Below are positions 1 through 64,000 of a stretch of 64,000 bases of DNA, piece by piece; within the stretch, counting starts at the first letter, position 1, and the number at the start of each line of letters is the position of its first letter. The stretch lies in the NCBI GenBank assembly GCA_004297205.1, contig SCUL01000002.1, positions 530,893 through 594,892 on the forward strand, written 5' to 3'. The notes below the pieces were generated by a model. That model was not told where the DNA came from and made no database searches. It saw nothing but the letters and a program-made list of their open reading frames with translations. Made by a program: the position numbers and the translations under genes. The DNA comes from Patescibacteria group bacterium. GTDB taxonomy: Bacteria; Patescibacteriota; Patescibacteriia; 2-12-FULL-57-11.

Positions 1-547
1 GAATCTTGAACTTGTCCAGGTCGACCCACAGCAGCCCGAGCGGCTTGCGGTCGCCGAGCGCGCGGTTCACTTCCCCGCGCAGCGCCGCGTCGAAGGCCCG
101 GCGGTTGCCGAGCCCGGTCAGCGGGTCCGCGTAGATCTTCTGGACGTACTTGGTGACGTCCCGGACCGTTCCGAGGTAGCCGGCGAGCCGCTTCCGGTCG
201 TCGACCACGCGCTGGACGTTCAGGGAGACGGCGAGGCGCATCCCGTCCGGACGCACCACGTAGGTCTCGTAGTCATCGAGCTCGCCGTGCTTCTCCAGCA
301 TCGCCGGGATCGTCCGGCGGTCCGGATCGCCCCTGCGGTTCGAAAAGAGCCGCAGCACGTTCTTTCCCTTCAGCTCTCCCTCCGGGAGGCCGAACAGCTT
401 CGACACCGCCGGATTCAGCACCTGGATGCGCGCTTTCGCGTCCGTGAAAATCTGCGCATCCGGGCTCTGCATCCAGAGCAGCTCATATACTTCCTGTAGC
501 TGAAGCACCGCAGCCTCCCCGGCACCCGTGAAACCACGGGGTGCCAT
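1..547 (-). CDS. PAS-domain diguanylate cyclase (GGDEF), C-terminus truncated by the window edge
   Basis: The minus-strand ORF starts at ATG 547-545 with GGAGGA about 10 nt upstream and runs off the window. The translation begins MAPRGFTGAGEAAVLQLQEVYELLWMQSPDAQIF (PAS-like) and continues to DPLTGLGNRRAFDAALRGEVNRALGDRKPLGLLWVDLDKFK, the start of a GGDEF domain. It is not in the ORF track because it has no in-window stop. Confidence 0.75.
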   Translation of the reverse strand, partial: MAPRGFTGAGEAAVLQLQEVYELLWMQSPDAQIFTDAKARIQVLNPAVSKLFGLPEGELKGKNVLRLFSNRRGDPDRRTIPAMLEKHGELDDYETYVVRPDGMRLAVSLNVQRVVDDRKRLAGYLGTVRDVTKYVQKIYADPLTGLGNRRAFDAALRGEVNRALGDRKPLGLLWVDLDKFKI

Positions 548-668
548 GCTCGGAGTATCCTCCACGCGTCCTCCTTGAAAATGTAGCGTGTGCCGTCCTT
601 CGTTACGGCGTGCGGAGGATATGCGAAAAGAGGCCTTCCGTCAAGGGAGCGTGCTAGACTTCCCCTAT

Positions 669-1139
669 ATGTACCGCTTCCGGATCCTGGCCGTCGGGCC
701 GCTCCACCACGACTATGCCAAAGAGGCCGCCGCAGAGTACGCCAAGCGGCTGCGCCCCTATGCCAAAATCGAGGTTGAAGAGGTCGAAAAACGCTCCTTC
801 CGGTCACTGAGCGAACGGGACCGGACGGTCGGCGTGGAAGGCGCGCACCTGGTGGCCCATCTGACCAACGACGAGTTCGTGGTGGCGCTCGATGAAACCG
901 GGAAAACCGTGGATTCCCAGAAGTTCGCCCAGCTCCTGAAACGGGAAGGCGAGACGGGGCGCATCGTGACCTTCCTTATAGGAGGGCCGCTGGGCCTGTC
1001 CGCCGAAACGAAAAGCGCAGCACATCTGACCCTGTCGCTTTCCCCCCTTACCTTCCCGCACGAGATGGCCCGCGTCGTACTTCTGGAGCAGCTTTACCGC
1101 GCCATGACGATTCTGTCCGGAAAGACGTACCATTATTAA
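669..1139 (+). CDS. rlmH: 23S rRNA (pseudouridine1915-N3)-methyltransferase RlmH (SPOUT family)
   Basis: The translation MYRFRILAVGPLHHDYAKEAAAEYAKRLRPYAKIEVEEV...FLIGGPLGLS...HEMARVVLLEQLYRAMTI is typical of YbeA/RlmH. The start was chosen at the internal ATG 669 (MYRFRIL) rather than the track start 588. Confidence 0.7.
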   Translation: MYRFRILAVGPLHHDYAKEAAAEYAKRLRPYAKIEVEEVEKRSFRSLSERDRTVGVEGAHLVAHLTNDEFVVALDETGKTVDSQKFAQLLKREGETGRIVTFLIGGPLGLSAETKSAAHLTLSLSPLTFPHEMARVVLLEQLYRAMTILSGKTYHY

Positions 1140-1154
1140 ATAACCCACATATCT

Positions 1155-1397
1155 ATGTTGTTGAATTTCCCTGACGTCATAGCAACGATGATGACCCCGG
1201 ACAACGCCATGTCGTTCCTGGTGGCGATCATCCCATTTGTGCTCATCTGGTCGCTTACCTGGAAAGGGTTGGCGCTCTGGAAGGCGGCGCACGAAGAAAG
1301 CAAACCGTGGTTCGTGGCGCTGCTCCTTCTGAACACCGCCGGCATCCTCGAAATCCTCTACATCTACGTCTTCGCAAAAAAACGCGGGTTGAAGTAG
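1155..1397 (+). CDS. small two-TM membrane protein, unknown function
   Basis: An 80-aa ORF with two hydrophobic helices, followed by a clean intrinsic terminator. Confidence 0.5.
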   Translation: MLLNFPDVIATMMTPDNAMSFLVAIIPFVLIWSLTWKGLALWKAAHEESKPWFVALLLLNTAGILEILYIYVFAKKRGLK

Positions 1398-1402
1398 AAG
1401 CA

Positions 1403-1433
1403 AAAGACGCCCAGCCGGGCGTCTTTTATTTTC
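1403..1433 (+). terminator. Rho-independent terminator
   Basis: Hairpin aaagacgccc agcc gggcgtcttt followed by tattttc. Confidence 0.6.
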
Positions 1434-1440
1434 GGAGGGC

Positions 1441-1524
1441 TGGTGCTCCCGGAGGGATTTGAACCCCCACGCCTTGCGGCATGCGCTCCTAAGGCGCACG
1501 TGTCTACCGTTCCACCACGGGAGC
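1441..1524 (-). tRNA. tRNA-Leu (anticodon TAG)
   Basis: The minus-strand sequence GCTCCCGTGGTGGAACGGTAGACACGTGCGCCTTAGGAGCGCATGCCGCAAGGCGTGGGGGTTCAAATCCCTCCGGGAGCACCA folds as a cloverleaf. The anticodon stem TGCGC/GCGCA carries loop cTTAGGa. It has a long variable arm, a T-loop TTCAAAT and an encoded CCA. Confidence 0.85.
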
Positions 1525-1540
1525 CTCTAGTAATGAAGTC

Positions 1541-1569
1541 ATCATATCCACACGCCCCACCATTGACAA
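1541..1569 (-). promoter_or_regulatory. candidate sigma70 promoter for tRNA-Leu (TTGTCA-17-TATGAT on the minus strand)
   Basis: On the minus strand TTGTCA (plus 1564-1569) is followed by a 17-nt spacer and TATGAT (plus 1541-1546). This lies about 17 nt upstream of the tRNA 5' end. The plus-strand TTGACA at 1563-1568 overlaps it in a divergent region. Confidence 0.35.
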
Positions 1570-1644
1570 ACCGAAAAAAGGGTTAGAGAGTGAAGATAAC
1601 AATTCTTGATCTCTCCGCGCCGTCGCACGCGCGGTACACGCACT

Positions 1645-3852
1645 ATGCGCTTTGTACCGTTTGTCGTTGCGGCGGCGTTTCTGCTCTTCGCCCCCGCGCT
1701 CGCCCGCGCCGCCTCCACGGTCGTTATTACGCGCGTCGCCGCCTACGAGGCGTCCGACCATGAATGGATCGAAATCAAAAACACGGGCGATGCGCCATTC
1801 GATCTCACCGGTTGGAAGTTCTGGGAGGACAACGTGAACCACGGGCTGACCGCCTTCCGCGGTGGCATGACGCTCGCACCCGGCGAGAGTGCCGTCATCG
1901 CCGACGTGGCCGCAACCTATACCACCGACCATCCGGAGTGGAGCGGGATGATCCTCGATTCCAGCTGGACATCGCTCGCGCTTGACGGCGAACCGATCGG
2001 CCTGCGCGACTCGGCCGGAGAGCTCCATCAGTTTACGGATGTGGTCTGGTTGAGCGAGCCGCCCGGAACGGCGGCACCCGCGCCGACAGCGGATGCGCCT
2101 CCAACATCGAGCGCGCCCGCCCCGCAGGGCGGCGAGCTCCTCCTCTCCGAAGTGCTCCCCGCGCCTACCGACGGCGGCGAATGGATCGAAGTGCAGAATG
2201 TCGCGAGTTCGACGATCCGTCTCGACGGCCAGGAGCTGCATGACGCGGTCGGCCGCATCGCGGTGCTGACCGGCGATCTCGCTCCCGGCGCGTACCTGCA
2301 GATCAGCCTGACCTCTGCGAAGCTCAACAACTCCGGCGACACGGTCACATTGCGTTCGGTCTCCGCGGTGCTCGACGAAGTCCGCTACGGCGACGACCTG
2401 CTTCCGGCTCCGGAATCGGGCATCGCGCTGGCCCGCGACGGTGCCGCCTGGACGCTGACCATGAGCGCGACGCCCGGCGCAGCCAACCGCATCACCGCGC
2501 TGCCGAGCGCGCCCAAGAAATCCGCGCCGGCGCGGGTTGGACCAGACACGACGCTGCATCCCGGAAGCATCCTCATCAATGAAATCGCGCCGCGCGAGGA
2601 AGACGGTGACGACTGGATCGAATTCGCCAACCGCACCGACCGCCGCCTCGACCTGCGCGGCTGGAAACTGCTCGTCGGCGCGGACGCAGAAATTCCGCTC
2701 TTCGGAAAAATCAGCGCGGGAAGCCGGATGCTGGTGCGCCTCGGCGGCGACCCGCTGCCAGACAAAGCGCTGCTCTTGCTTGCGGCCGCCGACGGCAGCA
2801 CGCAAGACCAGGTGACGTACGGCCCCTATAGCGACGGAAACGACGCCGACAACGCGCCCGCTCCTGAACTCGGAAAAACGGTTGCTCGTCACGAAGGGCA
2901 GAACACCGAAAGCGACGCGGAGGACTTCTATCTCCCGCGCGCGGCGACGCCCGGCAAGCAGAACATTGCGCCAGAAGATGAAGGGGAGGAGACCATGGTC
3001 ACGACGCGCGCGATCATCATTCCGAGCTGCATCCTCCCAGAAGAAAACGTCGCGGAAACCACGACCGTGCGCGCTGCAACAACTGCCACGCCAAAAAAGA
3101 CCGTCGCGAAAACAAAGACCGTTGCAAAAAAGAAGGGCAGCGCTCCGGCACCCCGATCCGCGTTGCTTGCGGAGATCGGCGAACTCCCGGACAAGTCCAA
3201 AGTGCGCGTCACCGCGACCGTCGTGGGTGCGCCGCCGGCGAGCAGCGGCCGCATCTGGTTCCTCGGTGACGGAGATGCCGGTGCCAAACTCCAGCTGACG
3301 GGAAAACCGCTCATGCTCGCCGCGGGAGAGCGCATCCGTCTCACCGCGACGACCGACTGGACGACCGGTCCGCTCCTGCGCGCGGCATCCGCCGCCGTGG
3401 AACGCATCGGCTCCGCAACCGCCACCGTTCCCGTCACACGCGGGCTGGCGGAGCTCACTTCAGACGACGGGCATCGCCTCGTCGCGGTCCGCGGAGAAGC
3501 CGTGAGCCGGCGTGGCGACGCGGTGACCATCGAAGACGGGACCGGGCGATTGAACATGACCTTGCCGCAAGGCGTTCCCGGACAGACCGGCGATACGTTC
3601 GACGCAACCGGCATCTACTTGGTCGGCGACCCGGGACGGCTGCTCGTCCTCACCACATCTTCTGCGGCAGTGAGCCGTCCCGCGGCTGCCATCCCTGGCC
3701 GTACCGCCTCGGGCGCGTCCGGCCCATCAAGCCGCGACTCTCCGTGGCCGCTCGTCGGCGCGGCAGCGTTGCTCGGCGCCGGAACGCTGCTCCTCGTCCG
3801 CCGTCCGTCGACCGGTGCCAAAGAAACGTCACTCATGCTTGATCACTCGTAA
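1645..3852 (+). CDS. secreted, membrane-anchored surface protein with three lamin-tail domains (LTD)
   Basis: Signal peptide MRFVPFVVAAAFLLFAPALARA. Three LTD signatures are present: EWIEIKNTGDAPFDLTGWKF, EWIEVQNVASSTIRLDGQEL and DWIEFANRTDRRLDLRGWKL. A C-terminal TM anchor (AAALLGAGTLLLVRR) follows. Start chosen at ATG 1645; the track start 1606 is TTG. GGTACAC lies just upstream of the ATG. Confidence 0.7.
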   Translation: MRFVPFVVAAAFLLFAPALARAASTVVITRVAAYEASDHEWIEIKNTGDAPFDLTGWKFWEDNVNHGLTAFRGGMTLAPGESAVIADVAATYTTDHPEWSGMILDSSWTSLALDGEPIGLRDSAGELHQFTDVVWLSEPPGTAAPAPTADAPPTSSAPAPQGGELLLSEVLPAPTDGGEWIEVQNVASSTIRLDGQELHDAVGRIAVLTGDLAPGAYLQISLTSAKLNNSGDTVTLRSVSAVLDEVRYGDDLLPAPESGIALARDGAAWTLTMSATPGAANRITALPSAPKKSAPARVGPDTTLHPGSILINEIAPREEDGDDWIEFANRTDRRLDLRGWKLLVGADAEIPLFGKISAGSRMLVRLGGDPLPDKALLLLAAADGSTQDQVTYGPYSDGNDADNAPAPELGKTVARHEGQNTESDAEDFYLPRAATPGKQNIAPEDEGEETMVTTRAIIIPSCILPEENVAETTTVRAATTATPKKTVAKTKTVAKKKGSAPAPRSALLAEIGELPDKSKVRVTATVVGAPPASSGRIWFLGDGDAGAKLQLTGKPLMLAAGERIRLTATTDWTTGPLLRAASAAVERIGSATATVPVTRGLAELTSDDGHRLVAVRGEAVSRRGDAVTIEDGTGRLNMTLPQGVPGQTGDTFDATGIYLVGDPGRLLVLTTSSAAVSRPAAAIPGRTASGASGPSSRDSPWPLVGAAALLGAGTLLLVRRPSTGAKETSLMLDHS

Positions 3853-3863
3853 CCGACACATGT

Positions 3864-4085
3864 ATGCAGACTGCTGAAACCCGCGTTGCCCCGGCCGAAG
3901 CCCTCCGCAATGACTTCCTGGCCTTCGCCGACACGCTCGGTCTGACCGCCGAGAGCCGCGAGGCCTGCCTGTCCTTCCTGATGGAAAAATCCCGTCAGGC
4001 CTGGATCAACGGCAAGGAGTTCGGCTGGAAGAAAGCCTGGAACTGGAAGCGCGGCCAGAAGGGTGGTGACCGCCCGGCGGCCTAG
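3864..4085 (+). CDS. hypothetical small protein (73 aa)
   Basis: ATG-initiated ORF followed immediately by a strong terminator. No recognisable domain. Confidence 0.45.
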   Translation: MQTAETRVAPAEALRNDFLAFADTLGLTAESREACLSFLMEKSRQAWINGKEFGWKKAWNWKRGQKGGDRPAA

Positions 4086-4091
4086 AACGCA

Positions 4092-4123
4092 ACACACACC
4101 TCCGAGGAGGTGTGTGTTTTTAC
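4092..4123 (+). terminator. Rho-independent terminator
   Basis: Perfect palindrome acacacacctcc ga ggaggtgtgtgt followed by ttttta. Confidence 0.65.
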
Positions 4124-4139
4124 GGGCCTCTGACCTGCG

Positions 4140-4168
4140 TTGACACGGCAGGGCGCCATCCATATACT
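4140..4168 (+). promoter_or_regulatory. sigma70-type promoter for tRNA-Gly (TTGACA-17-TATACT)
   Basis: TTGACA at 4140-4145, a 17-nt spacer, then TATACT at 4163-4168. This lies about 19 nt upstream of the tRNA 5' end. Confidence 0.5.
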
Positions 4169-4187
4169 GGCCCCACAAATCTGCCGC

Positions 4188-4262
4188 GCGGGTATCGTAT
4201 AGCGGCTATTATGCCACCTTGCCATGGTGGAGATGGGGGTTCGACTCCCCCTACCCGCTCCA
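4188..4262 (+). tRNA. tRNA-Gly (anticodon GCC)
   Basis: Acceptor GCGGGTA pairs with TACCCGC. The anticodon stem CCACC/GGTGG carries loop TTGCCAT. T-arm GGGGG TTCGACT CCCCC, discriminator T and an encoded CCA are present. The D-arm is slightly atypical (3-4 bp). Confidence 0.8.
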
Positions 4263-4302
4263 AGAAGAGCGTCCCTCAAAAGAGGGGCGCTCTTCTTGTT
4301 TA
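4263..4302 (+). terminator. Rho-independent terminator after tRNA-Gly
   Basis: Long hairpin aagaagagcg tccctcaaaagagggg cgctcttctt followed by gttt. An inner hairpin ccctc aaaa gaggg lies within it. Confidence 0.55.
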
Positions 4303-4325
4303 CGAGCATGTTATACTGCTCCCAT

Positions 4326-4616
4326 ATGAGACGAGTTCTTATCATAGCCATCTTGTTGGTCCTCGCGGCAGGGGGCGTCCTCTTTTTTGCCGTCCGACCA
4401 GACGCACCCGCATTGCCGGCGACGCAGCCGGACACCGCCTCCGGCGCCGCAGCGGAAGCGTTCGACGTCGACGTGGACGAGATCATCGCACAGGAGACGC
4501 TCAATGCGGAATCGGACGATGGTGCGGAACTGGACGACCTTCCCGACGACGGAACACTGCTCGCCGAAGAACAAGCATTCGGTTCTTTGGACCTCGGCAT
4601 GGTCGCCCCTCAATGA
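4326..4616 (+). CDS. small membrane-anchored acidic protein (97 aa), unknown function
   Basis: MRRVLIIAILLVLAAGGVLFF is followed by an Asp/Glu-rich tail. TATACT lies 8 nt upstream of the ATG (leaderless pattern). The track ORF 4224 start overlaps the tRNA and is rejected. Confidence 0.45.
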   Translation: MRRVLIIAILLVLAAGGVLFFAVRPDAPALPATQPDTASGAAAEAFDVDVDEIIAQETLNAESDDGAELDDLPDDGTLLAEEQAFGSLDLGMVAPQ

Positions 4617-4723
4617 CCTCGCAGACTTGATTCTTTTGGTCGGAGTTGTTATCGTCCGAGCCGTTCTTGGGTACGCGGTGAAAAACGAGGCCACCCCGGA
4701 TAAACCCAAAAAATAGCCTTTCT

Positions 4724-5218
4724 ATGAAGCACGCTCTCCTTCCCGTTTCGCTCGCCGCTCTCCTCTTGGTGGGCGCGGGTTGCGCGTCCGGGGAACCTGC
4801 CGCGAACGCGCCGTCGACGGAGGCGTCCGCGACAAGCACCTCGGAAGTCGTCGCCACCTCGACCCCGGAAACGACCAACACGAACGTGAATACCCCGGCG
4901 CCCAAGCCGACGAACGCGCCGAAGCCGACCACCTCGACCGGCGTGAAAAAGACGTTCTACGTCGAGCTCGACGACAACGGCGCCTATCCGGCCAGCGGCA
5001 CTGCCGCCAAGGGCAGCACCGTGACCGTGACTTTCAAGGTTCGTCCGACCAACGTTTTCTACAACGGCCTCGTCGTGACCAGCAACGCGAACAATCTTGG
5101 AAAAATCGACGCCGGGCAGAGCAAAACCATCACCTTCACGGCAGTCGAAGACGAGACCTTCGTCGCCCAATGGATCACCGGAACGACAAAAGCACGCTGG
5201 ACATTGGTCGTCCGCTGA
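4724..5218 (+). CDS. lipoprotein, unknown function
   Basis: Signal peptide with lipobox (LLLVGAGC). The mature protein has a Thr/Pro-rich linker and then a beta-rich domain. A terminator follows. Confidence 0.6.
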   Translation: MKHALLPVSLAALLLVGAGCASGEPAANAPSTEASATSTSEVVATSTPETTNTNVNTPAPKPTNAPKPTTSTGVKKTFYVELDDNGAYPASGTAAKGSTVTVTFKVRPTNVFYNGLVVTSNANNLGKIDAGQSKTITFTAVEDETFVAQWITGTTKARWTLVVR

Positions 5219-5230
5219 TAAGAACCGAAT

Positions 5231-5253
5231 CCGCCCCGCAAGGGGCGGTTTTT
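5231..5253 (+). terminator. Rho-independent terminator doubling as an upstream promoter element
   Basis: Hairpin ccgcccc gcaa ggggcgg followed by ttttt. It is directly followed by TGgTACACT at 5253-5261 and then ATG at 5268. Confidence 0.6.
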
Positions 5254-5267
5254 GGTACACTGGTGCC

Positions 5268-6377
5268 ATGCATCTGCCGGACATGCCCAAACGGCTCATC
5301 CCCTTCCCGCTCGTCCTCGTGGCCATAACGGGCGCGTTCATTCTGGTCGCCTTGTACGCCGACGTGCGCGGCCGGGAGCGGCGCGCCGCGGAGACGCCTG
5401 CTGCCCCGGTCGCATCGTCGGAAACTCCCGTGCAGACACCCGAACCCGCCGCTGCAACGTCCACCGAGGTGCAGCCGGAGGAGCAGACGCCCGAGCCGCT
5501 CGGCCTGCCGCCCGAATCGCCGACCTCGGACATCCCAGCCGTCGCCGTATTCGATTGTTTACGTTTTGAATATCGGGATAACCGACTCGTGGTAGGGGAT
5601 CGCTTCCTTCACGTGGCCACAAGAAAGCCTGCGCTCGTCGATGAAAAGACGCTCCATCTTCGCTGCAGAACGAATAACGACGTCGTCCGTGCGCCGAACG
5701 GAAAAACCTTCTTTGTTAGCTCTGCTCCGCCTTGGCCACGGGATAGCCGAAACACGCAGCAGCCCGAAACAATCGCCGTCTGGACGGTCTTTGAGGTCAA
5801 CTCGACGACCGGAATCCTTCGCGAAATCGCTCGCCTGCCCGATGCGCATCAGGAATCGGATGATCTGCGCGGGATAACTGTCAGTGACGACGGATCCTTC
5901 CTCGTCGGCGAACTCCACGTGAGGGGTCTCCCCTTGTCGCTGCTGCGCATTGACACGGCGACCGGGGAAATCAAACGCACGCCGGAACACGGCAGCCAGC
6001 AAACGATTCTCTTCACGGCAGATCGCCTCCGCGCGCTCGGCATCGAGTGGCGGTGCGGAGAGGGCGGCGACTGTTTTGAATCGCTCTTCCTGCACCGCTA
6101 CAACCTCGAAACTCAGCAGCGGGTCCGCGTGGGAGAACTCAAAGGGGCCGTAATGGGACAGCTGCCCGTGATGCTAGATGACGGACGCATCGTCGTCCCG
6201 GGAGAAGCGACGCCATTGTTCATCGTCAACAGCACAACCGGCCGGACGGCGCCTATCCGCATGGTCACGACGAAGGTCGACGTGCTCGGCGTCACGACGG
6301 ACGGCACCACACTCGTAGTTTCTGGCCCCGACCTTCCGCTCACCGCGATCCCCGTCGCGGAGTTGCCGAAACCGTGA
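5268..6377 (+). CDS. hypothetical N-terminally membrane-anchored protein (369 aa)
   Basis: The start was chosen at ATG 5268 (MHLPDMPKRLIPFPLVLVAITGAFILV), 6 nt after TACACT. The track start 5097 would run through the terminator and promoter. No recognisable domain. Confidence 0.55.
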   Translation: MHLPDMPKRLIPFPLVLVAITGAFILVALYADVRGRERRAAETPAAPVASSETPVQTPEPAAATSTEVQPEEQTPEPLGLPPESPTSDIPAVAVFDCLRFEYRDNRLVVGDRFLHVATRKPALVDEKTLHLRCRTNNDVVRAPNGKTFFVSSAPPWPRDSRNTQQPETIAVWTVFEVNSTTGILREIARLPDAHQESDDLRGITVSDDGSFLVGELHVRGLPLSLLRIDTATGEIKRTPEHGSQQTILFTADRLRALGIEWRCGEGGDCFESLFLHRYNLETQQRVRVGELKGAVMGQLPVMLDDGRIVVPGEATPLFIVNSTTGRTAPIRMVTTKVDVLGVTTDGTTLVVSGPDLPLTAIPVAELPKP

Positions 6378-6400
6378 CCGCGATGTAGCTTCCTCTCCTC

Positions 6401-6487
6401 GCCTGGGTGGCGGAACTGGCATACGCAGGGGACTTAAAATCCCCAGCCCGAAAGGGATTGTGGGTTCGACTCCCACCTCAGGCACCA
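6401..6487 (+). tRNA. tRNA-Leu (anticodon TAA)
   Basis: Acceptor GCCTGGG pairs with CTCAGGC. The anticodon stem GGGGA/TCCCC carries loop CTTAAAA. It has a long variable arm agcccgaaagggatt, T-arm GTGGG TTCGACT CCCAC, discriminator A and CCA. Confidence 0.85.
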
Positions 6488-6552
6488 AAAAAACTCCATC
6501 AAAAAGGGGTTTTTCTTGTTTTTCACGGTCGCCGCGGCTACAATGACGCCGT

Positions 6553-7593
6553 ATGGAGGCCCTCGAAAACGCCGACAATCGCCTGGTGGCCGGGGACGTC
6601 CAACAGGAAGACGCCCAGATCGACGTCGGCTTGCGGCCGACGACGCTGGCCGAGTTCATCGGTCAGGAGAAGATCAAGGAGAACCTGGACATCTTCCTGT
6701 CCGCTGCCAAAAAACGCGGCGAACCCATTGAACACGTCCTGCTCTACGGCAACCCCGGGCTCGGCAAAACCACGCTGGCCCACGTCATCGCCCATGAGAT
6801 GGGCGCGAACATCAAGGTGACGAGTGGTCCGGCGTTGGAGCGCGTCGGCGACCTGGCCGCGATCCTGTCGTCGCTCGAGACGGGCGACATCCTGTTCATC
6901 GACGAAATCCACCGGCTCAACAAAACGATCGAGGAAGTGCTCTATCCGGCCATGGAGGATTTCGCGCTCGACGTGGTGATCGGCAAAGGGCCGTCGGCGC
7001 GCACCATCCGGCTGGCGCTCAACCGCTTCACCATCATCGGCGCGACGACGCGGCTTTCCCTGTTGTCCGCACCGCTGCGCGACCGCTTCGGCGTCACGCT
7101 GCACATCAGCTTCTACGAGGAAGGCGACATCCGGAACATTCTGGCGCGCAGTGCGCGTCTCCTTGAGGTGACCATCGACACCGACGCGCTCGGCCTGCTC
7201 GCCTCGCGCAGCCGCCGCACGCCGCGCGTCGCCAACCGCCTGCTGAAGCGGGTGCGCGACTACGTGGAAGTGAAGCATGCCGGCATCATCAGCGCGCCCT
7301 TGGCCGTCGAAGCCCTGGCCGCGCTCGACATCGACCCCATGGGCCTCGACGACGTCGACCGCCGTCTGCTCGGGACGATCATCGAAAAATTCAACGGCGG
7401 ACCGGTCGGTCTCTCGGCGCTGTCCGCCGCCACGGCCGAAGAGATCGCCACCATCGAAGAAGTCCACGAACCCTTCCTGATGCAGGTCGGCCTGATTGAA
7501 CGCACGCCGCGCGGCCGCATGGCTACGGTCCGCGCCTACCAACATCTTGGTTTCGCCGCGCCTGCCCGGCCGGCTTTGTTCCCCGCCGCATGA
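6553..7593 (+). CDS. ruvB: Holliday junction branch migration ATPase RuvB
   Basis: Walker [12 protein letters not shown]. The AAA+ and RuvB C-terminal domains are conserved throughout. TACAAT lies 8 nt upstream of the ATG. Confidence 0.9.
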
Positions 7594-7835
7594 TCATTCC
7601 TCTGTACGTCCTTGCTCTCGTCTTTCTGGTGCCCGTCGCCGGGGTCGGCATCATGGGCGCGCTCAAAAGCAAACAGCTCTTCGCCTACGGCGGCGCCTTT
7701 TCCGCTTTCCTGGCCACGGCGGTCTTTTGGGGCGGGTTCGCGCTCATCCTCCTCACCACCTGGAGCATGCTCGCGGGCGTCGACTGGACGACGCCGCTCC
7801 TCGACCTCAGCGTCTTCCTGAGCCCGCCCGTGTAA
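7590..7835 (+). CDS. small membrane protein (81 aa)
   Basis: Its ATG overlaps the ruvB stop (ATGA), suggesting translational coupling. Three hydrophobic helices. Confidence 0.5.
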
Positions 7836-7845
7836 ACTCGTCCTT

Positions 7846-8403
7846 ATGCACTACCCGTTCCTCATCACCTGCCACGGCAAGCCGGAAACGCCGATTCTCA
7901 CCCTGCGCGCGCACCCGGTTGTCTTCCTCACCGGCGGCGCGGTTTTCCTGATCCTGTTCTTCGTCCCCTTCGCCGCGGCGGCGCTCCTTCCGGAGCTGAC
8001 TGCAACGCTCTTGGAGTCGACCGTGCTGGGGACGGGCACGGTGCTCCTCGTGTCGCTCTACATGCTCGTCGTGCTACTGCTCGGCTTCAACCATTTCTTC
8101 AACTGGTTTTTCGACATCTGGGTCGTGACCAATGAACGCATCGTCGACATCGACCAGGAGGGCGTCTTCTCCAAGAAGATCGGCGAATTGGAGCTCCACA
8201 AAGTCCAGGATGTGCTGGCCGAGAGCCACGGCGTCCTGGCCACCGTCTTCGGCTATGGCCGGATCAAAGTGGAGACGGCCGGATCGCATACCGAATTCGC
8301 CTTCGACGGCCTCCCCAAACCCTACGCCGTCGCCAAACACATCCTCGAACTCGCCAAAGCCGACGCGCCGCTCCACCAGGGCGAAGCCGCCGCCCAACAC
8401 TGA
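7846..8403 (+). CDS. membrane protein with bacterial PH (bPH_2/YdbS-like) domain
   Basis: Two N-terminal TM helices are followed by WVVTNERIVDIDQ...ELELHKVQDV...FGYGRIKVETAG. TAAACT lies 7 nt upstream of the ATG. Confidence 0.6.
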   Translation: MHYPFLITCHGKPETPILTLRAHPVVFLTGGAVFLILFFVPFAAAALLPELTATLLESTVLGTGTVLLVSLYMLVVLLLGFNHFFNWFFDIWVVTNERIVDIDQEGVFSKKIGELELHKVQDVLAESHGVLATVFGYGRIKVETAGSHTEFAFDGLPKPYAVAKHILELAKADAPLHQGEAAAQH

Positions 8404-8413
8404 AAACACGGAA

Positions 8414-8448
8414 AACGCCCCCGCCGAGGCGGGGGCGTTTCGTTTTCG
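8414..8448. terminator. bidirectional intrinsic terminator
   Basis: Hairpin aacgcccccgcc gag ggcgggggcgtt followed by tcgttttcg. It sits between convergent gene ends at 8403 and 8453. Confidence 0.6.
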
Positions 8449-8452
8449 TGCA

Positions 8453-10342
8453 TCACCACTTCTTCATCAGCGTGATGCCGGTGTAGAAGTAGCGGAGGAT
8501 GTTGTCGAAGGTTTGCCCCTCGTTCGCCATGCAGAGCGCGCCCGAGGCCGACATGCCGACGCCGTGACCCCACAATTCTTTGCCGACGTCGCAGGGCACG
8601 GAGACGCCGCGCAGCCAGGGCACCGGATCCGAGCGCCAAACGTCCTCCCAGTTGCGGGTGCGGCCGTCGGAACGCGAGAAGTACGGGGTGATGGCCGTGC
8701 GGTTCTCGTACGTCACGATCTGGCCGCGCGTTTCCTCGACCGACTGTGTCAACCGCGGCGTGCGCTGCTCCTGGCCGTAGCCTTTGTAGACCTGATCGTA
8801 GTAGGCATCGACGTGATAGAACTCGGCGGCGTGCTTCGTGCCGCGCTCCCAATGGTAGTACGCGTAGGTGCGCGCCGCGGTGATGAGCGCCTTTTGGAAT
8901 TCGAGGTGCGAGATGTTCGAGGTTTCCGCGAGCCCGCGCAGGTAGCTCTCCATCGGCAGCTCGTTGATGAGCCAGGTGCGGTTTTCGCTGCCGTTCCAAT
9001 GCAATTCGAGGACATCGCGGAAGGCGTTGTCGGCGTAGCCGGCATTGCGCGTGACGCGGCGGTCGAAATTCGTGACCGTAAAAATGCTGTTGGACGATTT
9101 GGGGACGAATCGCAGGTACGAGCCGGACGGTTTGCGGCCGGCGCCTGCGTCGTACCAGTACGCGCCGTTCTCGTAGGCCGCGGTCACAGACGCGCCGCCT
9201 GCGATCGTCGCCACGACCGCGCCTCCGGTGACGACATCGAAGCCGGCGGGGTTCGCGAGCGTCACGCGCCAGTCCGTCTCCTCGTCGACGATCAGTACGC
9301 CGACGCGGAGTGTCGGCTCGCCGGCCGAGGTCGAAGGCGGCGTCGGCTGCGCGGAGGAACTCGGCACTGGCGGCGGCGCCACGGGGTTGGCATTCGGCCC
9401 GTCATTGGTGACGCTCACCGGAATATCGAAATCACTGCCCTCCACGACCTTCCCATCAACCTGGAGGTGGAAGGAGGCCTTGTAGCTGCCGCGCTTCTGC
9501 GGTGCGCGGACGATGAAATCGAGCACGACCGCGCCGCCCGGCGCGACGGAGTTGGCGGTCGACAGCGCCACGCGGTCGCTGGCCCAGCTCGCGGCGCGGA
9601 ACGAGGGATCCGTAGCGGCGATGGCCAGTCCCGAGCGGCCAGCGAGCACTTCGTAGCCGCCCCAGCCGGCCGTGCCGGCGTTCTTGAACATGATGCGGAA
9701 GCGGGTCTCTTCACCGCCACGAGAAAACGCCAATTCTTTGGCGCTCTGAATCAGTTTTTGGGCGCGCAGCGTGCCGTTGGACGAGGGTGCAGGGACGGAA
9801 GCCGGCGCGGACGAGCTGATCGGCGGCAGCGATACGGGCGCGGCGGCGCCGCCAGCCACACGAATGGTCACGGAAAACTGTCCGCCCGGAATCCAGCGCA
9901 GGTTCTCGACCGCGAGGTGATAGGTTTCCGTGTACGTGCCGGGTGTGCCCGGCGCACGCAGGGTGAAGCTCAAAAATCCAACGCCGCCCGGCGCCACGGT
10001 CTGCTCGGTGAGAATCGCCGGCTGCGTGGGGCCGCGCCACGAGGCATCGACAAAAGGACTGGTCCGATATTTCGGATTCCACGTGTAGAGTGAGATGAAA
10101 TTGCCGCCGGAGCGCGACCACGTTTCCGTGCCGACGTTTTTGAAGCCGACGCGGTACTGCCGCTTTTCCCCCGGCTGCATGTCGATCGTCGTCCCCGACG
10201 TGATCAAAAGCTTGGCGGCGTCCCCGGCGGCATGGATTCGAACGGCCGGAAACCCGCTGGAAACAAAAACGGCCAGCACCGCGAGAAAGGCACACGCCTC
10301 CCGCAGTCTGGCGGTCATTTTTGTCGTTTTTTTGTTTTTCAT
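8453..10342 (-). CDS. SpoIID/LytB-domain protein with N-terminal Ig-like repeat domains
   Basis: The C-terminal region YFSRSDGRTRNWEDVW...GHGVGMSASGA matches SpoIID/LytB. The N-terminal half has a signal peptide and two repeated beta-domain units. Confidence 0.75.
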   Translation of the reverse strand: MKNKKTTKMTARLREACAFLAVLAVFVSSGFPAVRIHAAGDAAKLLITSGTTIDMQPGEKRQYRVGFKNVGTETWSRSGGNFISLYTWNPKYRTSPFVDASWRGPTQPAILTEQTVAPGGVGFLSFTLRAPGTPGTYTETYHLAVENLRWIPGGQFSVTIRVAGGAAAPVSLPPISSSAPASVPAPSSNGTLRAQKLIQSAKELAFSRGGEETRFRIMFKNAGTAGWGGYEVLAGRSGLAIAATDPSFRAASWASDRVALSTANSVAPGGAVVLDFIVRAPQKRGSYKASFHLQVDGKVVEGSDFDIPVSVTNDGPNANPVAPPPVPSSSAQPTPPSTSAGEPTLRVGVLIVDEETDWRVTLANPAGFDVVTGGAVVATIAGGASVTAAYENGAYWYDAGAGRKPSGSYLRFVPKSSNSIFTVTNFDRRVTRNAGYADNAFRDVLELHWNGSENRTWLINELPMESYLRGLAETSNISHLEFQKALITAARTYAYYHWERGTKHAAEFYHVDAYYDQVYKGYGQEQRTPRLTQSVEETRGQIVTYENRTAITPYFSRSDGRTRNWEDVWRSDPVPWLRGVSVPCDVGKELWGHGVGMSASGALCMANEGQTFDNILRYFYTGITLMKKW

Positions 10343-10360
10343 CGTTTTTTCTACCGTCTA

Positions 10361-10389
10361 AATATAGCATTTTTTGGCCAAAATGTCAA
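10361..10389 (-). promoter_or_regulatory. sigma70 promoter (TTGACA-17-TATATT) for the SpoIID/LytB gene
   Basis: The minus strand reads TTGACA ttttggccaaaaaatgc TATATT. The ATG lies about 18 nt downstream of the -10, with no SD. Confidence 0.45.
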
Positions 10390-10410
10390 CTTTTCCGTAG
10401 ACTATCTGTC

Positions 10411-11853
10411 ATGGCTGAACTCGCCAGAAACACCTACGTCCAGTTTGCCGCCCGGGGTATCGGCACCGCGCTTGGCGTGGTTGCCATTGCCCTCATCACC
10501 CGCACGCTGGGTCCGGAAGGATTCGGGGCCTACACCACCGTCACCTCGTTCCTCCAGATCTTCGGCGTGCTCGTGGACTTCGGCCTGACCATCGTCGGAC
10601 TCCAGCTGCTCTCCGAACCCGGTGCCGACGAGGGGCGCGTGCTCGGCAACGTGCTCGGGGTCAGGCTGGTCACGGCCGTGACCTTCCTGGGACTCGCGCC
10701 GCTGGCCGTACTGTTCTTCCCGTATCCGCAGGAGGTGAAGATCGGCGTGGCGTTCACGACGTTGTCGTTCCTGGCGCTGGCCGTCCATCAGATTATTACG
10801 ACTTTGTTCCAGAAACGGTTACAGATGCGGGCCGCGGCCGCGGCGGAGCTGGCCGGACGCGCCATCCTGGTTGCACTCGTCGCTCTGGCCGCCTGGTCCG
10901 GCTGGGGGCTGTACGGGATGCTCGCGGCAACCACGGCCGCGAACGTTTTGCAGCTTGCCGTGGCCTGGATTGCGGCCAATCGCATGGTGCCGATCCGTAT
11001 CCGCTACGAGCTGGCCTTCTGGAAACGCATCCTGACCTTGTCCTGGCCGATCGGCGTGTCCATCGCCTTCAATCTGATCTACCTGCGTGCCGACGCCGTC
11101 ATCTTGTCTTTAACCCGCAGCCAGGAAGAGCTTGGTCTCTACGGCGCCGCCTACCGCGTGATCGACGTGCTGACCGTGCTGCCGTTCCTGCTCATGGGGC
11201 TTGTCCTCCCTCGGCTCGTCACGGCGGTGAAGACGGGCGACGTGGCGCGGTTCGGTGCGCTCATGGCGCGCTCGGCGCGCTTCCTGTTGGCTTCAATACT
11301 CCCCGTCTGTTTCGGCGGACTAGTGCTCGCCGACCAGATCATGATCGCCGTATCCGGCGAAGCCTTCGCGCCCTCCGGCATGTTCCTGGCGGTGTTGCTC
11401 TTCGGCGTGGCCATGATTTTTTGGGGTACGGTCTACAGCCATGCCGTGGTGGCGCTCGAACTGCAGCGCACCATGCTGCCGTTCTACGCGCTGAACGCGG
11501 CACTGGCGCTCGCCCTTTATGTCTGGCTCATTCCGCGCTTGGGCGCGCCGGCTGCCGCCTGGATCACGGTGCTCTCCGAAACGACCATCGCGGTTGCCGC
11601 GGCGGTCGTGGTGCGCCGCAAGATGCCGGTACCACTCCCGCTCGGCAACGCCGCGCGCATCGTGCTTGCCGCCGCGCTCATGGCCGCCACGCTCTGGCTC
11701 GTCTTGCGCGCCGTGCCGCTGCCGCTCGTCGTCTCCCTTCCGCTCGGCGGGCTGCTGTACGCCGCTTTCCTGCGACTCTCCGGCGGTCTGACCGCAGACG
11801 ATTGGCGGGCGATCCTGGCACCGTTCAGCCGAAATAAACCGGTAGTTTCCTGA
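10411..11853 (+). CDS. polysaccharide/O-antigen flippase (Wzx, MOP superfamily)
   Basis: A 12-TM protein with a Polysacc_synt-like profile. The start was chosen at ATG 10411 (MAELARNTYVQFAARG), 7 nt after TAGACT. Confidence 0.75.
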   Translation: MAELARNTYVQFAARGIGTALGVVAIALITRTLGPEGFGAYTTVTSFLQIFGVLVDFGLTIVGLQLLSEPGADEGRVLGNVLGVRLVTAVTFLGLAPLAVLFFPYPQEVKIGVAFTTLSFLALAVHQIITTLFQKRLQMRAAAAAELAGRAILVALVALAAWSGWGLYGMLAATTAANVLQLAVAWIAANRMVPIRIRYELAFWKRILTLSWPIGVSIAFNLIYLRADAVILSLTRSQEELGLYGAAYRVIDVLTVLPFLLMGLVLPRLVTAVKTGDVARFGALMARSARFLLASILPVCFGGLVLADQIMIAVSGEAFAPSGMFLAVLLFGVAMIFWGTVYSHAVVALELQRTMLPFYALNAALALALYVWLIPRLGAPAAAWITVLSETTIAVAAAVVVRRKMPVPLPLGNAARIVLAAALMAATLWLVLRAVPLPLVVSLPLGGLLYAAFLRLSGGLTADDWRAILAPFSRNKPVVS

Positions 11854-11857
11854 TCCC

Positions 11858-13036
11858 ATGGCCCGCATCGTGATCGTCCTGTTCGCGGCGGCGTTGCCGC
11901 TCTACCTGGTCCGGTTCCAGATCGGCCCGCTGCCGACGACCCTGCTCGAGGTGCTGTTCGTCATCCTGATCGTGGCGCTCTTCCTCGAACGCGCAGGCAT
12001 CGGTGGCGCGCGACCGCTGCGCATCGACCTAGAACGGTTGCGCCCGTGGCTCTGGCCCTGCGGACTGCTTCTTGCCGCCGGCGTCGTCAGCCTGGCCGTT
12101 GCGCCGGACCTGCGCGCCGCGCTCGGCCTGTTCAAGGCGTATCTCGTCGAACCGCTGCTCTTCTTCGGTCTGCTCGTTTCCATCACCGACGAATCCGTCC
12201 GTCGCAACGTCTGGCGCGCGCTCGCCGCCTCCGGCGCCGTGATTGCCGCGGTCGCCGTCCTGCAGCCGTTCGTCGCGCCGCAGACGCTCTGGGAAGGCGC
12301 GCGCTCCACGGCCTTCTATCCGTACCCGAACGCCGTCGGCCTGTTCCTCGCGCCGATCATGGTGCTCATCGCCGGGATGAGATTGAAGGGGCGGATGATG
12401 TGGCTGTCCGTCGTGGGCGTTGTCCTGCTCTTCGCCGCGCTCGTGGCCGCGCAAAGCGAAGGGGCGATCATCGGCGCCGTCGCGGGATTGCTGGCACTGT
12501 TCTGGCTTCAGCCGAAGGTGCGCGTGGTCGCCATCGTGATCGTGTTGCTCGACGGTGCCGCGCTCGTGCTCGCGCCCGATACGCTGCAGGCAACCCTGCA
12601 GCAAAAACTCACGCTGCGCGACTGGTCCGGCACGGTACGACGCATCACCTGGGGAGAGACGGTCGAGATGCTCAAAGACCATCCGCTCACCGGCGCAGGC
12701 CTTGCGGGCTATCCCATTGTGATGCGCGCCTACCACAAAGCCACGGCCATCGAAATCTTCCAGTACCCGCACCAAATCGTCCTGAACATCTGGAGCGAAC
12801 TCGGACTCCTCGGCCTCGTTGCCTTCGGCTGGGTCCTCCTCACGTTTTTCCGGCTGTCCTCGCGCCCGGAATCCCGCCTCGAACGGCAAGCAGCCATGGC
12901 AGCGATGATCGCGCTTCTCGTCCACGGCCTCGTCGACGTTCCCTACTTCAAGAACGACCTGGCCTTCCTCTTCTGGATTATCGTGGCGCTCGGCACGGCC
13001 GGGGCTTTACCAAAAACCAAATCTCCGCTACCTTAA
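11858..13036 (+). CDS. O-antigen ligase / polymerase family membrane protein (Wzy_C-like)
   Basis: Multi-TM protein with a Wzy_C-like periplasmic loop. It is tightly linked to the flippase with a 4-nt gap. Confidence 0.7.
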   Translation: MARIVIVLFAAALPLYLVRFQIGPLPTTLLEVLFVILIVALFLERAGIGGARPLRIDLERLRPWLWPCGLLLAAGVVSLAVAPDLRAALGLFKAYLVEPLLFFGLLVSITDESVRRNVWRALAASGAVIAAVAVLQPFVAPQTLWEGARSTAFYPYPNAVGLFLAPIMVLIAGMRLKGRMMWLSVVGVVLLFAALVAAQSEGAIIGAVAGLLALFWLQPKVRVVAIVIVLLDGAALVLAPDTLQATLQQKLTLRDWSGTVRRITWGETVEMLKDHPLTGAGLAGYPIVMRAYHKATAIEIFQYPHQIVLNIWSELGLLGLVAFGWVLLTFFRLSSRPESRLERQAAMAAMIALLVHGLVDVPYFKNDLAFLFWIIVALGTAGALPKTKSPLP

Positions 13037-13050
13037 GCGCGCTTCAACAT

Positions 13051-13196
13051 GGAGAGGTGGCCGAGCGGGCCGAACGGCAGCGAGTCCCGAACTGCTTCGG
13101 GACGAACCCGTTCGGCGGGCCGCGCGATGTCCGCAGACCGCGCGGCCCGGGGCAACCGCTTCCAAAATCTTCGAAGTTGCGAAGCAACGAAAATCT
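13051..13196 (+). other. partial tRNA-Ser 5' duplicate (18 nt) followed by a structured roughly 130-nt element
   Basis: 13051-13068 is identical to the first 18 nt of tRNA-Ser (13197-13214), but no matching 3' acceptor strand follows. Downstream there are nested perfect hairpins: GCCGAACGG pairs with CCGTTCGGC, GTCCCGAA with TTCGGGAC, and GGGCCGCGCG with CGCGCGGCCC. Confidence 0.4.
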
Positions 13197-13286
13197 GGAG
13201 AGGTGGCCGAGCGGTTGAAGGCGCCGGTCTCGAAAACCGGTAGGCCCGCAAGGGTCTCGTGAGTTCGAATCTCACCCTCTCCGCCA
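13197..13286 (+). tRNA. tRNA-Ser (anticodon CGA)
   Basis: Sequence GGAGAGG TG GCC GAGCGGTTGAA GGC G CCGGT CTCGAAA ACCGG. It has a long variable arm, T-arm GTGAG TTCGAAT CTCAC, acceptor strand CCTCTCC, discriminator G and CCA. Confidence 0.85.
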
Positions 13287-13327
13287 GAGAAAAGGTCCCG
13301 AGCAATCGGGATCTTTTCTCTTTTTTT
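13287..13327 (+). terminator. Rho-independent terminator
   Basis: Hairpin gagaaaaggtcccga gcaa tcgggatcttttctc followed by ttttttt. Confidence 0.7.
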
Positions 13328-13369
13328 AGATTCTCACGCTCTCCGTCGGAATCCTAGTCGGTTCCCATT

Positions 13370-13404
13370 CCCGCCTCCCTCCGAGGCGGGAATTTTGGTA
13401 CACT
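13370..13404 (+). promoter_or_regulatory. conserved hairpin + T-tract + TGGTACACT promoter cassette (copy 1)
   Basis: Sequence cccgcctccctccgaggcggg aatttt ggTACACT. It lies about 22 nt upstream of ATG 13427. A near-identical copy sits at 14589. Confidence 0.45.
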
Positions 13405-13426
13405 TCGGACGATAACCATATCTCCT

Positions 13427-14575
13427 ATGTTCCGTAAAACACTTTTGCTCACGCTGGTCGGCACGCTGCTGCCGATGAGCGCGCTCGCCGCCACCTTCGC
13501 GGGCGGAGAAACCTACGCCCTCGGCTCGGGCATGCGGATCGACGGCGACTTGTACGCAGCCGGCGCGAGCGTTTCGGTCGGCGGCAACGTGACCGGCGAC
13601 CTGTACGCCGCGGGCGGCAGCGTCACCGTGACCGGCGCAGTCGGTCAGGACGTGGTCGTGGCCGGCGGCAATCTCACCTTGCTCGGCTCCGTCGGGGACG
13701 ACGTACGCGTCGCCGGCGGCCAGATAGCGATCGGCGACCGCATCGGCGGCGACCTGGTCGTGGCCGGCGGCATGGTGCATCTGCTCCCCGGCTCGGAAGT
13801 GGGCGGGGACCTGATCATCGCCGCGGGACAGGCCGTCGTCGAAGGCACCGTCAAAGGCAAACTCATCCTGCGCGGCGGCGCGGCGGTTCTGAACGGCGCG
13901 CTCACCGGTCCTGCAGACGTGGAGGTCGAGGAAACGCTGTCTATCGGAGACGCCGCGCGCTTTGGAAGCGCACTCGTCTACCGCGCGTCCCAGGAAGCAA
14001 GCGTCGCGGCCGGCGCCGTGCTCGGCGAAGTGCGCCGCGAACCGCTGCCCGAACGCATGCGCCCGGAAAAGATCGACGGCGGAGCCCTCGTGGGCCTCGC
14101 GGGTCTCATCGCCTTCGGCAAGCTCCTGGCCGCTCTCGGCGCAGCGCTCGTCGCCGTCTGGCTCTTCCGCAAAGGTACGCAGCAGCTCGTGACCGACGCG
14201 GTCGGCGACTTCTGGCCGATGCTCGGTCGCGGCTTCGCCACCGGCATCCTGATGCCGATCGCCGCCTTCCTACTGCTCATCACCGTCATCCTGTCGCCGA
14301 TCGGCGCGCTCACGGGCGCGGCCTTCGCGCTGCTCCTCGTCGCCGCGAAGATCCTCTCGGGCATCCTGTTCGGCGCCTGGCTCATCATGGCCGTGAAGAA
14401 GCAGAAGAAACCCGAAGCCACCTGGCAGGCCGCGCTTCTGGGCACCTTCCTCCTCCATCTCCTGTGGCTGATCCCGCTTCTCGGCTGGATCATTGCCGGC
14501 ATCTTCTGCACCGTCGCCTTCGGCGCGCTGGCCATCTGGGCCCGCGGCATTCTGAAGCCCCTGGCAAGCTCCTGA
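13427..14575 (+). CDS. secreted protein with bactofilin-like beta-helical repeats and a C-terminal multi-TM domain
   Basis: A signal peptide is followed by 8-9 tandem GDL(Y/V)AAGG-V-V-G-V repeats, then four hydrophobic helices. Confidence 0.6.
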   Translation: MFRKTLLLTLVGTLLPMSALAATFAGGETYALGSGMRIDGDLYAAGASVSVGGNVTGDLYAAGGSVTVTGAVGQDVVVAGGNLTLLGSVGDDVRVAGGQIAIGDRIGGDLVVAGGMVHLLPGSEVGGDLIIAAGQAVVEGTVKGKLILRGGAAVLNGALTGPADVEVEETLSIGDAARFGSALVYRASQEASVAAGAVLGEVRREPLPERMRPEKIDGGALVGLAGLIAFGKLLAALGAALVAVWLFRKGTQQLVTDAVGDFWPMLGRGFATGILMPIAAFLLLITVILSPIGALTGAAFALLLVAAKILSGILFGAWLIMAVKKQKKPEATWQAALLGTFLLHLLWLIPLLGWIIAGIFCTVAFGALAIWARGILKPLASS

Positions 14576-14588
14576 GGCTCTCCGCCGT

Positions 14589-14624
14589 CCCCGCCTCCCT
14601 CGGAGGCGGGGATTTTGGTACACT
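14589..14624 (+). promoter_or_regulatory. conserved hairpin + T-tract + TGGTACACT promoter cassette (copy 2)
   Basis: Sequence ccccgcctccctcggaggcgggg atttt ggTACACT. It lies 12 nt upstream of the galU ATG and also serves as terminator for the upstream gene. Confidence 0.45.
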
Positions 14625-14636
14625 TCGGTCGTGCCT

Positions 14637-15521
14637 ATGTCGAAATCCTCCTCCATCCGCAAAGCCATCCTCCCCGTGGCAGGCCTCGGGACCCGGTTCC
14701 TGCCCGCGACCAAGGCCATGCCCAAGGAAATGCTGGCCGTCGTCGACAAGCCGGTCATCCAGTACATCGTGGAAGAAGTCGTGGCCAGCGGCATCGAAGA
14801 GATCATCTTCGTGACGGCGCTCGGCAAACGCGCCATCGAAGACCACTTCGACCGCAACTTTGAACTGGAGTACCGCCTCGAACAAAAGAAGAAGGAGAAG
14901 GAGCTGGGCGCGCTCAAGCAAATCGGCAAGATGGCCAGATTCGCCTTCGTCCGCCAGCAGAAGCCGCTCGGCGATGGCGACGCGATTCTCGCCGCGCTGC
15001 CGTTCATCGACCAGCACGAACCGGTCGCGGTGGTCTTCGGCGATGCCATCACGCGCTCCCGGAAGCCGGGCCTCGCCCAACTCATCGACGTCTACAACCG
15101 CTACCAGGATCCGGTCGTCGGCGTCACGGCCGTTTCCAAGAAGGACATCTCCAACTACGGCGTCATCGACGGACACAAGCTCGACGGCGCGGCCTACGAG
15201 ATCCATGGCTTCGTGGAAAAACCGTCGCCATCCGAAGCGCCGTCGAACCTGGCCGTGATGGGCGAGTACATCGTGACGCCGGACGTGCTCACACTTCTCA
15301 AAAAGCAAAAACCGGGCAAGGACGGCGAACTCAGGCTCGCCAACGCGCTGATCGCCCACCTCAAGGCCGGCCGCGCGCTCTACGGCTGCGCCGTGGAGGG
15401 CGAGTGGTTCGACTGCGGCTCCAAGCTCGGCTTCCTCCAAGCCCAGATCGCCTTCGGCCTGGCGCATCCGGAAACCGGCAAGGCGTTGCACAAACACCTG
15501 CGCTCGCTTCGGGCGTCATAA
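14637..15521 (+). CDS. galU: UTP--glucose-1-phosphate uridylyltransferase
   Basis: N-terminal KAILPVAGLGTRFLPATKAMPKEMLAVVDKPVIQYIVEE matches the GalU family. The start is ATG 14637; the track start 14631 is GTG. Confidence 0.85.
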   Translation: MSKSSSIRKAILPVAGLGTRFLPATKAMPKEMLAVVDKPVIQYIVEEVVASGIEEIIFVTALGKRAIEDHFDRNFELEYRLEQKKKEKELGALKQIGKMARFAFVRQQKPLGDGDAILAALPFIDQHEPVAVVFGDAITRSRKPGLAQLIDVYNRYQDPVVGVTAVSKKDISNYGVIDGHKLDGAAYEIHGFVEKPSPSEAPSNLAVMGEYIVTPDVLTLLKKQKPGKDGELRLANALIAHLKAGRALYGCAVEGEWFDCGSKLGFLQAQIAFGLAHPETGKALHKHLRSLRAS

Positions 15522-15544
15522 ATGCCGCCCCTACACGCATTTCT

Positions 15545-16960
15545 ATGATCGGCTCTTTCTTCCGCCGCACCACCGCACTCGCCGCCATCGCCGCAGTCGT
15601 CCTTTCGGGCGTCGGCTGCACGCGCGGCGTCCCCGCCGACGTCGTTGAAGCGACGCGGCCGTTCACGCTCCAATTCTGGGGCGTGTTCGACGACTCCGAC
15701 GCCTTCGAACAGACCATCGCCCGCTACCGCGCGCTGCGCCCCCACATCACGGTCGAGTACCGCAAGCTGCGTCCGGAGGAATACGAGCGCGAGCTGATCA
15801 ACGCGCTGGCAGAAGACAAGGGGCCGGACATCTTCATGGTGCACAACACCCAGGTGGCCGAATACCAATCGAAGCTGCTCCCGCTCCCCGCATCGCTGAC
15901 CCTGCCCGTCCGCGAACAGCAGGGCACCATCCAAAAACAGGTCGTGACCGTGCTGCGCCAGGTGCCGTCGCTCTCCATCCGCCAGCTCCAGAGCCAGTTC
16001 GTGGACGTGGTAGCCGAGGACGTGGTGCTGCCGCGCGAAGAAACCACGACCGGCGGCGGCCGCCAGACCGTGAACCGCATCTACGGCCTGCCGCTCTCCG
16101 TGGACACGCTGGCGCTCTACTTCAACAAGACGCTCTTGAACCAGGCCGGCATTCCGGAGGCGCCGCGTTCCTGGGGCGAAGTACAGGCCGCCGCGCGCAA
16201 CAAGCGGCTGACCGTCTACGACGCCAGCCAGCGCATCACCCAGAGCGCCATTGCCATGGGCACGGCCGGAAACGTGGAGCGCGCCGTGGACGTGCTGCAG
16301 CTCCTGATGATGCAAAACCGCACCACCATGGCCGACGACGAGGGCACCGTTTCGTTCAACCGCCGCCCGGCCTCGGCCGTGGGCGAACTCAACCCCGGCG
16401 CCGAAGCATCCGTCTTCTATACCGACTTCGCCAACCCGGTGAAGGAGGTCTACACCTGGAACGACACCATGCCGAGCTCGCTCGAGGCCTTCGCCGGCGG
16501 ACGCACCGCCATGTTCCTGGGCTACTCCTACCACCTGGCCACCATCCGCGCCCGCGCGCCCAAGCTCGAAGTCGGCATCGCCCCGATCCCCCAGATCGGC
16601 GACGAGATCAACTTCGCCAACTACTGGGTGAACGGCGTCTCCACCAAGTCCGAACACGCGGACGAGGCCTGGGACTTCGTGCAGTTCATGGCCGCACAGG
16701 ACCAGGCCAAGACGTATCTGGACGCCACCAAGCGCCCGACGGCGCTGCGCGCGCTCGTCGGCGCGCAGCGGGAAGACCTCGATATCGGCGTGTTCGCGGC
16801 CCAGGCGCTGACCGCCAAGAGCTGGTACAAAGGGCATGACGCCGCGGCCATGGAAACAGCCTTCAAGGACCTGATCCGCGACGTCCTCGCCAACCCCTCC
16901 AATCCGCAGCAGTGGGTGGAAATCGCCGCCCAGAAAGTCGCCCAAACCTACAGCTTCTAA
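15545..16960 (+). CDS. ABC-transporter extracellular solute-binding lipoprotein (family 1, sugar-binding-like)
   Basis: Lipobox LSGVGC and an SBP_bac_1-like profile. The start is ATG 15545 (MIGSFFRR), 7 nt after TACACG. The first pilin gene follows 3 nt after the stop. Confidence 0.75.
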   Translation: MIGSFFRRTTALAAIAAVVLSGVGCTRGVPADVVEATRPFTLQFWGVFDDSDAFEQTIARYRALRPHITVEYRKLRPEEYERELINALAEDKGPDIFMVHNTQVAEYQSKLLPLPASLTLPVREQQGTIQKQVVTVLRQVPSLSIRQLQSQFVDVVAEDVVLPREETTTGGGRQTVNRIYGLPLSVDTLALYFNKTLLNQAGIPEAPRSWGEVQAAARNKRLTVYDASQRITQSAIAMGTAGNVERAVDVLQLLMMQNRTTMADDEGTVSFNRRPASAVGELNPGAEASVFYTDFANPVKEVYTWNDTMPSSLEAFAGGRTAMFLGYSYHLATIRARAPKLEVGIAPIPQIGDEINFANYWVNGVSTKSEHADEAWDFVQFMAAQDQAKTYLDATKRPTALRALVGAQREDLDIGVFAAQALTAKSWYKGHDAAAMETAFKDLIRDVLANPSNPQQWVEIAAQKVAQTYSF

Positions 16961-16963
16961 ACT

Positions 16964-17779
16964 ATGCGCCGCCCCGCTCTCCTCGTCCTGCCGCTTCTCG
17001 TCGCCACCGGTTTCTTTGCGGCGCAACCGGCATTCGCACAGCTGCCGACGCTGGTTCCCGAGGCCTGCCGCGGCACGGCGGAGCTCGAGGAATGCGGCCT
17101 GAACGAAGCCGTGCAAGTATTCATCAACGTCGCCCAGTTCATCTTCGGCATTTCCGGCGCGGTGGCGCTCCTCATGTTCGTCTGGGGCGGCTTCTTGTGG
17201 CTGACCTCGGCCGGCAGTGCGGAAAAAGTGAAACAAGGACAGGCCGTGATCACCGGCGCCGTCATCGGCCTGCTCATCATCTTCGGGGCCTACGTCGGCG
17301 TGCAGTTCGTCGTCGGGGCGCTGCGCGGCACGGTCGCGCCGGGCGAGGTGATGATTCCGGGCGAGCGCTGCGGCAGCGGCGAGGCAGCAGGGCTCGCCGT
17401 CTATACCGGACGGGAAACCACGACGTCGACCGGCGGCCTGGAGTGCATTACGGATTGCGGGTCGCTCTCCGACCTGGGCTACGGACGGGAGGACCTCCGC
17501 GAAATCTCCGCGGCCGACTATGAATGCATCGACGGTCTGTTCCCGGACGAGGAAGAACCCATCAAATGCTGCCGGGCGCGCGCCGGCGGGTCCGGGTCCA
17601 CGGGAACCGGCGAAGGCCCGTCCTCGCCGCCCGAGGGCACCAGCGGCCGCAACAACTGCCGCTGTGCCAACACGACGGTTTCGGCACAAAGCACCTGCGC
17701 CCTGTGCGCCGCCTTCTGCGAATCGCGCGACAGCACCCTGTCCCAGTTCAACGGCGAACCGCTCACCCGTTGCCCCTGA
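16964..17779 (+). CDS. TrbC/VirB2-like pilin domain (N-terminal) fused to a C-terminal Cys-rich domain
   Basis: A signal peptide is followed by the pilin core FIFGISGAVALLMFVWGGFLWLTSAGSAEKVKQGQAVITGAVIGLLIIFGAY. The C-terminal region has about 12 cysteines (ECITDC, KCCRARAGG, NNCRCANTT, CALCAAFC). Confidence 0.7.
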   Translation: MRRPALLVLPLLVATGFFAAQPAFAQLPTLVPEACRGTAELEECGLNEAVQVFINVAQFIFGISGAVALLMFVWGGFLWLTSAGSAEKVKQGQAVITGAVIGLLIIFGAYVGVQFVVGALRGTVAPGEVMIPGERCGSGEAAGLAVYTGRETTTSTGGLECITDCGSLSDLGYGREDLREISAADYECIDGLFPDEEEPIKCCRARAGGSGSTGTGEGPSSPPEGTSGRNNCRCANTTVSAQSTCALCAAFCESRDSTLSQFNGEPLTRCP

Positions 17780-17793
17780 GAGCCGCTCCGGAA

Positions 17794-17817
17794 CCCCCGC
17801 CTTGGCGGGGGTTTTTC
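17794..17817 (+). terminator. Rho-independent terminator followed by a TATACT promoter
   Basis: Hairpin cccccgc cttg gcggggg followed by tttttcgtt. TATACT at 17838-17843 lies 9 nt before ATG 17853. Confidence 0.55.
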
Positions 17818-17852
17818 GTTCCTTCCCGGAAATGCGCTATACTGGGAGCCAT

Positions 17853-18731
17853 ATGCGCCGCACTCTCCTTCTGCTCGCTGCACTCGCCGTCCTGATCGCC
17901 CCCGTGCTGGCGGTCCCTTCATCCGCGGCCGCGGCCGACATCTGGCGTTGCACCTCCTGTGAATGCAACTGTGACGGAACGCCCGACTTCGAAAGTGGCG
18001 GCATTCCGGATCCCTCCCCGTTCGATGGGACCGATCCGCAGGGGACGTGCGACCGCTTCTGCTCCGGCGCCGACGGGTGCGACCGCGACGTCCCCCGCGA
18101 AGCCGCACGTGCCGTGAGCTGCACCAACCTCGGCCCTGCGGGCGGCGGCGCGGCGACCGGTTCCTGCTGGTGCATCAACGATGCAGGCACCTGCAGCCAC
18201 AACGCCGGCGTGACTGAAGGCAACTGCCGCGACCTCGCCGCCGGACCCTGCCGCGGCCAGCGCGTGGTGCGCTTTGAAGTCGAATACGACTGCTCGGTGT
18301 GTCTCGCCTCAAGCGGCTCGGGCTGCACGGCCGGCGCAGGCAGCTGTTCGGAGGAAACCATCGCCCGCTGCGAAGCGGGTGCGGGCGGCGGGCTTTCCCC
18401 GTCCGCGCCGGGCACCGGTACGACCGGTGACGTCGTCGGTCCCGGGGGCGGCCGCGGCGCACCGGCACCGACGTTGCCGAACCCGCTCGGCGGCACCACC
18501 GACATCCGTACCATCATCGGCCGCGTCATCAACGCCGCGCTCGGCATTTCCGGTTCCATCGCGCTTTTGATGTTCATCTGGGGTGGAATGCTTTGGTTGA
18601 CGTCGGGGGGCAGTCCTGAGAGAATACAGAAAGGAAAAAATACGATTGTCTGGGCCGTCTTGGGGCTCGTCCTCATCTTCGGCTCCTACGCGATCCTGAA
18701 CTTCGTGCTCGGAGCGATCCTCAGCGCGTAA
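17853..18731 (+). CDS. Cys-rich secreted domain (N-terminal) fused to a C-terminal TrbC/VirB2-like pilin domain
   Basis: ATG 17853 gives MRRTLLLLAALAVLIAPVLA. The N-terminal domain has about 24 cysteines (CTSCECNCDG, CDRFCSGADGCD, CWCINDAGTC). A Gly-rich linker follows, then the pilin core ALGISGSIALLMFIWGGMLWLTSGGSPERIQKGKNTIVWAVLGLVLIFGSY. Confidence 0.7.
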   Translation: MRRTLLLLAALAVLIAPVLAVPSSAAAADIWRCTSCECNCDGTPDFESGGIPDPSPFDGTDPQGTCDRFCSGADGCDRDVPREAARAVSCTNLGPAGGGAATGSCWCINDAGTCSHNAGVTEGNCRDLAAGPCRGQRVVRFEVEYDCSVCLASSGSGCTAGAGSCSEETIARCEAGAGGGLSPSAPGTGTTGDVVGPGGGRGAPAPTLPNPLGGTTDIRTIIGRVINAALGISGSIALLMFIWGGMLWLTSGGSPERIQKGKNTIVWAVLGLVLIFGSYAILNFVLGAILSA

Positions 18732-18830
18732 AAGGGGACGCACTATCCGAAGCGCGGGCGTGCGACGATCCGAAAACATCGGAACGCCGCAGCACCCGCA
18801 CTTCACCAATGAAAGGGGGTGACAACCTGC

Positions 18831-19202
18831 ATGCAACACATCAAACGCTTCGCATCCGGCATCGTGCCGTTCCTGATGCTCTCGCTGCCGATGGCCGCTC
18901 AGGCGGCCGGCGTCAACCTGGGTCTCACGAGCGACGTCGAAGGCGCGCTCGGTCTCGGTACTCAAGACGTCCGCGTGACCATCGCCCGGATCATCAACGT
19001 GTTCATGGGGCTCCTCGGCATCATCGCCGTGGTGATCATCCTCTACGGTGGATTCATCTGGATGACCGCCGCCGGCAACGAGGAACGCGTCGACAAGGCC
19101 CGCAAGATGATCGTGGCCGGCGTCATCGGCCTGGCCATCATCCTCTCGGCCTACGCCATCGCCCGCTTCGTGGTCAACTCGCTGGTCAACGCCACGAGCT
19201 AA
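18831..19202 (+). CDS. TrbC/VirB2-like pilin paralog
   Basis: ATG 18831 is preceded by AAAGGGGG at 10 nt. Core FMGLLGIIAVVIILYGGFIWMTAAGNEERVDKARKMIVAGVIGLAIILSAY. Confidence 0.7.
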   Translation: MQHIKRFASGIVPFLMLSLPMAAQAAGVNLGLTSDVEGALGLGTQDVRVTIARIINVFMGLLGIIAVVIILYGGFIWMTAAGNEERVDKARKMIVAGVIGLAIILSAYAIARFVVNSLVNATS

Positions 19203-19221
19203 CACCCGAAACACGGAACGG

Positions 19222-19246
19222 CCTCCCCAAACGGGGGGTCGTTTTG
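19222..19246 (+). terminator. weak terminator plus extended -10 (TGGTATACT)
   Basis: Hairpin cctcccc aaac gggggg followed by tcgtttt. TGgTATACT at 19245-19253 precedes a 50-nt leader containing hairpin GGGCGA..TCGCCC. Confidence 0.4.
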
Positions 19247-19303
19247 GTATACTGGGGGTGTCTGAATTAGGGCGATCGCAAGGCTCGCCCCTACGCCACA
19301 TCC

Positions 19304-19732
19304 ATGACTATGGTGCACCGTGCGCTTATCCGTATTTTCGGGGCTTCGGCAGGCGCTTCGCTCGTGCTCTGGAGCAGCCGCGCCGCGCTGGCTTTTTCGG
19401 TCGAAGACACCGGCCTTAAAACCACCGCCGGAGAAGCCGGCATCCCGACGAGTGAAGCCTCGCTGCCGGTGCTTGTGGGCACCATCCTGAACGGCGTGTT
19501 GTCGCTCGTCGGCGTCGTCTTTCTCGTGCTCATCGTCTGGGGCGGCTTCCTCTGGATGACGGCCCGCGGCAACGACCAGCAGGTGGAGAAGGCCAAAAAC
19601 CTGATCACCTCGGCCGTCATCGGGCTCATCATCATCGCCGGCGGTTACGCCATCACCAACTTCGTCCTGACGCAGATCATCGCCGCGACGACCGGCGCGG
19701 GCGAGGCGCCAGCTCCGGCCGACGGCGGCTAG
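19304..19732 (+). CDS. TrbC/VirB2-like pilin paralog
   Basis: Core LSLVGVVFLVLIVWGGFLWMTARGNDQQVEKAKNLITSAVIGLIIIAGGY. Signal peptide and Ala/Pro-rich tail. Confidence 0.75.
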   Translation: MTMVHRALIRIFGASAGASLVLWSSRAALAFSVEDTGLKTTAGEAGIPTSEASLPVLVGTILNGVLSLVGVVFLVLIVWGGFLWMTARGNDQQVEKAKNLITSAVIGLIIIAGGYAITNFVLTQIIAATTGAGEAPAPADGG

Positions 19733-19736
19733 TCCT

Positions 19737-20171
19737 ATGCGCGCCTCTTTCCGCAGCATCGCCGCCGGAGCAGGTTTGGCTCTCGCGCTCTCGACCGCCG
19801 CGCTGCCCGCCTTTGCACAGGGACTCGGCGGCGCCCAGGGCGAACTGGAGAAAGCCGGAAAAAAAGCCTTCGGCGAACAGGTCGTCAATCGCCCGCTCGA
19901 AGTCGTGGCCGGCCAGATCATCAACGCGTTCCTGTCGCTCTTCGGCGTCCTGTTCCTGGCCCTGATGGTCTACGGCGGCTACCTCTGGATGAACGCCCGC
20001 GGCAACGAGCAGCAAGTGGAGAAAGCAAAAAGCCTGATTACCGCCGCGGTCATCGGGTTGGTCATCGCCTTAGCCGGCTACATCATCACGCGCTTCGTCG
20101 TGAGCGGCATCCTCACGGCAACAACCGGCGCGGGCGAAGCACCGGCTCCGGCCGAAGAATCCGCACCCTGA
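19737..20171 (+). CDS. TrbC/VirB2-like pilin paralog
   Basis: Core LSLFGVLFLALMVYGGYLWMNARGNEQQVEKAKSLITAAVIGLVIALAGY. Follows the previous gene after 4 nt. Confidence 0.75.
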   Translation: MRASFRSIAAGAGLALALSTAALPAFAQGLGGAQGELEKAGKKAFGEQVVNRPLEVVAGQIINAFLSLFGVLFLALMVYGGYLWMNARGNEQQVEKAKSLITAAVIGLVIALAGYIITRFVVSGILTATTGAGEAPAPAEESAP

Positions 20172-20172
20172 T

Positions 20173-20556
20173 ATGCACCGCTTCTTCACCGCCGCCGCCT
20201 CGGCCATATTCGGCATTGCCGCGCCGACGGTCGTCTTTGCGGCCAGCGCCCTGGAACGGCTGGACAAGGCCGCCAATGAAGCATTTCCCGGCCAGCGCGA
20301 GCGCCAGGCCCCGGAAGTCGCCGGTCAGGTCATCAACTTCTTCATCGGCGTCCTCGGCATCCTGTTCCTCGTGCTCATGGTCTACGGCGGCTACCTCTGG
20401 ATGAACGCCCGCGGCAACGAGCAGCAGGTGGATAAAGCCAAGAGCCTCATCACCCAGGCAGTGCTCGGACTGATCATCGTCCTCGCCGGCTACGCCATCA
20501 CCTACTTCGTTGTCACCAACCTCGTGAACGCCACCGGCGGCGTCACCACGCCCTGA
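20173..20556 (+). CDS. TrbC/VirB2-like pilin paralog
   Basis: Core IGVLGILFLVLMVYGGYLWMNARGNEQQVDKAKSLITQAVLGLIIVLAGY. Follows the previous gene after 1 nt. Confidence 0.75.
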   Translation: MHRFFTAAASAIFGIAAPTVVFAASALERLDKAANEAFPGQRERQAPEVAGQVINFFIGVLGILFLVLMVYGGYLWMNARGNEQQVDKAKSLITQAVLGLIIVLAGYAITYFVVTNLVNATGGVTTP

Positions 20557-20559
20557 CCT

Positions 20560-20961
20560 ATGACGCGCCTCCGCACCTACGCCCGCCGATTCGCTGCCGC
20601 CGCGCCTCTCGCTGCCGCCTCGTTCTTTCTGACGGCCAACGCCATGGCCGCGTCGGGGCTCATCAACAACCTGCAGGACACGGGCGAAGCCGGATTCGGC
20701 GTCCGGGAACCGCGCTCGCTGCCGGTCACCGTCGGACGCATCATCAACGTCTTTCTCGGCATCCTCGGCATCTTCGCCGTGGTCCTCATCATCTACGCCG
20801 GCTACCTCTGGATGAACGCCCGCGGCAACGAGCAGCAGGTGGAGAAGGCCCGCAGCATCCTGACGCAGGCCGTGATCGGATTGATCATCATCCTGGCCAG
20901 CTACTCGATCGCCGGCTTCGTCGTCCGGAACCTCGTGAACGCCACGACCGGCACCCGCTAG
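20560..20961 (+). CDS. TrbC/VirB2-like pilin paralog
   Basis: Core LGILGIFAVVLIIYAGYLWMNARGNEQQVEKARSILTQAVIGLIIILASY. Follows the previous gene after 3 nt. It is the last gene of the array. Confidence 0.75.
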   Translation: MTRLRTYARRFAAAAPLAAASFFLTANAMAASGLINNLQDTGEAGFGVREPRSLPVTVGRIINVFLGILGIFAVVLIIYAGYLWMNARGNEQQVEKARSILTQAVIGLIIILASYSIAGFVVRNLVNATTGTR

Positions 20962-20970
20962 TGAAACCAA

Positions 20971-20996
20971 AAGCCCCCTTGCGGGGGCTTTTTTGA
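20971..20996 (+). terminator. Rho-independent terminator closing the pilin operon
   Basis: Hairpin agccccc ttgc gggggct followed by tttttt. Confidence 0.65.
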
Positions 20997-21070
20997 TAAA
21001 AAAATACACGCGCCACGGAGGAGAACCTTTTGGGTCCATCACTCCGTGACGCGCTTGCGCCGTTGTGGCG

Positions 21071-21991
21071 CTAGGGTGCTCCGCACCTCCTGCCGCCGAG
21101 CTCGTCCCAGCGGAGACTGAGAAGGTCGCCGCCGGGACCACTCGGATCGAAGTCGAAACTGCCTCCGGCGAGCCGCATGGGAGTCATCCCGAGCGGCGCG
21201 TCGTAGATCGTCACTACGACGTTGTGATGTCCCGGACCGACCGGAATGTAGGTGTAGGAGCCGGACAGCCTGTCGCGCCCCGGAGGGAGCAAGTAGGCCG
21301 TGCTGCGCACGCCATGGCTGTCGATCACGGGGATCGCAGGCCAGGCGCTGCCCATCTCGACAGGGATCACCACGCGGCCGTCCACTCGGACTTCCGCGGC
21401 GATGGTGAAGTGCGCGACACCGCCGCTCCCGAGACAGAACAGCCCGTTCCAGAGCCGCAGGCCGCGTCGAGACGACCAGGGCACCGGACGCCGGTGGAGG
21501 AAGCCCGGGAGCGACGTGACGAGCGGCATGCCGCCCGACATGCTCGCCGCAGCCTCCCCGATGTAGGGCAGCCGCGGCGTCGTCGGCTCTACCGGCACCA
21601 CCGTGGGCGGCTCTGCGACGCGCTCCTCGCGGAGCGCCCGCAGATCCTCCTCGAGCAACCGAAGCCGCTCGAGCAGGGCCGCACGCTCGGCATCCGCGAC
21701 GACCGCTTCCGCACGCTCGGCCGCGTCGTCGAGCGTCACGGCGGCGGGCGGTGACACGGGCGCCACCACCGGCGCGGCGGCGACCGTCTCCTCCGCGAGA
21801 CCGCGAAGGATCCGGATGCGCCGCTCGCTGGCGTCGGCGAGCGCCTCCTCGCCGCAGGCCCGGAGGCCCGCGACGGTCGCCTCGGTGGGCAGATCGACCA
21901 CGGGCGGACAGGGCGGCCGCTCGGCCTCCTGCGCCAGCACCGTGACCGGGACGAAGAGCGCGAGCGCGCAGACGACGATCGTCCGGCTCAT
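21071..21991 (-). CDS. secreted hypothetical protein (306 aa) with coiled-coil region
   Basis: ATG 21991 overlaps the upstream stop (ATGA). Signal peptide MSRTIVVCALALFVPVTVLAQEA. An Ala/Glu/Arg-rich helical segment is followed by a C-terminal globular domain. Confidence 0.55.
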   Translation of the reverse strand: MSRTIVVCALALFVPVTVLAQEAERPPCPPVVDLPTEATVAGLRACGEEALADASERRIRILRGLAEETVAAAPVVAPVSPPAAVTLDDAAERAEAVVADAERAALLERLRLLEEDLRALREERVAEPPTVVPVEPTTPRLPYIGEAAASMSGGMPLVTSLPGFLHRRPVPWSSRRGLRLWNGLFCLGSGGVAHFTIAAEVRVDGRVVIPVEMGSAWPAIPVIDSHGVRSTAYLLPPGRDRLSGSYTYIPVGPGHHNVVVTIYDAPLGMTPMRLAGGSFDFDPSGPGGDLLSLRWDELGGRRCGAP

Positions 21992-22596
21992 CGCGCACCT
22001 CCGTCCGTCGTTCCCTCGACCGTGTAGCCGTGGAACATGTCCACGGCCTCGCCGGTGGCCCGCTCGAGACGCTCGACGCGCCGCGAGAGGTCGGCCGAAC
22101 CGACCGCGCCGTAGCCCCCGACCGTGTCGGCGTAGGCCGAGGTCGGCCCCGTGTCGAACATCGGGAAGTAGTACCCGGGTCCGCCGACACCCCCGCCGCC
22201 GAAGTACGAGCCGAAGCTCGGGTCCTCGGAGAGCAGCGTCTGCAGCAGCCACGGGTACCGCCCGATGCAGGTCGAGAGGTCGCGCTCGCGCCCGTCGTCC
22301 GCGCCGTGCATGCACGCCGCGAGCTCCGGGGTGAGCGCCTCGATCAGCAGCGCGTGCGCGCGGCTGATGCCGGCGCGTGCCGTGATGCGGCCCGCCTCGG
22401 CCTCGGCCACCACGGTGGTGGCGCGAACCGAGCCGGCGGCCAGGATCGTCGACGACGGGGGCTCGGTGGAGCTCCCGCGGATCGACGCCCCGTGTCCGTC
22501 GTAGGACACGGGGTGCGAGAGGGAGATCCCTCCCGCGCAGCCCGCTCCCAGAAGGACGAGGGCCAGGATTCCACAGAAACAGTTGAGCTCGCGCAT
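21988..22596 (-). CDS. lipoprotein, unknown function (203 aa)
   Basis: ATG 22596 is preceded by AAGGAGAG at 7 nt. Lipobox LLGAGC. A Gly-rich segment GGGGVGGPGYYFP is present. Confidence 0.6.
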   Translation of the reverse strand: MRELNCFCGILALVLLGAGCAGGISLSHPVSYDGHGASIRGSSTEPPSSTILAAGSVRATTVVAEAEAGRITARAGISRAHALLIEALTPELAACMHGADDGRERDLSTCIGRYPWLLQTLLSEDPSFGSYFGGGGVGGPGYYFPMFDTGPTSAYADTVGGYGAVGSADLSRRVERLERATGEAVDMFHGYTVEGTTDGGAR

Positions 22597-22730
22597 CGTC
22601 GTTCTCTCCTTGGGAGCGGGTTTACGTGCCTCCCAGCACGGTGCCTTCCAGCACATCCCGGCCGATTTCATGATAAACAGGCCAAAATGTGCTGGAAAAC
22701 ACGACTTGGGATTCAAAGAACGAACGGCTG

Positions 22731-22760
22731 AATATACCAGAAAAAGGCCTTTTTGTCAAC
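22731..22760 (-). promoter_or_regulatory. strong sigma70 promoter (TTGACA-17-TGgTATATT) with a 125-nt structured leader
   Basis: The minus strand reads TTGACA aaaaggcctttttctgg TATATT. The leader contains a 9-bp inverted repeat CCAGCACAT..ATGTGCTGG and ends in the SD. Confidence 0.6.
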
Positions 22761-22847
22761 CCCCACTTTAACACGGGCAAAAAGAAGCGGGTGCCTCGGT
22801 GAGCCCTTGTGGGACCCAACCGAGACACCCGTTCGCGACCGGGCGCG

Positions 22848-24464
22848 TTACCGCCCGTAGTCGCTGTACGCAACCCGCCACGACTCGCTCTGGCAGGCCC
22901 CCACCGCGTCGCGGTAGGCCTCCCAGCCGCTGCGGCCGGCAGCGTCGGGACACTCGTCCCCGTGCTCCGCGAAGTAGGCCCGGATGCGGCCTTCCTCCGC
23001 GCGTGCCGGCGCCCAGGGGTCGCTCCGCCGCGGTGGCGGGGGCGACTCTCTGGAGGCCGACGTGGCCGGCGGCGGATCGCTGCGCGGGGGTTCCGCGCTG
23101 CGCTCCATCGCGGCGATGCGGGTGCGGCAGATCCCGCCCACCTCGTCCCATCGCGCATGCGCCACGATGGCGATGCCGGCGATGAGACTCACGGTCGTGA
23201 GCCAGCCGATGACGTTCCCGGTTCGCGGGAAGTACCGTCGAAGGCCCCACAGCACGCCCCAGATGAGCCAGAGAACCAGAACGAACAGGAATCCGAACGG
23301 GTTCGTCTGACAGAGCGTCTGGTTCGTCGGCCAGATGAGATGCGCAATGAAGACCAGGGTAGCAATGGTGCTCGCCACGGCGAGGAGGAAGATCCAGGCG
23401 TTCGCCAGGATCCAACCACCGCCGTCTCCACCGCCGTCGCCGCGCCCGACCGTTCCGGACGCCGCGATGCCGGGAATGCCCGCCTTTGCGCCGAGGCGCG
23501 CCTCACCCTCCGGCGGCTCTCTCAGGAGTCGCACGATCACCGAGATGACGGCGACGTGGAACCCGATGAAGCCGAGGAGGAGGAGCGCGCCGACCACGAC
23601 GCCGAGGACGTCTCCGCTGTGCGGCCACTGGGCCGCCACGGCGTGCTGCGTCAGCAGATCGGTGTGCGCCGGCACGTACCAGGTGATCCAGTTGTGGAAC
23701 AGCCGGTACCAGACGTTCGCCAGCAGCCCGTCGAGACCGACGGGCGCGGGCACCGCCATGGTGCTACCGCTCACGCCGCCGGCGAGCACCCTCCACCACT
23801 GGCCGAACACGGCCCGGAAGAGGATGGTCGCCACACCCCCGAAGATGTAGTGCAGCATGACCCCCGCGAGGAAGTCGAAGCCGAGCCCTACCTTTCGGCC
23901 GCGCTGGCGAAGCCAGAACGCCGCGGCAAGCATGCCGACGCCGACCATGCCGAGAACGGCGAGGGTCAGCACGTGCGGGAAGGGCACCATCCATGCCCCC
24001 ATCGTGAGCACCCAGGCCGGCAGGCAGAACGCCCGCTTGCCCAGCGTCATGATGGCCGCGCTGTTGAACAGCCGGATGTTGCCCTCTCCGTCCCGGACCT
24101 TGGGGTCCTGGACGCGAGCGAGCTGCCCACCCTCCCGGAGCACCTCCGCGATCTCTCCTGCAGGGATCTGCAGGAGGTCGACGCCGATGCGCAGCCGGAC
24201 CACGTAGATCCAGATGAGCGCGGCGAGGAGAAGCGCGGGCGGGAAGGCGGCGGCGAGGCCGAGAAGGGCGAGGAGCCACGACTCGACGAAGGCGCTGCAG
24301 ACCATCAGCCCCATGCCACCCGCGAAGGCGAGCACGAGGAGCGGGATGATCAGCAGTGACCACGCCCGGATGAAGGTCAGAATCGCCACGAAGGGCGACC
24401 AGACCAGGGCGAGGGCGGCCGTGTAGCCGTTCCACGCCTGCAGAGCTACGGTTCTCCAGTTCAT
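22848..24464 (-). CDS. polytopic membrane protein (538 aa) with a C-terminal soluble Cys-containing domain
   Basis: ATG 24464 is preceded by AGGAGG at 5 nt. About 12 TM helices. The C-terminus reads YFAEHGDECPDAAGRSGWEAYRDAVGACQSESW. Confidence 0.6.
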   Translation of the reverse strand: MNWRTVALQAWNGYTAALALVWSPFVAILTFIRAWSLLIIPLLVLAFAGGMGLMVCSAFVESWLLALLGLAAAFPPALLLAALIWIYVVRLRIGVDLLQIPAGEIAEVLREGGQLARVQDPKVRDGEGNIRLFNSAAIMTLGKRAFCLPAWVLTMGAWMVPFPHVLTLAVLGMVGVGMLAAAFWLRQRGRKVGLGFDFLAGVMLHYIFGGVATILFRAVFGQWWRVLAGGVSGSTMAVPAPVGLDGLLANVWYRLFHNWITWYVPAHTDLLTQHAVAAQWPHSGDVLGVVVGALLLLGFIGFHVAVISVIVRLLREPPEGEARLGAKAGIPGIAASGTVGRGDGGGDGGGWILANAWIFLLAVASTIATLVFIAHLIWPTNQTLCQTNPFGFLFVLVLWLIWGVLWGLRRYFPRTGNVIGWLTTVSLIAGIAIVAHARWDEVGGICRTRIAAMERSAEPPRSDPPPATSASRESPPPPRRSDPWAPARAEEGRIRAYFAEHGDECPDAAGRSGWEAYRDAVGACQSESWRVAYSDYGR

Positions 24465-24474
24465 CTCTTCCTCC

Positions 24475-25989
24475 TCAGATCTTCAGGTTCCGAATGCCGT
24501 TGGTGATGTCGCCCGTGACCGTCCCGGCGATGTCCGCGCCGAGCTGGCTGAGCATCTTGCCGGTACGACCCGCGAAGGCCGCCACCGAGCGCGATGCGCC
24601 AGCGTCCTTGATGAGCTGCATCCGCTGCTTGAGCAGGTCGAGCGTGAGCTCGCCCTTGCGCTCCGGGATCGCCATCAGGCGCGCCCAGAAGTCGTCCCAG
24701 GTCAGCGCCGGCACCGAAGCCGTCGCCGCCGGATGCATCCGCTCGAGCGTCGTCAGACGACCCTCGAAGATCGGCTTGGTGAGCGCGACCGTCCGCTTGG
24801 GAAGCGACAGGACGCGCTGCTTGATGACAGCCAGGGTGAGCGGCGCGCCGCCGGCGGGCGGGGCGATGAGCCCCTGCGCCTGCGTGACGGTCGCGACCCG
24901 CGACTCTGCCTCGGCGATGAGCGCCGCGGCCTCGCCCGGAGCCACCGTCACGGCGGTTGCCGTGAACGTGCTCCAGGTCACGCTCGCGGCGACGACCGCC
25001 GGCAGACCCCCTGCGTCCGCCGGAGCGGAGAACAGGTAGACCATGCGGTCGGCGTGGCCGGCGTGCGGCGCGAGCCGCCGCAGGGTGTCCGTGAAGTCGT
25101 CCGGATCCGCGTACTCGACGCGGAGCCAGTCGACCTGGGCGGCGATCTGCGTGAAGGCGACCGCCGGAACGGCGGGCGCCGCCACGGCCGGCAGCGGTGC
25201 CAGCAGGCCGGTGAGCTGCCCGTCGCGCGTGATGCGCTTGCGCAGCTCCTCGTAGGCCGCCGGACGCTTGGTCGCCTCGCAGTTGGTCTCGACGAACTTC
25301 ACGACCTCGAGTCGGGCGTTGTTCCCGGCGAGATCCGTGTCGAACGGCGGGGGCGGCAGCGGCGTCGCACTCAGGGTCACCCCTTCGTGCGCGTAGTTGA
25401 GGTGCTGGTGGATGTCCGCCTGCACCTCCGCCGCGAGCTGTCTCTCCGTCGGGTCCAGTGACCTGAGGCCGCTGTCGAGCAGAGCGCCGATCTCCGGGTG
25501 CTTGTTGAGCACTTCGGAGGGCGACATCTCGCGCGGGCCGGCCGGAGCCGCCGGAGCGGTGCCCGCGGCCGGAGCCGCCGGGCCGGTGACGCCCTTGCCG
25601 TCCTGTTCCTCGCGGAGGCGGCGGGTGAAGCCCTCCGCGAACTCGCTGGACCAGGCACGCGGACGCTCGTGGTCGGTCCACTTCATCGCGACGAAGTTGG
25701 CCGCGGCCGGACCGACGTACTCGAGGATGCTCGCGGGCGCGACCAACAGGAGGGCGCGCGCCGCGGGCATCTTCAGGAAGTGCTCCGCGAACCGCACGCC
25801 GAGCTTGTCGGCCTGCTTGTTGACCGCCGAATCGGCGAGAACCTCGCCGAAGGTGTCGGTCGGACTGATGTCCAGCACCGCGTTGAGCAGGGCCTTGCCC
25901 CGCCCCACCTGCCGCCTGAGCGGGTCGGCGTTGTCGTCGTCCCCGCCCTTCCTACCGCCGCCCTTGCGGGCACCTCGATCGTCTGCCAT
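24475..25989 (-). CDS. hypothetical protein (504 aa), no recognisable domain
   Basis: ATG 25989 is preceded by GGAGGA at 7 nt. The stop lies 10 nt before the downstream ATG (operon). Ala/Pro-rich linkers. Confidence 0.6.
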   Translation of the reverse strand: MADDRGARKGGGRKGGDDDNADPLRRQVGRGKALLNAVLDISPTDTFGEVLADSAVNKQADKLGVRFAEHFLKMPAARALLLVAPASILEYVGPAAANFVAMKWTDHERPRAWSSEFAEGFTRRLREEQDGKGVTGPAAPAAGTAPAAPAGPREMSPSEVLNKHPEIGALLDSGLRSLDPTERQLAAEVQADIHQHLNYAHEGVTLSATPLPPPPFDTDLAGNNARLEVVKFVETNCEATKRPAAYEELRKRITRDGQLTGLLAPLPAVAAPAVPAVAFTQIAAQVDWLRVEYADPDDFTDTLRRLAPHAGHADRMVYLFSAPADAGGLPAVVAASVTWSTFTATAVTVAPGEAAALIAEAESRVATVTQAQGLIAPPAGGAPLTLAVIKQRVLSLPKRTVALTKPIFEGRLTTLERMHPAATASVPALTWDDFWARLMAIPERKGELTLDLLKQRMQLIKDAGASRSVAAFAGRTGKMLSQLGADIAGTVTGDITNGIRNLKI

Positions 25990-26103
25990 GGGCAGTTCCT
26001 CCGTGTTCTTTTGGTTTGTGGGTTAAGTTATCAACGAGCGACACTAAGCGTCGGTCAGATGACCCAAGCCATGTACACGGAGGTCCGCGCACAATGACGA
26101 GCC

Positions 26104-26132
26104 ACCATACCAAAAAAAGCCGATTTTGTCAA
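26104..26132 (-). promoter_or_regulatory. sigma70 promoter (TTGACA-17-TGgTATGGT) with a 108-nt leader
   Basis: The minus strand reads TTGACA aaatcggctttttttgg TATGGT. The architecture is nearly identical to the promoter at 22731-22760. Confidence 0.55.
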
Positions 26133-26175
26133 CCGTCATCTGAACACCCGTTCAACCCCATGTTACAATCCCGCC

Positions 26176-28071
26176 ATGCCCAAAAACCCCAAAATCATAC
26201 TTGCCTCCGGTGCCGCCGTTTTTGTCGTCCTGGTCATGGCCTTGGCCGGCTGGAAATGGGCCCACGGCGCCTACAACGGCATTGATTTGGCGTATTTCTC
26301 CCAGGCCGTCTGGAACACGGCACATCTGCGGCCGTTCGCCTTCACCATCCACCCCGGGCTCACCCTCGGCGACCACGCCGAGTGGGTCCTCGTCCTCTTG
26401 GCGCTTCCCTACGCCGTACTGCCCCACCCCTTGCTGCTTGTCTTCATCCAAGCCGGGGCGCTGGCCGCCGGGGCGCTGGCCGTGCATCGAATAGCGGCGC
26501 GCCCACTCCCGTCCGGCTGGGCGCTTGGCGCGGCGCTGGGGTATTTGTTCCTGCCGACCATCGGCGGCGCGGCGTTGTTTGAATTCCACGCTTTGGCGCT
26601 GGCCGTACCGTTGCTGCTTTTTGCTGCCGACGCCTTTCTTGAAAAACGTTTCTTCCGGTTCCTGATCTTCCTCGCGGCGGCGCTGCTCGTCCGCGAAGAC
26701 GTGGCCCTGGTCGCGGCCATGTTCGGCATCATCGCGGCAATGGAACGCCGGCCGCTGCGCTGGATCCTGGCCCCGCTCGTGCTCTCCGCCGGCTGGTTCG
26801 TGGCGATGCTGCTCGTCATCAAGCAATTCTCGGTCGGCGGCGGTTTCAAGTTCTTCGCCTACTACGGTTGGCTGTGGCCGTTCGACCTCGGCGTCTTCGT
26901 CCGACATCTCCTGCGCCTGACGCAGCTCGAATTCCTGCTGGCGCTGCTCATGCCCGTCCTCTTCTTGCCGCTGCTGCGGCCGAAGTGGCTGCTGCTCTCG
27001 TTGCCGGGCTGGCTGCTGCTGGCACTCTCCTCCTCCGGCGCCGGTGCGGGATTGCTTGGCACGCATTACGCGCTCTTACTGATCCCGGGCTTCGTGCTGG
27101 CGACGCTCGACGGGCTCGCATGGGCACGGCAAGCCGTGCCCCTACAGCGAATATTGCCTGGGACGCATCGTGAACGCGTGATCGCGCTCGTACTTGCCAC
27201 GGCCGTCATCTTCTCTGCGGTCGCGCTCGGACCGTTCGTGCGCGGCGCCGTGATCGTCGCGACAAGCCCGAAGAACGCGGCTCTCCCGCAGGCGCTGGCC
27301 CTGGTCCCGCCCGAGGCTTCGGTCGCGGCGAGCGCGCGTTTCCTGCCGCATCTCGCGCAGCGCAGCGAGTTGTACGCGCTCCATTATCTCATGCTCGGCA
27401 CGACGCAATTCGCCGAAGCGCCATATGACGTGCCCGCGCCGGAATTCTTGCTGTATGACGAGTCGGACCTCCTGGCTTGGCACGCCAACTTCCCGACGCT
27501 CGGTTGGACGCGCGACCGCTATCGCCCCGGCTTTGCCCGGCTGCGCGCGCTCATCGACCGTGGCGGCTACGGCGTCGTCTTCCGCGACGGCGGCATGACC
27601 CTCTGGCAGCGCGGCGCGCCACGCCCGCAGCTCACGGGCGCACCTGAAGGAAAACGGGAAGGAGCGCCGGGCATCCGCATCGTGGCGCTGCGAGAGCCGT
27701 CCTTCTGTCCGGGACGCGCCGGCATCTGTCCCCTCTTGGTGTTCACCTCGGACGACGTACGCGGCGACGACCTTCTCCTGCGCTTCTACGAAAACAAAAC
27801 GGCGCCGCGGCTCATGACCTTCGGCGTCGTTCCGACCTTCTCGTGGGCGGCGAACATTCCGATCACCGTTCCTGTCACCGTGCTGTCACCGGACGTCTCC
27901 GGCCCTGTTTCTTTGGAACTTGTTTCCGCGGAAGGTGATTTGATACTGGACCCGTTGGGCACGGCCGCCGTCTCCTGGCGCGAGGTGCGCGCGCAGGGTC
28001 CAGCCGTCACGTTCACCCCTTCGCAGCTGCCCGCGCCTTCCGCCGCGCCCGCTCCCGACGCAAATCCATGA
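26176..28071 (+). CDS. DUF2079-family polytopic membrane protein (putative glycosyltransferase-like)
   Basis: 631-aa multi-TM protein with the YFSQAVWN...GDHAEW...FEFHALAL pattern. TACAAT lies 6 nt upstream of the ATG. The 3' end overlaps the convergent GT2 gene by about 59 nt. Confidence 0.6.
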   Translation: MPKNPKIILASGAAVFVVLVMALAGWKWAHGAYNGIDLAYFSQAVWNTAHLRPFAFTIHPGLTLGDHAEWVLVLLALPYAVLPHPLLLVFIQAGALAAGALAVHRIAARPLPSGWALGAALGYLFLPTIGGAALFEFHALALAVPLLLFAADAFLEKRFFRFLIFLAAALLVREDVALVAAMFGIIAAMERRPLRWILAPLVLSAGWFVAMLLVIKQFSVGGGFKFFAYYGWLWPFDLGVFVRHLLRLTQLEFLLALLMPVLFLPLLRPKWLLLSLPGWLLLALSSSGAGAGLLGTHYALLLIPGFVLATLDGLAWARQAVPLQRILPGTHRERVIALVLATAVIFSAVALGPFVRGAVIVATSPKNAALPQALALVPPEASVAASARFLPHLAQRSELYALHYLMLGTTQFAEAPYDVPAPEFLLYDESDLLAWHANFPTLGWTRDRYRPGFARLRALIDRGGYGVVFRDGGMTLWQRGAPRPQLTGAPEGKREGAPGIRIVALREPSFCPGRAGICPLLVFTSDDVRGDDLLLRFYENKTAPRLMTFGVVPTFSWAANIPITVPVTVLSPDVSGPVSLELVSAEGDLILDPLGTAAVSWREVRAQGPAVTFTPSQLPAPSAAPAPDANP

Positions 28072-28759
28072 GGTAGTCGCGGATGGTGCGATACAGATTG
28101 ACCGTGCTCTTGCGCCGCTTGTCGCGCGCTTCGACCCAGGACACCGGAATTTCCGCCAGCCGCATGCCGGATTCTTCCGCGGCGAGCAGCAACTGCGTGT
28201 CGAAGAACCAGCCCGGGTGGTCGACCCGGGTTTTCAGTTTCTCCCAGGCCTCGCGCCGCACCGCCTTGAAGCCGCATTGCGCGTCGCGCGCCTTGAGTCC
28301 GGTCGTGAGCCGGGCCAGCAGGTTATAGCCGCGGGAGGTGATTTCCCGCAGCAACGAACGGTCGATTTCCGACATCGGCGCGAACCGCGAGCCGTAGGCC
28401 AGGTCGGCGCCGCGGCTGATTTCGCCAAGCAGGTGCAGGAGCGCCATCAGGTCCACGGAGAGATCGGCGTCCATGTAACAGAGCGTGTCCTCGGACGCCT
28501 CGTTCCAGGCGCGCTGCAGTGCCCGGCCGCGGCCGGACGCGTCCAGATGGAACCAGCGGATGCGCGGGTCCGCCGCGAGTGCAGCGGCAACGGCGGGTGT
28601 CGCGTCCGTCGAACCGTTGTCGGCGATGCAGATGCTCCAGCGGCCGAACGTCGGCATGCCTTCCAGAAAACGGACAAGCAGACGCACATTCTGCTCAAGG
28701 ACGAGCGCTTCGTTCTTGGTGGGCAAGACGATCAAAAACGAGCGGGCGGGCGCGGACAT
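28013..28759 (-). CDS. family 2 glycosyltransferase (polyprenyl-phosphate glycosyltransferase, DPM1/GtrB-like)
   Basis: LIVLPTKNEALVLEQNV...CIADNGSTDAT...YMDADLS matches the GT2 DXD pattern. ATG 28759 lies 2 nt after the upstream stop. The track start 28765 is TTG. Confidence 0.75.
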   Translation of the reverse strand: MSAPARSFLIVLPTKNEALVLEQNVRLLVRFLEGMPTFGRWSICIADNGSTDATPAVAAALAADPRIRWFHLDASGRGRALQRAWNEASEDTLCYMDADLSVDLMALLHLLGEISRGADLAYGSRFAPMSEIDRSLLREITSRGYNLLARLTTGLKARDAQCGFKAVRREAWEKLKTRVDHPGWFFDTQLLLAAEESGMRLAEIPVSWVEARDKRRKSTVNLYRTIRDYLMDLRRERARRKARAAAKG

Positions 28760-28761
28760 AA

Positions 28762-30405
28762 TCAACGCGATCCAGCGTACTCCTCGACGGCGAAGATCGC
28801 CACTTGCCCCGCGCGGTAGATTTCATGGAATCCCGGGCCGGACGGCTCCCATTTCCAAACCTCGCGCTCCAAGGGACCGATGTAGACGTGGGTGACGCCG
28901 GCACGTCTCAAGAAACGGTGGCGCGCCGCGTCATCACGTGCCTGGCCCGCGAGCCAGACGAGCGCGTCGAGCTTGGACTCGATCGCCACCGTCTCCGCCC
29001 AGTGGCCGGCGTAGACGGTGCGCGCCGTCATGGCGGCGATGCCGTTGGCGCGCTCGGCCACGGCCACAATGACCGCGTCTTCCGGCAGCGTTTTGCGGAT
29101 CCACGACATGGCCGCGCGGTCTTCCGCGGAGATCCAGACCGGGAAGGGTTGGGTGAACCAGGCTGACGTGGACAACAGGTTCATGGCACCGCTCGCGGCG
29201 AAGAGCAGGAAGAAACTGGCTGTGGCAAAAACGCGTCGGACCGGACCGAGCGTCATTCCCGGGCGCGTCGCAGCAAAGGCCTCCCACAAACGCAGGAGCT
29301 CCGGCGCGACCAAAAGAGCGAGCGGCACCAGCAACCCCTCCGTCATTTTCCGTTGCCAGGGAATCGGTGCATAAACGAAGGCGGCGTGTACCAGAAGCCA
29401 AGCAGCAAGAAAGCGCCAGGTCGGCGTGCGCACCAGACGCCCGCGCCACAACGTGATGAGTGCAAGCGGCAGAAACGCGCCGGCGGCGACCAGCACCGCG
29501 GACAGCCCCGGCATCGGAGTCTGGTTCAGACTGTTGCGCAGAAGCGTCGTCACGTCGGTCAGCGACAGCCAGCCGTAGGGAAGCGCGCCGAGCAGACCGG
29601 CGGCGCACAACACGGCGATGCCGCCGAGCAGCGCCCAGAAGCGTTTCCCGGTCGGTGCCAGAGCGAGCCAGCCCGCGCCGGAGACGGCGAGGACGACCGG
29701 CACGTAGTACGGGTGGAATTGCCCAAGCAGCGCAAAGACCGCGGCGGCGAGGCCGAGCCAGCGCCAGGACCGCGTCCGTGCAAAGCGGTAGTCGGCGGAG
29801 ATGACGGTGACGAGCGCCGCGAGCGACAGGACGAAGTGCGGCGAGGATAGTGCGGACAGCAACAGCGTGGCTTCCGGTACCCACAGGTCGATCGGCAGAT
29901 CCATTCCCTCCGGCGGCAGGCCAAGGAGTGACCGGCCGACCACCCACCAGGCGCCCCAGCCCGCGCCGAACGCTGCGAGCAGCAGGAAGACGCGCCGGGT
30001 GCGCGCGTCATCAAGGAAGGTCCGACCGGCAAAGACGAGCGCCCCGACGGCAACGGGGATCGACAACAGGCGGCTGAACGGAAAAATCCACTCGGGACCG
30101 AGCTGCGTGACGCGGGCGATGAGTCCGACGGCCAGCCACGACAGGTTCAGGAAACGGTGCGGCTGCGGTTCTGTCGTGAAGACGTCGCGCAGCAACCAGT
30201 GTCCTTGGCGGACCTGTTCGATGTAGGCGTAGTAGACGCCGGTGTCGCTGCCGATGAAAGGCAGGGTGCCGGAAGGCGCGGCCAAGATGCGTCCGGCAAG
30301 CTCCGGCAGCGCGGCCAGCGCGACAAGCGCCAGCGCGACAAGCGCGGCAAAGCGCAGCTCACTGCGCCGTTCCGGAAGGAAGCGCATAGATGATGCCGTC
30401 GGCAT
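28762..30405 (-). CDS. GT-C-type polytopic membrane protein with C-terminal periplasmic domain (ArnT/PMT-like, putative)
   Basis: 547-aa protein with about 12 TM helices and a soluble C-terminal domain. It is a paralog of the upstream gene. The start is ambiguous: ATG 30405 or ATG 30387. Both overlap the upstream gene. Confidence 0.55.
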   Translation of the reverse strand: MPTASSMRFLPERRSELRFAALVALALVALAALPELAGRILAAPSGTLPFIGSDTGVYYAYIEQVRQGHWLLRDVFTTEPQPHRFLNLSWLAVGLIARVTQLGPEWIFPFSRLLSIPVAVGALVFAGRTFLDDARTRRVFLLLAAFGAGWGAWWVVGRSLLGLPPEGMDLPIDLWVPEATLLLSALSSPHFVLSLAALVTVISADYRFARTRSWRWLGLAAAVFALLGQFHPYYVPVVLAVSGAGWLALAPTGKRFWALLGGIAVLCAAGLLGALPYGWLSLTDVTTLLRNSLNQTPMPGLSAVLVAAGAFLPLALITLWRGRLVRTPTWRFLAAWLLVHAAFVYAPIPWQRKMTEGLLVPLALLVAPELLRLWEAFAATRPGMTLGPVRRVFATASFFLLFAASGAMNLLSTSAWFTQPFPVWISAEDRAAMSWIRKTLPEDAVIVAVAERANGIAAMTARTVYAGHWAETVAIESKLDALVWLAGQARDDAARHRFLRRAGVTHVYIGPLEREVWKWEPSGPGFHEIYRAGQVAIFAVEEYAGSR

Positions 30406-31951
30406 CGCGATAGACCTCGGTCATCTCATGATCGGCGGCGAAGCGCGCCGCCAATTCCTCATGATCGCTGTCGACGAAGGCGTAAGCGGCGCCGAAGTCG
30501 CGGGCCATCTCCCGACCGATGCGGTCTTCGCCCTCGCCGCGCGTCTCGCGCACCCACTGCCAGTACTTCTCCTTGTTCCGTACGTACATGAATGACGGGT
30601 CGAGGCCCACCAGGTACCGCACGCGGGTGGTGTGCAGGAAGAAATACGGAAAGTCGTCCCAGTCGTTGTGCCAGAGGATCGCCCCTTCCGGCGCGTTCGC
30701 CTCCAGCCAGGCGGCGGCACCGGAGTACTTGCTCGACGGAATGCCGGTGTCGAAGTCGTTTTTCAGCGAGCGCAGGTCGCGGAACAGGATGAGCGGAATG
30801 AGGAAGGCCAGGGCGACGAAGATGGGCACGCGCTGCCAGAGGCGCAGCCGCAGGAAAACGTCGAAGAACTTCCGCCAGTCTGCGGCCGAAACCAGGCGCG
30901 TCGCAAAGACCACGAGCGCGGCGGCGGCGAGCGTCGCGAACGGCACGAAGTACTCGACGTTGCGTCGAGAGCGGGCCGCGAGCACGAAGAAGCCGACCGC
31001 GAGCACCGTGAGCCAGAGCGCGCGCCGCCGTTCCCGCGCCGATGCCGCGTCGCGGAAGACGCGGCCCTGCGTGACGCCGGCAGCGACGACGAGGGCGACG
31101 ATGCCGGCAAGCAGGAAACCGAAGACGAAGGAGGATTGCGCGACAAGCGCCAGCGGATCCGTCGGGTACCACTCGCCGCCGACGCCGATCTTGTCCTTGA
31201 ACCCAATAATGCCGATCTGCACGATGTGCAACCACGAGAAACGTACGTTGTCCGGGAAGTACGGATTGGCGACAAGCGCCACGAGCGTACCCGTCGAGAT
31301 GGCAACGAGCGGCGAGAGCGCGGCGCGCCACGTCGCAAGACGGCGCAGGGCAGGCGGTCCCGCGGCGACGGCAGCCTCGATCAACGACGCCGCGGCGTAG
31401 GAGCCGGCAATGATGAAGAAGAGCGGCCAGCCGTTATAACTCCAGACATAGAGCGCCGCGAGCAGTGCCAGAACGAAAGGCTTCTTGCGGTCGATCGCGG
31501 CGATGGCCATGAGCACGAACAGCACGGAGAAGGCCGGCGCCTTGGCCAGGTTGATCCGGAACCCGAACGGGTTGTTCAAGAGGAGCAGCAGTCCGGCCAC
31601 CGCACCGACGCGCGTCGATCCCCACGATGCCACCAGGAGGAAGGCAGCCGCGGGCACCAGCGAAGCCAGGATCAGCGTCGCGAGCTGGATGCCTTCCACC
31701 GATCCGAGCGCCGCCACGAACGGAACGAGCAGGAGATGATAGCCCCAGTGATGGTCCACGTAGGCATCGGCGAAAACCGTTTCCGTGAGCCATGGGAAAT
31801 CACGCACCCCCGGGGTGCGCGTCATGAGCTCCGCCATTTTGGCATGATAAAAAGAGTCCGGATCGGGGAAATATCCGGAAGACGTCAGCACGGCATTGAG
31901 GACGAACGCGGCGGCGAAAATCGCAAGCGCGATGAGGAGCCGTTTGCGCAT
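30359..31951 (-). CDS. GT-C-type polytopic membrane protein (paralog of 28762-30405)
   Basis: ATG 31951 (MRKRLLIALAIFAAAFVL) lies 6 nt after TATACT on the minus strand. Multi-TM protein with a C-terminal domain (AILWHNDWDDFPYFFLH). The track start 32047 is rejected. Confidence 0.6.
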   Translation of the reverse strand: MRKRLLIALAIFAAAFVLNAVLTSSGYFPDPDSFYHAKMAELMTRTPGVRDFPWLTETVFADAYVDHHWGYHLLLVPFVAALGSVEGIQLATLILASLVPAAAFLLVASWGSTRVGAVAGLLLLLNNPFGFRINLAKAPAFSVLFVLMAIAAIDRKKPFVLALLAALYVWSYNGWPLFFIIAGSYAAASLIEAAVAAGPPALRRLATWRAALSPLVAISTGTLVALVANPYFPDNVRFSWLHIVQIGIIGFKDKIGVGGEWYPTDPLALVAQSSFVFGFLLAGIVALVVAAGVTQGRVFRDAASARERRRALWLTVLAVGFFVLAARSRRNVEYFVPFATLAAAALVVFATRLVSAADWRKFFDVFLRLRLWQRVPIFVALAFLIPLILFRDLRSLKNDFDTGIPSSKYSGAAAWLEANAPEGAILWHNDWDDFPYFFLHTTRVRYLVGLDPSFMYVRNKEKYWQWVRETRGEGEDRIGREMARDFGAAYAFVDSDHEELAARFAADHEMTEVYRDADGIIYALPSGTAQ

Positions 31952-32077
31952 GACACCAGTATATAGGACGACTGAAGAAAAGAGAGGCTTGAAACAAGCC
32001 CCTCCCCCTACGAATCTCTGCGGACCACGGGCCTTGCCGGTCCTCACCCAGCATGGATGTGAGGACCAGCAGGATCC

Positions 32078-33142
32078 TCAGGGAGGACCCAAGGCCTTTT
32101 TGAAGTGGTCTACCCAGGGATTCGGTGAAGGATTGACGCGGTGCGCCATAGCCAGGAAGTAGGCGGTGTGCCCGCCGAGCATCAACAGTTCCATGGCTTG
32201 CGCGAGCGGCGCGCGTTCGGTGAGTTTGAGTTCTTCGACGGTCACGCCGTTCTTGCGGAAGACGTCGGCCGTGAGCGGGAAGCGTGCGGCGACGCGCGGC
32301 GCGTAGAGGCCGGAGCGCACCAGAACCGCGGTGAGATGTTGAACGGAGGTCTTTGGGAAGCCGAGTCCTTCCATGAAGTGATGGTTGAGTTCCGGCACCG
32401 GCAGCCAGAACGCCAGGTGCTTGGCCGTCTCGTTCGTCATGTTGGTGACGGCGTGGACCGCGCCTTCCAGGTGCTCGGCGCCGCTCCAGAGGATCGCTTT
32501 GTTCACGAGCCGTGCGGCCAGGCGCTTGGCGACGTTCCTGAGCATCGGGACATCCGGCGAAACCGTGCGGACCGTAGCGCGCAAGGCGCGGATGGCGTCG
32601 GACGCTTCAGCCGCGGACAACGTGAGCGTCTTGGCGCGGCTCAAAAGCGCGGCGACGCCGAAGACGGAATAGCCCAAGCCCAGCCGCGGCCGGTTGCCCG
32701 GGTTGAAGCGTGAATCAAAAACCAAAGTCGGCGCTTTGAGGCGACTGAGCGCGGCAGCCAGCGGACCGCCGGCGCAAATGCCGACGAGTTTTGCCTTGCG
32801 TCTGCGAGCGACTGTAAGCGCGGCGAGCGTCTCCTCCGTGGTGCCGGAGTAACTGGAAAGGACGACCAGGGTGTTGCGGTCGACGTCGCCGGGCAGATCG
32901 TAGCCGTTCACGACGCGCACCGGCACGCGGAGCTTGGCGCCGAGCGCCGAGGTCACGATGTGCGGCCCGAGCGCCGAGCCGCCCATGCCGGCGATGACGA
33001 CCGAGCGTGCGCCCTGCGGGACGCGGGCGGCGAGTCCGCTCTTCCAGGCGGATGCGGCTTGTTCCGCAGTCAGCGCCAAGGCCTGGCCGATCCCGTCCGG
33101 GTCGAGCCGCGCGCGCAGTTTTGCGGAGTTCACGTCCTCCAT
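32078..33142 (-). CDS. bifunctional phosphoglucose/phosphomannose isomerase (SIS domain)
   Basis: SIS motifs VVIAGMGGSALGP and LVVLSSYSGTTEETL. Length and profile match the PGI/PMI family. The ATG lies 1 nt after the upstream stop. Confidence 0.65.
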   Translation of the reverse strand: MEDVNSAKLRARLDPDGIGQALALTAEQAASAWKSGLAARVPQGARSVVIAGMGGSALGPHIVTSALGAKLRVPVRVVNGYDLPGDVDRNTLVVLSSYSGTTEETLAALTVARRRKAKLVGICAGGPLAAALSRLKAPTLVFDSRFNPGNRPRLGLGYSVFGVAALLSRAKTLTLSAAEASDAIRALRATVRTVSPDVPMLRNVAKRLAARLVNKAILWSGAEHLEGAVHAVTNMTNETAKHLAFWLPVPELNHHFMEGLGFPKTSVQHLTAVLVRSGLYAPRVAARFPLTADVFRKNGVTVEELKLTERAPLAQAMELLMLGGHTAYFLAMAHRVNPSPNPWVDHFKKALGPP

Positions 33143-33143
33143 A

Positions 33144-34316
33144 TCAAAGGGGCGATTTTTGTTTGGTCTTGATGGCGGCGATGATGGCGGCGCGTTCGGC
33201 GGCCAGTCCGATCATGGTGGCGCCGATCAGGATGCCGTCGCGTTCGTAGAGTTCGACATGCTTTGTGCCGTCGGAGACGACGCGCGGCGTCGCAGTCTCG
33301 GGCCGGTCGCCGGCCATGGCGATGACCATGTCGAAAATGTGCGTCGAGTATTGTGACACGTTTTCAAAGGTGCGACGAGCGCCCGCCATGTTCTGCGCAG
33401 CGCAACGTCCCTGCTGGTCGGCGTTCAGCCAGTTGCCGAGCTGCCGGCGGCGTCCGGCGATCACATCGTCGAACTCCGCGCCGTCTCCCGCCGTCCAGAT
33501 GTCCTGTTGTTCCGTTTCCAGCTGCGCGTTGGCGCCGATGCCGTCGTTGTGCGGAACGCCGTCCGGTGCGGTCGAGTCGAGTCCGAGCCCCACACCGACC
33601 GCGGCGACCTCCAGGGAGGAAGCGTCGGAGAGCGCGAGCAGGAGACCGTTCGCCGTCTTCTCCGCACCCGTCACTTCAACGTTGCGGTGGATGACAACGC
33701 CATGCGACTCCAGCAGCTTTTCGATGACGGCCGATCCTTCCGGCGTCACGGTGCGGTGCCAGTAGCGCGGGCCGCGCAGCAGCAGATGCGTCTCAATGCC
33801 GTGTGGGGCGAAGAACGGCGGGAACTCCAGGGCGATGAATCCGCCGCCCACGACCGCAGCGCGTCGTGCTCCCTCGGGCAGCGCCGCCACCCGCGCAACT
33901 TCCTCCCGGATCCTGTCGGCATCATTGAGCGTGCGGAACGGCAGGACGTGCGGAAGCCCCGCAAACGGCGGCGGCACCGTGGCTTGTCCGCCCGTTGCGA
34001 CGAGCAATTTCTCATATTGCCACCGTGCGCCGTCGTCGAGGGCCAGCTGATGCGCCGCCGCGTCGACGGACACGACCGTGCGGCCGCGCAGAACCTCGAT
34101 GTTCTTCGTCGTGTACTGTTCCCAAGTGCGCAAGAACACTTTCTGGCGCGGCAATTTGCCTTTCACGTAATTCGGCAGGAGGACGCGGGAGTACAACGGG
34201 TAGTCCTCAGCCGAAACGATGACGATGCGCGTCTCCGCATCCAAGGTGCGAAGCGTCTCCGCGGCGACCGTGCCTGCCACGCCGCCGCCGACGATGAGAT
34301 AACGCGCATGATCCAT
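33144..34316 (-). CDS. FAD-dependent pyridine nucleotide-disulfide oxidoreductase (ferredoxin/rubredoxin reductase-like)
   Basis: N-terminal GxGxxG (YLIVGGGVAGTVAAE) and a second dinucleotide motif AVVGGGFIALEF. Confidence 0.7.
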   Translation of the reverse strand: MDHARYLIVGGGVAGTVAAETLRTLDAETRIVIVSAEDYPLYSRVLLPNYVKGKLPRQKVFLRTWEQYTTKNIEVLRGRTVVSVDAAAHQLALDDGARWQYEKLLVATGGQATVPPPFAGLPHVLPFRTLNDADRIREEVARVAALPEGARRAAVVGGGFIALEFPPFFAPHGIETHLLLRGPRYWHRTVTPEGSAVIEKLLESHGVVIHRNVEVTGAEKTANGLLLALSDASSLEVAAVGVGLGLDSTAPDGVPHNDGIGANAQLETEQQDIWTAGDGAEFDDVIAGRRRQLGNWLNADQQGRCAAQNMAGARRTFENVSQYSTHIFDMVIAMAGDRPETATPRVVSDGTKHVELYERDGILIGATMIGLAAERAAIIAAIKTKQKSPL

Positions 34317-34417
34317 AGACCTGGCGGCATCTTACACGCAGTGACATCCGCAGCAAGGCTCCGCCTGTGCATATCTACAAACAAAAGAGCGGCCACGCGG
34401 TCGCTCTTCCACATTCG

Positions 34418-34678
34418 TTACGCGGGATACACTTGGTTGCCGGTCTCGTCGTAGATGAAAATCGCGAGTGTCGGGCACGACTGCGCCGCGAGGATGAGGG
34501 TGTCCTTCTGCTCCTCGCTGATTTCGACGACGCGCTCGTAGGCGTGGTCGTCCGGCGGTTCGCCGGGAACGTAGGCCTTGTTCTCGGCGTTCAGCTGGAA
34601 ATGCGTCGGATCGATGGTCACGCAGGACGCGGCACCGATACACAGGTCCGGATCGACTTTGATGGTGAACTTCGGCAT
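34418..34678 (-). CDS. ferredoxin (single Fe-S cluster type)
   Basis: 86-aa protein with CIGAASC...C cluster ligands. Confidence 0.7.
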   Translation of the reverse strand: MPKFTIKVDPDLCIGAASCVTIDPTHFQLNAENKAYVPGEPPDDHAYERVVEISEEQKDTLILAAQSCPTLAIFIYDETGNQVYPA

Positions 34679-34693
34679 AACGCCGAGAATGTA

Positions 34694-34963
34694 TCACGCT
34701 GCCGTATCCTCGTAAACCACCTGCTCCACCTCGGGAACGCGCTCGCGGATCATGTCCTCGGCCATGATGCCAAAGGTCATGGCGCTCATCGGGCAGCCAT
34801 TGCAGGAGCCACTGAGTTTCAGGAGCACCTTTTTCCCGGAGACGCCCAAAAACGTGGCGCCACCACCGTGCATTTCCAAGGCCGGGCGGATCTCGTCCAA
34901 GACCGCCTCCACGTGTTCGCGCCAGGGATGCTCCATCTCGATCGGCTGCGTCATCTCATCCAT
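34694..34963 (-). CDS. NifU C-terminal-domain (Nfu-type) Fe-S assembly protein
   Basis: LKLSGSCNGCPMS motif. Start chosen at ATG 34963; the 34999 codon is TTG. Confidence 0.65.
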   Translation of the reverse strand: MDEMTQPIEMEHPWREHVEAVLDEIRPALEMHGGGATFLGVSGKKVLLKLSGSCNGCPMSAMTFGIMAEDMIRERVPEVEQVVYEDTAA

Positions 34964-35600
34964 AGTACTTTTCCTTATAGAACCGGATGAGCTGTTCAAC
35001 CTCGGTGCGGACCTCTTCCGAGGCGCCCACGCCCGCCTTCAGTTTCTTCTGGACGTCTTCCAGCGTGACCGCGCCTTCCAGCACGGCTTCCTCGATGTCC
35101 TTGTCGGTAACGCCGGTGGCAGGATCAACGACGCGTGCGCCGTCCACCTGGATACGCTCCACCTGGCCGGTGGCGCGGAACCAGTCGTTGGCCGCCTTGC
35201 GGAAGGCTTTGTCGACCAAGACCGAACAATGGATCTTGCGGTTCGGCAGTCCGCCGAGCCGCTTCATGACGTCCTGCGGGCGCAGCTGCACGGCGTCGGC
35301 AAGCGGCATGCCGCCGTTCTCGGACACCATCACGGAAAACATGGAGGTCGCGGCGATGGCCGAGCCGCAGCCGAAGGTCTTCCACTTCATGTCGGAGACG
35401 CGCTCCGTGGCTTTGTCGATCTTGAGCCAGACGTGCATGACGTCGCCGCAGGCCGGCGAGCCGACCACGCCGGACGCGTCAAACGATCCTTCCGTCGGTT
35501 CATCGAGCAGGAGGTTGCGGGGATGGAAGAAATGGTCTCTCACCGTCGGGCTGTAGACCCAGCGTTCGCCGGTGCGTTCATTGCGGATGTCGTCGGACAT
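34956..35600 (-). CDS. IscU/NifU-type Fe-S cluster scaffold with C-terminal extension
   Basis: GSPACGD...KWKTFGCGSAIA...IHCS matches the IscU cysteine triad. ATG 35600 lies 7 nt after the NifS stop. Confidence 0.7.
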   Translation of the reverse strand: MSDDIRNERTGERWVYSPTVRDHFFHPRNLLLDEPTEGSFDASGVVGSPACGDVMHVWLKIDKATERVSDMKWKTFGCGSAIAATSMFSVMVSENGGMPLADAVQLRPQDVMKRLGGLPNRKIHCSVLVDKAFRKAANDWFRATGQVERIQVDGARVVDPATGVTDKDIEEAVLEGAVTLEDVQKKLKAGVGASEEVRTEVEQLIRFYKEKYYG

Positions 35601-35607
35601 ATGGTTG

Positions 35608-50561: not shown

Positions 50562-51247
50562 CGACTGACGCCACGCATCCCGAAGCCACGCTGGGCGCGC
50601 TCGTGCGTGAGCTGCGCGAAACGGCCAACATCTCGCTCGAGGAGCTGGCCGAAGCCACGCGCATCCAAAAAAAATATCTGGTGGCGCTCGAAGAAGACGC
50701 CCACAAAGAACTGCCGGACCCGACCTACGTCCGCCATTTTCTGCGCGCCGTGGCCACGGCGTTGAACGTGAGTCCCGAAACGCTCTTTGCTCGCTACCAG
50801 CCGCCCGGCGAGCCCGCGCCGGGCCGCATGGAACCGCCCGCGCCGACGAGCGCGCTGGCATTCCTCGTGCCGTCCCGCATCCTGGCACGCGCCGCGATCG
50901 CCGGATTCGTCGTCGTCGTGCTGGCGGTTCTCTTCTGGCAGGTACGCGCCCTGTTCACGCCACCGGAGCTCCTGGTGACCGCGCCGGCCGACGCCGCGCT
51001 CCTCAACGAGCCGGTCGCGACCGTCGTGGGGAGGGTGCGCGGACGAGGGGCCGAAGTGCGTATCAACAACGAGCTGGTCTACCCCGACGAACAGGGGGAT
51101 TTCCGCATCGAAATCGACTTGCAGCAGGGGGCCAACCTGATTAAGATAGCGGCCAAGAAGCCGCGCAGCGCCGAGCGCGTGCTCTGGCGGCAGGTGGTCG
51201 TCGAAACCGCCGCGCCCGCCACCAGCACGCCGCCGGCCCGGCCTTGA
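50558..51247 (+). CDS. RodZ-like protein (N-terminal XRE-type HTH, single TM, C-terminal domain)
   Basis: HTH LGALVRELRETANISLEELAEATRIQKKYLVALEED. A TM helix is followed by a C-terminal beta-domain. Its ATG overlaps the ftsK stop (ATGA). Confidence 0.6.
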   Translation: MTTDATHPEATLGALVRELRETANISLEELAEATRIQKKYLVALEEDAHKELPDPTYVRHFLRAVATALNVSPETLFARYQPPGEPAPGRMEPPAPTSALAFLVPSRILARAAIAGFVVVVLAVLFWQVRALFTPPELLVTAPADAALLNEPVATVVGRVRGRGAEVRINNELVYPDEQGDFRIEIDLQQGANLIKIAAKKPRSAERVLWRQVVVETAAPATSTPPARP

Positions 51248-51317
51248 CAGGACCGGCGCGGTACGCCGGGGGCGGAGGCTCCGGTAGGATGAGGATGAAA
51301 TTCTTGATGCCCTGCAT

Positions 51318-52430
51318 ATGGCCAAACCCGGAAGCAAAGAAGCTATGAGCGCCCGCTCCAAAGCGGCCGGTGAAGCCATCGACCAGATCAGGGAGAAATT
51401 CGGCGATGGCTCGATCATGAAGCTCGGCGACGCCCGCAAGATGACCGTCGAGTCCGTCCCCACCGGCTGCCTGTCGCTCGACTTGGCGCTGGGAGTCGGC
51501 GGCGTGCCGCGCGGCCGCATCGTCGAGATCTACGGCCCGGAATCGTCCGGAAAAACCACGGTCGCCCTGCATATCGTCTCCGAAGTGCAGAAGCTCGGAG
51601 GACTTGCCGCCTACGTCGATGCCGAACACGCCCTGGATCCGGACTACGCTCGCAAAATCGGGGTCAACATCGACGAACTCCTGATTTCCCAGCCGGACAC
51701 CGGCGAACAGGCGCTCGACATCGTGGAAACCCTGGTGCGCTCCAACGCCATCGACGTCATCGTCGTCGACTCGGTGGCCGCGCTCGTGCCGAAAGCGGAA
51801 ATCGAAGGCGAGATGGGCGACCAGCACATGGGTCTCCAGGCGCGCCTGATGTCCCAGGCCCTGCGCAAGTTGACCGCCATCATTTCCAAATCCAAGACCA
51901 TCCTCGTCTTCATCAACCAGACGCGCATGAAGATCGGCATCGTCTTCGGCAATCCGGAAACGACGACCGGCGGCATGGCCCTCAAGTTCTACAGCTCGGT
52001 GCGCGTGGAGATCCGCCGCGCCGCGCAGATCAAACAGGCCGAGAAGATCATCGGCAACCGCGTCAAAGCCAAAATCGTGAAGAACAAGGTGGCGGCGCCC
52101 TTCCGCACCACCGAGTTCGACATCATGTATAATGAAGGCATCTCGCTGTCCGGCGACCTGCTGGACGTCGCGGTGCTCGAGGGTGTGGTCGCGAAAAACG
52201 GCAACACCTATTCCTGGGGCGACTTGAAACTCGGCATCGGCCGCGAGGCGGCCAAGAGCTACCTGCGCGCCTCGGCCGAGACCATGGCCGCGATCCGCGC
52301 CGCGGTGCTGACGGCGGTCGAAAAGAAGGACCGCGCCGAACTCATCGCCGCGCGCCCCGAACTCGGCACCGCTGCGGACGAAGAACCGCCGCTCGACGAC
52401 GCGCTGGCGCCGGCGACGGCTGAAGCCTGA
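51318..52430 (+). CDS. recA: recombinase RecA
   Basis: Walker [11 protein letters not shown]1/L2 loops and the C-terminal acidic tail are present. Confidence 0.95.
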
Positions 52431-52435
52431 ACGCT

Positions 52436-52870
52436 ATGATCGTCGTTGTCGCCCGCCATGGCAGCCAAAATTTCGACACCGGTGCGCTGACCGCCGAAGG
52501 CCGCGCCCAAGTGGAAGCCTTGGCCGGACGTCTCAAGGCCGCATTGCCCGCGGGCGACATCTTCCTGGCGTACTCGGACGTCTCGCGCACCAAGGAAACC
52601 GCTGACATCCTGATCGGCGCGCTCACGCCGAAAAAAACATTGCCTCTTGCCTGGCTCCAGGACGGCGAACTGGCCGGTCGGCGCGCGCGCACCCTGGGAG
52701 AACATACGCCCGGCTTCTCGGTGGCGCTGCTTGTCACCCATCTGCCGGTCGCCAACGAAATCCTCGGTTCCTTCGCCAGGGAATTCCAGATGGACGATCC
52801 GCCAAAGGGTCCGGAGCTGGCCGAAGCGATCGTCGCCGATCCGGAAGCAAAGACGTTCACCCGCATCTGA
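52436..52870 (+). CDS. histidine phosphatase family protein (SixA/PGAM-like)
   Basis: N-terminal RHG motif (VVVARHGSQNFD) and a downstream catalytic His (VTHLPV). Confidence 0.6.
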   Translation: MIVVVARHGSQNFDTGALTAEGRAQVEALAGRLKAALPAGDIFLAYSDVSRTKETADILIGALTPKKTLPLAWLQDGELAGRRARTLGEHTPGFSVALLVTHLPVANEILGSFAREFQMDDPPKGPELAEAIVADPEAKTFTRI

Positions 52871-52905
52871 TGCAGAACACCGCCCCTGTGGGCGGTGTTC
52901 TGCAT
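52868..52905 (+). promoter_or_regulatory. 17-bp perfect inverted repeat hairpin (no U-tract) between genes
   Basis: Sequence GATGCAGAACACCGCCC ctgt GGGCGGTGTTCTGCATC. It ends 2 nt before ATG 52908. Confidence 0.4.
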
Positions 52906-52907
52906 CC

Positions 52908-53468
52908 ATGTTCATGCCACCGGCATCTTCTTCGGACATCACCGCCCTCGTTGCTTCCGATCCTTGGCGCATGCGCGTCCTTGCTGCGGTGCGCGATCTT
53001 GATCTCCCCGACTGCTGGGTCGGCGCCGGATTCGTCCGCAACCTGGTCTGGGACGAGCTGCACGGCTACGCGGAGCGCACGCCGCTCACCGACGTCGATG
53101 TCGTGTACTTCGATCCGTCGGACGTCCGCGAGGAAGCCGAGGCGACGATCGCCGCACGTCTGCACGAGCAGCTCCCCGACGTGCCTTGGGAGGTCGTGAA
53201 TCAGGCCCGCGCCCACCGCTTCCATGGCCACGCCCCGTACCGCTCGACGACCGAAGCGCTCTCGCACTGGGTGGAGACGGCCACGTGCATCGGGGCACGC
53301 TTGGGCCAGGATGGTCGAGTGGAGATCACGGCACCATACGGCGTAGCCGATCTTGTCACAGGAACGCTTCGGCCGGTGCCAGACCGAGACATATTCACGT
53401 TCAACGAACGAATTTCCAAAAAAGGCTGGTTGAAACGTTGGCCGAAGCTCACTGTCGCCGCAGATTGA
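52908..53468 (+). CDS. nucleotidyltransferase family protein (NTP_transf_6/DUF925-like)
   Basis: WVGAGFVRNLVWDELHGY...DVDVVYFDP matches this family. The start was chosen at ATG 52908; the track ORF 52647 N-terminal extension is rejected. Confidence 0.6.
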   Translation: MFMPPASSSDITALVASDPWRMRVLAAVRDLDLPDCWVGAGFVRNLVWDELHGYAERTPLTDVDVVYFDPSDVREEAEATIAARLHEQLPDVPWEVVNQARAHRFHGHAPYRSTTEALSHWVETATCIGARLGQDGRVEITAPYGVADLVTGTLRPVPDRDIFTFNERISKKGWLKRWPKLTVAAD

Positions 53469-53469
53469 A

Positions 53470-53493
53470 AACGCCGCCCTGAGGGCGGCGTTT
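53470..53493. terminator. bidirectional intrinsic terminator between convergent genes
   Basis: Sequence aaacgccgccc tgag ggcggcgtttt c. Confidence 0.55.
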
Positions 53494-53979
53494 TCATGTC
53501 CGGCGTTCGTACGTGTAGAAGGTGAAGGCGTGCGGATTGCGTTCGTCTGCGTTGTGATCTTCCCGGAAGGTCTCCTGCCATTCCGATTCCAGTAATTCCG
53601 GAAACGTCACGTCGCCCTCGATGGTGGCATGGACGCGCGTAAAGTACACACGGTCCGCCCGCGGCAAGGCCTCCCGATACATTTCCCCGCCGCCAATGAC
53701 AAAGATCTCGCCCTCTCCCGCCGCGGCAAGCGCCGCCTCGAGCGAGGCAAAGGCCTCGACCGGCTGCCCGGCGAGCTTTCCCGGATCGCGCGTCACCACA
53801 AGCATCCGTCGATCCGGCAACGGACGCCCGATCGACTCCCAGGTCTTGCGGCCCATGACGATGGCGTGACCCGTGGTGAGCTTCTTGAATTTCTTCAAGT
53901 CCGCAGGAAGATGCCAAGGCAACCCGTTCTTGCTGCCGATCACGCCATTCTCGGAAACTGCAACGACGAGCGAGATCAT
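53494..53979 (-). CDS. folA: dihydrofolate reductase
   Basis: [22 protein letters not shown]...[24 protein letters not shown]. The ATG overlaps the thyA stop. Confidence 0.85.
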
Positions 53980-54773
53980 ACCGCGACCGGCGCCTTGATG
54001 GCCGGATGCGGGTCGTAGCCCTCGATGGCCACGTCCTCGAACTTGAAATCGAAGAGATTCTTTACGGCTGGATTCAGAACGAGTTTCGGCAGCGGCCGCG
54101 GTGCGCGGGACAGTTGTTCCTTCACCTGGTCCAGATGGTTCAGGTAGATGTGGACGTCACCGAAGGTGTGGATGAACTCGCCGGGCTGCAGTCCCGTGAC
54201 CTGGGCGATCATATGGGTGAGGAGCGCGTACGAGGCGACGTTGAACGGTACGCCCAGGAAGACGTCGGCCGAGCGTTGGTAAAGCTGGCAGGAAAGCTTG
54301 CCGTCCACGACGTAGAACTGGAACAGGCAGTGGCAGGGCGGCAGCGCCATCTGGTCGATGTAGGGGACGTTCCAAGCCGAGACGATCAGGCGGCGGGAAT
54401 GCGGCTTGGTCTTGATCTCGTTCACCAGCCAGGAAATCTGGTCGTACGTCTTGCCGTCGCCGTTCGGCCAGCGGCGCCACTGCGCGCCGTAGACCGGGCC
54501 GAGATCGCCGTTCTCCGCGTTGGCCCACTCATTCCAGATGCGCACGCCGTTATCCTGGAGATATTTCACGTTGGTGTCGCCGGCCAGGAACCACAGCAGC
54601 TCGTGGGTCACGGATTTGGGATGGACCTTCTTCGTCGTGAGGAGCGGAAAGCCGTCCGCCAAATTGTGGCGGTACTGATAACCGAAGGTGCTGATCGTCC
54701 CGGTGCCGGTGCGGTCTTCCTTCTTCACGCCGTGGTCCAGGATGTGCTGGAGAAGATCCAAATACTGTCGCAT
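53976..54773 (-). CDS. thyA: thymidylate synthase (ThyA)
   Basis: [15 protein letters not shown]...[11 protein letters not shown]...[14 protein letters not shown] lies 8 nt upstream of ATG 54773 on the minus strand. Confidence 0.9.
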
Positions 54774-54820
54774 ATGTGCGCATGGTATCCCCCTGAGCGC
54801 ACAGGGACAAACGCCTGGAA

Positions 54821-54850
54821 ACAAAAGAAAACCGCCGTTGGTCGGCGGTT
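54821..54850 (-). terminator. Rho-independent terminator after efp
   Basis: The minus strand reads aaccgccg accaa cggcggtt followed by ttcttttgtttcc. Confidence 0.55.
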
Positions 54851-54865
54851 TTCCACAGCTTCTCC

Positions 54866-55423
54866 TCAGGCCCGTTCCACGTACTCGCCCGTGTCGGTGT
54901 TGATGATGATTTTTTCGCCCTGTTTGATGAACATCGGCACTTTCACTTTGATGCCGGTATCGAGCGTCACGTCCTTGGTGACGTTGCCGGAGGTGTCGCC
55001 GCGCACCGCGTCCTGCGCTTCAGTCACGGTGAAGGTGATCTTGCGCGGCAGTTGCACGGCCACGGCCGCGCCTTCGTACATCACCACGAGCGCTTCGATG
55101 CCTTCTTTAAGGTAGCCCTCTTTGCCCTCGAGCATGGCTTTCGGGACGAGCACCTGGTCGTAGGTGGCGCTGTCCATGAAGGTCGCGCCGTTGGCATCGG
55201 AGAACAAATACTGCATGGAGCGCCGCTCGACGTCGACAATGTCGACGTTCTCCCCGCTCTTCCAGGTGTTTTCGAGCGACTTCCCGCTGCCGATGGAGCG
55301 CATCTTCACGCGTGTGAAGGCCGCGCCCTTGCCCGGGTTCACGTGCTGGAACTCGGTCACCACGAACAAATCGTTCTTGAACCGCACCACCACGTCTTTG
55401 GAGATATCGCTTGTGTCTGGCAT
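54866..55423 (-). CDS. efp: elongation factor P
   Basis: 185 aa with a KOW-like N-terminal domain and two OB domains ([16 protein letters not shown]). Confidence 0.9.
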
Positions 55424-55428
55424 AACGG

Positions 55429-56784
55429 CTAGTTTTTACCAGAGCCCCGGAAAAGTGTCGAGGCCGGCAGGAAACGGACCTGGTCGATGTCGGCAGCGTC
55501 CGTCATGAGCATCACGAGCCGGTCGACGCCCAGCGCGGTGCCGCCCGAGGGCGGCATGCCGACCTCGAGCGCGGCAAGGAGGTCCTCGTCGATCGGGAGC
55601 TGCGTCTTTTTCAGCTTCTTGCGCAAAACGCGCTCTTCCACGAGGCGGACGCGTTGCTCCACCGGGTCGTTCAACTCGGTGTAGCCGTTTGAAAGCTCGA
55701 GACCGCCGACATAGACCTCGAAGCGTTCGGCAAAGGCCGGATCGCCCTCTTTGAGCTTGGCGAGCGCGGACAAGGGCGCCGGGTAGTCGTAGACAATGGT
55801 CGGCCGGCGGCGGCCGAGGCAAGGTTCGACTTCGTTCAAGAAGACGCGGAAGAACAGGTCCTCGTAGCGCTCCTTCTCGTCCGGCCGGTAGCCTTTGGCG
55901 CGCACCGCGGCAAACAGCGCGTCGCGGTCGCGCAGCGCTTCCGGATCCATGCCCGCGTACTGGCGGAAAGCCTCGGACACGCTCATCCGCTCGACGCCGG
56001 TGAGATCGATCGTCGCGCCCTGGAACGGCAGTACCAGCTCGCCGACCACGTCCTTGGCGACGTAGCGCAGGAGCTCTTCGACGTCGTCCATGATCTCGCG
56101 GTACGAGGCGTAGGCCCGGTACCACTCGAGCATCAGGAATTCCGGATTGTGCGTCTTCCCCCATTCTTCGCCGTTCCGATAAACGCGCGCGACGTCGTAG
56201 ATGCGCTCGAATCCGGCAGTGAGCAGTTTCTTCAAGCTGTACTCCGGCGAGGTCACGAGGTAGCCGGGCGACTTCTTGCCGCGGACGTCGATGAGCGTGG
56301 TCTCGAACGGCGTGAGGTAGGGCTCCATGCCTGGTGCGGCCACAAGCGCCGGCGTGTCGCATTCCGTGAAGCCGCGTTTGGCAAAGAAGGCACGGATGGC
56401 GGCGAGCACTGCGGCGCGCTTCTGGAGCACGGCGCGCGCCTCAGGTGCGCGGACGAGCTGTTCCCACTGGCTCGCATCGGTCGGCGCGCGGCGGTTCGGC
56501 ACGAGCACGCGCAGGGCCTCCGCCTGGACGCGATGTGCCTGGACGAGTCCCGTGCACTCCACGATGTCGTTGACCTGCGCAGGCGTCTCCGGCGGCGCGA
56601 TGCAGGTGACGGTGCCGGTCTCATCGGCGACCACGAGCAACGCCTGCCCGTGGCGCTCCTCGCGCGACAAAACACGCCCGCAGACCGTCACTTTTTTGAC
56701 GACGGCGCGCTTCGCCTGCGCGGCCGTCGCGGTGCGCGCGGCGCGGGCGGGGTACGCGTATTGCTTGGGTTCCTGCTTCGGCAT
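55429..56784 (-). CDS. lysS: lysine--tRNA ligase, class II
   Basis: N-terminal OB anticodon-binding fold. Class II motif 2 YRNGEEWGKTHNPEFLMLEWY and motif 3 GGTALGVDRLVML are present. ATG 56784 is preceded by AGGAGG at 5 nt. Confidence 0.85.
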   Translation of the reverse strand: MPKQEPKQYAYPARAARTATAAQAKRAVVKKVTVCGRVLSREERHGQALLVVADETGTVTCIAPPETPAQVNDIVECTGLVQAHRVQAEALRVLVPNRRAPTDASQWEQLVRAPEARAVLQKRAAVLAAIRAFFAKRGFTECDTPALVAAPGMEPYLTPFETTLIDVRGKKSPGYLVTSPEYSLKKLLTAGFERIYDVARVYRNGEEWGKTHNPEFLMLEWYRAYASYREIMDDVEELLRYVAKDVVGELVLPFQGATIDLTGVERMSVSEAFRQYAGMDPEALRDRDALFAAVRAKGYRPDEKERYEDLFFRVFLNEVEPCLGRRRPTIVYDYPAPLSALAKLKEGDPAFAERFEVYVGGLELSNGYTELNDPVEQRVRLVEERVLRKKLKKTQLPIDEDLLAALEVGMPPSGGTALGVDRLVMLMTDAADIDQVRFLPASTLFRGSGKN

Positions 56785-56802
56785 TCACTCCTCCTTCTAT
56801 GC

Positions 56803-57030
56803 TTAGCGGGATTCGAACGGAATGAGCGCCATGACGCGCGCGCGTTTCGCGGCGGTCGCGAACTTCCGCTGGTGCATCGCGCACAGGCCGGAACGGCGGC
56901 GCGGCATGATCTTGCCATACGAGGACAGAAACTTGCGCAGGGCAGGCACGTCCTTGTAGTCGATCACTTCTTTGTTGTTGATGCACCAGTGGCAGCCCGT
57001 CGGGCGCGGTGCGGTTTTGCGGAGTGCCAT
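56803..57030 (-). CDS. rpsR: 30S ribosomal protein S18
   Basis: YKDVPALRKFLSSYGKIMPRRRSGLCAMHQRKFATAAKRAR. Start chosen at ATG 57030; the track start is TTG. Confidence 0.85.
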   Translation of the reverse strand: MALRKTAPRPTGCHWCINNKEVIDYKDVPALRKFLSSYGKIMPRRRSGLCAMHQRKFATAAKRARVMALIPFESR

Positions 57031-57035
57031 AGAAT

Positions 57036-57485
57036 TCAAAAGGGAATGTCTTCGATCTTGATCTCGTCATCCGGGGCGGAGGCCGGCATGGGAGCCGGGG
57101 CCGGCATCGGGGCGGGCGCGGCGGCGGGTGCCGGGCGCGGCATCGAGCCGCCTTGCGGCGCGCGGTCGAGGAGGATCATGTTCTCTGCCACGATTTCCGT
57201 GCGGTTGCGCTTCACGCCGTCCTGGCCGTCCCACTCGCGGGTCTGGATGCGGCCCTCGACGTACACCTTGCGGCCGCGCGCCAGGTACTGCCCGCAAATT
57301 TCCGCGAGTTTGCCCCAGGCGACGACGTTGTGGAATTCGACCTTCTCCTGCTTCTGGCCCTGCGCGTCCTTCCAGACGTGGTTCGTGGCCACGCCGAAGG
57401 AGCAGACGTTCTGGCCAGTGGTCGTGGTGCGCGACTCCGGGTCGCGCGTCACGTTGCCGATGATCATTGCTCTGTTGAGGTTCAT
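57036..57485 (-). CDS. ssb: single-stranded DNA-binding protein
   Basis: OB fold MNLNRAMIIGNVTRDPE...FHNVVAWGKLAE. Pro/Ala-rich linker and acidic tail DDEIKIEDIPF. Start chosen at ATG 57485. Confidence 0.85.
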   Translation of the reverse strand: MNLNRAMIIGNVTRDPESRTTTTGQNVCSFGVATNHVWKDAQGQKQEKVEFHNVVAWGKLAEICGQYLARGRKVYVEGRIQTREWDGQDGVKRNRTEIVAENMILLDRAPQGGSMPRPAPAAAPAPMPAPAPMPASAPDDEIKIEDIPF

Positions 57486-57618
57486 AGGATGTGGAACGAC
57501 GTTCGTGCGTGGATGCAGTGCGAGGAGAGCGTGAGGCGCGCAGGGAGCCGTACTACCACGTACGGTGACCGAGCACCGCAGCGCTCGACGACGCAATGCG
57601 CCGCGCGCGGACGTCGGT

Positions 57619-58062
57619 TCATTTGGAGGCTTCCGTCAGAAGCTCATCAATCTTCTTGTCGATGTCTTCTTGGGACAGCGGCGAGGCGGCAACCGGGGCG
57701 GCCATGACCGGCGCGACCGTCTCCGGCGCGCGCTCCTCGTCCGGACGGACGAACAGGTTGACCGTCGTCAGCATGACTTCGTCGGCGTTGACGATCATGT
57801 GGCGGATGACCCCGTTGTCGAGGCGGAGATCCGCGTCGAGCTTGGCGATCTGGGCCGGCTCGGCTGTGAAGCGCACCAGGATATAGTGGCCGTAGCGGTG
57901 CGCGCCGATCGGGTAGGCCAGCTTCACTTTGCCGGCATGCTCGTTCAACTTGATCGTGGCGCCGGCACCGGAAATCAGGCCGTCGATGCGGCTGCGGACG
58001 CCTTTGAGCTCGGCGTCGGTGAGCTCGCCCGACAGGGCGTAGAGAAGTTCGTACTGCTTCAT
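57619..58062 (-). CDS. rpsF: 30S ribosomal protein S6
   Basis: MKQYELLYALSGELTDAELKGV...YGHYILVRF. Start chosen at ATG 58062; the long track N-terminal extension is rejected. Confidence 0.85.
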   Translation of the reverse strand: MKQYELLYALSGELTDAELKGVRSRIDGLISGAGATIKLNEHAGKVKLAYPIGAHRYGHYILVRFTAEPAQIAKLDADLRLDNGVIRHMIVNADEVMLTTVNLFVRPDEERAPETVAPVMAAPVAASPLSQEDIDKKIDELLTEASK

Positions 58063-58142
58063 AGATTCGCCCCCGGCGCCGGACTTATGTGCCCGGCCGC
58101 GTGGTCCCCGCCAGAGGCGGGGCGGGGGATTTGTTCGTCCGG

Positions 58143-58171
58143 ACACTACCAGACCCCTTTGCGCCTGACAA
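58143..58171 (-). promoter_or_regulatory. putative sigma70 promoter (TTGTCA-17-TAGTGT) for the rpsF-ssb-rpsR-lysS-efp operon
   Basis: The minus strand reads TTGTCA ggcgcaaaggggtctgg TAGTGT. An approximately 75-nt leader follows with hairpin CCCCGCC tct GGCGGGG. The divergent plus-strand -10 GGTACACT lies at 58186. Confidence 0.4.
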
Positions 58172-58203
58172 GGGTCGGCCACCCGGGTACACTGACAGGC
58201 GTT

Positions 58204-59427
58204 ATGCCGCTGTTTTTCGCCGAGCTCGGCCGCCACCCCGCCTTGTCCGCAACCGAATTGCTGATCCGCTCCCGGACCGACGGTACCCCGCTTGCGCTTG
58301 GCCCGTTCGGGCCGGATATCCTCCTGCTCGATGGACCGGAGCCGCCGTCCGGTTTCGCGGGCGCGCTCGGCGGCACCATCCGTTTCGGCCAGGTGTTGGA
58401 AACGTACAACGGCGCACCGACGGAGGCGCAGGTCATCGACGCCGTGGCCGCCGCAGTCGGCGCGCGCATCGCCGCCGGGAAAACGACCTTCGGCTTATCC
58501 GCCGCGGCGCTTGGCCCGAACATCCCCCTCCCCTCGCTGCCGAAGTTGCGCGCCTGGGGGCTCAGCGTAAAGAAAACGCTCAAGGAACGCGGTTCGGCTC
58601 GGCTCATCACCGGCACGGGACGCTTGCTTTCGCCGGTCGCCGTCGCCAAGAACGGCCTGCTCGCGACAGGCGGCGATTTTCTCATCCTGATCGAACGCAG
58701 CCGCTGGCACCTGGCACGCACCAGCTTCGTCCACGACTTCGAAGGCCAGGCCCACCGCGAATTCGACCGACCGGTGGCCAACCCCCAATCCGGCATGCTG
58801 CCGGTGCAGCTGGCCCGCGTCCTCGTAAATCTCTCCGGCAAAAGCGGCACGCTGCTCGACCCGTTCTGCGGCTCGGGCACGGTCCTCGGCGAAGCCATGC
58901 TCCTCGGCTGGCAGCGCGTCATCGGCAGCGACATTTCCATGCAGGAGGTGGATGCGGCGCGCGCCAACCTGGCCTGGCTTGCCAACCAGGCCGGCCGGCT
59001 GCGGCCGCCGGAGTTGCTCGTCTCATCCGCCGAAGGACTGGATCGGACCATTCCGCGCGGCACGATCGACGCCATCGTGACCGAGCCGACGCTCGGCCCG
59101 GCACTCCGTGGCCGCGTGGAGGTCAGCAAACTGATAAAAAACGCCGAAGATTTGAAAAAGCTCTATCGCCGCGCGCTGGCGGCGTTCCGGCAACCGCTCA
59201 AAGACGGCGGCCGCGTGGTCATGGTCTTCCCGCGTTTCAACGACGGCCGCATCCCCACCACCCTCCTCGACAAAGATTTCGCCGCCATCGGTTATAAGAG
59301 GATGGTGCCGGCCCGCGACCTGCCGGCGGCGCTGCGCACGGACACGACACCCGAGGGCAACCTGCGCTATGCCCGGGCCGACGCCCGGGTGATCCGTGAA
59401 ATCGTCATTCTGGTGAAGCAATCTTAG
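58204..59427 (+). CDS. class I SAM-dependent RNA methyltransferase (Trm11/RlmL-like N2-guanine/N6-adenine type, putative)
   Basis: Motif I LLDPFCGSGTVLGEA and motif IV-like IVTEPTLG. ATG 58204 lies 10 nt after TACACT. The track start 57565 is rejected. Confidence 0.6.
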   Translation: MPLFFAELGRHPALSATELLIRSRTDGTPLALGPFGPDILLLDGPEPPSGFAGALGGTIRFGQVLETYNGAPTEAQVIDAVAAAVGARIAAGKTTFGLSAAALGPNIPLPSLPKLRAWGLSVKKTLKERGSARLITGTGRLLSPVAVAKNGLLATGGDFLILIERSRWHLARTSFVHDFEGQAHREFDRPVANPQSGMLPVQLARVLVNLSGKSGTLLDPFCGSGTVLGEAMLLGWQRVIGSDISMQEVDAARANLAWLANQAGRLRPPELLVSSAEGLDRTIPRGTIDAIVTEPTLGPALRGRVEVSKLIKNAEDLKKLYRRALAAFRQPLKDGGRVVMVFPRFNDGRIPTTLLDKDFAAIGYKRMVPARDLPAALRTDTTPEGNLRYARADARVIREIVILVKQS

Positions 59428-59472
59428 GCGGGGATATGCGTAGTAGTGTATCGGCGGGACTGATAGTCAGGC

Positions 59473-59501
59473 TTGACAAAAGCCTGAAAAACCACTAGTC
59501 T
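59473..59501 (+). promoter_or_regulatory. sigma70 promoter (TTGACA-17-TAGTCT)
   Basis: Sequence TTGACA aaagcctgaaaaaccac TAGTCT. It is overlapped by the small hairpin CAGGCTT..AGCCTG. Confidence 0.55.
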
Positions 59502-59557
59502 CCGCTGTTTTGAAGACACCTGATTTCGCAGGTTTTCCCTTCAAAACGAGGAGTTCC

Positions 59558-60724
59558 ATGACAACCGATCGCAAGCCCTCGCCGCTGCCCGCAGCTGGCG
59601 GGCTCGCGGGCATCTCCACAAAGACGGTCTTCACGCCGAAGATGATCGAGCGAATGCGGCTCGACGGCAAGACCCAGGTCCTCCTTCCCGGAGCCACGCT
59701 CTGGGAGGTCGGCCAGAAGGCCGCCCGCACCTACCACCTCGTGCACGGGACGCTGGCGGTGATCGTCGACAACACGCCGGTCGCCGAGATCAACGAAGGC
59801 CAGCTCGTCGGTGAGCTCGAGATGCTCTTCAACGAGCCGTACGCCTCCACGGTACGTTCCGTGACTGACGCGGAACTCATCGTCTTCTCGAAGGCGGAGT
59901 TCCAGCTCATGCTGCGGAACACCGAGGCGGGCTACACGGTCATCCGGCTCTTCGCCGAGCGGGTGAGGGCGGCTCACCGCGCCCTGGCCGGACGCACCGC
60001 GCGCGTCGTCTCTCTCGAGCAGGACATCCGGGACCTGGCCACGCGCCAGCACCAGGAGCTTGAGGAGAAGAAGCGTGAATTCGACGATCTCGGCGAGCGG
60101 CTGTTGGTTGCCGAAAAGCAGGTCGAGGAGGCCGAGCGCATGCGGCAGGCCTACGACATGAACCTGCAGGTCGCCGACGCGCGGATCCTCCTGCTCGAAC
60201 AAGCACTCCGCGCTGCCAATCTCGAGGTCACGCGGGACGGTGTCACCAGCCGCATCTTCCCGCGCCCGATCGACGCCTCGCTCGAGGCCGAGATCAGCGC
60301 GGAACTCGATGCGTTGACACCGCCGCCGCTGCCCCCACCTCTGCCGGTCGCAAGGATCGGTCTGACGCGGGTCGCCGTGCCTCGGCCGAACACCCCGGTG
60401 TTCACGGAGGAAGGTCCGCCGACCGACGTGACGCCGGTCGCTCCCGACAGCGAGATGCTCGCGGCGGTCGAAGGACCGCTCGAGTCCGACACCGGGAAGG
60501 TGGCCGTGCCGCCGCCGATCCGGCGCCGGGAGCCGGTCCCCGTGGGCGCACGCACCCAGAACATGGTGGCGTTCGACCCGGACGCACCCCGGATGGAGAT
60601 CACCATCGACGAGAATGGCGCGCGCGTCACCTCGCCGCCCGCCGTGCCGGATCTCGACAGGGAGACGGATAGTCTCATCGCGGAAATCCTCCACATCACG
60701 CCGGACACCACGCCCAAGAAGTAG
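59558..60724 (+). CDS. cyclic nucleotide-binding (CAP/Crp effector-type) domain protein with coiled-coil and Pro-rich C-terminal region
   Basis: ATG 59558 is preceded by GAGGAG at 4 nt. The cNMP-binding fold reads LVHGTLAVIVDNTPVAEINEGQLVGELEMLFNEPYASTVRSVTDAELIVF. A heptad-rich segment and a PPPLPPPLP segment follow. Confidence 0.6.
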   Translation: MTTDRKPSPLPAAGGLAGISTKTVFTPKMIERMRLDGKTQVLLPGATLWEVGQKAARTYHLVHGTLAVIVDNTPVAEINEGQLVGELEMLFNEPYASTVRSVTDAELIVFSKAEFQLMLRNTEAGYTVIRLFAERVRAAHRALAGRTARVVSLEQDIRDLATRQHQELEEKKREFDDLGERLLVAEKQVEEAERMRQAYDMNLQVADARILLLEQALRAANLEVTRDGVTSRIFPRPIDASLEAEISAELDALTPPPLPPPLPVARIGLTRVAVPRPNTPVFTEEGPPTDVTPVAPDSEMLAAVEGPLESDTGKVAVPPPIRRREPVPVGARTQNMVAFDPDAPRMEITIDENGARVTSPPAVPDLDRETDSLIAEILHITPDTTPKK

Positions 60725-60749
60725 GGCGAGGCGCTCCGGCGCTCTTTTT

Positions 60750-61832
60750 TTATGCCCCGACGCGGAAATGGACGACGTCGCCGTCCTGCATGACGTAATC
60801 CTTGCCCTCGACGCGCAGCAAGCCCTTGTCGCGAACCCCGGCTTCGCCGCCCTGGGTCACGAAATCTTTCCAATTGGAAATCTCCGCGCGGATAAACGTC
60901 TTTTCAAAATCGGTATGGATGACGCCGGCGGCCTGCGGCGCTTTCGTCCCCACCGGGATGGTCCAGGCACGCGTTTCCATTTCGCCCGTCGTCAGGAACG
61001 AGATGAGCCCGAGCTTGGCGTAGGCGGCGCGGATCAACGCGTCGAGCCCGGACTCCGGAATCTCGAGTGCGGTGAGCATCTCTTTGGCCTCGGTCGGCGA
61101 CATGTCGGCAAGTTCCGCCTCGATCTTGGCGTTCAGAGCGATCTGCGGCGCCAGCGTATTCGACAACGGGCCGACATAGGCCTTCTCTTTGAGTGTCTTC
61201 TCATCAACGTTCAGCACGTACAGAAACGGCTTCATCGTCAGCAAATGCAGTTCGGCAAGGGGGGGCTTCTCGTCATCAGCCAGCGCGACCGAGCTGGCCA
61301 GGTTCCCCTGCTGCAGGGCGTCGCGCACGCGCTCCACCGCGGCCAGCTCCTTTTCCAGGAGCGGCGTGACTCCCCCTTTGGCCTTGCTCTTCAGTGTGTC
61401 GACGCGACGGTTGGCGGTCTCCAAGTCGGCAATGACGAGTTCGGCATGAATGACGTCAACGTCGCTCTTGGGGTCGACCTGGCCGTGGACGTGGACGATG
61501 TCGTTGTCCACGAAGACGCGCACCACCATGACAATGGCGTCGACCTCACGGATGTGCGACAAAAATTTGTTGCCGAGACCTTCGCCCTGCGCGGCGCCGC
61601 GCACCAATCCCGCGATATCCACGAAATTGATGGTCGTCGGGACGATGCGGCCGCTCTTCGAGATCGCGGCGAGCTGCGCCAAGCGCTCGTCCGGCACCTC
61701 AACAATGCCGACGTTCGGTTCGATGGTCGCGAAGGGATAATTAGCGATGAGCGCCTGTTTGCGCGTCAGCGCTTTGAAGAGGGTCGACTTGCCGACGTTG
61801 GGCAGGCCGACGATACCGATGGCAAACGACAT
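60750..61832 (-). CDS. ychF: ribosome-binding ATPase YchF (Obg-family GTPase)
   Basis: G1 motif GIVGLPNVGKSTLF and the TGS C-terminal domain are present. Confidence 0.9.
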   Translation of the reverse strand: MSFAIGIVGLPNVGKSTLFKALTRKQALIANYPFATIEPNVGIVEVPDERLAQLAAISKSGRIVPTTINFVDIAGLVRGAAQGEGLGNKFLSHIREVDAIVMVVRVFVDNDIVHVHGQVDPKSDVDVIHAELVIADLETANRRVDTLKSKAKGGVTPLLEKELAAVERVRDALQQGNLASSVALADDEKPPLAELHLLTMKPFLYVLNVDEKTLKEKAYVGPLSNTLAPQIALNAKIEAELADMSPTEAKEMLTALEIPESGLDALIRAAYAKLGLISFLTTGEMETRAWTIPVGTKAPQAAGVIHTDFEKTFIRAEISNWKDFVTQGGEAGVRDKGLLRVEGKDYVMQDGDVVHFRVGA

Positions 61833-61907
61833 AGACGGCCGCAGGATGCCAAGATTCCATGACCCTGTCCAGCCGTGCTATACTGTCGGCGACTAACCGC
61901 ACCATCT

Positions 61908-62306
61908 ATGTCGGAGGGAAAAAAGAAGAAGGGGTCATTCAAGTCGCTGGCCGAGGGCTTGGCCGTCGGCGCGGCGCTCGGCGCCCTCATCGGCATCCTG
62001 TTCGCGCCCAAGAAGGGCAGCGAAACGCGCAAGGACATCGAAGAGGGGTTCTACCGCGCCAAGGCCGATGTGGCGCGCAAGCTCGTCAAAGCCAAGAAGG
62101 TCACGGCCGTGCAGTACAAGAAAGCCGTCGAGGAAGCGGTGAAGATGCAGGCCAAGACCATGAAGACGCTGAAGAAGGCCGATCTGAACGACATCAAAGA
62201 TCGGCTGATGGACGGCTGGGACACCATGGCCGGCAAGATGGCCTCGTCCAAACCCGTCAAAGCGATCAAGAAAGCAGTCAAAGCGACCAAGAAGAAAAAG
62301 GCCTGA
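61908..62306 (+). CDS. YtxH-like membrane-anchored Lys-rich protein
   Basis: ATG 61908 is preceded by TATACT at 23 nt with no SD. N-terminal glycine-zipper helix LAVGAALGALIGILFAP and a K/A-rich coiled tail. The track start 61875 is GTG and overlaps the -10. Confidence 0.55.
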   Translation: MSEGKKKKGSFKSLAEGLAVGAALGALIGILFAPKKGSETRKDIEEGFYRAKADVARKLVKAKKVTAVQYKKAVEEAVKMQAKTMKTLKKADLNDIKDRLMDGWDTMAGKMASSKPVKAIKKAVKATKKKKA

Positions 62307-62317
62307 GCGCAAAAGCA

Positions 62318-62348
62318 AACACCCCCGCCGAGGCGGGGGTGTTTTATT
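62318..62348. terminator. bidirectional intrinsic terminator
   Basis: Sequence aacacccccgcc gag ggcgggggtgtt followed by ttatttc. It shares the core cccccgccgaggcggggg with the terminator at 8414. Confidence 0.6.
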
Positions 62349-62591
62349 TCAGCCGAGGATGCGGATGAGTCCGATCAACGCCACGATCGCCCAGACGATA
62401 TTCAAAGCGGCTGCCGGATACGCGCGACGATTCCAGGCTTGCGCGGCGATGCCGGCTGCACCCAGGAGATTCATGATGTGATAGTACGGATGGTTGGTCG
62501 ATAGATAACCATTGCTGTTTGCGACGAAAGCGGCGAGCAGCAATGCCGCACCGACCCAGGCGACCGCGGACAACATCTTCTTCATGTTCAT
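62349..62591 (-). CDS. small three-TM membrane protein (80 aa)
   Basis: Hydrophobic ORF whose start overlaps the NUDIX gene stop. Confidence 0.4.
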   Translation of the reverse strand: MNMKKMLSAVAWVGAALLLAAFVANSNGYLSTNHPYYHIMNLLGAAGIAAQAWNRRAYPAAALNIVWAIVALIGLIRILG

Positions 62592-63043
62592 ACCGTGAGC
62601 GGTTCATGGCGAATCAAACGGACGTTATCATCGAAGTACAGGCGAAAGGCGACGGTTTCCCCTGCCAACAGCTGCGGAAACCACACACCGTCCGATTCCC
62701 ACATTTCTTGATACGGAACCGCGTCAAGCGCAAACCATTGCGGCCGCATTTCTTCCGATTCTGCGGGTTCACCCTCGAAGTCTGCGCTTGAAAAAATTCG
62801 ACAGCGCGTCGTCCAGTCCGGTTTCCCTTCGTAGATGAACTCGATCACGCCGCGTTCATTCGGGGACTTCACAGTCACGCCGATCTCTTCCTGTACTTCG
62901 CGGACCAGCGCCTCAACCGGCGTTTCTCCTGGATTGGCTTTGCCGCCCGGTCCATTCCACTTGCCCGCGCCAAAACCGCGCTTCTTCATGGCGAGCAGCA
63001 CCTGACCGGGGCGGAAGAGGTAGCAGAGATTCGTTTCTTTCAT
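62588..63043 (-). CDS. NUDIX hydrolase (MutT-like)
   Basis: Nudix box GKWNGPGGKANPGETPVEALVREVQEEIGV. ATG 63043 lies 2 nt after the upstream stop. The track start 63058 is TTG. Confidence 0.7.
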   Translation of the reverse strand: MKETNLCYLFRPGQVLLAMKKRGFGAGKWNGPGGKANPGETPVEALVREVQEEIGVTVKSPNERGVIEFIYEGKPDWTTRCRIFSSADFEGEPAESEEMRPQWFALDAVPYQEMWESDGVWFPQLLAGETVAFRLYFDDNVRLIRHEPLTV

Positions 63044-63045
63044 AC

Positions 63046-64000
63046 TCAGCCCGCCCAACCGTTGCTGACAAAGAGCGCGATGTTCACGGCCAGCAGCAAC
63101 GTGGAGCCAAACAGCCAGGCGGTCCGGACGCTTTGCGACTTCAGGCCGGCGAGTAGCAGGAACAGCGGAAAAAGCACGAGCGTATATCGACCGATGCTTG
63201 CCAGCGACCCCGTGCTGACAGCCGCAGCAATCGCTGCCAGCATGTAGGCGCCGTACGACGGCCGCAGTTTCCGCCAGGCAAGAACGGCCGCAATGACCGC
63301 GATGACCAGGAACGTCACGTCCATGGCCAGGTTCACCGTTGCCGGTGCGGTCCAGACGTCAAAATGTTCCGGATTGAAACGGAACGATCTGCCCCAACTT
63401 TTTTGCACATCGAAAAAGAGCAACGCATTCCCGAATGCCAGGCCGTGGAAAGAAAAGAATGCGGCGAGTCCAGCCGGAATCAACAGAAGCGGCGGCAACT
63501 TACGCAGTGCCTGCTGCGGCCCGACGGCCCGCAGCAACTCGAACACGGCAGGAATGAACAGCAGGACTCCGGTCACCCGGGTCAGTGCCGCGAGCCCTCC
63601 AACGATGCCGGCGGCCCACCAACGTTTCTCGAACAGGAAGTAAAAGGTGAGTATGGAGAGAAACAGGAAAAGCGATTCGGTATAGACGGCGTTCAAGAAA
63701 AACGCCGTGGGGAAGACCAACAGAAAAAGGAGCACCTGCTCCGGATCGATGTGGGGATGATGCCGCCGGACAAGCCTCGTCAGCGCCAGTGCGGCAAGCG
63801 CCAGAAAAAGACTGGCGATCAACCACCCCGCCAGCGCCACGTGGCCGAAAAGAATCGGCGTCAGCACGGCGACGAGCGTCGGATACAAGGGAAAGAAGAC
63901 GATGTTCGAAAGCTGACCGGATCCGGCATAGCGATACCCTTCCCGGGCGATGTCCAGGTACCACTCCCCGTCCCAGCGAGCATGCAGCCCGATCAGGTCG
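63046..64000 (-). CDS. PIG-V/Mannosyl_trans2-like GT-C membrane mannosyltransferase, N-terminus beyond the window
   Basis: The frame stays open from 63888 to the window end and reads ...HARWDGEWYLDIAREGYRYAGSGQL..., matching the FxxWDxxxYxxIAxxGY motif. The track M at 63888 is TTG. Multi-TM. Confidence 0.55.
   Translation of the reverse strand, partial: DLIGLHARWDGEWYLDIAREGYRYAGSGQLSNIVFFPLYPTLVAVLTPILFGHVALAGWLIASLFLALAALALTRLVRRHHPHIDPEQVLLFLLVFPTAFFLNAVYTESLFLFLSILTFYFLFEKRWWAAGIVGGLAALTRVTGVLLFIPAVFELLRAVGPQQALRKLPPLLLIPAGLAAFFSFHGLAFGNALLFFDVQKSWGRSFRFNPEHFDVWTAPATVNLAMDVTFLVIAVIAAVLAWRKLRPSYGAYMLAAIAAAVSTGSLASIGRYTLVLFPLFLLLAGLKSQSVRTAWLFGSTLLLAVNIALFVSNGWAG

What the first reader, a model, noticed from the sequence alone, without database searches (positions are those of the whole stretch)
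1645..58204. Widespread leaderless translation starts: a -10-like hexamer 6-10 nt upstream of the ATG with no SD
At least a dozen genes show TA(C/T)A(C/A)(T/G)-type hexamers 6-10 nt before the chosen ATG and no purine-rich SD. These include the LTD protein (1645), 4326, 5268, ruvB (6553), 7846, wzx (10411), the SBP (15545), the pilin fusion (17853), 26176, the GT-C gene (31951, minus), ftsK (48291), thyA (54773, minus) and the RNA methyltransferase (58204). That implies transcription initiating at or within a few nt of the start codon. A minority of genes carry strong SDs instead: lysS, 22596, 24464, 25989, 45853, 47409 and 59558. This dual strategy matters for start-codon calling. Several track ORF starts, for example 5097, 10321, 15404, 17520, 32047 and 48177, run through terminators or promoters and are almost certainly too long.
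Basis: seen in the sequence. Interest (0 to 1): 0.55.

Follow-up and report, generated by a model that had tools for sequence, protein, structure and literature searches.

The report
Leaderless gene starts in a CPR bacterium
In this high-GC genome of an ultrasmall "candidate phyla radiation" bacterium, about a third of transcription units appear to start transcription at, or 2-3 bases before, the start codon; this is a known strategy elsewhere, it was not reported for this group in the papers I could search, and it is kept in dozens of related lineages.

Summary
The window comes from a 64% GC Patescibacteria (CPR) genome related to Ca. Uhrbacteria.

- **Window:** of 60 curated starts, 13 have a TANNNT hexamer ending 5-10 nt before the ATG (about 2 expected, P=2e-7).
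- **Relatives:** in 142 independently called starts on 8 related contigs, 24 do (6.3 expected).
- **Promoter properties:** the hexamers favour first genes of units (29/112 against 7/81). Half have a -35-like box 16-18 bp upstream. In 34 of 37 a pyrimidine-purine step lies 7-8 nt downstream, predicting leaders of 0, 2 or 3 nt. They persist in 23 of 27 orthologues although the spacers diverge.
- **The 13 listed genes:** ten are supported. Three are not: 1645 and 15545 (TACACG) and 7846 (the hexamer contains the upstream stop codon).
- **SD-led genes:** strong SDs precede only about 15% of starts, and the listed ones are real.
- **Wider spread:** in 69 metagenome contigs with the same CPR-type gene order (GC 29-63%), 25 DUF2079 orthologues have TANNNT exactly 6 nt before the ATG. 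Their pilin genes keep an extended SD.

The mechanism matches Deinococcus and Actinobacteria. No transcription start data exist for this organism.

The parts
4312..4328 (+). Promoter-start module: TGT-TATACT, 8 nt spacer (gctcccat), ATG 4326 (96-aa hypothetical protein). Predicted TSS is the A at -2.
   Evidence: TATACT at 8 nt is kept in L081. It follows tRNA-Gly and a hairpin.
5256..5270 (+). Promoter-start module: TGG-TACACT, 6 nt spacer, ATG 5268. Predicted TSS is the A of the ATG.
   Evidence: TGGTACACT-6-ATG is identical in L081 and L084, with variable spacers ggtgcc, gccacc and gcggcc. The terminator at 5231-5248 lies directly upstream.
6539..6555 (+). ruvB promoter-start module: TACAAT, 8 nt spacer, ATG 6553. 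The -35-like TTGTTT lies 17 bp upstream.
   Evidence: TACAAT or TAACAT at 8 nt is present in L081 and L084. In-frame stop lies 2 codons upstream. NCBI's protein has the same 346-aa length. 6 of 10 CPR-like ruvB loci have TANNNT at 5-10 nt, against 7 of 55 in other phyla.
10398..10413 (+). wzx (Polysacc_synt) promoter-start module: TAGACT, 7 nt spacer, ATG 10411.
   Evidence: TACACT-7 in L081 and TAGGAT-6 in L084. It is divergent from the SpoIID gene, which has a classical TTGACA-17-TATATT promoter and a leader.
17838..17855 (+). T4SS-pilin-domain gene promoter-start module: TATACT, 9 nt spacer, ATG 17853.
   Evidence: TATACT at 12 nt in L087; absent in L085. Moderate support.
26164..26178 (+). 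DUF2079 gene promoter-start module: TGT-TACAAT, 6 nt spacer, ATG 26176.
   Evidence: TACAAT at 6, 6 and 8 nt in L086, L085 and L087. In 69 metagenome orthologues, 25 have TANNNT exactly 6 nt before the ATG.
31949..31963 (-). GT-C-like membrane protein promoter-start module: TATACT, 6 nt spacer, ATG 31951.
   Evidence: TATACT at 6, 9 and 7 nt in L086, L085 and L087. 15 of 24 metagenome orthologues have TANNNT at 5-10 nt.
48276..48293 (+). ftsK promoter-start module: TACCAT, 9 nt spacer (gccgctgtt), ATG 48291. Predicted TSS is the G at -3.
   Evidence: The hexamer lies at 9 nt in L088, L089 and the Uhrbacteria-like L090 (TACAAT).
54771..54787 (-). thyA promoter-start module: TACCAT, 8 nt spacer, ATG 54773. 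The -35-like TTGTCC lies 17 bp upstream.
   Evidence: The Pfam Thymidylat_synt model starts at residue 2.
58188..58206 (+). THUMP/UPF0020 RNA methyltransferase promoter-start module: TACACT, 10 nt spacer, ATG 58204. The -35-like CTGACA lies 17 bp upstream.
   Evidence: TACACT-9 in L089 and TACTAT-10 in L090; absent in L088.
34676..34693 (-). The hexamer directly follows the stop codon of the upstream gene.
   Evidence: The hexamer lies at 9 nt in L085 and L087.
14619..14639 (+). Short-leader case: TGG-TACACT, 12 nt spacer, ATG 14637 (NTP transferase). Predicted leader is about 5 nt, with no SD.
   Evidence: L081 has TACACT at 14 nt. The terminator at 14596-14612 is upstream.
34314..34334 (-). 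Short-leader case: TAAGAT, 12 nt spacer, ATG 34316 (Pyr_redox_2). No SD.
   Evidence: TAAGAT is kept at 12, 13 and 15 nt in L086, L085 and L087.
1635..1647 (+).
   Evidence: The last T is missing and the spacing is too short for a start at the AUG.
7833..7848 (+). ATG 7846 is operon-internal.
   Evidence: No hexamer is present in L081 or L084.
15532..15547 (+). The gene is 24 nt downstream of the previous gene.
   Evidence: The hexamer is absent in L081 and L085. In L081 the SBP start overlaps the upstream stop.
56782..56800 (-). SD-led start: GAAGGAGGAGTGA then ATG 56784 (class II lysyl/asparaginyl-type tRNA synthetase).
21989..26005 (-). Operon of four genes whose starts (25989, 24464, 22596, 21991) all carry a GGAGG, AGGAG or GAGGA SD 5-9 nt upstream.
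   Evidence: The SDs are conserved in L085 and L087.
45836..45855 (+). SD-led start: GGAGGAG then ATG 45853.
47392..47411 (+). SD-led start: GAGGAGA then ATG 47409.
59541..59560 (+). SD-led start: GAGGAG then ATG 59558 (cNMP-binding protein).
18811..18833 (+).
   Evidence: duplex energy -16.7 kcal/mol with a canonical 16S tail. The same motif is present in 29 of 42 metagenome orthologues.

Best explanation
The window belongs to a high-GC Patescibacteria (CPR) genome. In it, roughly a third of transcription units are expressed as leaderless or near-leaderless mRNAs.

**Proposed mechanism.** A sigma-70-type promoter sits directly against the coding region. It has a -10 element TA(C)A(A/C)T, often G at -14, and a weak -35 T-G-C box 17 bp upstream. 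RNA polymerase starts at the purine 7-8 nt after the hexamer. When the spacer is 6-7 nt, that purine is the A of the AUG. When the spacer is 8-10 nt, it is a purine 2-3 nt upstream. The resulting mRNA has no room for an SD. By analogy with Deinococcus, Mycobacterium and E. coli leaderless mRNAs, it would be decoded by ribosomes that recognise a 5'-terminal AUG.

**Three initiation routes in the window.**
- Leaderless or near-leaderless: about 11 of 60 genes, mostly first cistrons.
- SD-led: about 15% of genes. These include a pilin gene with an extended SD and the genes of a four-gene operon.
- Neither signal: most operon-internal genes. Their ATG overlaps or lies within 12 nt of the upstream stop, which suggests termination-reinitiation coupling.

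**What is shown from sequence:** motif position, enrichment, operon-position dependence, the -35 and TSS geometry, and conservation across relatives.

**What is inferred:** the actual transcription start sites and the mode of ribosome recruitment.
For: **Organism.** RuvB, DUF2079 and RecA are 100% identical to proteins of a 'Patescibacteria group bacterium' MAG with a contig of 855,898 bp. The nearest named relatives are Ca. Uhrbacteria.

**Enrichment.**
- Window: 13 of 60 starts have the hexamer, against 2.0 expected (P=2e-7).
- Eight related contigs with independent gene calls: 24 of 142, against 6.3 expected (P=2e-8).

**Promoter properties.**
- First genes carry the hexamer more often than internal genes (P=0.0025).
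- A -35-like box is present in 51% of sites against 10% of controls.
- A pyrimidine-purine step lies at position 7 or 8 after the hexamer in 34 of 37 sites (P=2e-10). Predicted leaders are 0 nt (14 sites), 2 nt (7) and 3 nt (13).
- tRNA genes and the SpoIID gene use canonical TTGACA-17-TATNNT promoters, so the polymerase reads this consensus.

**Conservation.** 23 of 27 orthologues keep TANNNT at 5-12 nt while the spacers diverge.

**Start codons.** Pfam models and N-terminal conservation fix the ATGs.

**SD.** GGAG peaks 4-9 nt upstream, but only at about 15% of starts.

**Breadth.**
- DUF2079 orthologues in 69 contigs with CPR-type synteny: 39 have TANNNT at 5-10 nt, and 25 have it at exactly 6 nt.
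- GT-C-like orthologues: 15 of 24.
- A start-agnostic scan shows a spike at 6 nt in these loci and none in 68 non-CPR loci.
- ruvB matched control: 6 of 10 CPR-like loci against 7 of 55 in other phyla.

**Same signature elsewhere.** In D. radiodurans, TANNNT (most often TACACT) lies 6-7 bp before about a third of ORFs (PMC12340547). In D. deserti, 60% of mRNAs are leaderless (PMC4007540). GeneMarkS-2 defines this pattern as group C (PMC6028130).
Against: - No transcription start, ribosome-profiling or proteomic data exist for this organism or its relatives. Every start site is predicted.
- Spacers of 8-10 nt are about as common as 6-7 nt. Many mRNAs would therefore carry 2-3 nt before the AUG, which lowers leaderless translation in E. 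coli.
- Orthologous sites are not statistically independent, so the P values for the -35 and pyrimidine-purine tests are inflated.
- My window starts were curated by eye. The enrichment does, however, repeat with gene calls made by others.
- Half of the first genes have neither a canonical hexamer at 5-10 nt nor an SD. Examples are rpoB, recA (conserved -10 with a 20-36 nt leader and no SD), efp and LTD. Leaderless initiation is therefore not the whole story.
- The 16S rRNA 3' end, bS1 and bS21 of this genome could not be inspected.
Confidence: 0.78

Rival explanations
1. The hexamers are real promoters, but the mRNAs are short-leadered rather than leaderless. Leaders would be a few to about 10 nt. 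Translation would use ordinary 30S binding to an unstructured, SD-less leader, helped by the start-codon context (U at -1), rather than 70S-type recognition of a 5'-terminal AUG.
For: - Spacers of 8-10 nt are as common as 6-7 nt.
- Several conserved promoters lie 11-15 nt before the ATG, at 14637, 34316 and 37360.
- T at -1 occurs in 41 of 60 window starts. 'CT' at -2,-1 occurs in 19 of 60, against a 5.4% background.
- Many leadered genes here lack an SD, for example recA and 13427.
Against: - The sharpest peak is at exactly 6 nt, where the A of the ATG is the canonical +1. It is seen in the window, in close relatives and in 25 of 69 DUF2079 orthologues.
- For spacers of 8-9 nt, the conserved pyrimidine-purine step at position 7 leaves only 2-3 nt.
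- D. deserti translates mRNAs with such very short leaders efficiently, and they are counted as leaderless there (PMC4007540).
Confidence: 0.15
2. The hexamer is an RNA-level, non-SD ribosome binding signal that acts within a longer leader, as in the group B genomes of Bacteroidota. It would not be a promoter.
For: It lies where an RBS would lie. SD use is low in these genomes.
Against: - A group B motif precedes internal genes as well (PMC6028130). Here it favours first genes, 29/112 against 7/81.
- It comes with a -35-like box at 17 bp and a pyrimidine-purine step at position 7-8 after the hexamer.
- It has the same consensus as the -10 of the tRNA and SpoIID promoters.
- It often follows a terminator directly, which leaves no upstream promoter.
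Confidence: 0.04
3. The pattern is chance or an annotation artefact. AT-rich hexamers would occur in intergenic DNA, and start codons would have been picked to fit them.
For: - So is 11858 in my own list.
- Window starts were curated by eye.
Against: - Enrichment is 4- to 6-fold over the local background. It repeats with independent gene calls and with a scan that uses no gene calls.
- Hexamer and spacing are conserved across contigs of 58-70% GC and in distant orthologues of 29-63% GC.
- The control from other phyla is flat.
Confidence: 0.03

Closest known systems
Deinococcus deserti and D. radiodurans leaderless genes (-10 motif adjacent to ORFs; de Groot 2014, PMC4007540; Zhong 2025, PMC12340547)
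   Same: - A TANNNT -10 motif lies about 6-7 bp before the start codon of roughly a third of genes. TACACT is the commonest variant in D. radiodurans, and it occurs four times in this window.
- It coexists with a GGAG-type RBS class.
- Annotated ORFs that are too long get corrected by the motif.
   Different: - The organism is a CPR bacterium with a genome of about 0.86 Mb, not a member of Deinococcus-Thermus.
- The spacing is bimodal (6-7 nt and 8-10 nt), which predicts many 2-3 nt leaders.
- SDs are rarer, at about 15% of starts. Most operon-internal genes have no SD at all.
- No TSS or proteomic confirmation exists here.
GeneMarkS-2 'group C' genomes (bacterial leaderless transcription; Actinobacteria 90%, Deinococcus-Thermus 97%; PMC6028130)
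   Same: A Pribnow box lies 6-10 nt from the starts of first genes in operons. An estimated 25-50% of operons are leaderless. Other genes use an RBS.
   Different: In group C, internal genes are described as carrying SD RBS sites. Here 20 of 26 internal genes in the window have neither signal. The paper's text does not name any CPR lineage in group C, and its supplementary tables were not available to me.
Mycobacterium tuberculosis and M. smegmatis leaderless transcriptomes (Cortes 2013; Shell 2015, PMC4633059)
   Same: About a quarter or more of genes are transcribed from TANNNT promoters with the TSS on the start codon. The genomes are high in GC.
   Different: The phylum and genome size differ. 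Mycobacteria also use GTG leaderless starts, whereas all hexamer-associated starts here are ATG. This last point rests partly on my own knowledge.
Reduced CPR ribosomes and anti-SD loss in Parcubacteria (Tsurumaki 2022, PMC9297842)
   Same: That work concerns the same superphylum. It reports the anti-SD motif in only 48% of Parcubacteria 16S genes, frequent absence of bS21 and a short bS1. This leaves open how translation starts. The low SD use seen here and in low-GC relatives fits that report.
   Different: That work did not examine promoters or leaderless starts. In this lineage the anti-SD is probably intact, because a conserved extended SD (GAAAGGGGGTGA) precedes pilin genes.

Membership tests
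Bacterial leaderless-gene organisation (GeneMarkS-2 group C; Deinococcus or Actinobacteria type) | A Pribnow-type -10 motif (TANNNT) is sharply localised 6-10 nt upstream of start codons. | tested here: met
   Window: 13 of 60 against 2.0 expected. Relatives: 24 of 142 against 6.3 expected. Peaks lie at 6 nt and at 8-9 nt. A scan without gene calls shows the same peak.
Bacterial leaderless-gene organisation (GeneMarkS-2 group C; Deinococcus or Actinobacteria type) | The motif belongs to first genes of operons, not to internal genes. | tested here: met
   29 of 112 first genes against 7 of 81 internal genes (Fisher P=0.0025). Most internal cases involve a stop codon inside the hexamer.
Bacterial leaderless-gene organisation (GeneMarkS-2 group C; Deinococcus or Actinobacteria type) | The remaining genes (internal or leadered) carry SD-type RBS sites. 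| tested here: inconclusive
   A GGAG peak lies 4-9 nt upstream, but only about 15% of starts have a strong SD. 20 of 26 internal window genes have neither signal. The duplex-energy measure is barely above its control at this GC content.
Bacterial leaderless-gene organisation (GeneMarkS-2 group C; Deinococcus or Actinobacteria type) | The primary transcript 5' end coincides with, or lies within a few nt of, the start codon. | not testable with these tools
   No transcriptome data are available. Only the geometry could be tested: a pyrimidine-purine step at position 7 or 8 after the hexamer in 34 of 37 sites.
Bacterial leaderless-gene organisation (GeneMarkS-2 group C; Deinococcus or Actinobacteria type) | The leaderless mRNAs are translated from the 5'-terminal AUG. 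| not testable with these tools
   Indirect evidence only. Protein N-termini are conserved from the ATG. The ThyA Pfam model starts at residue 2 and the Polysacc_synt model at residue 4.
Sigma-70-type promoter | A -35 element lies 16-18 bp upstream of the -10 hexamer. | tested here: met
   At least 4 of 6 matches to TTGACA occur in 51% of hexamer sites against 10% of control positions. T occurs at the first -35 position in 26 of 37 sites. The signal is statistical, and individual boxes are weak.
Sigma-70-type promoter | A purine start preceded by a pyrimidine lies 7±1 nt after the -10 hexamer. | tested here: met
   34 of 37 sites, where 42% is expected (P=2e-10). Orthologues are not independent.
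Non-SD RBS genomes (GeneMarkS-2 group B, Bacteroidota type) | The same non-SD motif lies upstream of all genes, including operon-internal ones. | tested here: not met
   The hexamer is depleted at internal genes and has promoter properties.
Shine-Dalgarno-led initiation | A GGAGG-type sequence complementary to the 16S 3' tail lies 4-10 nt before the start. | tested here: met
   This is met for a minority of genes: 21991, 22596, 24464, 25989, 45853, 47409, 56784, 59558 and 18831. These SDs are conserved in relatives. The 16S rRNA itself was not available.

The most novel reading that the evidence does not exclude
Leaderless or near-leaderless expression is not a quirk of this one genome. It may be a conserved and common way of expressing first cistrons across a large part of the Patescibacteria (CPR), from 29% to 70% GC. 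SD use would be confined to a few highly expressed genes such as pilins.

This would supply the missing initiation mechanism for a superphylum already known to have reduced ribosomes: anti-SD motif detected in only half of Parcubacteria, bS21 often absent, bS1 short.

The evidence so far is limited.
- Two gene families, DUF2079 and GT-C-like, across 69 and 24 contigs with CPR-type synteny.
- ruvB in 10 CPR-like loci.
- A start-agnostic scan of about 1 Mb.

The taxonomy of the metagenome contigs is inferred from gene order only.
Probability: 0.5. Interest if true: 0.75.

Novelty: new member of a known kind. Interest (0 to 1): 0.58.

Why it matters
**Practical value.** In this lineage the longest-ORF rule and SD-based start calling give wrong N-termini. 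A -10 hexamer 6-10 nt upstream is the better guide.

**Biological value.** CPR bacteria make up a large share of bacterial diversity. They have small ribosomes, and many lack a detectable anti-SD, so how they start translation is an open question. A promoter-abutting, leaderless design would give a concrete and testable answer. The design is conserved across many CPR lineages, alongside a small conserved set of SD-led genes and many SD-less coupled cistrons. It would also add another phylum-level group to the bacteria known for abundant leaderless mRNAs, next to Actinobacteria and Deinococcus-Thermus. That bears on the idea that leaderless initiation is ancestral or goes with streamlining.

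Tried and rejected
- **Deinococcus or Actinobacteria origin.** I first assumed this from the GC content and the TACACT motif. Protein searches showed a Patescibacteria MAG instead.
- **Looking up the window's own RuvB.** The look-up of encoding contigs found no record for it.
- **The single genome-contig scan.** I spent it on RuvB. Close relatives came instead from the look-up of encoding contigs on protein hits.
- **My first crude gene caller.** It fused the RNA methyltransferase with a shadow ORF over rpsF. I corrected this with coding scores and Pfam.
- **GTG 14631.** It lies 6 nt after TACACT, and I considered it as a leaderless start. I rejected it because L081 aligns on ATG 14637.
- **The strict two-hexamer promoter scan.** It finds only the strongest promoters (tRNA genes, SpoIID) and none of the ORF-adjacent ones, whose -35 boxes are weak. 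I did not run it on the rest of the window.
- **The duplex-energy SD measure.** It is nearly uninformative at 64% GC: 22% of starts against 17% in a control region.
- **Magasanikbacteria loci (36-39% GC).** They have almost no SDs, but they are too AT-rich for about 30 genes to show a hexamer peak.
- **GeneMarkS-2 supplementary tables.** They are not held, so I could not check whether any CPR genome was classed in group C.
- **Literature searches.** Searches for leaderless together with Patescibacteria, CPR, Parcubacteria or Saccharibacteria gave only incidental mentions.
- **The GGAGGAGAGAG RNA unit.** A covariance model of it found no further copies.

Full report
**What the window is.** The sequence is 61-68% GC. 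It carries about 60 genes and 4 tRNA genes. RuvB (6553-7593), the DUF2079 protein (26176-28071) and RecA are 100% identical to NCBI proteins TAK05116.1, TAK05136.1 and TAK05425.1. These belong to a 'Patescibacteria group bacterium' MAG whose contig is 855,898 bp. The next named relatives are Ca. Uhrbacteria, then Ca. Magasanikbacteria. So this is a high-GC member of the candidate phyla radiation (CPR). It is not a Deinococcus or an actinobacterium, which is what the motif first suggested.

**Checking the observation.** All 13 listed ATGs are preceded by the hexamers described and lack a purine-rich SD.
- I called genes with a codon-usage score and curated 60 starts.
- TANNNT ends 5-10 nt before 13 of these starts. 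The rate at 15-50 nt predicts 2.0 (P=2e-7). In 2000 shuffles of the upstream 40 nt the maximum was 11.
- Without any gene calls, 8 of the window's 17 TA[CT]A[AC]T sites are followed by ATG at 6-10 nt.
- The listed SD genes are real.
- The 'too long' ORFs run through terminators or neighbouring genes. One example is the terminator at 5231-5248.
- The start at 58204 is right. The upstream part of the long ORF is the shadow of a minus-strand rpsF gene at 58062-57619.

**Independent gene calls in relatives.** I fetched eight related contigs: L081, L084-L089 and the Uhrbacteria-like L090. Their GC is 58-70% and they are largely syntenic with the window. Their gene calls were made by others. Of 142 called starts, 24 have TANNNT at 5-10 nt, against 6.3 expected (P=2e-8), with peaks at 6 nt and at 8-9 nt.

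**Are the hexamers promoters?** Four properties say yes.
1. They favour first genes of units: 29/112 against 7/81 for operon-internal genes (P=0.0025). Several follow a terminator hairpin directly.
2. A -35-like box with at least 4 of 6 matches to TTGACA lies 16-18 bp upstream in 51% of sites, against 10% of control positions. T occurs at the first -35 position in 26 of 37 sites, and G at -14 in 19 of 37.
3. A pyrimidine-purine step lies at position 7 (28 sites) or position 8 (6 sites) after the hexamer in 34 of 37 sites, where 42% is expected (P=2e-10). This predicts leaders of 0 nt (14 sites), 2 nt (7) or 3 nt (13).
4. tRNA genes and the leadered SpoIID gene use canonical TTGACA-17-TATNNT promoters, so the polymerase reads this consensus.

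Orthologous sites are not independent, so these P values are upper bounds on significance.

**Conservation.** For the window's hexamer genes, 23 of 27 orthologues keep TANNNT at 5-12 nt. Spacer identity is only 59% and identity over the 10 nt upstream is 46%.
- TGGTACACT-6-ATG is present in three genomes, with spacers ggtgcc, gccacc and gcggcc.
- ftsK has TACCAT or TACAAT at 9 nt in four genomes.
- DUF2079 has TACAAT at 6, 6, 6 and 8 nt.
- The protein N-termini are conserved from the ATG: MHLPDM, MAKK, MRQYLD and MPLFFA.
- The ThyA Pfam model starts at residue 2 and the Polysacc_synt model at residue 4.
- In-frame stops lie just upstream of 6553 and 26176.

**Verdict on each listed gene.**
- Supported: 4326, 5268, 6553, 10411, 17853 (moderately), 26176, 31951, 48291, 54773 and 58204.
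- Not supported: 1645 (TACACG, 4 nt). 15545 (TACACG, not conserved, 24 nt after the previous gene, and overlapping that gene in L081). 7846 (the hexamer contains the upstream TAA stop and is absent in two relatives).
- Added: 34678 (TACATT at 9 nt, conserved).
- Added, conserved short-leader promoters: 14637, 34316 and 37360.

**The other genes.**
- Strong SDs precede about 15% of starts. GGAG peaks at 4-9 nt. These SDs are conserved gene by gene in relatives.
- Of 26 operon-internal genes in the window, 21 overlap or lie within 12 nt of the upstream stop, and 20 have neither signal. This suggests termination-reinitiation coupling, which is an inference.
- Some first genes have a conserved -10 with a longer SD-less leader. 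recA is one example.

**How far it extends.** A metagenome scan with a DUF2079 profile returned 80 contigs, mostly of 29-45% GC. They share the window's gene order: pilin genes are present in 58-61 of them. On that basis they are very probably CPR; this is inferred, not shown.
- In 69 DUF2079 orthologues, 39 have TANNNT at 5-10 nt and 25 have it at exactly 6 nt. The baseline is about 2.3 per position. Only 3 have an SD-like 4-mer.
- GT-C-like orthologues: 15 of 24.
- Orthologues of the pilin gene at 18831: 1 of 42 has the hexamer, but 29 of 42 carry GAAAGGGGGTGA. This is complementary to a canonical 16S tail with one G·U pair. The anti-SD is therefore probably intact and the dual strategy is old.
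- A start-agnostic scan shows a spike at 6 nt in these loci and in loci titled Patescibacteria. In 68 loci of other phyla there is none, and these show a strong SD peak instead.
- ruvB starts: 6 of 10 CPR-like loci have the hexamer and none has an SD. In other phyla 7 of 55 have a hexamer, spread flat over distances, and 24 of 55 have an SD.

**Comparison with what is known.** The signature is that of Deinococcus. There TANNNT, most often TACACT, lies 6-7 bp before about a third of ORFs (PMC12340547), and 60% of D. deserti mRNAs are leaderless (PMC4007540). It also matches GeneMarkS-2 group C (PMC6028130). For CPR, I found no paper that reports leaderless mRNAs. Tsurumaki et al. (PMC9297842) report the anti-SD motif in only 48% of Parcubacteria 16S genes, frequent absence of bS21 and a short bS1. 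The finding is thus a new lineage for a known mechanism. It differs in having many predicted 2-3 nt leaders and very few SDs at internal genes.

**Limits.** Only 64 kb of the genome was available. There are no transcriptome or proteome data. The 16S rRNA and the ribosomal proteins were out of reach. The taxonomy of the metagenome loci is inferred from gene order.

Noticed in passing
window 45146-45852 (+); L088 1240-1897; L089 3960-4507: The roughly 1.1 kb between rpoB (start 44740, minus strand) and gene 45853 has no credible ORF. It holds a conserved TTGACA-17-TAGCCT promoter at 45146-45174. Downstream lie one or two tandem structured units of about 150-160 nt, each beginning GGAGGAGAGAG (at 45238 and 45438). 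L089 has one unit; the window and L088 have two. RNAalifold finds compensatory changes in 18 of 40 pairs. A terminator-like hairpin follows at about 45772-45790, then an SD and ATG 45853. There is no Rfam match. This is a candidate new riboswitch-like leader or ncRNA. A covariance model found no further copies in 1.25 Mb of fetched loci.
   Followed up: partly
all curated window starts; called starts of L081, L084-L090: There is a strong start-codon context. T at -1 occurs in 41 of 60 window starts and 78 of 142 starts in relatives. 'CT' at -2,-1 occurs in 19 of 60 (background 5.4%, P=2e-10) and in 31 of 142 (P=2e-11). In the window it is concentrated in genes with neither hexamer nor SD. It might reflect pairing of U(-1) with A37 of the initiator tRNA (from my own knowledge) or reinitiation junctions. 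It remains unexplained.
   Followed up: partly
window 18811-18833 (+) and orthologues in L091-L170: The extended SD GAAAGGGGGTGA upstream of the T4SS pilin gene is conserved in 29 of 42 distant orthologues, including contigs of 30-40% GC that otherwise almost lack SDs.
   Followed up: yes
window 37361-37410 (-); L085, L086, L087: The Rrf2-family gene that heads the suf/NifU operon has a conserved TTGACA...TATACC promoter. An almost invariant inverted repeat (ATACCCGAC-TATA-CCGCTCGGTAAT) overlaps the -10. It is probably an autoregulatory operator.
   Followed up: no
window 57619-58062 (-): The ribosomal protein bS6 gene (rpsF, of an rpsF-ssb-rpsR operon) is hidden under a 620-codon shadow ORF on the plus strand (57565-59427). 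Such shadow ORFs are a hazard for ORF-length-based calling at this GC content.
   Followed up: yes
window 13380-13410 and 14590-14625 (+): Two nearly identical terminator-plus-promoter modules (GGCGGG(G)ATTTTGGTACACTTCGG) precede consecutive genes. A third, similar one lies at 5231-5261. The terminator T-run abuts the TGG-TACACT extended -10.
   Followed up: no
window 51280-51320 (+); L088, L089: recA has a conserved -10 (TAGGAT or TACGAT) but a 20-36 nt leader without an SD. NCBI's RecA (361 aa) starts 9 codons downstream of the conserved MAKP N-terminus used in relatives.
   Followed up: partly
window 56785-56800 (-) against L088 12064-12110 and L089 15078-15120: The lysS-like gene has a strong SD in the window. 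In two relatives its ATG follows the rpsR terminator hairpin by about 7 nt, with no SD. The initiation signal of a gene can therefore switch between close relatives.
   Followed up: no
window 60750-61832 (-): This gene encodes YchF, a GTPase reported to modulate leaderless mRNA translation (cited in PMC12641178). Its own start has TGG-CATCCT 10 nt upstream (TATCCT at 9 nt in L090), a possible extended -10 promoter.
   Followed up: no

Follow-up and report, generated by a model that had tools for sequence, protein, structure and literature searches.

Seven consecutive open reading frames on the plus strand, from 16964 to 20961 of the window (the whole 64-kb stretch of DNA analysed here), are supported by sequence comparison as paralogues carrying a TrbC/VirB2-type pilin domain, a family expanded in CPR bacteria. 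The preliminary description had read the locus in this way, at the same positions, and a Pfam profile search agrees: all seven proteins match the T4SS_pilin family (PF18895) with 31.5 to 49.6 bits, against a gathering score of 26.6 bits, and sub-threshold matches to TrbC/VirB2 (PF04956) map to the same region. Six of the seven also match the NCBIfam model NF045849 (E-values from 1e-10 to 7e-6), gene 3 alone reaching its cut-off (40.8 bits for a cut-off of 40). The seven genes (EPO33_04050 to EPO33_04080, from a Patescibacteria MAG) are all annotated as "hypothetical protein" at NCBI. Their GC3 of 0.79-0.92 is of coding type, the GC content of the array is that of its flanks, and a pilin HMM detected no eighth copy in the 64-kb window. 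Searching the PDB with the pilin sequences gave only spurious matches. As first described, the genes for a solute-binding lipoprotein and for two Cys-rich fusion proteins stand ahead of the short pilins. The lipoprotein is a family-1 sugar-type protein (SBP; 15545..16960, plus strand; SBP_bac_1, E = 9e-25); among proteins of solved structure, it is closest to SBPs for sugar, maltose and trehalose. Its gene is preceded by galU, for a UTP-glucose-1-phosphate uridylyltransferase (14631..15521, plus strand; TIGR01099, 328.8 bits for a cut-off of 326.8).

A core of about 78 amino acids can be aligned across the seven pilins, with 10 invariant positions, rising to 21 among the five short genes (genes 3-7). 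Every protein has a signal-peptide-like N-terminus followed by two hydrophobic segments around a conserved polar loop, and the AF2 model of gene 7 is a helical hairpin (H54-85/H91-130, pLDDT 88-95). The loop motif initially considered near-invariant holds in the five short genes but takes the variant form GG(F/M)LWLTS(A/G)GS in genes 1 and 2. Calling the five short pilins highly similar was likewise an overstatement, their core identity being 42-68%; full-length BLAST identity within the array is 30-54%.

Gene 1 (type 1; 16964..17779, plus strand; 271 aa; PF18895, 32.4 bits; EPO33_04050) encodes a signal peptide, a P-x-C...C pair that is kept in orthologues, the pilin hairpin and a 150-aa Cys-rich C-terminal ectodomain with 14 Cys. 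In three close relatives, the part of its orthologue that encodes the Cys-rich extension is broken by differing frameshifts or a stop, and one of these lesions falls within a poly-G tract. Gene 2 (type 2; 17853..18731, plus strand; 292 aa; 49.6 bits; EPO33_04055) has the reverse build, with a signal peptide, a Cys-rich N-terminal ectodomain of about 190 aa (18 Cys) and a C-terminal hairpin; its start, which lies within a longer ORF (17520-18731), agrees with NCBI entry TAK05126.1. In relatives, the same pilin module forms the N-terminus of giant Cys-rich proteins of 900-3,400 aa, as might equally be expected if it served simply as a membrane anchor. Gene 3 (type 3; 18831..19202, plus strand; 123 aa; 40 bits) is 90% identical to its orthologue in the related locus L001 and has an unusually low dS (0.30-0.33). 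The last four genes, all on the plus strand and all with positional orthologues in relatives, follow one another closely: gene 4 (type 4; 19304..19732; 142 aa; 39.3 bits), gene 5 (type 5; 19737..20171; 144 aa; 32.3 bits) after a 4-nt gap, gene 6 (type 6; 20173..20556; 127 aa; 31.5 bits) after 1 nt, and gene 7 (type 7; 20560..20961; 133 aa; 41.4 bits; EPO33_04080) after 3 nt.

Expression signals

The internal boundaries proposed at 17794-17843 and 19222-19253 are both marked by a hairpin and a TATACT box, and TATACTGGG occurs in the 64 kb at these two sites only (0.01 occurrences expected). At the first, a terminator-like hairpin with a T-run follows gene 1 (17792..17816, plus strand; -22.9 kcal/mol; kept in L003), and a TATACT -10 box (17838..17843, plus strand) stands exactly 9 nt ahead of the ATG of gene 2. 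L003 and L001 have exactly the spacing of the window, which suggests a leaderless or near-leaderless mRNA. At the second, an intrinsic terminator after gene 3 (19214..19246, plus strand; -23.8 kcal/mol, z -3.2) has stems that differ among the window, L003 and L001 yet stay paired through compensatory changes; it runs into a promoter-like extended -10 element, TGG-TATACT (19245..19253, plus strand), kept as TATACT in L003 and TACACT in L001 and followed by a 5' UTR of about 50 nt ahead of genes 4-7. A strong intrinsic terminator closes the array (20969..20994, plus strand; -17.3 kcal/mol, z -3.7). These sequence signals support three transcription units (SBP and gene 1; genes 2-3; genes 4-7) instead of the four originally counted, and the terminator/promoter boundaries suggest that expression is set unit by unit, in line with the independent tuning that had been suggested.

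The spacer between genes 2 and 3 contains a long imperfect hairpin (18749..18804, plus strand; -40 kcal/mol, z -2.9) that lacks a T-run and is not a canonical terminator; it is present in L001 and L010 and absent from L003. Between it and gene 3 lies an extended Shine-Dalgarno (SD) sequence, AAAGGGGGTGA (18812..18822, plus strand), with no other match in the 64-kb window even when one mismatch is allowed. In 26 of 37 arrays, the first gene of type 3 has a corresponding GAAAGG(G/A)GGTGA motif ahead of it, a frequency that, like those given below, holds for this clade only since related loci were sampled through their resemblance to either gene 7 or the SBP. SD-like motifs precede only 0-2 genes of each other pilin type.

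The lipoprotein gene and the type IV secretion context

The SBP gene lies upstream in 36 of 44 arrays, and its lipobox Cys is kept in orthologues. A pilin ORF directly follows it in 64 of 68 SBP orthologue loci, and this pilin is of type 1 in 60 of 65. In the window, the SBP stop codon lies 3 nt ahead of the ATG of gene 1, and in nine loci the SBP stop and the type-1 start overlap by 4 nt; the type-1 gene thus stands directly after the SBP gene and is often translationally coupled to it. The module opens with galU, whose place upstream of the SBP gene is conserved: 33 of the 36 SBP-linked arrays at genome loci have it there, as do 29 of 58 SBP loci from metagenomes. In none of the loci viewed is an ABC permease or ATPase encoded next to the SBP.

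The reported lack of VirB4, VirB6 and a coupling ATPase nearby extends to the whole 64-kb window, where sizeable ORFs gave no Pfam match to VirB4, VirB3, VirB6 or T4CP. Around the 79 related arrays (±10 kb), no VirB4 was found among Walker-A ORFs of at least 400 aa. By contrast, VirB2/TrbC of the T-pilus and RP4 pilus, which belong to Gram-negative type IV secretion systems (T4SS), is usually encoded by one gene beside virB1, virB3 and virB4, whereas here a monoderm organism carries seven genes, some encoding large Cys-rich ectodomains. The array pilins share with VirB2/TrbC a signal peptide, two hydrophobic helices, a short polar loop and a W-M-x-x-R/G motif ending helix 1, and hhalign against genuine VirB2/TrbC brings helix 1 and the polar loop into register with an E-value of 2.8e-4 and a probability of 41%. 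Homology to VirB2 proper is weak, as the pilins fall below the PF04956 cut-off and the PDB search gave spurious matches only. To our knowledge, members of the T4SS_pilin family have never been observed to form a pilus.

Could these proteins, then, operate independently of any T4SS, as two-helix membrane proteins partnering the SBP in a solute-capture scaffold or as anchors displaying Cys-rich domains, their "pilin" name reflecting remote similarity only? The SBP-type 1 pair, translationally coupled and the most invariant feature of these loci, would suit such a role, as would the lack of a VirB4 near these arrays, the giant Cys-rich fusions, the weak link to VirB2 and a fold that is a generic hairpin. 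We nevertheless consider this rather unlikely. In other Patescibacteria, PF18895/VirB2-like genes adjoin virB4 in 1,135 assemblies, and the pilin series of Ca. Southlakia epibionticum ML1 lies within an essential T4SS cluster with VirB4 (PMC12102498, PMC10633639), unlike the array described here. NF045849 ties the genes to Mbov_0395 / ICE_MMCAP2_0565, a pilin-like protein for conjugal transfer from Mycoplasma ICEs, whose host is likewise a wall-reduced monoderm and whose system is of MPF-FATA type; that protein is encoded by a single small gene in a mobile conjugative element, whereas the present seven-gene array is chromosomal and has no mobile-element genes. The lack of an ABC permease or ATPase beside the SBP gene in the loci viewed also counts against this reading, and simple anchors would hardly account for seven ordered paralogues.

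Order and selection of the pilin types

Synteny and positional orthology extend to L001, L003, L005, L007 and L010. The first pilin is of type 1 in 36 of 37 SBP-linked arrays and the second of type 2 in 32 of 37, and the order of types (1, 2, 3, then 4-7) is kept across genomes of 31-65% GC. Arrays comprise 4 to 13 genes, the number of type 4-7 genes varying between lineages.

Tandem arrays of 2-11 VirB2-like pilins have been published for Patescibacteria, where they are common, one being essential in Southlakia (PMC12102498, PMC10633639, PMC12857230), so that this kind of array is already known. Quinonero-Coronel et al. (2025) give 441 arrays in 383 assemblies, with mean identity of 25% and maximum of 54%; like ours, these consist of tandem, sequence-divergent PF18895 paralogues from the same phylum. 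Their work makes no mention of an SBP or galU linkage and, as far as consulted, gives no description of a fixed type order, a type-3-specific SD or Cys-rich fusions; it suggests variation and versatility, whereas our data point to fixed, specialised subunits. In the literature searched, there is no mention of the type order, the purifying selection, the SBP link, the SD confined to type 3 or the lack of VirB4 in the window and the 79 related loci. What appears to be undescribed is a set of specialised subunits whose order is ancient and which comes after a sugar-binding lipoprotein gene.

Tandem amplification of VirB2-type genes is also known from the T4SS of Bartonella and Anaplasma, where the paralogues are thought to form an antigenic or host-range repertoire of interchangeable pilins expressed alternately, an idea also raised for Patescibacteria (via PMC12102498). 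Divergent tandem paralogues with separate promoters, a type 4-7 number that differs by lineage, and the disrupted gene 1 orthologues would fit such a repertoire. It is nonetheless improbable here, and the antigenic variation envisaged in the preliminary description is not borne out. Besides the one-to-one positional orthology and constant order, the pilins are under purifying selection (dN/dS 0.07-0.44, the values for genes 4-7 resembling those of the neighbouring galU and SBP genes), which is evidence against cassettes for antigenic variation; the paralogues, only 60-75% identical in DNA sequence, contain neither conversion tracts nor invertible repeats; and genes 4-7, with gaps of 1-4 nt, are co-transcribed and so not alternately expressed. 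The functional variation also mentioned there is the better fit if taken to mean that the pilins have diverged into fixed kinds of subunit.

A proposed heteromeric structure

The explanation that we favour, with moderate confidence, is that a Patescibacteria bacterium, probably from the Uhrbacteria/Magasanikbacteria/Falkowbacteria group, carries on its chromosome an operon cluster, inherited vertically, for seven Sec-exported, two-helix hairpin VirB2-like pilins. These would be specialised subunits in an order of long standing, not interchangeable variants, with a pilus-like product made via a distant T4SS. A dedicated surface-filament locus, as originally proposed, is plausible on these sequence features. 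We infer polymerisation, T4SS dependence and the subunit roles as follows. Sec would insert the pilins into the membrane, from which they would be extracted and assembled, probably by an MPF-FATA-like T4SS encoded elsewhere in the genome, into a heteromeric pilus-like or envelope-spanning structure for host-cell contact or exchange.

Type IV pili (T4P) and type II secretion systems (T2SS) combine one highly expressed major subunit with an operon of low-abundance minor subunits, certain of which have extra domains that make a tip or initiation complex. Although the array may be likened to them in this layout and Patescibacteria possess T4P (PMC10633639), fold and processing are unrelated. That the array encodes T4P/T2SS pilins or pseudopilins cleaved by a prepilin peptidase is effectively refuted by Sec-type A-x-A sites where a class III signal peptide would show the motif G|F-x-x-x-E, which these sequences lack, by two-helix hairpins where T4P/T2SS subunits have one N-terminal helix joined to a globular head, and by the lack of any match to T4P Pfam families at E-values up to 1.

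In the T4SS-assembled structure that we favour, types 1 and 2 would be adhesive or ligand-binding subunits with the SBP as their partner, type 1 being co-transcribed and translationally coupled with the SBP and, in this lineage, carrying its Cys-rich ectodomain at the C-terminus, and type 2 being made from its own promoter, probably as a near-leaderless mRNA. Given an N-out/C-out hairpin topology, both Cys-rich domains would lie outside the membrane. Type 3, the only type with an extended SD and one with low dS, is likely the major and most abundant subunit, and types 4-7, encoded by a tightly packed operon devoid of SD motifs, are likely low-abundance minor subunits.

A tandem array of PF18895 pilin-domain genes

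The window carries seven consecutive plus-strand genes between positions 16964 and 20961 (genes 1 to 7: 16964-17779, 17853-18731, 18831-19202, 19304-19732, 19737-20171, 20173-20556 and 20560-20961), all of coding-type composition (GC3 of 0.79-0.92); the array does not differ from its flanks in GC content. The array corresponds to EPO33_04050-04080, the product of gene 7 being identical to the 'hypothetical protein EPO33_04080 [Patescibacteria group bacterium]'. Gene 2 begins at the ATG at 17853, inside a longer mechanical ORF (17520-18731); this start yields a canonical signal peptide and agrees with the NCBI protein TAK05126.1 (292 aa). The ATG at 18831, 8 nt past a strong ribosome-binding site, is most likely the start of gene 3.

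All seven proteins exceed the gathering cut-off of the Pfam HMM PF18895 (T4SS_pilin), with scores of 31.5-49.6 bits against 26.6, and their homologues likewise carry this domain; judged by profile matching, their membership of the family is firm, and the preliminary description was right in recognizing seven consecutive genes of a pilin family. Six of the seven are also related to the NCBIfam model NF045849, a 'pilin-like conjugal transfer protein' of Mycoplasma ICE, whose cut-off is reached by gene 3. With 75,440 cluster representatives (E up to 0.001) the family is very large, and a family HMM search detected no further copy in the 64-kb window.

All array proteins are positively charged at the N-terminus and contain a hydrophobic stretch that has an A-x-A-type site and was called as a signal peptide by rule of thumb (hydropathy, A-x-A sites), together with two strongly hydrophobic segments. 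The AlphaFold2 model of gene 7, based on an alignment of 111 family members, bears out the predicted hairpin, with helices at residues 54-85 and 91-130 (block pLDDT of 88-95); between the two helices of the array proteins lies a conserved loop, Y-G-G-x-x-W-M...G...K-A. The 78-aa cores share 10 invariant positions over all seven genes and 21 over the five short ones. In the core, genes 4-7 are 55-68% identical to one another and 42-59% identical to gene 3; genes 1-2 match the other five at 28-41%.

Loci of this kind have already been described. A series of essential predicted pilins lies within the T4SS cluster of Southlakia epibionticum (Wang et al., 2023; PMC10633639), and a survey with PF18895 and PF04956 found VirB2-like pilins in 1,948 assemblies, all of which encode the Patescibacteria-clade VirB4, with a location close to virB4 in 1,135, and 441 arrays of 2-11 genes (mean identity 25%) for which versatility towards hosts was suggested (Quinonero-Coronel et al., 2025; PMC12102498). 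That survey defined an array as at least two PF18895/PF04956 genes, in tandem or one gene apart, that are divergent paralogues; the window has seven tandem divergent paralogues with core identities of 28-68%, in a Patescibacteria genome. It is a variant detached from virB4, distinguished by a conserved pair of genes at its head, galU (14631-15521, +) and a gene for a sugar-type solute-binding lipoprotein (SBP; 15545-16960, +), by the coupling of SBP to a distinct first pilin and by an ordered series of subunit types. Solute-binding proteins, ABC and GalU are not mentioned in PMC12102498, and the literature searched yielded no paper combining Patescibacteria, VirB2 and solute binding.

Several proteins of the representative library (P0123-P0128, P0140, P0141, P0148 and P0174) contain 4-8 pilin modules per polypeptide, in up to 820 aa. 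They could be either true poly-pilins or read-through gene calls from lineages with an altered genetic code.

Relation to VirB2 and search for T4SS genes

A relationship with type IV pilus or T2SS pilins can be dismissed, as the array proteins have Sec-type signal peptides and two hydrophobic helices, lack a class III signal peptide (G↓F/M-x-x-x-E), and match no T4P family in Pfam. The TrbC/VirB2 identity initially proposed for them stands in part: it holds for PF18895 but not for PF04956 (TrbC/VirB2), where all array genes remain under the gathering cut-off of 27.9 bits. The best PF04956 scores are those of gene 2 (23.5 bits, E 6.6e-5) and gene 1 (21.4 bits, E 2.9e-4), followed by 10-18 bits for genes 3, 6 and 7, with no match for genes 4 and 5 at E up to 1. 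When the 111 family members were aligned by hhalign with five annotated VirB2/TrbC proteins from MPF-T plasmids, the probability was only 41% (E 2.8e-4), over 41 columns that place helix 1 and the loop in register. A sequence profile search of the PDB returned only spurious matches (designed beta-propellers), and a tblastn search with gene 3 against 72,556 plasmids had no match. Homology to VirB2 is plausible, if weakly supported by these comparisons, and a pilus function of the array proteins is putative.

TrbC/VirB2 conjugative pilins polymerise into an extracellular pilus containing lipid, sometimes in cyclised form, and are encoded together with VirB3, VirB4, VirB6 and other mating-pair-formation genes; no Pfam match to such genes accompanies the array in the window. 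Pfam matches on all sizeable window ORFs include RuvB, SpoIID, Wzx, Wzy_C, GalU, SBP, DUF2079, GT2, PGI, NifS/NifU, FtsK and RecA, among others; the FtsK protein has a gamma domain and is therefore the chromosomal FtsK. No VirB4, VirB3, VirB6, VirB8 or coupling protein was detected on these ORFs, in agreement with the first reading, nor was VirB4 seen within 10 kb of the array in the relatives' contigs viewed. The 22 Walker-A ORFs of at least 400 aa in 79 related loci form nine similarity groups, without any VirB4. Eight of the groups correspond, from the members scanned with Pfam, to SMC, ClpB, DnaA, IF2, EngA, FtsK, ABC-F and PhoH. The ninth comprises giant surface proteins: the member scanned showed Ig-like, PKD and CarboxypepD_reg domains, while an N-terminal pilin module is borne by another two.

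Six minus-strand window ORFs of 242-562 aa have no Pfam match even at E up to 1 (21071-22315, 21988-22716, 22848-24464, 24475-25989, 28762-30405 and 30359-32047), the third being a multi-pass membrane protein by eye. As candidates for hidden T4SS components such as VirB6 they were rejected: besides lacking Pfam matches, they are absent from two distant loci with the same gene order (L005 and L007), and Pfam-less counterparts of similar size and position occur only in close relatives (L001, L003 and L004) that share the whole neighbourhood. Upstream of galU, at 10321-13036, lie a gene for a Wzx-type flippase and a Wzy_C/O-antigen-ligase-like gene. Pilin O-glycosyltransferases belong to the Wzy_C family, and the conserved C-terminal A-T-(T/S/G) tails of the pilins led us to consider that they might be glycosylated by these upstream genes; this idea stays speculative because Wzx and Wzy_C are not conserved beside the array in distant relatives.

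The galU-SBP-pilin module in related genomes

Contigs with near and distant homologues have the same module, in which galU and SBP are followed by 7-9 pilin genes; titles among the related loci include Candidatus Uhrbacteria, Magasanikbacteria and Falkowbacteria. BLAST matrices revealed 1:1 positional orthology between the window pilins and those of L001 and L003, and the same order of types (paralogue classes named after the matching window gene) in L005 (38% GC) and in L007, from a closed genome of 45% GC. Scanning species-representative genomes with a pilin profile gave the 79 related loci, in which pilin, SBP and GalU HMMs built for this analysis delimited 53 arrays of at least three pilin ORFs. 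An orthologous SBP lies directly upstream in 36 of the 44 arrays whose upstream side is within the contig, accompanied by GalU in 33. In a set of 37 SBP-linked arrays, gene 1 is the best match of the leading pilin in 36 cases and gene 2 that of the second in 32; behind these there is usually a gene 3-type, followed by a varying number of types 4-7. In a reciprocal test with 80 metagenome loci seeded by SBP orthologues (31-65% GC), a pilin ORF directly follows SBP in 64 of the 68 loci with room downstream, and this pilin is of type 1 in 60/65. These counts refer to loci collected through their similarity to gene 7 or SBP, with longest-ORF calls and types assigned by best BLAST hit.

The SBP stop codon precedes the ATG of gene 1 by 3 nt in the window, and it overlaps the type-1 start by 4 nt in nine genome loci. 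In one metagenomic lineage (L106, L117, L119, L122, L125, L133-L135, L150 and L172), about 4 kb of unrelated genes part the SBP-type 1 pair from the other pilins; the pair, intact where the other pilins are split off, is thus the most constant unit of the locus. By eye, translations of this insert in L122 and L135 include an HTH protein, a possible methyltransferase, a small membrane protein, a possible glycosyltransferase and a large membrane protein. SBP is nearest to sugar, maltose and trehalose binding proteins, and each of the five orthologues inspected retains its lipobox cysteine; in the loci viewed, it is accompanied by neither an ABC permease nor an ATPase.

Several Magasanikbacteria-like loci (L022, L027, L031, L046, L048, L049, L063 and L086) have an extra pilin gene between galU and SBP, and arrays there reach 10-13 genes. 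Three pilin arrays without SBP lie about 5 kb downstream of dnaA (L041:3747-5093, L058:1996-3342 and L074:1804-3159), consistent with a note in the literature that T4SS genes of Patescibacteria are often near the replication origin. Many MAG records with this Patescibacteria module bear the title 'uncultured Gammaproteobacteria bacterium' (L010, L011, L017, L018, L021 and many others), apparently through systematic mislabelling within a single series of submissions.

Subunit types, expression signals and possible function

The first two pilins are Cys-rich fusions. In gene 1, an N-terminal pilin module is followed by a 150-aa extension, with 14 Cys in total (2 before helix 1 and 12 in the extension); in gene 2, a domain of about 190 aa with 18 Cys separates the signal peptide from a C-terminal pilin module. 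The inferred N-out/C-out topology of the hairpin would place both Cys-rich domains outside, where disulfides can form. A P-x-C...C pair directly before helix 1 is common to type 1 proteins. A Cys module common to the ectodomains of genes 1 and 2 (C-x-C...C-x-x-C-x-x-x-C) was not retained, as just 8 of the 157 long pilin-domain ORFs contain it.

Transcription signals, predicted from the nucleotide sequence like the leaderless mRNA and major subunit proposed below, divide the array into three units, SBP with gene 1, genes 2-3 and genes 4-7, rather than the four first suggested. Gene 1 is followed by a G+C hairpin of 7-9 bp with a T-run (17792-17816), and TATACT at 17838-17843 stands exactly 9 nt ahead of the gene 2 ATG; this spacing is identical in two relatives and suggests a leaderless or near-leaderless gene 2 mRNA. 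The spacer between genes 2 and 3 has a long hairpin without T-run, absent in L003. After gene 3, a terminator (19214-19246) abuts TGG-TATACT (19245-19253), followed by a leader of about 50 nt; the stems of this terminator differ in sequence among the window, L003 and L001, with pairing maintained. The sequence TATACTGGG is found in the 64 kb only at the predicted promoter sites of genes 2 and 4 (0.01 occurrences expected). Rfam gave nothing above noise over 14000-23000, so the conserved 5' UTR before gene 4 belongs to none of the known RNA families. Gaps of 4, 1 and 3 nt separate genes 4-7, and a strong terminator (20969-20994) closes the run. TATACT also occurs at 4163-4168, about 20 nt upstream of a tRNA-Gly gene (4188-4262), which fits TATACT as a usual -10 box of this genome.

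Gene 3 is preceded by an extended Shine-Dalgarno sequence, AAAGGGGGTGA (18812-18822), the sole such site in the 64-kb window. In 26 of 37 arrays the first type-3 gene has the motif GAAAGG(G/A)GGTGA in front of it; counted over all type-3 genes, an SD-like motif precedes 20/69, against only 0-2 genes for each other type. An extended SD of 11-12 nt is kept before the type-3 gene across 31% to 65% GC (L001, L003, L007, L010, L012-L014 and others). The dS of gene 3 is unusually low (0.30-0.33 versus 0.58-1.07).

In Nei-Gojobori comparisons of the window with the L003 and L001 orthologues, dN/dS lay at 0.07-0.27 in genes 4-7, at 0.19-0.44 in gene 3, at 0.24-0.43 in genes 1-2 and at 0.11-0.25 in the flanking galU and SBP. 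Paralogues within the array are 60-75% identical at the DNA level, without long identical tracts or switch-like inverted repeats among them. The possible antigenic variation envisaged in the preliminary description is disfavoured on these grounds, dN/dS being in the purifying range throughout (0.07-0.44), conversion-like tracts absent and positional orthology conserved. Taken together, the selection, DNA divergence and type-3 SD results lead us to favour fixed, specialised subunits over alternately expressed antigenic variants, with type 3 as the probable abundant, major subunit.

We consider it rather probable, taking the statement as a whole, that the array encodes a heteromeric VirB2-like surface structure which would be built by a distantly encoded T4SS and would have SBP as its partner. 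The chief alternative is that the array acts without a T4SS, in a membrane or SBP-linked role. A bolder version, to which we give little credence, holds that the invariant, translationally coupled SBP-type 1 pair and the ordered pilins form a new apparatus, a heteromeric VirB2-like filament or conduit with its base or tip coupled to a solute receptor; ABY1-type Patescibacteria would use it to capture or import host-derived sugars or glycans, and it may act independently of the classical VirB4 cluster. If true, this would provide a molecular handle on the role of 'uptake conduit' speculated for Patescibacteria T4SS pilins; a 2025 review treats that role as speculation and pilus formation in Patescibacteria as only a possibility (PMC12857230).

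Much of bacterial diversity belongs to the Patescibacteria, which rely on host cells; in the one species tested, the T4SS-like system and its series of pilins proved essential. Current views are not overturned, since the family is very common and such arrays are already published. In one large clade, the pilins appear as a fixed ordered set in which one is probably the major subunit and two bear ectodomains, with a solute-binding protein as partner; this turns the picture of 'many variable pilins' into testable hypotheses on the shaft subunit, the host-contacting subunits, the binding of host sugars by SBP and the need for VirB4.

Three close relatives have gene 1 orthologues that are interrupted, each in its own way, within the Cys-rich extension (window counterpart 17400-17779), by a 1-nt deletion (L001:6510-7315), an in-frame TGA replacing the Gly codon of the window (L003:6640-7445 and L004:3-320) or a frameshift in a G7-G9 poly-G linker (L010:6368-7260). 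Their terminal six-Cys module is still conserved, in a shifted frame, and the interruptions could be phase variation, recoding or MAG errors. Related loci also contain pairs of giant proteins with a complete gene 7-like pilin module at the N-terminus (signal peptide and hairpin, >100 bits): L019:7200-15733, L024:8059-19165, L033:7597-19939 and L037:8295-20050, as well as L023, L040, L045, L056, L059, L062, L064, L083, L085 and L087. One member usually has about 890 aa (range 548-957) and 26 Cys, the other 1,800-3,380 aa and 100-150 Cys, suggesting that giant Cys-rich surface proteins, too, are anchored or incorporated through the pilin module.

Follow-up and report, generated by a model that had tools for sequence, protein, structure and literature searches.

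The window, that is, the whole 64-kb stretch of Patescibacteria DNA that was analysed, contains a tandem run of seven PF18895 (T4SS_pilin) genes between positions 16964 and 20961. In the first two, referred to here as A and B, a VirB2-like pilin core is joined to secreted domains rich in Cys; this fusion, reported in an initial annotation of the region, proved to be real, with PF18895 scoring above its cut-off in both proteins. The features of the locus are as follows.

15545 to 16960, + strand: SBP_bac_1-like gene (471 aa; Pfam SBP_bac_1, 9e-25, and SBP_bac_8), ending 3 nt ahead of A.
16964 to 17779, + strand: protein A (271 aa), with signal peptide, N-terminal Cys pair, pilin core and two 6-Cys modules.
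16964 to 17038, + strand: predicted Sec-type signal peptide of A, residues 1-25, with the cleavage site between AFA and QLP (hydrophobic window 4-25; AxA site read from the sequence).
17099 to 17323, + strand: pilin core of A, residues 46-120, a helical hairpin with the short basic loop SAGSAEKVKQGQ (PF18895, AF2, hydropathy).
17351 to 17578, + strand: Cys module 1 of A, residues 130-205 (C136, C161, C165, C188, C202, C203).
17579 to 17647, + strand: Gly/Ser/Pro linker of A, residues 206-228 (AF2 pLDDT <50 at 210-228).
17648 to 17776, + strand: Cys module 2 of A, residues 229-271 (C232, C234, C245, C248, C252, C270; AF2 pLDDT 87-94).
17790 to 17820, + strand: intrinsic-terminator-like hairpin and T-run between A and B (-19.4 kcal/mol, z -2.4).
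17838 to 17843, + strand: TATACT, a -10-like box 9 nt upstream of the ATG of B.
17853 to 18731, + strand: protein B (292 aa), with signal peptide, 18-Cys N-domain, Gly/Pro linker and C-terminal pilin core.
17934 to 18377, + strand: hypervariable Cys-rich N-domain of B, residues 28-175, 18 Cys.
18378 to 18488, + strand: Gly/Pro-rich linker of B, closing with the conserved PTLPNPLGG motif (entropy 2.9 bits; AF2 pLDDT <50 at 176-217).
18489 to 18728, + strand: pilin core of B, residues 213-292, more conserved than any other element of the locus (PF18895, 49.6 bits).
18819/18831 to 19202, 19304 to 19732, 19737 to 20171, 20173 to 20556 and 20560 to 20961, + strand: five plain pilin paralogues, all above the PF18895 cut-off.

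The hairpin between A and B is kept in four orthologous loci, with compensatory changes in one of them (L006), and the TATACT box is identical in 5/5 orthologous loci, suggesting that it may be a promoter element for B. Further terminator-like sites lie at 19222-19238 and 20975-20987. Both reading frames coincide with public gene calls for the Patescibacteria MAG (A, EPO33_04050, 271 aa; B, EPO33_04055, 292 aa). Since high-GC DNA gives long spurious ORFs, and that of B runs spuriously upstream to 17520, the Cys-rich segments might in principle be artefacts of a wrong frame, non-coding read-through or low complexity, an objection already anticipated in the initial annotation. Ahead of 17853, GC3 in the frame of B is 0.59, indicating that the upstream part of the longer ORF is non-coding. 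In the called frames GC3 is 0.80-0.83 and amino-acid entropy is normal (3.7-3.8 bits), the linker of B being the sole low-complexity part. The A modules moreover keep invariant Cys across 8-17 homologues, the frame of B is open in every orthologue despite turnover of its sequence, and the independent gene calls concur, leaving the artefact explanation with a negligible chance of being correct.

The pilin cores were assigned with Pfam HMMs. PF18895 (gathering cut-off 26.6 bits) matched residues 48-109 of A at 32.4 bits, residues 215-284 of B at 49.6 bits and the five plain paralogues at 31.5-41.4 bits; core identity to B within the run is 33-45%. Scores for PF04956 (TrbC/VirB2; cut-off 27.9 bits) were 21.4 bits for A and 23.5 bits for B, indicating a related yet sub-threshold match, and DUF575 gave a weak match within the core of B (Pfam, E up to 1). 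For NCBIfam NF045849 (cut-off 40) the plain pilin at 18819-19202 reached 40.8 bits, with A and B both under the cut-off (B core, 34 bits). AF2 placed helices at residues 46-81 and 86-120 of A and 218-250 and 262-291 of B, and hydropathy analysis gave, for both proteins, a signal peptide and two hydrophobic helices separated by a K/R-rich loop (SAGSAEKVKQGQ in A, SGGSPERIQKGKN in B); all five plain paralogues have the identical topology. The leaders end in AFA before Q and AAA before D and read as Sec-type; no prepilin-peptidase-type leader or type IV pilin-like N-terminus was seen on reading the sequences of A and B. Since a signal peptide is followed by two helices flanking a basic loop, both termini of A and B are predicted to lie outside the membrane, and the Cys-rich modules would consequently fold outside the cell. 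In agreement with the extracytoplasmic location proposed earlier, all Cys of A and B fall in predicted outside segments and none in membrane or cytoplasmic segments. The related pilin P0015 contains two PF18895 cores linked through one Cys-rich segment, an arrangement possible only if both core termini are on one side.

Protein A contains 14 Cys, of which C35 and C44 precede the core and exactly 12 lie within residues 136-270, where about 12 had been estimated. With a binomial P of 1.5e-10, its C-terminal part is enriched in Cys (8%, compared with 0.59% in the 39 other genes of the window). The family to which A belongs is conserved, with 60-72% identity over the full length and two 6-Cys modules; the modules are 45-70% identical, versus 74-87% for the core. 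Module 1, modelled by AF2 with pLDDT mostly of 74-88 that falls to 60 near residues 151-160, is retained with nearly invariant Cys columns down to homologues of ~30-40% identity. Module 2 is restricted to the close homologues P0003-P0009, its six Cys being invariant in seven aligned sequences. An EGF-like, knottin or metallothionein identity had been raised for the Cys-rich segments, and a profile search returned no such match: no EGF, knottin, metallothionein, zinc-finger or Kazal Pfam family matched A or B at E up to 1. Searching all PDB sequences with a profile of either module gave no relevant match at E up to 10, and fold searches with the A modules gave nothing significant.

A structural resemblance raised the possibility that module 2 is a Kazal-like protease inhibitor shielding the filament or cell surface against host proteases. 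Foldseek aligned ~43 residues to the ovomucoid third domain at 23-26% identity, and the spacing C-x10-C-x2-C...x17-C, together with a helix starting at the CxxC, is in our reading reminiscent of the Kazal pattern. The alignment, however, had an E of ~4 and a probability of 0.08, the module 2 profile matched no Kazal sequence in the PDB at E up to 10 and no Kazal family in Pfam, and the first two Cys of the module are one residue apart, unlike those of Kazal domains. We consider a Kazal-type inhibitor very improbable.

In protein B the Cys total 18, all within residues 33-173, rather than about 24 as first counted, the single error among the initial observations; the motifs quoted at the time (CTSCECNCDG, CDRFCSGADGCD and CWCINDAGTC) were all located in B, and the linker described as Gly-rich is so, and is also predicted to be disordered. 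The N-domain is 12% Cys against 0.59% in the 39 other window genes (binomial P 1.8e-18). An exhaustive phmmer search of 1.84 billion proteins detected no homologue of this domain beyond itself; P0036 and P0037, repeat proteins without the Cys pattern, were treated as spurious. Among positional orthologues of B the N-domain is only 24-28% identical, with indels, and contains 18, 12, 6, 12 and 8 Cys, always an even number. In the core behind it, identity reaches 92-94% between genomes in which the SBP shares 73-89%. dN was about tenfold higher in the N-domain (0.41-0.83) than in the core (0.01-0.07; omega 0.04-0.19). Since dS is likewise inflated in the N-domain, its divergence may stem from misalignment or cassette replacement instead of positive selection, which dN/dS did not demonstrate. 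AF2 modelling of B without an alignment gave a pLDDT of 52.8 and an uninterpretable N-domain model. The NPLG motif at the end of the linker directly follows the signal peptide in plain orthologues, for example in L008, L009 and L011.

The two proteins had initially been described as fusions of a pilin core and a Cys-rich domain in swapped order. The best local BLASTP alignment between their Cys-rich domains (E 0.022) was located in the linker, and the domains are regarded as unrelated, so that A and B are better described as two different, non-homologous modules on opposite termini of a shared core. Among related pilins some are extended N-terminally, some C-terminally and some on both sides, and one sub-module, G[WY]xC...LCPGG..N..CC, follows the core in the A family and in L011, L034 and L063 and precedes it in L042 and L043, where it corresponds to the C-terminal half of A module 1.

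Disulfide-stabilised modules, as first proposed, are consistent with the Cys counts of these extensions. Even counts were found in 155/162 Cys-containing extensions of pilins from related loci, both at the C-terminal side (93/98, p 4.5e-22) and at the N-terminal side (62/64, p 2e-16), although these statistics count related sequences from loci retrieved with A/B-like cores. Cys make up 7.1% of the extensions versus 0.03% of the cores, and two extra Cys occur together in P0014 and in P0016-18, a paired gain. On these grounds disulfide formation is probable, although DsbA- and VKOR-type genes were absent from the 64-kb window. The same Cys could instead bind metal in zinc-ribbon or metallothionein-like clusters without forming disulfides, as the CxxC and CxCxC spacings (CTSCECNC in B, CALC in A) might suggest. 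Such clusters are difficult to reconcile with the predicted extracytoplasmic location of the domains, with the arrival of extra Cys in pairs, and with counts of 6 and 10, which are among the commonest and are not multiples of 4. Histidines are few or absent in the modules, and metallothionein and zinc-finger Pfam families did not match at E up to 1; metal binding thus appears improbable.

In all, 107 related loci were retrieved from a metagenome scan with a five-sequence core alignment, a procedure that biases the sample toward arrays holding A/B-like genes. In this A/B-like-core sample the first gene is a Cys-extended pilin in 44 of the 52 arrays whose 5′ end is visible, and the Cys-extended fraction declines along the array, from 44/52 at position 1 to 25/52, 10/52 and 0/45 at positions 2, 3 and 4. 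The order seen in the window, C-extended, N-extended and then plain, was found again in nine arrays. The architecture had been called unusual, and this holds against classical VirB2 of ~100 aa but not within the sampled Patescibacteria arrays, from whose sequences a Cys-extended head pilin is judged to be a common architecture in Patescibacteria. A search of the literature found no description of Cys-rich or fused VirB2-like pilins in this group.

The survey also recovered proteins longer than 1785 aa that contain the pilin core (L018, L019 and L023), with TIG, Big_5 and DUF4215 domains behind it. Proteins of this size cannot be repeating subunits, so the core may anchor some family members. 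In a rival reading, the pilin-like hairpin of A and B might be a membrane anchor only, leaving both proteins unpolymerised with their Cys-rich ectodomains at the cell surface, perhaps complexed with the SBP-like protein. The resemblance of the giant proteins to anchored adhesins would be in keeping with this, as would the lack of assembly machinery: VirB4, VirB6 and other T4SS genes were not found in the 64-kb window, nor did ten large ORFs sampled from the flanks of related loci include any T4SS gene. Also in keeping with an anchor is the tight coupling of the SBP-like gene to the array, a homologue (35-89% identity) directly adjoining the leading pilin gene in 70 of the loci fetched. The SBP-like gene scores far under the cut-offs of the NCBIfam sugar-SBP equivalogs, and no ABC permease or ATPase lies near it in the window, its neighbours being GalU and the pilins. 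A simple anchor, however, would not be expected to be conserved as strongly as the core of B, which at 92-94% identity and an omega of 0.04-0.19 exceeds neighbouring housekeeping genes in conservation, and both A and B retain core residues that are invariant across the family. A and B also always occur in arrays alongside plain pilins, which lack any ectodomain that would need an anchor, and the counterpart arrays of Southlakia sit, according to the accessible text of PMC10633639, within an essential T4SS cluster. Taken together, these findings make a purely anchoring role conceivable but rather doubtful.

We favour, with a probability of roughly 0.55, the reading that A and B represent modular pilins of VirB2-like type (PF18895) with outward disulfide-bonded domains, acting as contact subunits of a filament. 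Both would be exported by their Sec-type signal peptides, after which the two-helix hairpin would insert with its short basic loop in the cytoplasm and both termini outside the membrane. The modules, C-terminal in A and N-terminal in B, would then fold extracellularly and be locked by disulfides. Classical conjugative pilins, such as TraA (F, pED208), VirB2 and TrbC (PF04956), share the helical hairpin and basic loop but have a mature length of ~65-100 aa and lack additional domains, unlike A and B with their Cys-rich modules. Head-to-tail cyclisation, known for some classical conjugative pilins, would be blocked by a terminal domain. Since conjugative pili expose both pilin termini on their outer face (PMC5018250), a module on either end of the pilin would be displayed at the same place, the filament surface, which would explain why both orientations exist. 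Because they precede the five plain pilins, A and B would most likely be low-abundance, first-assembled subunits, and they would probably serve as minor or tip adhesins that give a Patescibacteria T4SS-type filament a contact surface. Of the two modules, that of A would be conserved, whereas that of B would be specific to its lineage and diverge fast, on a core under extreme constraint.

Against this filament reading, a helical filament would offer little room for a 150-aa domain on each of its subunits.

Known Patescibacteria VirB2-like arrays comprise 2-11 genes encoding divergent paralogues (Quinonero-Coronel et al. 2025, PMC12102498), and Southlakia epibionticum requires its pilin array for epibiotic growth (Wang et al. 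2023, PMC10633639). As far as the accessible text of these papers goes, such arrays resemble that of the window in their tandem PF18895 pilins (seven here), signal peptide and two-helix core; their pilins are small, and Cys-rich ectodomains, a head-of-array position and an SBP-like partner are not mentioned. The window array also differs in not adjoining virB4 or virB6. The accessible part of the 2025 survey detected no adhesin for the Patescibacteria T4SS and no PrgB-like adhesins, and VirB5 is absent from Gram-positive T4SSs (PMC12857230). VirB5/CagL tip adhesins and PrgB adhesins, which mediate target contact at the surface or tip (PMC12857230), are proposed here as functional analogues of A and B, but are separate proteins rather than pilin fusions and have no sequence or fold relation to A or B. 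Tandem, divergent VirB2 paralogues are likewise found in Bartonella and Anaplasma, where antigenic variation or host range has been proposed (cited in the available portion of PMC12102498); variation there lies within the small pilin, whereas here it lies in the appended Cys-rich domain and the core is nearly invariant. The Mbov_0395-family pilin-like protein of Mycoplasma ICEs (NF045849), from wall-less/monoderm conjugation systems, shares the pilin-like core, but its model is limited to the 80 positions of that core and includes no module rich in Cys. A parallel in design principle is provided by the Streptococcus sanguinis type IV pilins PilB and PilC, in which a functional module joined to a polymerising pilin module makes an adhesin of a minor pilin (PMC8179133). 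These belong to the unrelated type 4 filament superfamily, in contrast to the Sec-type leaders of A and B, and the extra module of type IV pilins is C-terminal only, while Patescibacteria head pilins use either terminus.

A large part of bacterial diversity belongs to the Patescibacteria, and to our knowledge all cultivated members are attached to host cells. In the single species tested, both the T4SS and its pilin array proved essential. Modular pilin design was, as far as we know, previously known solely in the unrelated type IV pili; A and B suggest that VirB2-type pilins can be modular as well, at either terminus. Head pilins with outer modules are concrete candidates for the contact surface of the putative Patescibacteria filament. 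The conserved A and the hypervariable B, with its near-invariant core, could be targeted specifically with antibodies, pull-downs, deletions and structural studies, and the variable domain of B could be used as a sequence marker for host range. More speculatively, the SBP-like gene, the Cys-rich head pilins and the plain pilins might together encode a conserved Patescibacteria host-contact organelle, in which the head pilins would be the missing adhesin or tip of a monoderm T4SS-type filament, replacing VirB5/PrgB. The N-domains of B might set host specificity, the sugar-type SBP might link the filament to the capture of host-derived molecules, and stop or homopolymer switching in the linker of A might tune the displayed module; we put this broader proposal forward tentatively and think it unlikely in its entirety. 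The linker of A is interrupted in two orthologues, by an in-frame TGA in L004 and by a frameshift within G/C runs in L006. Recoding of TGA to glycine (code 25) was ruled out for L004, where TGA terminates three other genes.

Seven consecutive forward-strand genes (16964-20961) all scored above the PF18895 (T4SS_pilin) gathering cut-off of Pfam. The first two, A and B, carry Cys-rich domains in addition to the PF18895-type pilin hairpin (the core), and the remaining five are plain paralogues. The features at the head of this array are:

15545-16960, + strand: SBP_bac_1-like gene, directly 5′ of A and ending 3 nt before it
16964-17779, + strand: protein A, 271 aa, core at residues 48-109
17790-17820, + strand: conserved terminator hairpin of the intrinsic type, between A and B
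17853-18731, + strand: protein B, 292 aa, core at residues 215-284

Both genes are already public as hypothetical proteins (EPO33_04050 at NCBI is identical to A and EPO33_04055 to B) on an 855,898-bp contig of a Patescibacteria (CPR) metagenome-assembled genome; the G+C content of the window is 65%. An independent gene call also gave products of 271 and 292 aa. A longer ORF in the B frame starts at 17520, but its GC3 of 0.59 upstream of 17853, compared with 0.79-0.84 within genes, indicates that this extension is non-coding. On profile evidence A and B are assigned to PF18895; their PF04956 scores fell under threshold, and neither protein is a type IV pilin.

The initial annotation had described about 12 C-terminal cysteines in A and about 24 in B. 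The figure for A agrees with the 12 counted between residues 136 and 270, which with C35 and C44 before the core give 14 in all; that for B has to be lowered to 18, none of them outside residues 33-173. The Cys motifs quoted there were all found. Cysteine makes up 8% of the C-terminal part of A (P 1.5e-10) and 12% of the B N-domain, the Cys-rich part before its core (P 1.8e-18), compared with 0.59% in 39 other window genes. Frame error or low complexity, raised as possible objections, are not consistent with an in-frame GC3 of 0.80-0.83 and a normal amino-acid entropy of 3.7-3.8 bits in the Cys-rich segments, low complexity being confined to the Gly/Pro linker of B. Hydropathy gave all seven pilins, plain or extended, a common layout: a Sec-type signal peptide and two hydrophobic helices with a short K/R-rich loop between them. 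The positive-inside rule predicts a cytoplasmic position for this loop and an outside position for both termini, which places every cysteine of A and B in a predicted extracytoplasmic segment and removes the concern that they might be cytoplasmic. This predicted topology is equivalent to the arrangement in conjugative pilins, whose termini both lie on the outer face of the filament; a module on either terminus would accordingly be exported, fold in the oxidising exterior and be displayed outside.

A full-length query with A returned seven homologues that cover 90-100% of its length at 60-72% identity, as well as more distant, shorter ones of 189-201 aa. Alignment and sub-alignments gave the family order as a small N-terminal Cys pair, core, module 1, a Gly/Ser/Pro linker and module 2. 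Module 1 has six cysteines with an invariant CC at its end and is kept down to 30-40% identity; module 2, with six invariant cysteines (GRNNCxC...CxxCxxxC...C), is limited to close relatives, and a third module is present in homologues P0006, P0008 and P0009. In homologues P0014 and P0016-18, two extra cysteines co-occur at the same two alignment positions, which would be the signature of a gained disulfide. AF2 modelling of A from a 17-sequence alignment gave a mean pLDDT of 74.7, with a helical hairpin at residues 46-120, module 1 mostly at 74-88 with a dip to 60 near residues 151-160, the linker below 50 and module 2 at 87-94. A fold search with the whole model found generic helical hairpins only, and module 2 aligned non-significantly with a Kazal-like fold (E ~4, probability 0.08). 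Separate profile searches with modules 1 and 2 against all PDB sequences returned nothing relevant; consequently neither module was assigned to a known Cys-rich family, and no such family was matched by A or B.

Two related loci carry interrupted A orthologues. At L004 6001-6801 (protein P0010, on a contig shared with L007), a TGA replaces the GGG of the window in the Gly-rich linker and is followed by an intact, in-frame module 2 ending at the orthologous stop; TGA is also the normal stop of three other genes there. Either a recent nonsense mutation or a switch acting by read-through could explain this. At L006 4050-4330 the same linker, made of G7-G9 and C7 runs, is frame-shifted, with an intact module 2 in a different frame; the cause is either an error in the assembly or phase variation of module 2 through slipped-strand mispairing.

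For the B N-domain, a word-seeded search found only itself, and exhaustive phmmer against 1.84 billion representatives added just two repeat proteins that lack its Cys pattern. Positional orthologues of B were located on four related contigs sharing the order GalU, SBP, A, B, plain pilins.

Identity to the window on related contigs
GalU, four contigs: 79-85%
SBP, four contigs: 73-89%
A core, four contigs: 74-87%
A module 1, four contigs: 45-70%
A linker and module 2, two full-length orthologues: 50-56%
B core, four contigs: 92-94%
B N-domain, four contigs: 24-28%, with indels

The mature N-domains of B and these orthologues contain 18, 12, 6, 12 and 8 cysteines, always an even number; what persists among them is limited to CxCxC at the start and a DPxG...CxxxC stretch. 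Values of dN were 0.41-0.83 in the N-domain versus 0.01-0.07 in the core, and of omega 0.28-0.62 versus 0.04-0.19. Since dS is inflated in the N-domain as well, positive selection is inseparable there from cassette replacement or misalignment. In distant arrays the gene closest to B encodes a plain 111-138-aa pilin with an NPLG motif right after the signal peptide; the B N-domain therefore has the appearance of a segment inserted in a conserved pilin. The Cys-rich domains of A and B have no homology to each other. The domain swap originally proposed holds for position, on opposite termini, and not for content, the two modules being different. The fast turnover of the B module beside the conserved A fits the idea that B might offer a recognition surface that varies while that of A stays constant.

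Cys-extended pilins were then sought by scanning all ORFs with a core HMM in loci fetched with an A/B-like core, of which 22 came from GTDB species genomes and 80 were metagenomic; the sequences are mutually related and the start codons of N-extended genes are inferred. In this sample the Cys-extended architecture is common. Among 71 distinct matched metagenome pilins, 33 were extended (16 N-terminally, 11 C-terminally and 6 on both sides). In arrays of at least three genes with a visible 5′ boundary, retrieved with A/B-like cores, a Cys-extended pilin came first in 44/52 and at least one occurred anywhere in 46/52; the extended fraction at positions 1 to 4 was 44/52, 25/52, 10/52 and 0/45. 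The window order of C-extended, N-extended and plain genes recurred in nine arrays. Cysteine forms 7.1% of extensions versus 0.03% of cores. Its number was even in 93/98 Cys-containing C-terminal extensions (p 4.5e-22) and 62/64 N-terminal ones (p 2e-16), related sequences being counted, with 6 and 10 among the commonest. The C-terminal half of A module 1 (G[WY]xC...LCPGG..N..CC) follows the core in several pilins and precedes it in loci L042 and L043, and P0015 (Candidatus Uhrbacteria, 318 aa) links two PF18895 cores by a Cys-rich segment. Fusions at the N end, C end or both, core-module-core tandems and a sub-module on either side are all expected if a module on either terminus ends outside. 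Two or three tandem cores per protein, seen in P0015 and also at L024 4109, L055 2130 and L026 7009, would make each such protein a covalent dimer or trimer of pilins.

Their place at the start of the array, the size of the modules and the extremely strong constraint on the B core suggest that A and B are tip or minor subunits, assembled first and present in low copy, and do not make up the bulk of a filament. The analysis itself shows the domain architecture, the predicted topology, the Cys statistics, the pattern of conservation and the gene order of the arrays; from these we infer that A and B may form disulfides, enter a filament, occupy such a position in it and contribute to adhesion. 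The main rival explanation is that the hairpin is merely a membrane anchor for surface proteins, perhaps together with the SBP-like protein. It is favoured by the lack of assembly machinery in the window and sampled flanks: VirB4, VirB6 and other T4SS genes were not found in the 64 kb, nor T4SS matches among ten large ORFs sampled from the flanks of other loci. It is also supported by giant proteins (L018 and L019 4878-10235, L023 4602-9959) with a PF18895 core at the start and >1700 aa behind it, totalling >1785 aa with 69-72 Cys in ORFs that run off the locus; in L018 the domains behind the pilin core are TIG, Big_5, Big_7 and Cys-rich DUF4215 repeats, a composition that resembles an adhesin. 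A simple anchor, however, accounts poorly for the very strong constraint on the B core and for the plain pilins constantly alongside.

The SBP_bac_1-like gene seems to accompany the array as a conserved partner. Homologues of 35-89% identity adjoin the first pilin gene in 70 fetched loci of 33-71% G+C (for example L009 2778-4205 and L014 2331-3710); they are ~455-470 aa and weakly sugar-SBP-like, and no ABC permease or ATPase gene lies beside the window copy. A and B are separated (17790-17843 region) by the hairpin after A, which shows compensatory changes in L006, and by a TATACT box that is invariant and lies 9 nt 5′ of the B ATG, suggesting that B would be transcribed separately, as a leaderless or nearly leaderless mRNA.

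As far as the portions of the literature searched extend, Patescibacteria VirB2-like arrays comprise 2-11 genes, are essential in Southlakia and had no adhesin detected (PMC12102498, PMC10633639, PMC12857230); those portions contain no mention of Cys-rich fusions to VirB2-like pilins, and the A/B architecture appears undescribed there, though common in the sampled arrays. It resembles modular type IV pili pilins (PMC8179133) in design, and VirB5 or PrgB in proposed role. The plain pilin at 18819-19202 scored 40.8 bits (cut-off 40) and the B core (18489-18728) 34 bits against NF045849 (NCBIfam), the Mbov_0395-family pilin-like conjugal transfer protein of Mycoplasma ICEs, tying Patescibacteria pilins to conjugation systems of wall-less bacteria.

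Other window neighbours are of envelope or housekeeping type (SpoIID-domain protein, polysaccharide synthesis, Wzy, GalU, DUF2079, FtsK, RecA), with two large ORFs:

37457-41446, - strand: large ORF
41471-44740, - strand: large ORF

The DUF2079 membrane protein (26176-28071, +) lies a few kb 3′ of the array, and directly 3′ of it in distant locus L073 (5344-7275). A 382-aa protein (13427-14575, +), kept 5′ of GalU in L001 and L006 and matching nothing in Pfam or NCBIfam, has a repetitive Gly/Asp-rich N-terminal half, bactofilin-like by eye (GG.V.V.G.V.GD), and a multi-pass membrane C-terminus. The 486-aa product of 45796-47256 (+) has 14 Cys including CxxC pairs, a long Ala/Pro-rich tail, no signal peptide and no Pfam match; a cytoplasmic, metal-binding role with no relation to the pilins is probable. 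The 748-aa product of 1606-3852 (+), with three Lamin Tail Domain (LTD) repeats, is likely another surface protein.

Follow-up and report, generated by a model that had tools for sequence, protein, structure and literature searches.

Two adjacent operons of orphan, mostly envelope-located proteins with conserved promoters and folded leaders in a narrow clade of groundwater Patescibacteria

Extended -10 ('TGn' or -16 region) sigma70/sigmaA promoters are described for E. coli and Gram-positive bacteria. Stem-loops in the 5' UTR that act as stabilisers, and leaders that occlude the Shine-Dalgarno sequence (SD), are represented by the ompA and aprE leaders and by the ROSE and fourU RNA thermometers. 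In Patescibacteria, arrays of VirB2-like pilin genes comprise 2-11 genes each and often lie far from virB4, and for some classes VirB6 is reported to be 'scarce or absent, suggesting extreme divergence' (PMC12102498). The locus described here can be compared with each of these systems. It lies in a 64,000-nt stretch (the window) of a high-GC groundwater Patescibacteria genome and consists of two minus-strand transcription units, A1-A2 (25989-22848) and B1-B2 (22596-21071), bounded by DUF2079 and GT2 genes on one side and a VirB2-like pilin gene array on the other. Its genes and terminators are:

24475-25989, minus strand: A1, 504 aa, all-alpha, orphan family
22848-24464, minus strand: A2, 538 aa, polytopic membrane protein with about 10 TM helices
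22779-22830, minus strand: intrinsic terminator of operon A, GGGTGTCTCGG...CCGAGGCACCC then CTTCTTTTT
21988-22596, minus strand: B1, 202 aa, lipoprotein-like, with a signal peptide
21071-21991, minus strand: B2, 306 aa, secreted, with a Sec-type signal peptide and cleavage near VLA/QE
20973-20988, bidirectional: terminator GCCCCC-GCAA-GGGGGC, a hairpin followed by a T-run in either direction and located where B2 and the convergent pilin array meet end to end

The promoter of each unit is of the extended -10 type, close to consensus and with a 17-nt spacer; it is followed by a leader of about 108-128 nt, strong SDs and tightly coupled genes. The units are held apart by the conserved terminator at 22830-22779 (-38.5 kcal/mol, z = -4.99), which is kept in 6 of 6 aligned loci. 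A sequence-only reading of this DNA had proposed two separate SD-led operons, and the separate promoters and SDs with a conserved terminator between them agree with it. The gene coupling was also found as described: the gap between A1 and A2 is 10 nt, with the A2 SD (GAGGAGG) overlapping the A1 stop codon, and the start of B2 overlaps the stop of B1 by ATGA. Judged from these junctions, A2 is translationally coupled to A1 and B2 to B1. A GGAG-type SD precedes all four module genes and is kept in their orthologues, versus 3 of the 32 other window genes checked (one clear, two weak); several neighbouring genes look leaderless, and the contrast that had been proposed holds for the rest of the window. 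Transcription of unit A would run from a strong extended -10 promoter through a leader of ~108 nt, A1 and the coupled A2 to the intrinsic terminator, and that of unit B from a second promoter of the same type through a leader of ~128 nt, B1 and the coupled B2 to the bidirectional terminator shared with the pilin array.

The claim that none of the four proteins has a recognisable domain withstood profile, PDB-sequence and fold searches. There was no match in Pfam, NCBIfam or PADLOC and no credible one in PHROGs, where the sole hit aligned a short stretch of B2 with a PHROG of unknown function (E = 0.0034). Profile searches against the PDB gave best E values of at least 0.11, and Foldseek against PDB and BFVD returned nothing at E <= 0.001 for the modelled proteins, whose models are of moderate confidence (pLDDT 66 for B2 and 72 for A1, pTM 0.29-0.43). 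The module proteins are very rare orphans: for A1, a set of 1.84 billion representatives yields 6 relatives, a word-indexed search recovered 1 relative of A2, and the B2 family has 11 members, none of them annotated.

The A1 model consists of helices throughout and has no Foldseek match. A1 has neither a signal peptide nor a clear TM segment, so that the earlier label 'secreted or membrane' is true of three of the four proteins (A2, B1 and B2); A1 itself probably resides in the cytoplasm or at the periphery of the membrane. Conserved elements of A2 are the loop motif QIPxGE..VLRE.GQ..RVQDP.VRDGEGNIR, a basic RQRGRK loop, a GRGD loop and a Cys-containing C-terminal domain, which would face outward. 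B1 retains an invariant G-C-[AG]-G, two further Cys and a Gly-rich segment; its nearest PDB sequence is the DotD lipoprotein, at a non-significant E of 0.63. B2 combines a conserved Cys pair, a variable middle that is Pro/Ala-rich and coiled-coil, and a conserved C-terminal beta-sandwich (residues ~177-295). Conserved Cys residues fall in predicted outward-facing parts. Foldseek gives only generic Ig-like matches for B2 (best E = 0.014), the best being the collagen-binding Cnm, CNA and Ace N2 domains of Gram-positive surface proteins. Like these adhesins, B2 is a secreted protein with a predicted beta-sandwich; however, the resemblance stays at the level of fold class (E 0.014-0.04, TM-score ~0.1-0.25, identity 4-8%), and B2 has neither a sortase signal nor a repeat architecture.

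The two promoters are:

26104-26132, minus strand: P_A, TTGACA-aaatcggctttttttgg-TATGGT, with the -35 at 26132-26127, a 17-nt spacer ending in TGG and the -10 at 26109-26104
22731-22759, minus strand: P_B, TTGACA-aaaaggcctttttctgg-TATATT, with the -35 at 22759-22754, a 17-nt spacer ending in TGG and the -10 at 22736-22731

They score 10/12 (P_A) and 11/12 (P_B) in the promoter scan, with TG in both, and a recount confirmed that they share 23 of 29 positions, as had been stated for these near-identical consensus promoters. Five promoter-like sites occur in the 12-kb region, against 0.8 +/- 0.9 in shuffles. The shared 29-nt motif, allowing up to 3 mismatches, is found at P_A and P_B alone in the 64 kb (0 of 100 shuffles), in a search that covered ~7% of the genome. 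Other window promoters, such as those upstream of rpoB and of tRNA genes, lack the A-run/T-run spacer. Both promoters are kept in 9 orthologous loci, with the consensus TTGACAAaaccgncnTTTTntggTAnGgT for P_A and TTGACAaannnncnntTTTCTGGTATatT for P_B. What they have in common with extended -10 sigma70/sigmaA promoters, and retain in orthologues, is TTGACA followed at the optimal 17 bp by a TATAAT-like -10, with TG at -15/-14 preceded by T-rich sequence; they differ in an A-run directly after the -35, and the start site here is a predicted one. Conservation across orthologues is confined to the -35 hexamer, the T-run/TGG and the -10 hexamer, and the identity of P_A to P_B inside one genome ranges from 17 to 24 of 29 among the orthologous loci. 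The GGCC palindrome core varies freely among relatives and thus provides no evidence for a shared operator. The likeness of P_A and P_B would come from both being close to the optimum of a single promoter type (TTGACA, A-rich, T-run, TGn, TATAAT-like), rather than from a common operator. Of the 'co-regulated accessory envelope or secretion module' proposed earlier, the envelope part stands, with three of the four products envelope-located amid envelope genes (Wzx, Wzy, GT2, DUF2079 and pilins); with the GGCC core variable, co-regulation of both operons via the shared spacer is unproven.

The module occupies the same place in about a dozen related Patescibacteria contigs with collinear flanks. 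The order SufS/NifU/Fd/Pyr_redox/PGI/two hypotheticals/GT2/DUF2079, A1 A2, B1 B2, pilin array/SBP/NTP_transferase is the same in L003, L006, L008, L010, L011, L012 and L013, and a further orthologue (L023) comes from Hainich groundwater. Protein identity among relatives is 30-67% for the module versus 59-88% for the flanks, while third-position identity is similar for both; in these alignments the module proteins diverge about two to three times faster than their neighbours. At the nucleotide level, promoter and leader together are 66-87% identical to orthologues in unit A (versus 52-73% for the A1 coding sequence) and 72-78% in unit B, above the 51-76% of the module coding sequences. Conservation begins sharply at the -35 hexamer, and the stretch from the terminator to P_B is rich in indels. 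The alignments demonstrate purifying selection on promoters, leaders and terminator, and covariation supports the leader hairpins, whose elements are:

25990-26103, minus strand: leader A, ~108 nt from a predicted start site near 26097
~26098-26068, minus strand: leader A hairpin H1
~26064-26053, minus strand: leader A hairpin H2
26083-26075, minus strand: CCTCCGTGT of leader A, complementary to the SD region ACACGGAGG at 26006-25998
leader A, minus strand: conserved single-stranded stretch TCGTTGATAACTTAACCCACAAA
22597-22730, minus strand: leader B, ~128 nt from the predicted start site
leader B, minus strand: near-invariant 5' stretch CCGTTCGTTCTTTGA
22698-22645, minus strand: long P1-P2 hairpin of leader B, 24-27 pairs, -35.6 kcal/mol
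22695-22687 / 22656-22648, minus strand: inverted repeat CCAGCACAT / ATGTGCTGG, part of the P1-P2 hairpin
22654-22640 and 22639-22625, minus strand: 15-nt tandem duplication in leader B, specific to the window genome
22635-22630 / 22616-22611, minus strand: small hairpin TGGGAG/CTCCCA of leader B
22609-22606, minus strand: leader B SD, GGAG

The long structured leaders and the 9-bp inverted repeat in one of them, both part of the earlier reading, were recovered: the leaders measure ~108-128 nt from predicted transcription start sites, are folded (MFE z-scores -2.4 to -6; about -3 to -6 for leader B) and are evolutionarily conserved. Neither is related to the other. By RNAalifold and pair counts, 92.5% of cells are paired in leader A, versus 24-48% with the partner slid, and its covariation score was reached by 0 of 500 shuffles; in leader B 93% are paired versus 40-55%. 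The covariation is drawn from 8-9 related sequences with few independent events. Searches against Rfam gave no match for leader A and no credible one for leader B (best mir-96, 20 bits against a gathering score of 65), and the models built from leaders A (R1) and B (R2) find exactly one copy and one sense-strand copy per locus, respectively. Each leader resembles the ompA, aprE, ROSE and fourU leaders in a stable 5'-proximal hairpin a few nt from the predicted start, in upstream stretches complementary to the SD and in its length before an SD-dependent start codon. Unlike the known leaders, these resemble no Rfam family in sequence or by covariance model, and their stems are kept in sequence as well as in pairing. 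The strong sequence conservation of the stems exceeds what a simple stabiliser hairpin would need; binding of a protein, or a function of the DNA itself, may explain it instead.

At the level of the mRNA, the hairpins near the 5' end would shield the transcript and, jointly with complementary stretches able to occlude the SD, would determine or tune translation from SDs, which most genes of this genome lack. A stronger form of this control, in which the leaders are true riboregulators responsive to a ligand or factor (riboswitch-like, RNA thermometer, protein or sRNA target) and switch translation of both operons via alternative pairings, appears unlikely to us. The choice would lie between H1 and anti-SD:SD pairing in leader A, where CCUCCGUGU is fully complementary to the SD region and also part of H1, which makes the two pairings mutually exclusive; in L006 and L010 that anti-SD is lost and a different CUCC pairs with the SD. 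In leader B it would lie between the full P1 and P3, a hairpin adjacent to the SD that takes its whole 5' strand from the 3' strand of P1. This alternative has one event behind it, the compensatory replacement of a G-C by an A-U pair in P3 of L006, and stems and single-stranded stretches of the leaders are conserved beyond the needs of pairing. However, SD occlusion, although predicted in every orthologue, does not clearly exceed chance and in this differs from known SD-occluding leaders: the SD is likewise paired in dinucleotide-shuffled versions of the upstream leader (mean unpaired probability 0.17-0.30; fraction at or below the observed value 0-0.45). P3 ensembles are 5-12 kcal/mol less stable than the full P1 in orthologues, and the 15-nt duplication of the window genome abolishes the P1/P3 competition, which a strict switch would tolerate poorly. 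A conserved multi-helix junction or pocket typical of aptamers is not evident, and the missing Rfam match and single copy per locus also speak against such regulators.

A similarly low probability attaches to the module being an accessory part of the adjacent pilin system, with A2 as a highly diverged VirB6-like platform, B1 as a VirB7/DotD-like lipoprotein, B2 as a pilus-associated adhesin and A1 as a cytoplasmic or secreted partner. The module directly adjoins 6-7 divergent T4SS_pilin (PF18895) genes in tandem, an array of the type described in Patescibacteria, in every locus long enough to show it, and its polytopic membrane protein, lipoprotein and secreted Ig-like protein, encoded like the arrays in a reduced epibiont-type genome, resemble monoderm T4SS accessory sets. 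The VirB6 divergence and the remoteness of arrays from virB4 (PMC12102498) would suit this assignment, as would the weak DotD and adhesin matches, which are not significant. Yet none of the four proteins matched a T4SS profile (TrbL/VirB6, VirB4, VirB8 and others) at E <= 0.1, and the window genes scanned include no VirB4-type ATPase. The module has promoters and terminators of its own and is transcribed separately from, and convergently to, the pilin array; its family is limited to one very small clade, while pilin arrays occur widely. Since ~30 kb are collinear in all these genomes, the adjacency itself carries little information. Collinear flanks and identical position also indicate vertical inheritance, against the suggested foreign origin. 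Horizontal acquisition of the module, as a foreign or mobile island, is the least probable reading, despite its GC of 0.70-0.72 (neighbours ~0.62-0.67), the SDs of its genes and the lack of relatives outside the clade. The flanking proteins differ by 12-41% among the genomes that share the position; inspection of the sequence and ORF lists revealed no integrase, tRNA target or flanking direct repeats, and IMG/VR viral contigs held no relatives. The GC3 of the module (0.87-0.91) equals that of rpoB/rpoC (0.89-0.90) and of the pilins, and its excess GC sits in codon positions 1 and 2, tracking an Ala+Gly+Pro+Arg content of 37-42%. Conserved position, GC3 and the absence of mobility genes largely refute recent transfer. 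The clade ancestor may have acquired the module anciently.

The best explanation, to which we assign a probability of roughly 60%, is a vertically inherited four-gene cell-envelope module of one narrow clade of high-GC groundwater Patescibacteria, organised in two independent transcription units with leader-RNA control. Its proteins would form a surface or membrane assembly on which selection is diversifying or relaxed, as might apply where an epibiotic cell meets its host or a phage. Most likely, the module represents a lineage-specific set of surface and membrane proteins under strong transcription and leader-RNA control. That promoters and folded leaders are better conserved than the proteins they precede suggests an unrecognised layer of control at the RNA level.

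The two minus-strand operons A1-A2 (25989-22848) and B1-B2 (22596-21071), referred to here as the module, were described by the sequence-only reading as four genes with Shine-Dalgarno (SD) sites, a 10-nt A1/A2 junction, an ATGA overlap of B1 and B2 and a 9-bp inverted repeat in one leader, each operon lying behind one of two near-identical consensus promoters. All of these elements are present, and both promoters, P_A and P_B, are exactly as described. The same four module genes are called independently on a Logan assembly of this organism. The promoters and terminators of the module are as follows.

Promoters and terminators of the module
26132-26104, minus strand: P_A, promoter of operon A; TTGACA, 17-nt spacer with TGG at its end, TATGGT
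22830-22779, minus strand: intrinsic terminator of operon A; -38.5 kcal/mol, z = -5, then CUUCUUUUU
22759-22731, minus strand: P_B, promoter of operon B; TTGACA, 17-nt spacer with TGG at its end, TATATT
20988-20973: second terminator, bidirectional, common to operon B and the convergent pilin array

About a dozen related loci were recovered from contigs of relatives (L002-L013 and L023 (Hainich groundwater)). The gene order is constant in every locus long enough to be judged: SufS, NifU, ferredoxin, Pyr_redox, PGI, two polytopic hypotheticals, GT2 and DUF2079 (-, opposite to the module), then A1 A2, B1 B2, the T4SS_pilin array (-), SBP and NTP_transferase. The module is thus a stable, vertically inherited part of the chromosome of this lineage. 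The operon A terminator is kept in 6/6 aligned loci, and the SD sites of A2 and B2 in all orthologues. In L003, a seeming gap of 290 nt that separates A1 from A2 (11564-11853) is a gene-call artefact due to a miscalled start codon; A2 of this locus has a Pro/Ala-rich N-terminal extension that begins just past A1, as it does in L005 and L011. One contig, CAZYLV010000010.1 (GCA_964648865.1; our L010 and L016), is titled 'uncultured Gammaproteobacteria bacterium', yet it is collinear with the window gene for gene over >20 kb, and the label is probably wrong.

Compared with the same genomes, the flanking proteins of the window retain 59-88% identity, and the module proteins 30-63% (A1), 29-61% (A2), 31-76% (B1) and 32-69% (B2). 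Since third-position identity at conserved residues is similar in the module and its flanks despite this lower protein identity, amino-acid changes accumulate about two to three times faster in the module. The middle regions of the module are rich in indels: the coiled-coil region of B2 is present in some relatives and absent in others, and A1 has only 351 aa, without ~150 central residues, in L008 (10001-11056) and L009.

The suggestion of a foreign origin for the module does not survive the comparison of composition and synteny. The window comes from a high-GC genome (about 65%), and its remainder is ordinary chromosome (RuvB, RecA, FtsK, rpoB/rpoC, an aminoacyl-tRNA synthetase, SufS/NifU, PGI, YchF). 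The GC excess of the module (0.70-0.72 versus 0.62-0.67) is real, but GC3 (0.87-0.91) is within the range of core genes (0.89-0.90 in rpoB/rpoC), and the pilins are likewise matched. The excess resides in codon positions 1 and 2 and follows an Ala+Gly+Pro+Arg content of 37-42%; it may have arisen because the module evolves fast, or under loose constraint, while GC pressure acts on it. Mobility genes are lacking inside 21-26 kb and next to it, with the nearest tRNA at 13.2 kb; no flanking repeats were seen by eye, and IMG/VR holds no relatives of A1 or B2. Nor does the module behave as a genomic island of patchy presence or variable location, its position and flanks being the same in all syntenic loci. 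As synteny is conserved and both mobility genes and IMG/VR relatives are missing, recent acquisition is not supported. The window has a second high-GC patch (0.70-0.72) at 45145-47909 on the plus strand, with two further orphan genes preceded by TTGACAAAAACTCCTGGCTGTGATAGCCT: C1 (486 aa, Cys-rich and Pro/Ala-rich, no Pfam match) and C2 (179 aa). All-against-all BLASTP revealed no paralogy between the module proteins and the other orphan genes of the window, C1 and C2 included.

The most notable feature of the locus is the pair of leaders, the 5' UTRs of A1 and B1, whose lengths are predictions from putative start sites. Conservation sets in sharply at the -35 hexamer and continues to the SD, and the stretch from the operon A terminator to P_B is indel-rich. 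From the -35 hexamer to the start codon, nucleotide identity to the window is 66-87% in unit A and 72-78% in unit B, the latter figure being depressed by a 15-nt duplication in the window's own leader; for comparison, module coding sequences have 51-76% and well-conserved flanking genes 64-84%. Leader A contains a 13-bp hairpin beginning ~6 nt from the predicted start site and a second, 4-bp hairpin, in which three sequences have C-G in place of a U-A pair. L006 and L010 build the first hairpin anew, with a different sequence and a GAAA loop. Pairing is maintained in 92.5% of cells of the alignment, against 24-48% with partners slid, and the covariation score of leader A was reached by 0/500 shuffles. 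Leader B forms a hairpin of 24-27 bp, which encloses the inverted repeat of the sequence-only reading; pairing is maintained in 93% of cells, against 40-55% with partners slid, and a sub-hairpin inserted at its apex is tolerated in L005 and L008. Folding energies of the leaders lie 2.4-6 standard deviations beyond those of dinucleotide shuffles.

Neither leader resembles a catalogued RNA family. At the gathering score, Rfam covariance models recover only tRNAs in the window, and permissive scans of both leaders returned chance-level matches only (the best with 20 bits, against a gathering score of 65). With covariance models built from the leaders, every locus yields a single sense-strand copy of each leader, and the rest of the 186 kb searched yields none. 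A pattern search with leader B in GTDB genomes gave one true and eight chance matches, and one with leader A in JGI/ENA metagenomes one true and one chance match. Two coding interpretations were ruled out with L002: the stop codon of a leader peptide MAWVI* in leader A is not conserved there, and an in-frame upstream extension of B1 from the TTG at 22716 meets a stop codon. The duplication in leader B of the window (22654-22625, minus strand; GTGCTGGAAGGCACC followed by GTGCTGGGAGGCACG) occurs in none of the 9 orthologues. It extends the long hairpin, and its second copy remains available for pairing with the SD-adjacent CUCCCA.

We conclude that the leaders are probably functional RNA elements, or possibly elements acting at the DNA level. 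Several predicted pairings hint at how they might act. In leader A, CCUCCGUGU could pair with the SD region ACACGGAGG or, alternatively, inside the 5' hairpin, and every orthologue has the SD buried in its minimum-energy fold. For leader B, the 5' stretch CGUUCGUUCUUUG, which is near-invariant, is predicted to be able to pair with the SD region, and a small SD-adjacent hairpin (UGGGAG/CUCCCA), with one compensatory change in L006, would compete with the long hairpin for its outer portion. These ideas of SD pairing and alternative folds are weakened because shuffled leaders bury the SD too, which rules out SD sequestration as a statistically supported feature, and because leader B loses 5-12 kcal/mol of stability in its alternative fold, so that an iso-energetic switch between the long and the small hairpin is not supported. 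Of the marks of a riboswitch, the leaders have covarying helices and possible exclusive pairings; they contain no multi-helix junction. Their most likely roles would be protection of the transcripts by the 5' hairpins and tuning of SD-dependent initiation; action as a true switch is possible but unproven.

P_A and P_B carry the sequence hallmarks of sigma70-type extended -10 promoters: a -35 hexamer close to TTGACA, a spacer of 17 nt (17 +/- 1 bp in this class) with TG one base before the -10, and a -10 of the form TAnnnT close to TATAAT. They are kept in all orthologues, and the TTGACA of both is invariant (9/9 orthologues of each). The TG is retained in 9/9 orthologues of P_B and 6/9 of P_A, and the -10 hexamers match TATAAT at 5/6 (TATATT, P_B) and 4/6 (TATGGT, P_A) positions. 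A promoter scan of 17-29 kb found 5 promoter-like sites against 0.8 expected, with P_A and P_B as the top two. The 29-nt pattern common to them occurs at no third site in the 64 kb at <=3 mismatches and never in shuffles. The generic form TTGACA-N14-TGN-TANNNT has six sites in the window, including those upstream of rpoB and of a SpoIID-like gene, and generic extended -10 consensus promoters are not unique to the module.

The sequence-only reading listed a GGCC-type palindrome among the features that the two promoters share. Among orthologues, position-wise conservation is limited to the -35 hexamer, the A-rich stretch after it, the T-run with TGG and the -10 hexamer. The GC-rich spacer core, palindrome included, varies freely, and the idea of the palindrome as a shared operator was rejected on this ground; in L012 even the A-run of P_B is replaced. 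As only promoter elements are conserved, and P_A and P_B of one genome are identical at 17 to 24 of 29 positions, their likeness most plausibly reflects that both are near-optimal promoters of the same type and does not point to a common operator. At the level of transcription initiation, co-regulation is possible, without specific support. The promoter of the SpoIID-like gene (10361-10389, minus strand; TTGACATTTTGGCCAAAAAATGCTATATT) has a mirror-image spacer (T-run, GGCC, A-run) and a leader of only ~19 nt. Ahead of the divergent DUF2079 gene lies a promoter-like TGAACA-17-TACAAT (within 26141-26176, plus strand), with its -35 hexamer 8 bp from that of P_A on the opposite strand, so that the promoters stand back to back; the TACAAT box is kept in close orthologues.

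The contrast in translation signals between the module and the other genes is real. With gene starts outside the module taken from the longest ORFs, and therefore possibly imperfect for this count, a GGAG-type SD <=20 nt from the start was present in 4/4 module genes and in only three others among 36 genes checked: one aminoacyl-tRNA synthetase gene and, weakly, GT2 and the 547-aa polytopic hypothetical. Within the same distance it is absent from rpoB, rpoC, recA, ftsK and every pilin gene. In several window genes, including those of RuvB and DUF2079, a TAnnnT box precedes the start codon by 6-9 nt (the TACAAT of DUF2079 ends 6 nt before its ATG), and their mRNAs are probably leaderless. Examples of the SD-less or leaderless pattern lie at 6553, 14631, 26176, 41471-44740, 48177 and 51318.

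The claim that none of the four proteins has a recognisable domain stands after searches by family, PDB profile and, for A1 and B2, fold. Pfam, NCBIfam, PHROGs and PADLOC gave no credible family match for A1, A2 (TAK05134.1, locus tag EPO33_04095), B1 or B2, the sole exception being a PHROG of unknown function that matches a short part of B2 (E = 0.0034). An exhaustive phmmer search of 1.84 billion representatives recovered six relatives of A1 (62-34% identity); a word-indexed search found one relative of A2, also when a profile was used, and a B2 profile search gave 11 members, all unannotated. Profiles of the four family alignments matched nothing among PDB sequences below E = 0.1, and the models of A1 and B2 had no Foldseek match in PDB or BFVD at E <= 0.001. 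The AlphaFold model of A1 is all-alpha (pLDDT 72). That of B2 has N-terminal helices and a coiled coil followed by a C-terminal beta-sandwich, with generic Ig-like matches only, the best to adhesin N2 domains (E = 0.014).

Hydropathy gives A2 ~10 transmembrane (TM) segments and B1 and B2 N-terminal signal sequences, and detects none in A1. The TM5-TM6 loop of A2 carries a strongly basic RQRGRK, which by the positive-inside rule would place this loop inside the cell; the Cys-containing C-terminal domain and the TM8-TM9 loop with its conserved Cys would then face outward. Conserved Cys pairs also occur in B1 and B2. The N-terminus of B1 is hydrophobic, and its G-C-[AG]-G is invariant in 6/6 sequences; compared with the lipobox [LVI][ASTVI][GAS]C, the -3 position agrees in some of them (ISGC, IGGC) and not in GAGC or GVGC. 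The N-terminus of B2, MSRTIVVCALALFVPVTVLA before the putative cleavage point and QE after it, is hydrophobic at residues 5-23, is kept in 11 family members and, judged by inspection, has the n-h-c organization and AxA-like cleavage site of a Sec signal peptide. On these TM segments, signal sequences and conserved cysteines, three of the four products are probably envelope proteins, with A1 as their likely partner in the cytoplasm or at the membrane periphery. Of the sequence-only interpretation, the accessory envelope module, its special expression signals and its structured leaders hold; the foreign origin falls away, and no shared operator is supported.

The genes around the module (26176-32047 and 10321-15521) form an envelope-glycan neighbourhood with DUF2079 (~12 TM), GT2, a Wzx-like flippase, a Wzy_C ligase or polymerase, NTP_transferase, a solute-binding protein and two polytopic hypotheticals without Pfam matches (547 aa with 7 TM, 562 aa with 9 TM). 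Convergent with operon B, at 16964-20961 on the plus strand, are 6-7 tandem divergent T4SS_pilin (PF18895) genes, with longer forms of 271 and 403 aa; tandem arrays of divergent VirB2-like pilins are a known feature of Patescibacteria (PMC12102498). The main rival reading holds that the module is the accessory set of this pilus. The module always adjoins the array, and a polytopic protein, a lipoprotein and a secreted Ig-like protein could suit such a set; however, this adjacency means little because synteny covers the whole 30 kb, and module transcription is separate from the array and convergent with it. Moreover, T4SS component profiles of Pfam and NCBIfam match none of the four proteins at E <= 0.1, the PDB profile comparison of B1 with DotD reaches only E = 0.63, and a VirB4-type ATPase turned up neither in the scan of the larger window genes, whose sole FtsK/AAA match is the chromosomal FtsK, nor in the Pfam annotations of the syntenic loci. 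We regard this reading as unlikely. The more ambitious proposal is that the leaders are undescribed, Patescibacteria-specific classes of cis-regulatory RNA. Through them, SD-dependent translation would be gated for a surface complex that diversifies rapidly (A2, B1 and B2 with partner A1) and that an epibiont would use for host contact or together with the adjacent VirB2-like pilus; we put this proposal at roughly 0.12, a long shot.

The original observation is confirmed and considerably strengthened by the comparative data. The proteins and leader motifs are lineage-specific envelope proteins and structured 5' UTRs, new within familiar categories, and the value of the locus is that of a well-defined candidate, a new mechanism not being established by these data. 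Patescibacteria (the Candidate Phyla Radiation) make up a large, mostly uncultured share of bacterial diversity. To our knowledge, how they build their surface, attach to hosts and regulate genes is largely unknown, and their regulatory RNAs are poorly charted. The locus offers four unclassified protein families, probably located in the envelope and evolving much faster than the surrounding genome, as is typical of molecules exposed to a host, to phage or to the environment. Its two short non-coding elements are a further asset: purifying selection on them is clear, covariation backs their structure, and neither has a counterpart in Rfam. The locus also shows an unusual split of initiation in one genome, where the module operons are SD-led and leadered and most neighbours are without an SD or a leader. 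If leader-gated translation of a surface complex were true, host-interaction genes would have a switchable expression channel of their own, in a genome where translation is otherwise mostly initiated without SD or leader.
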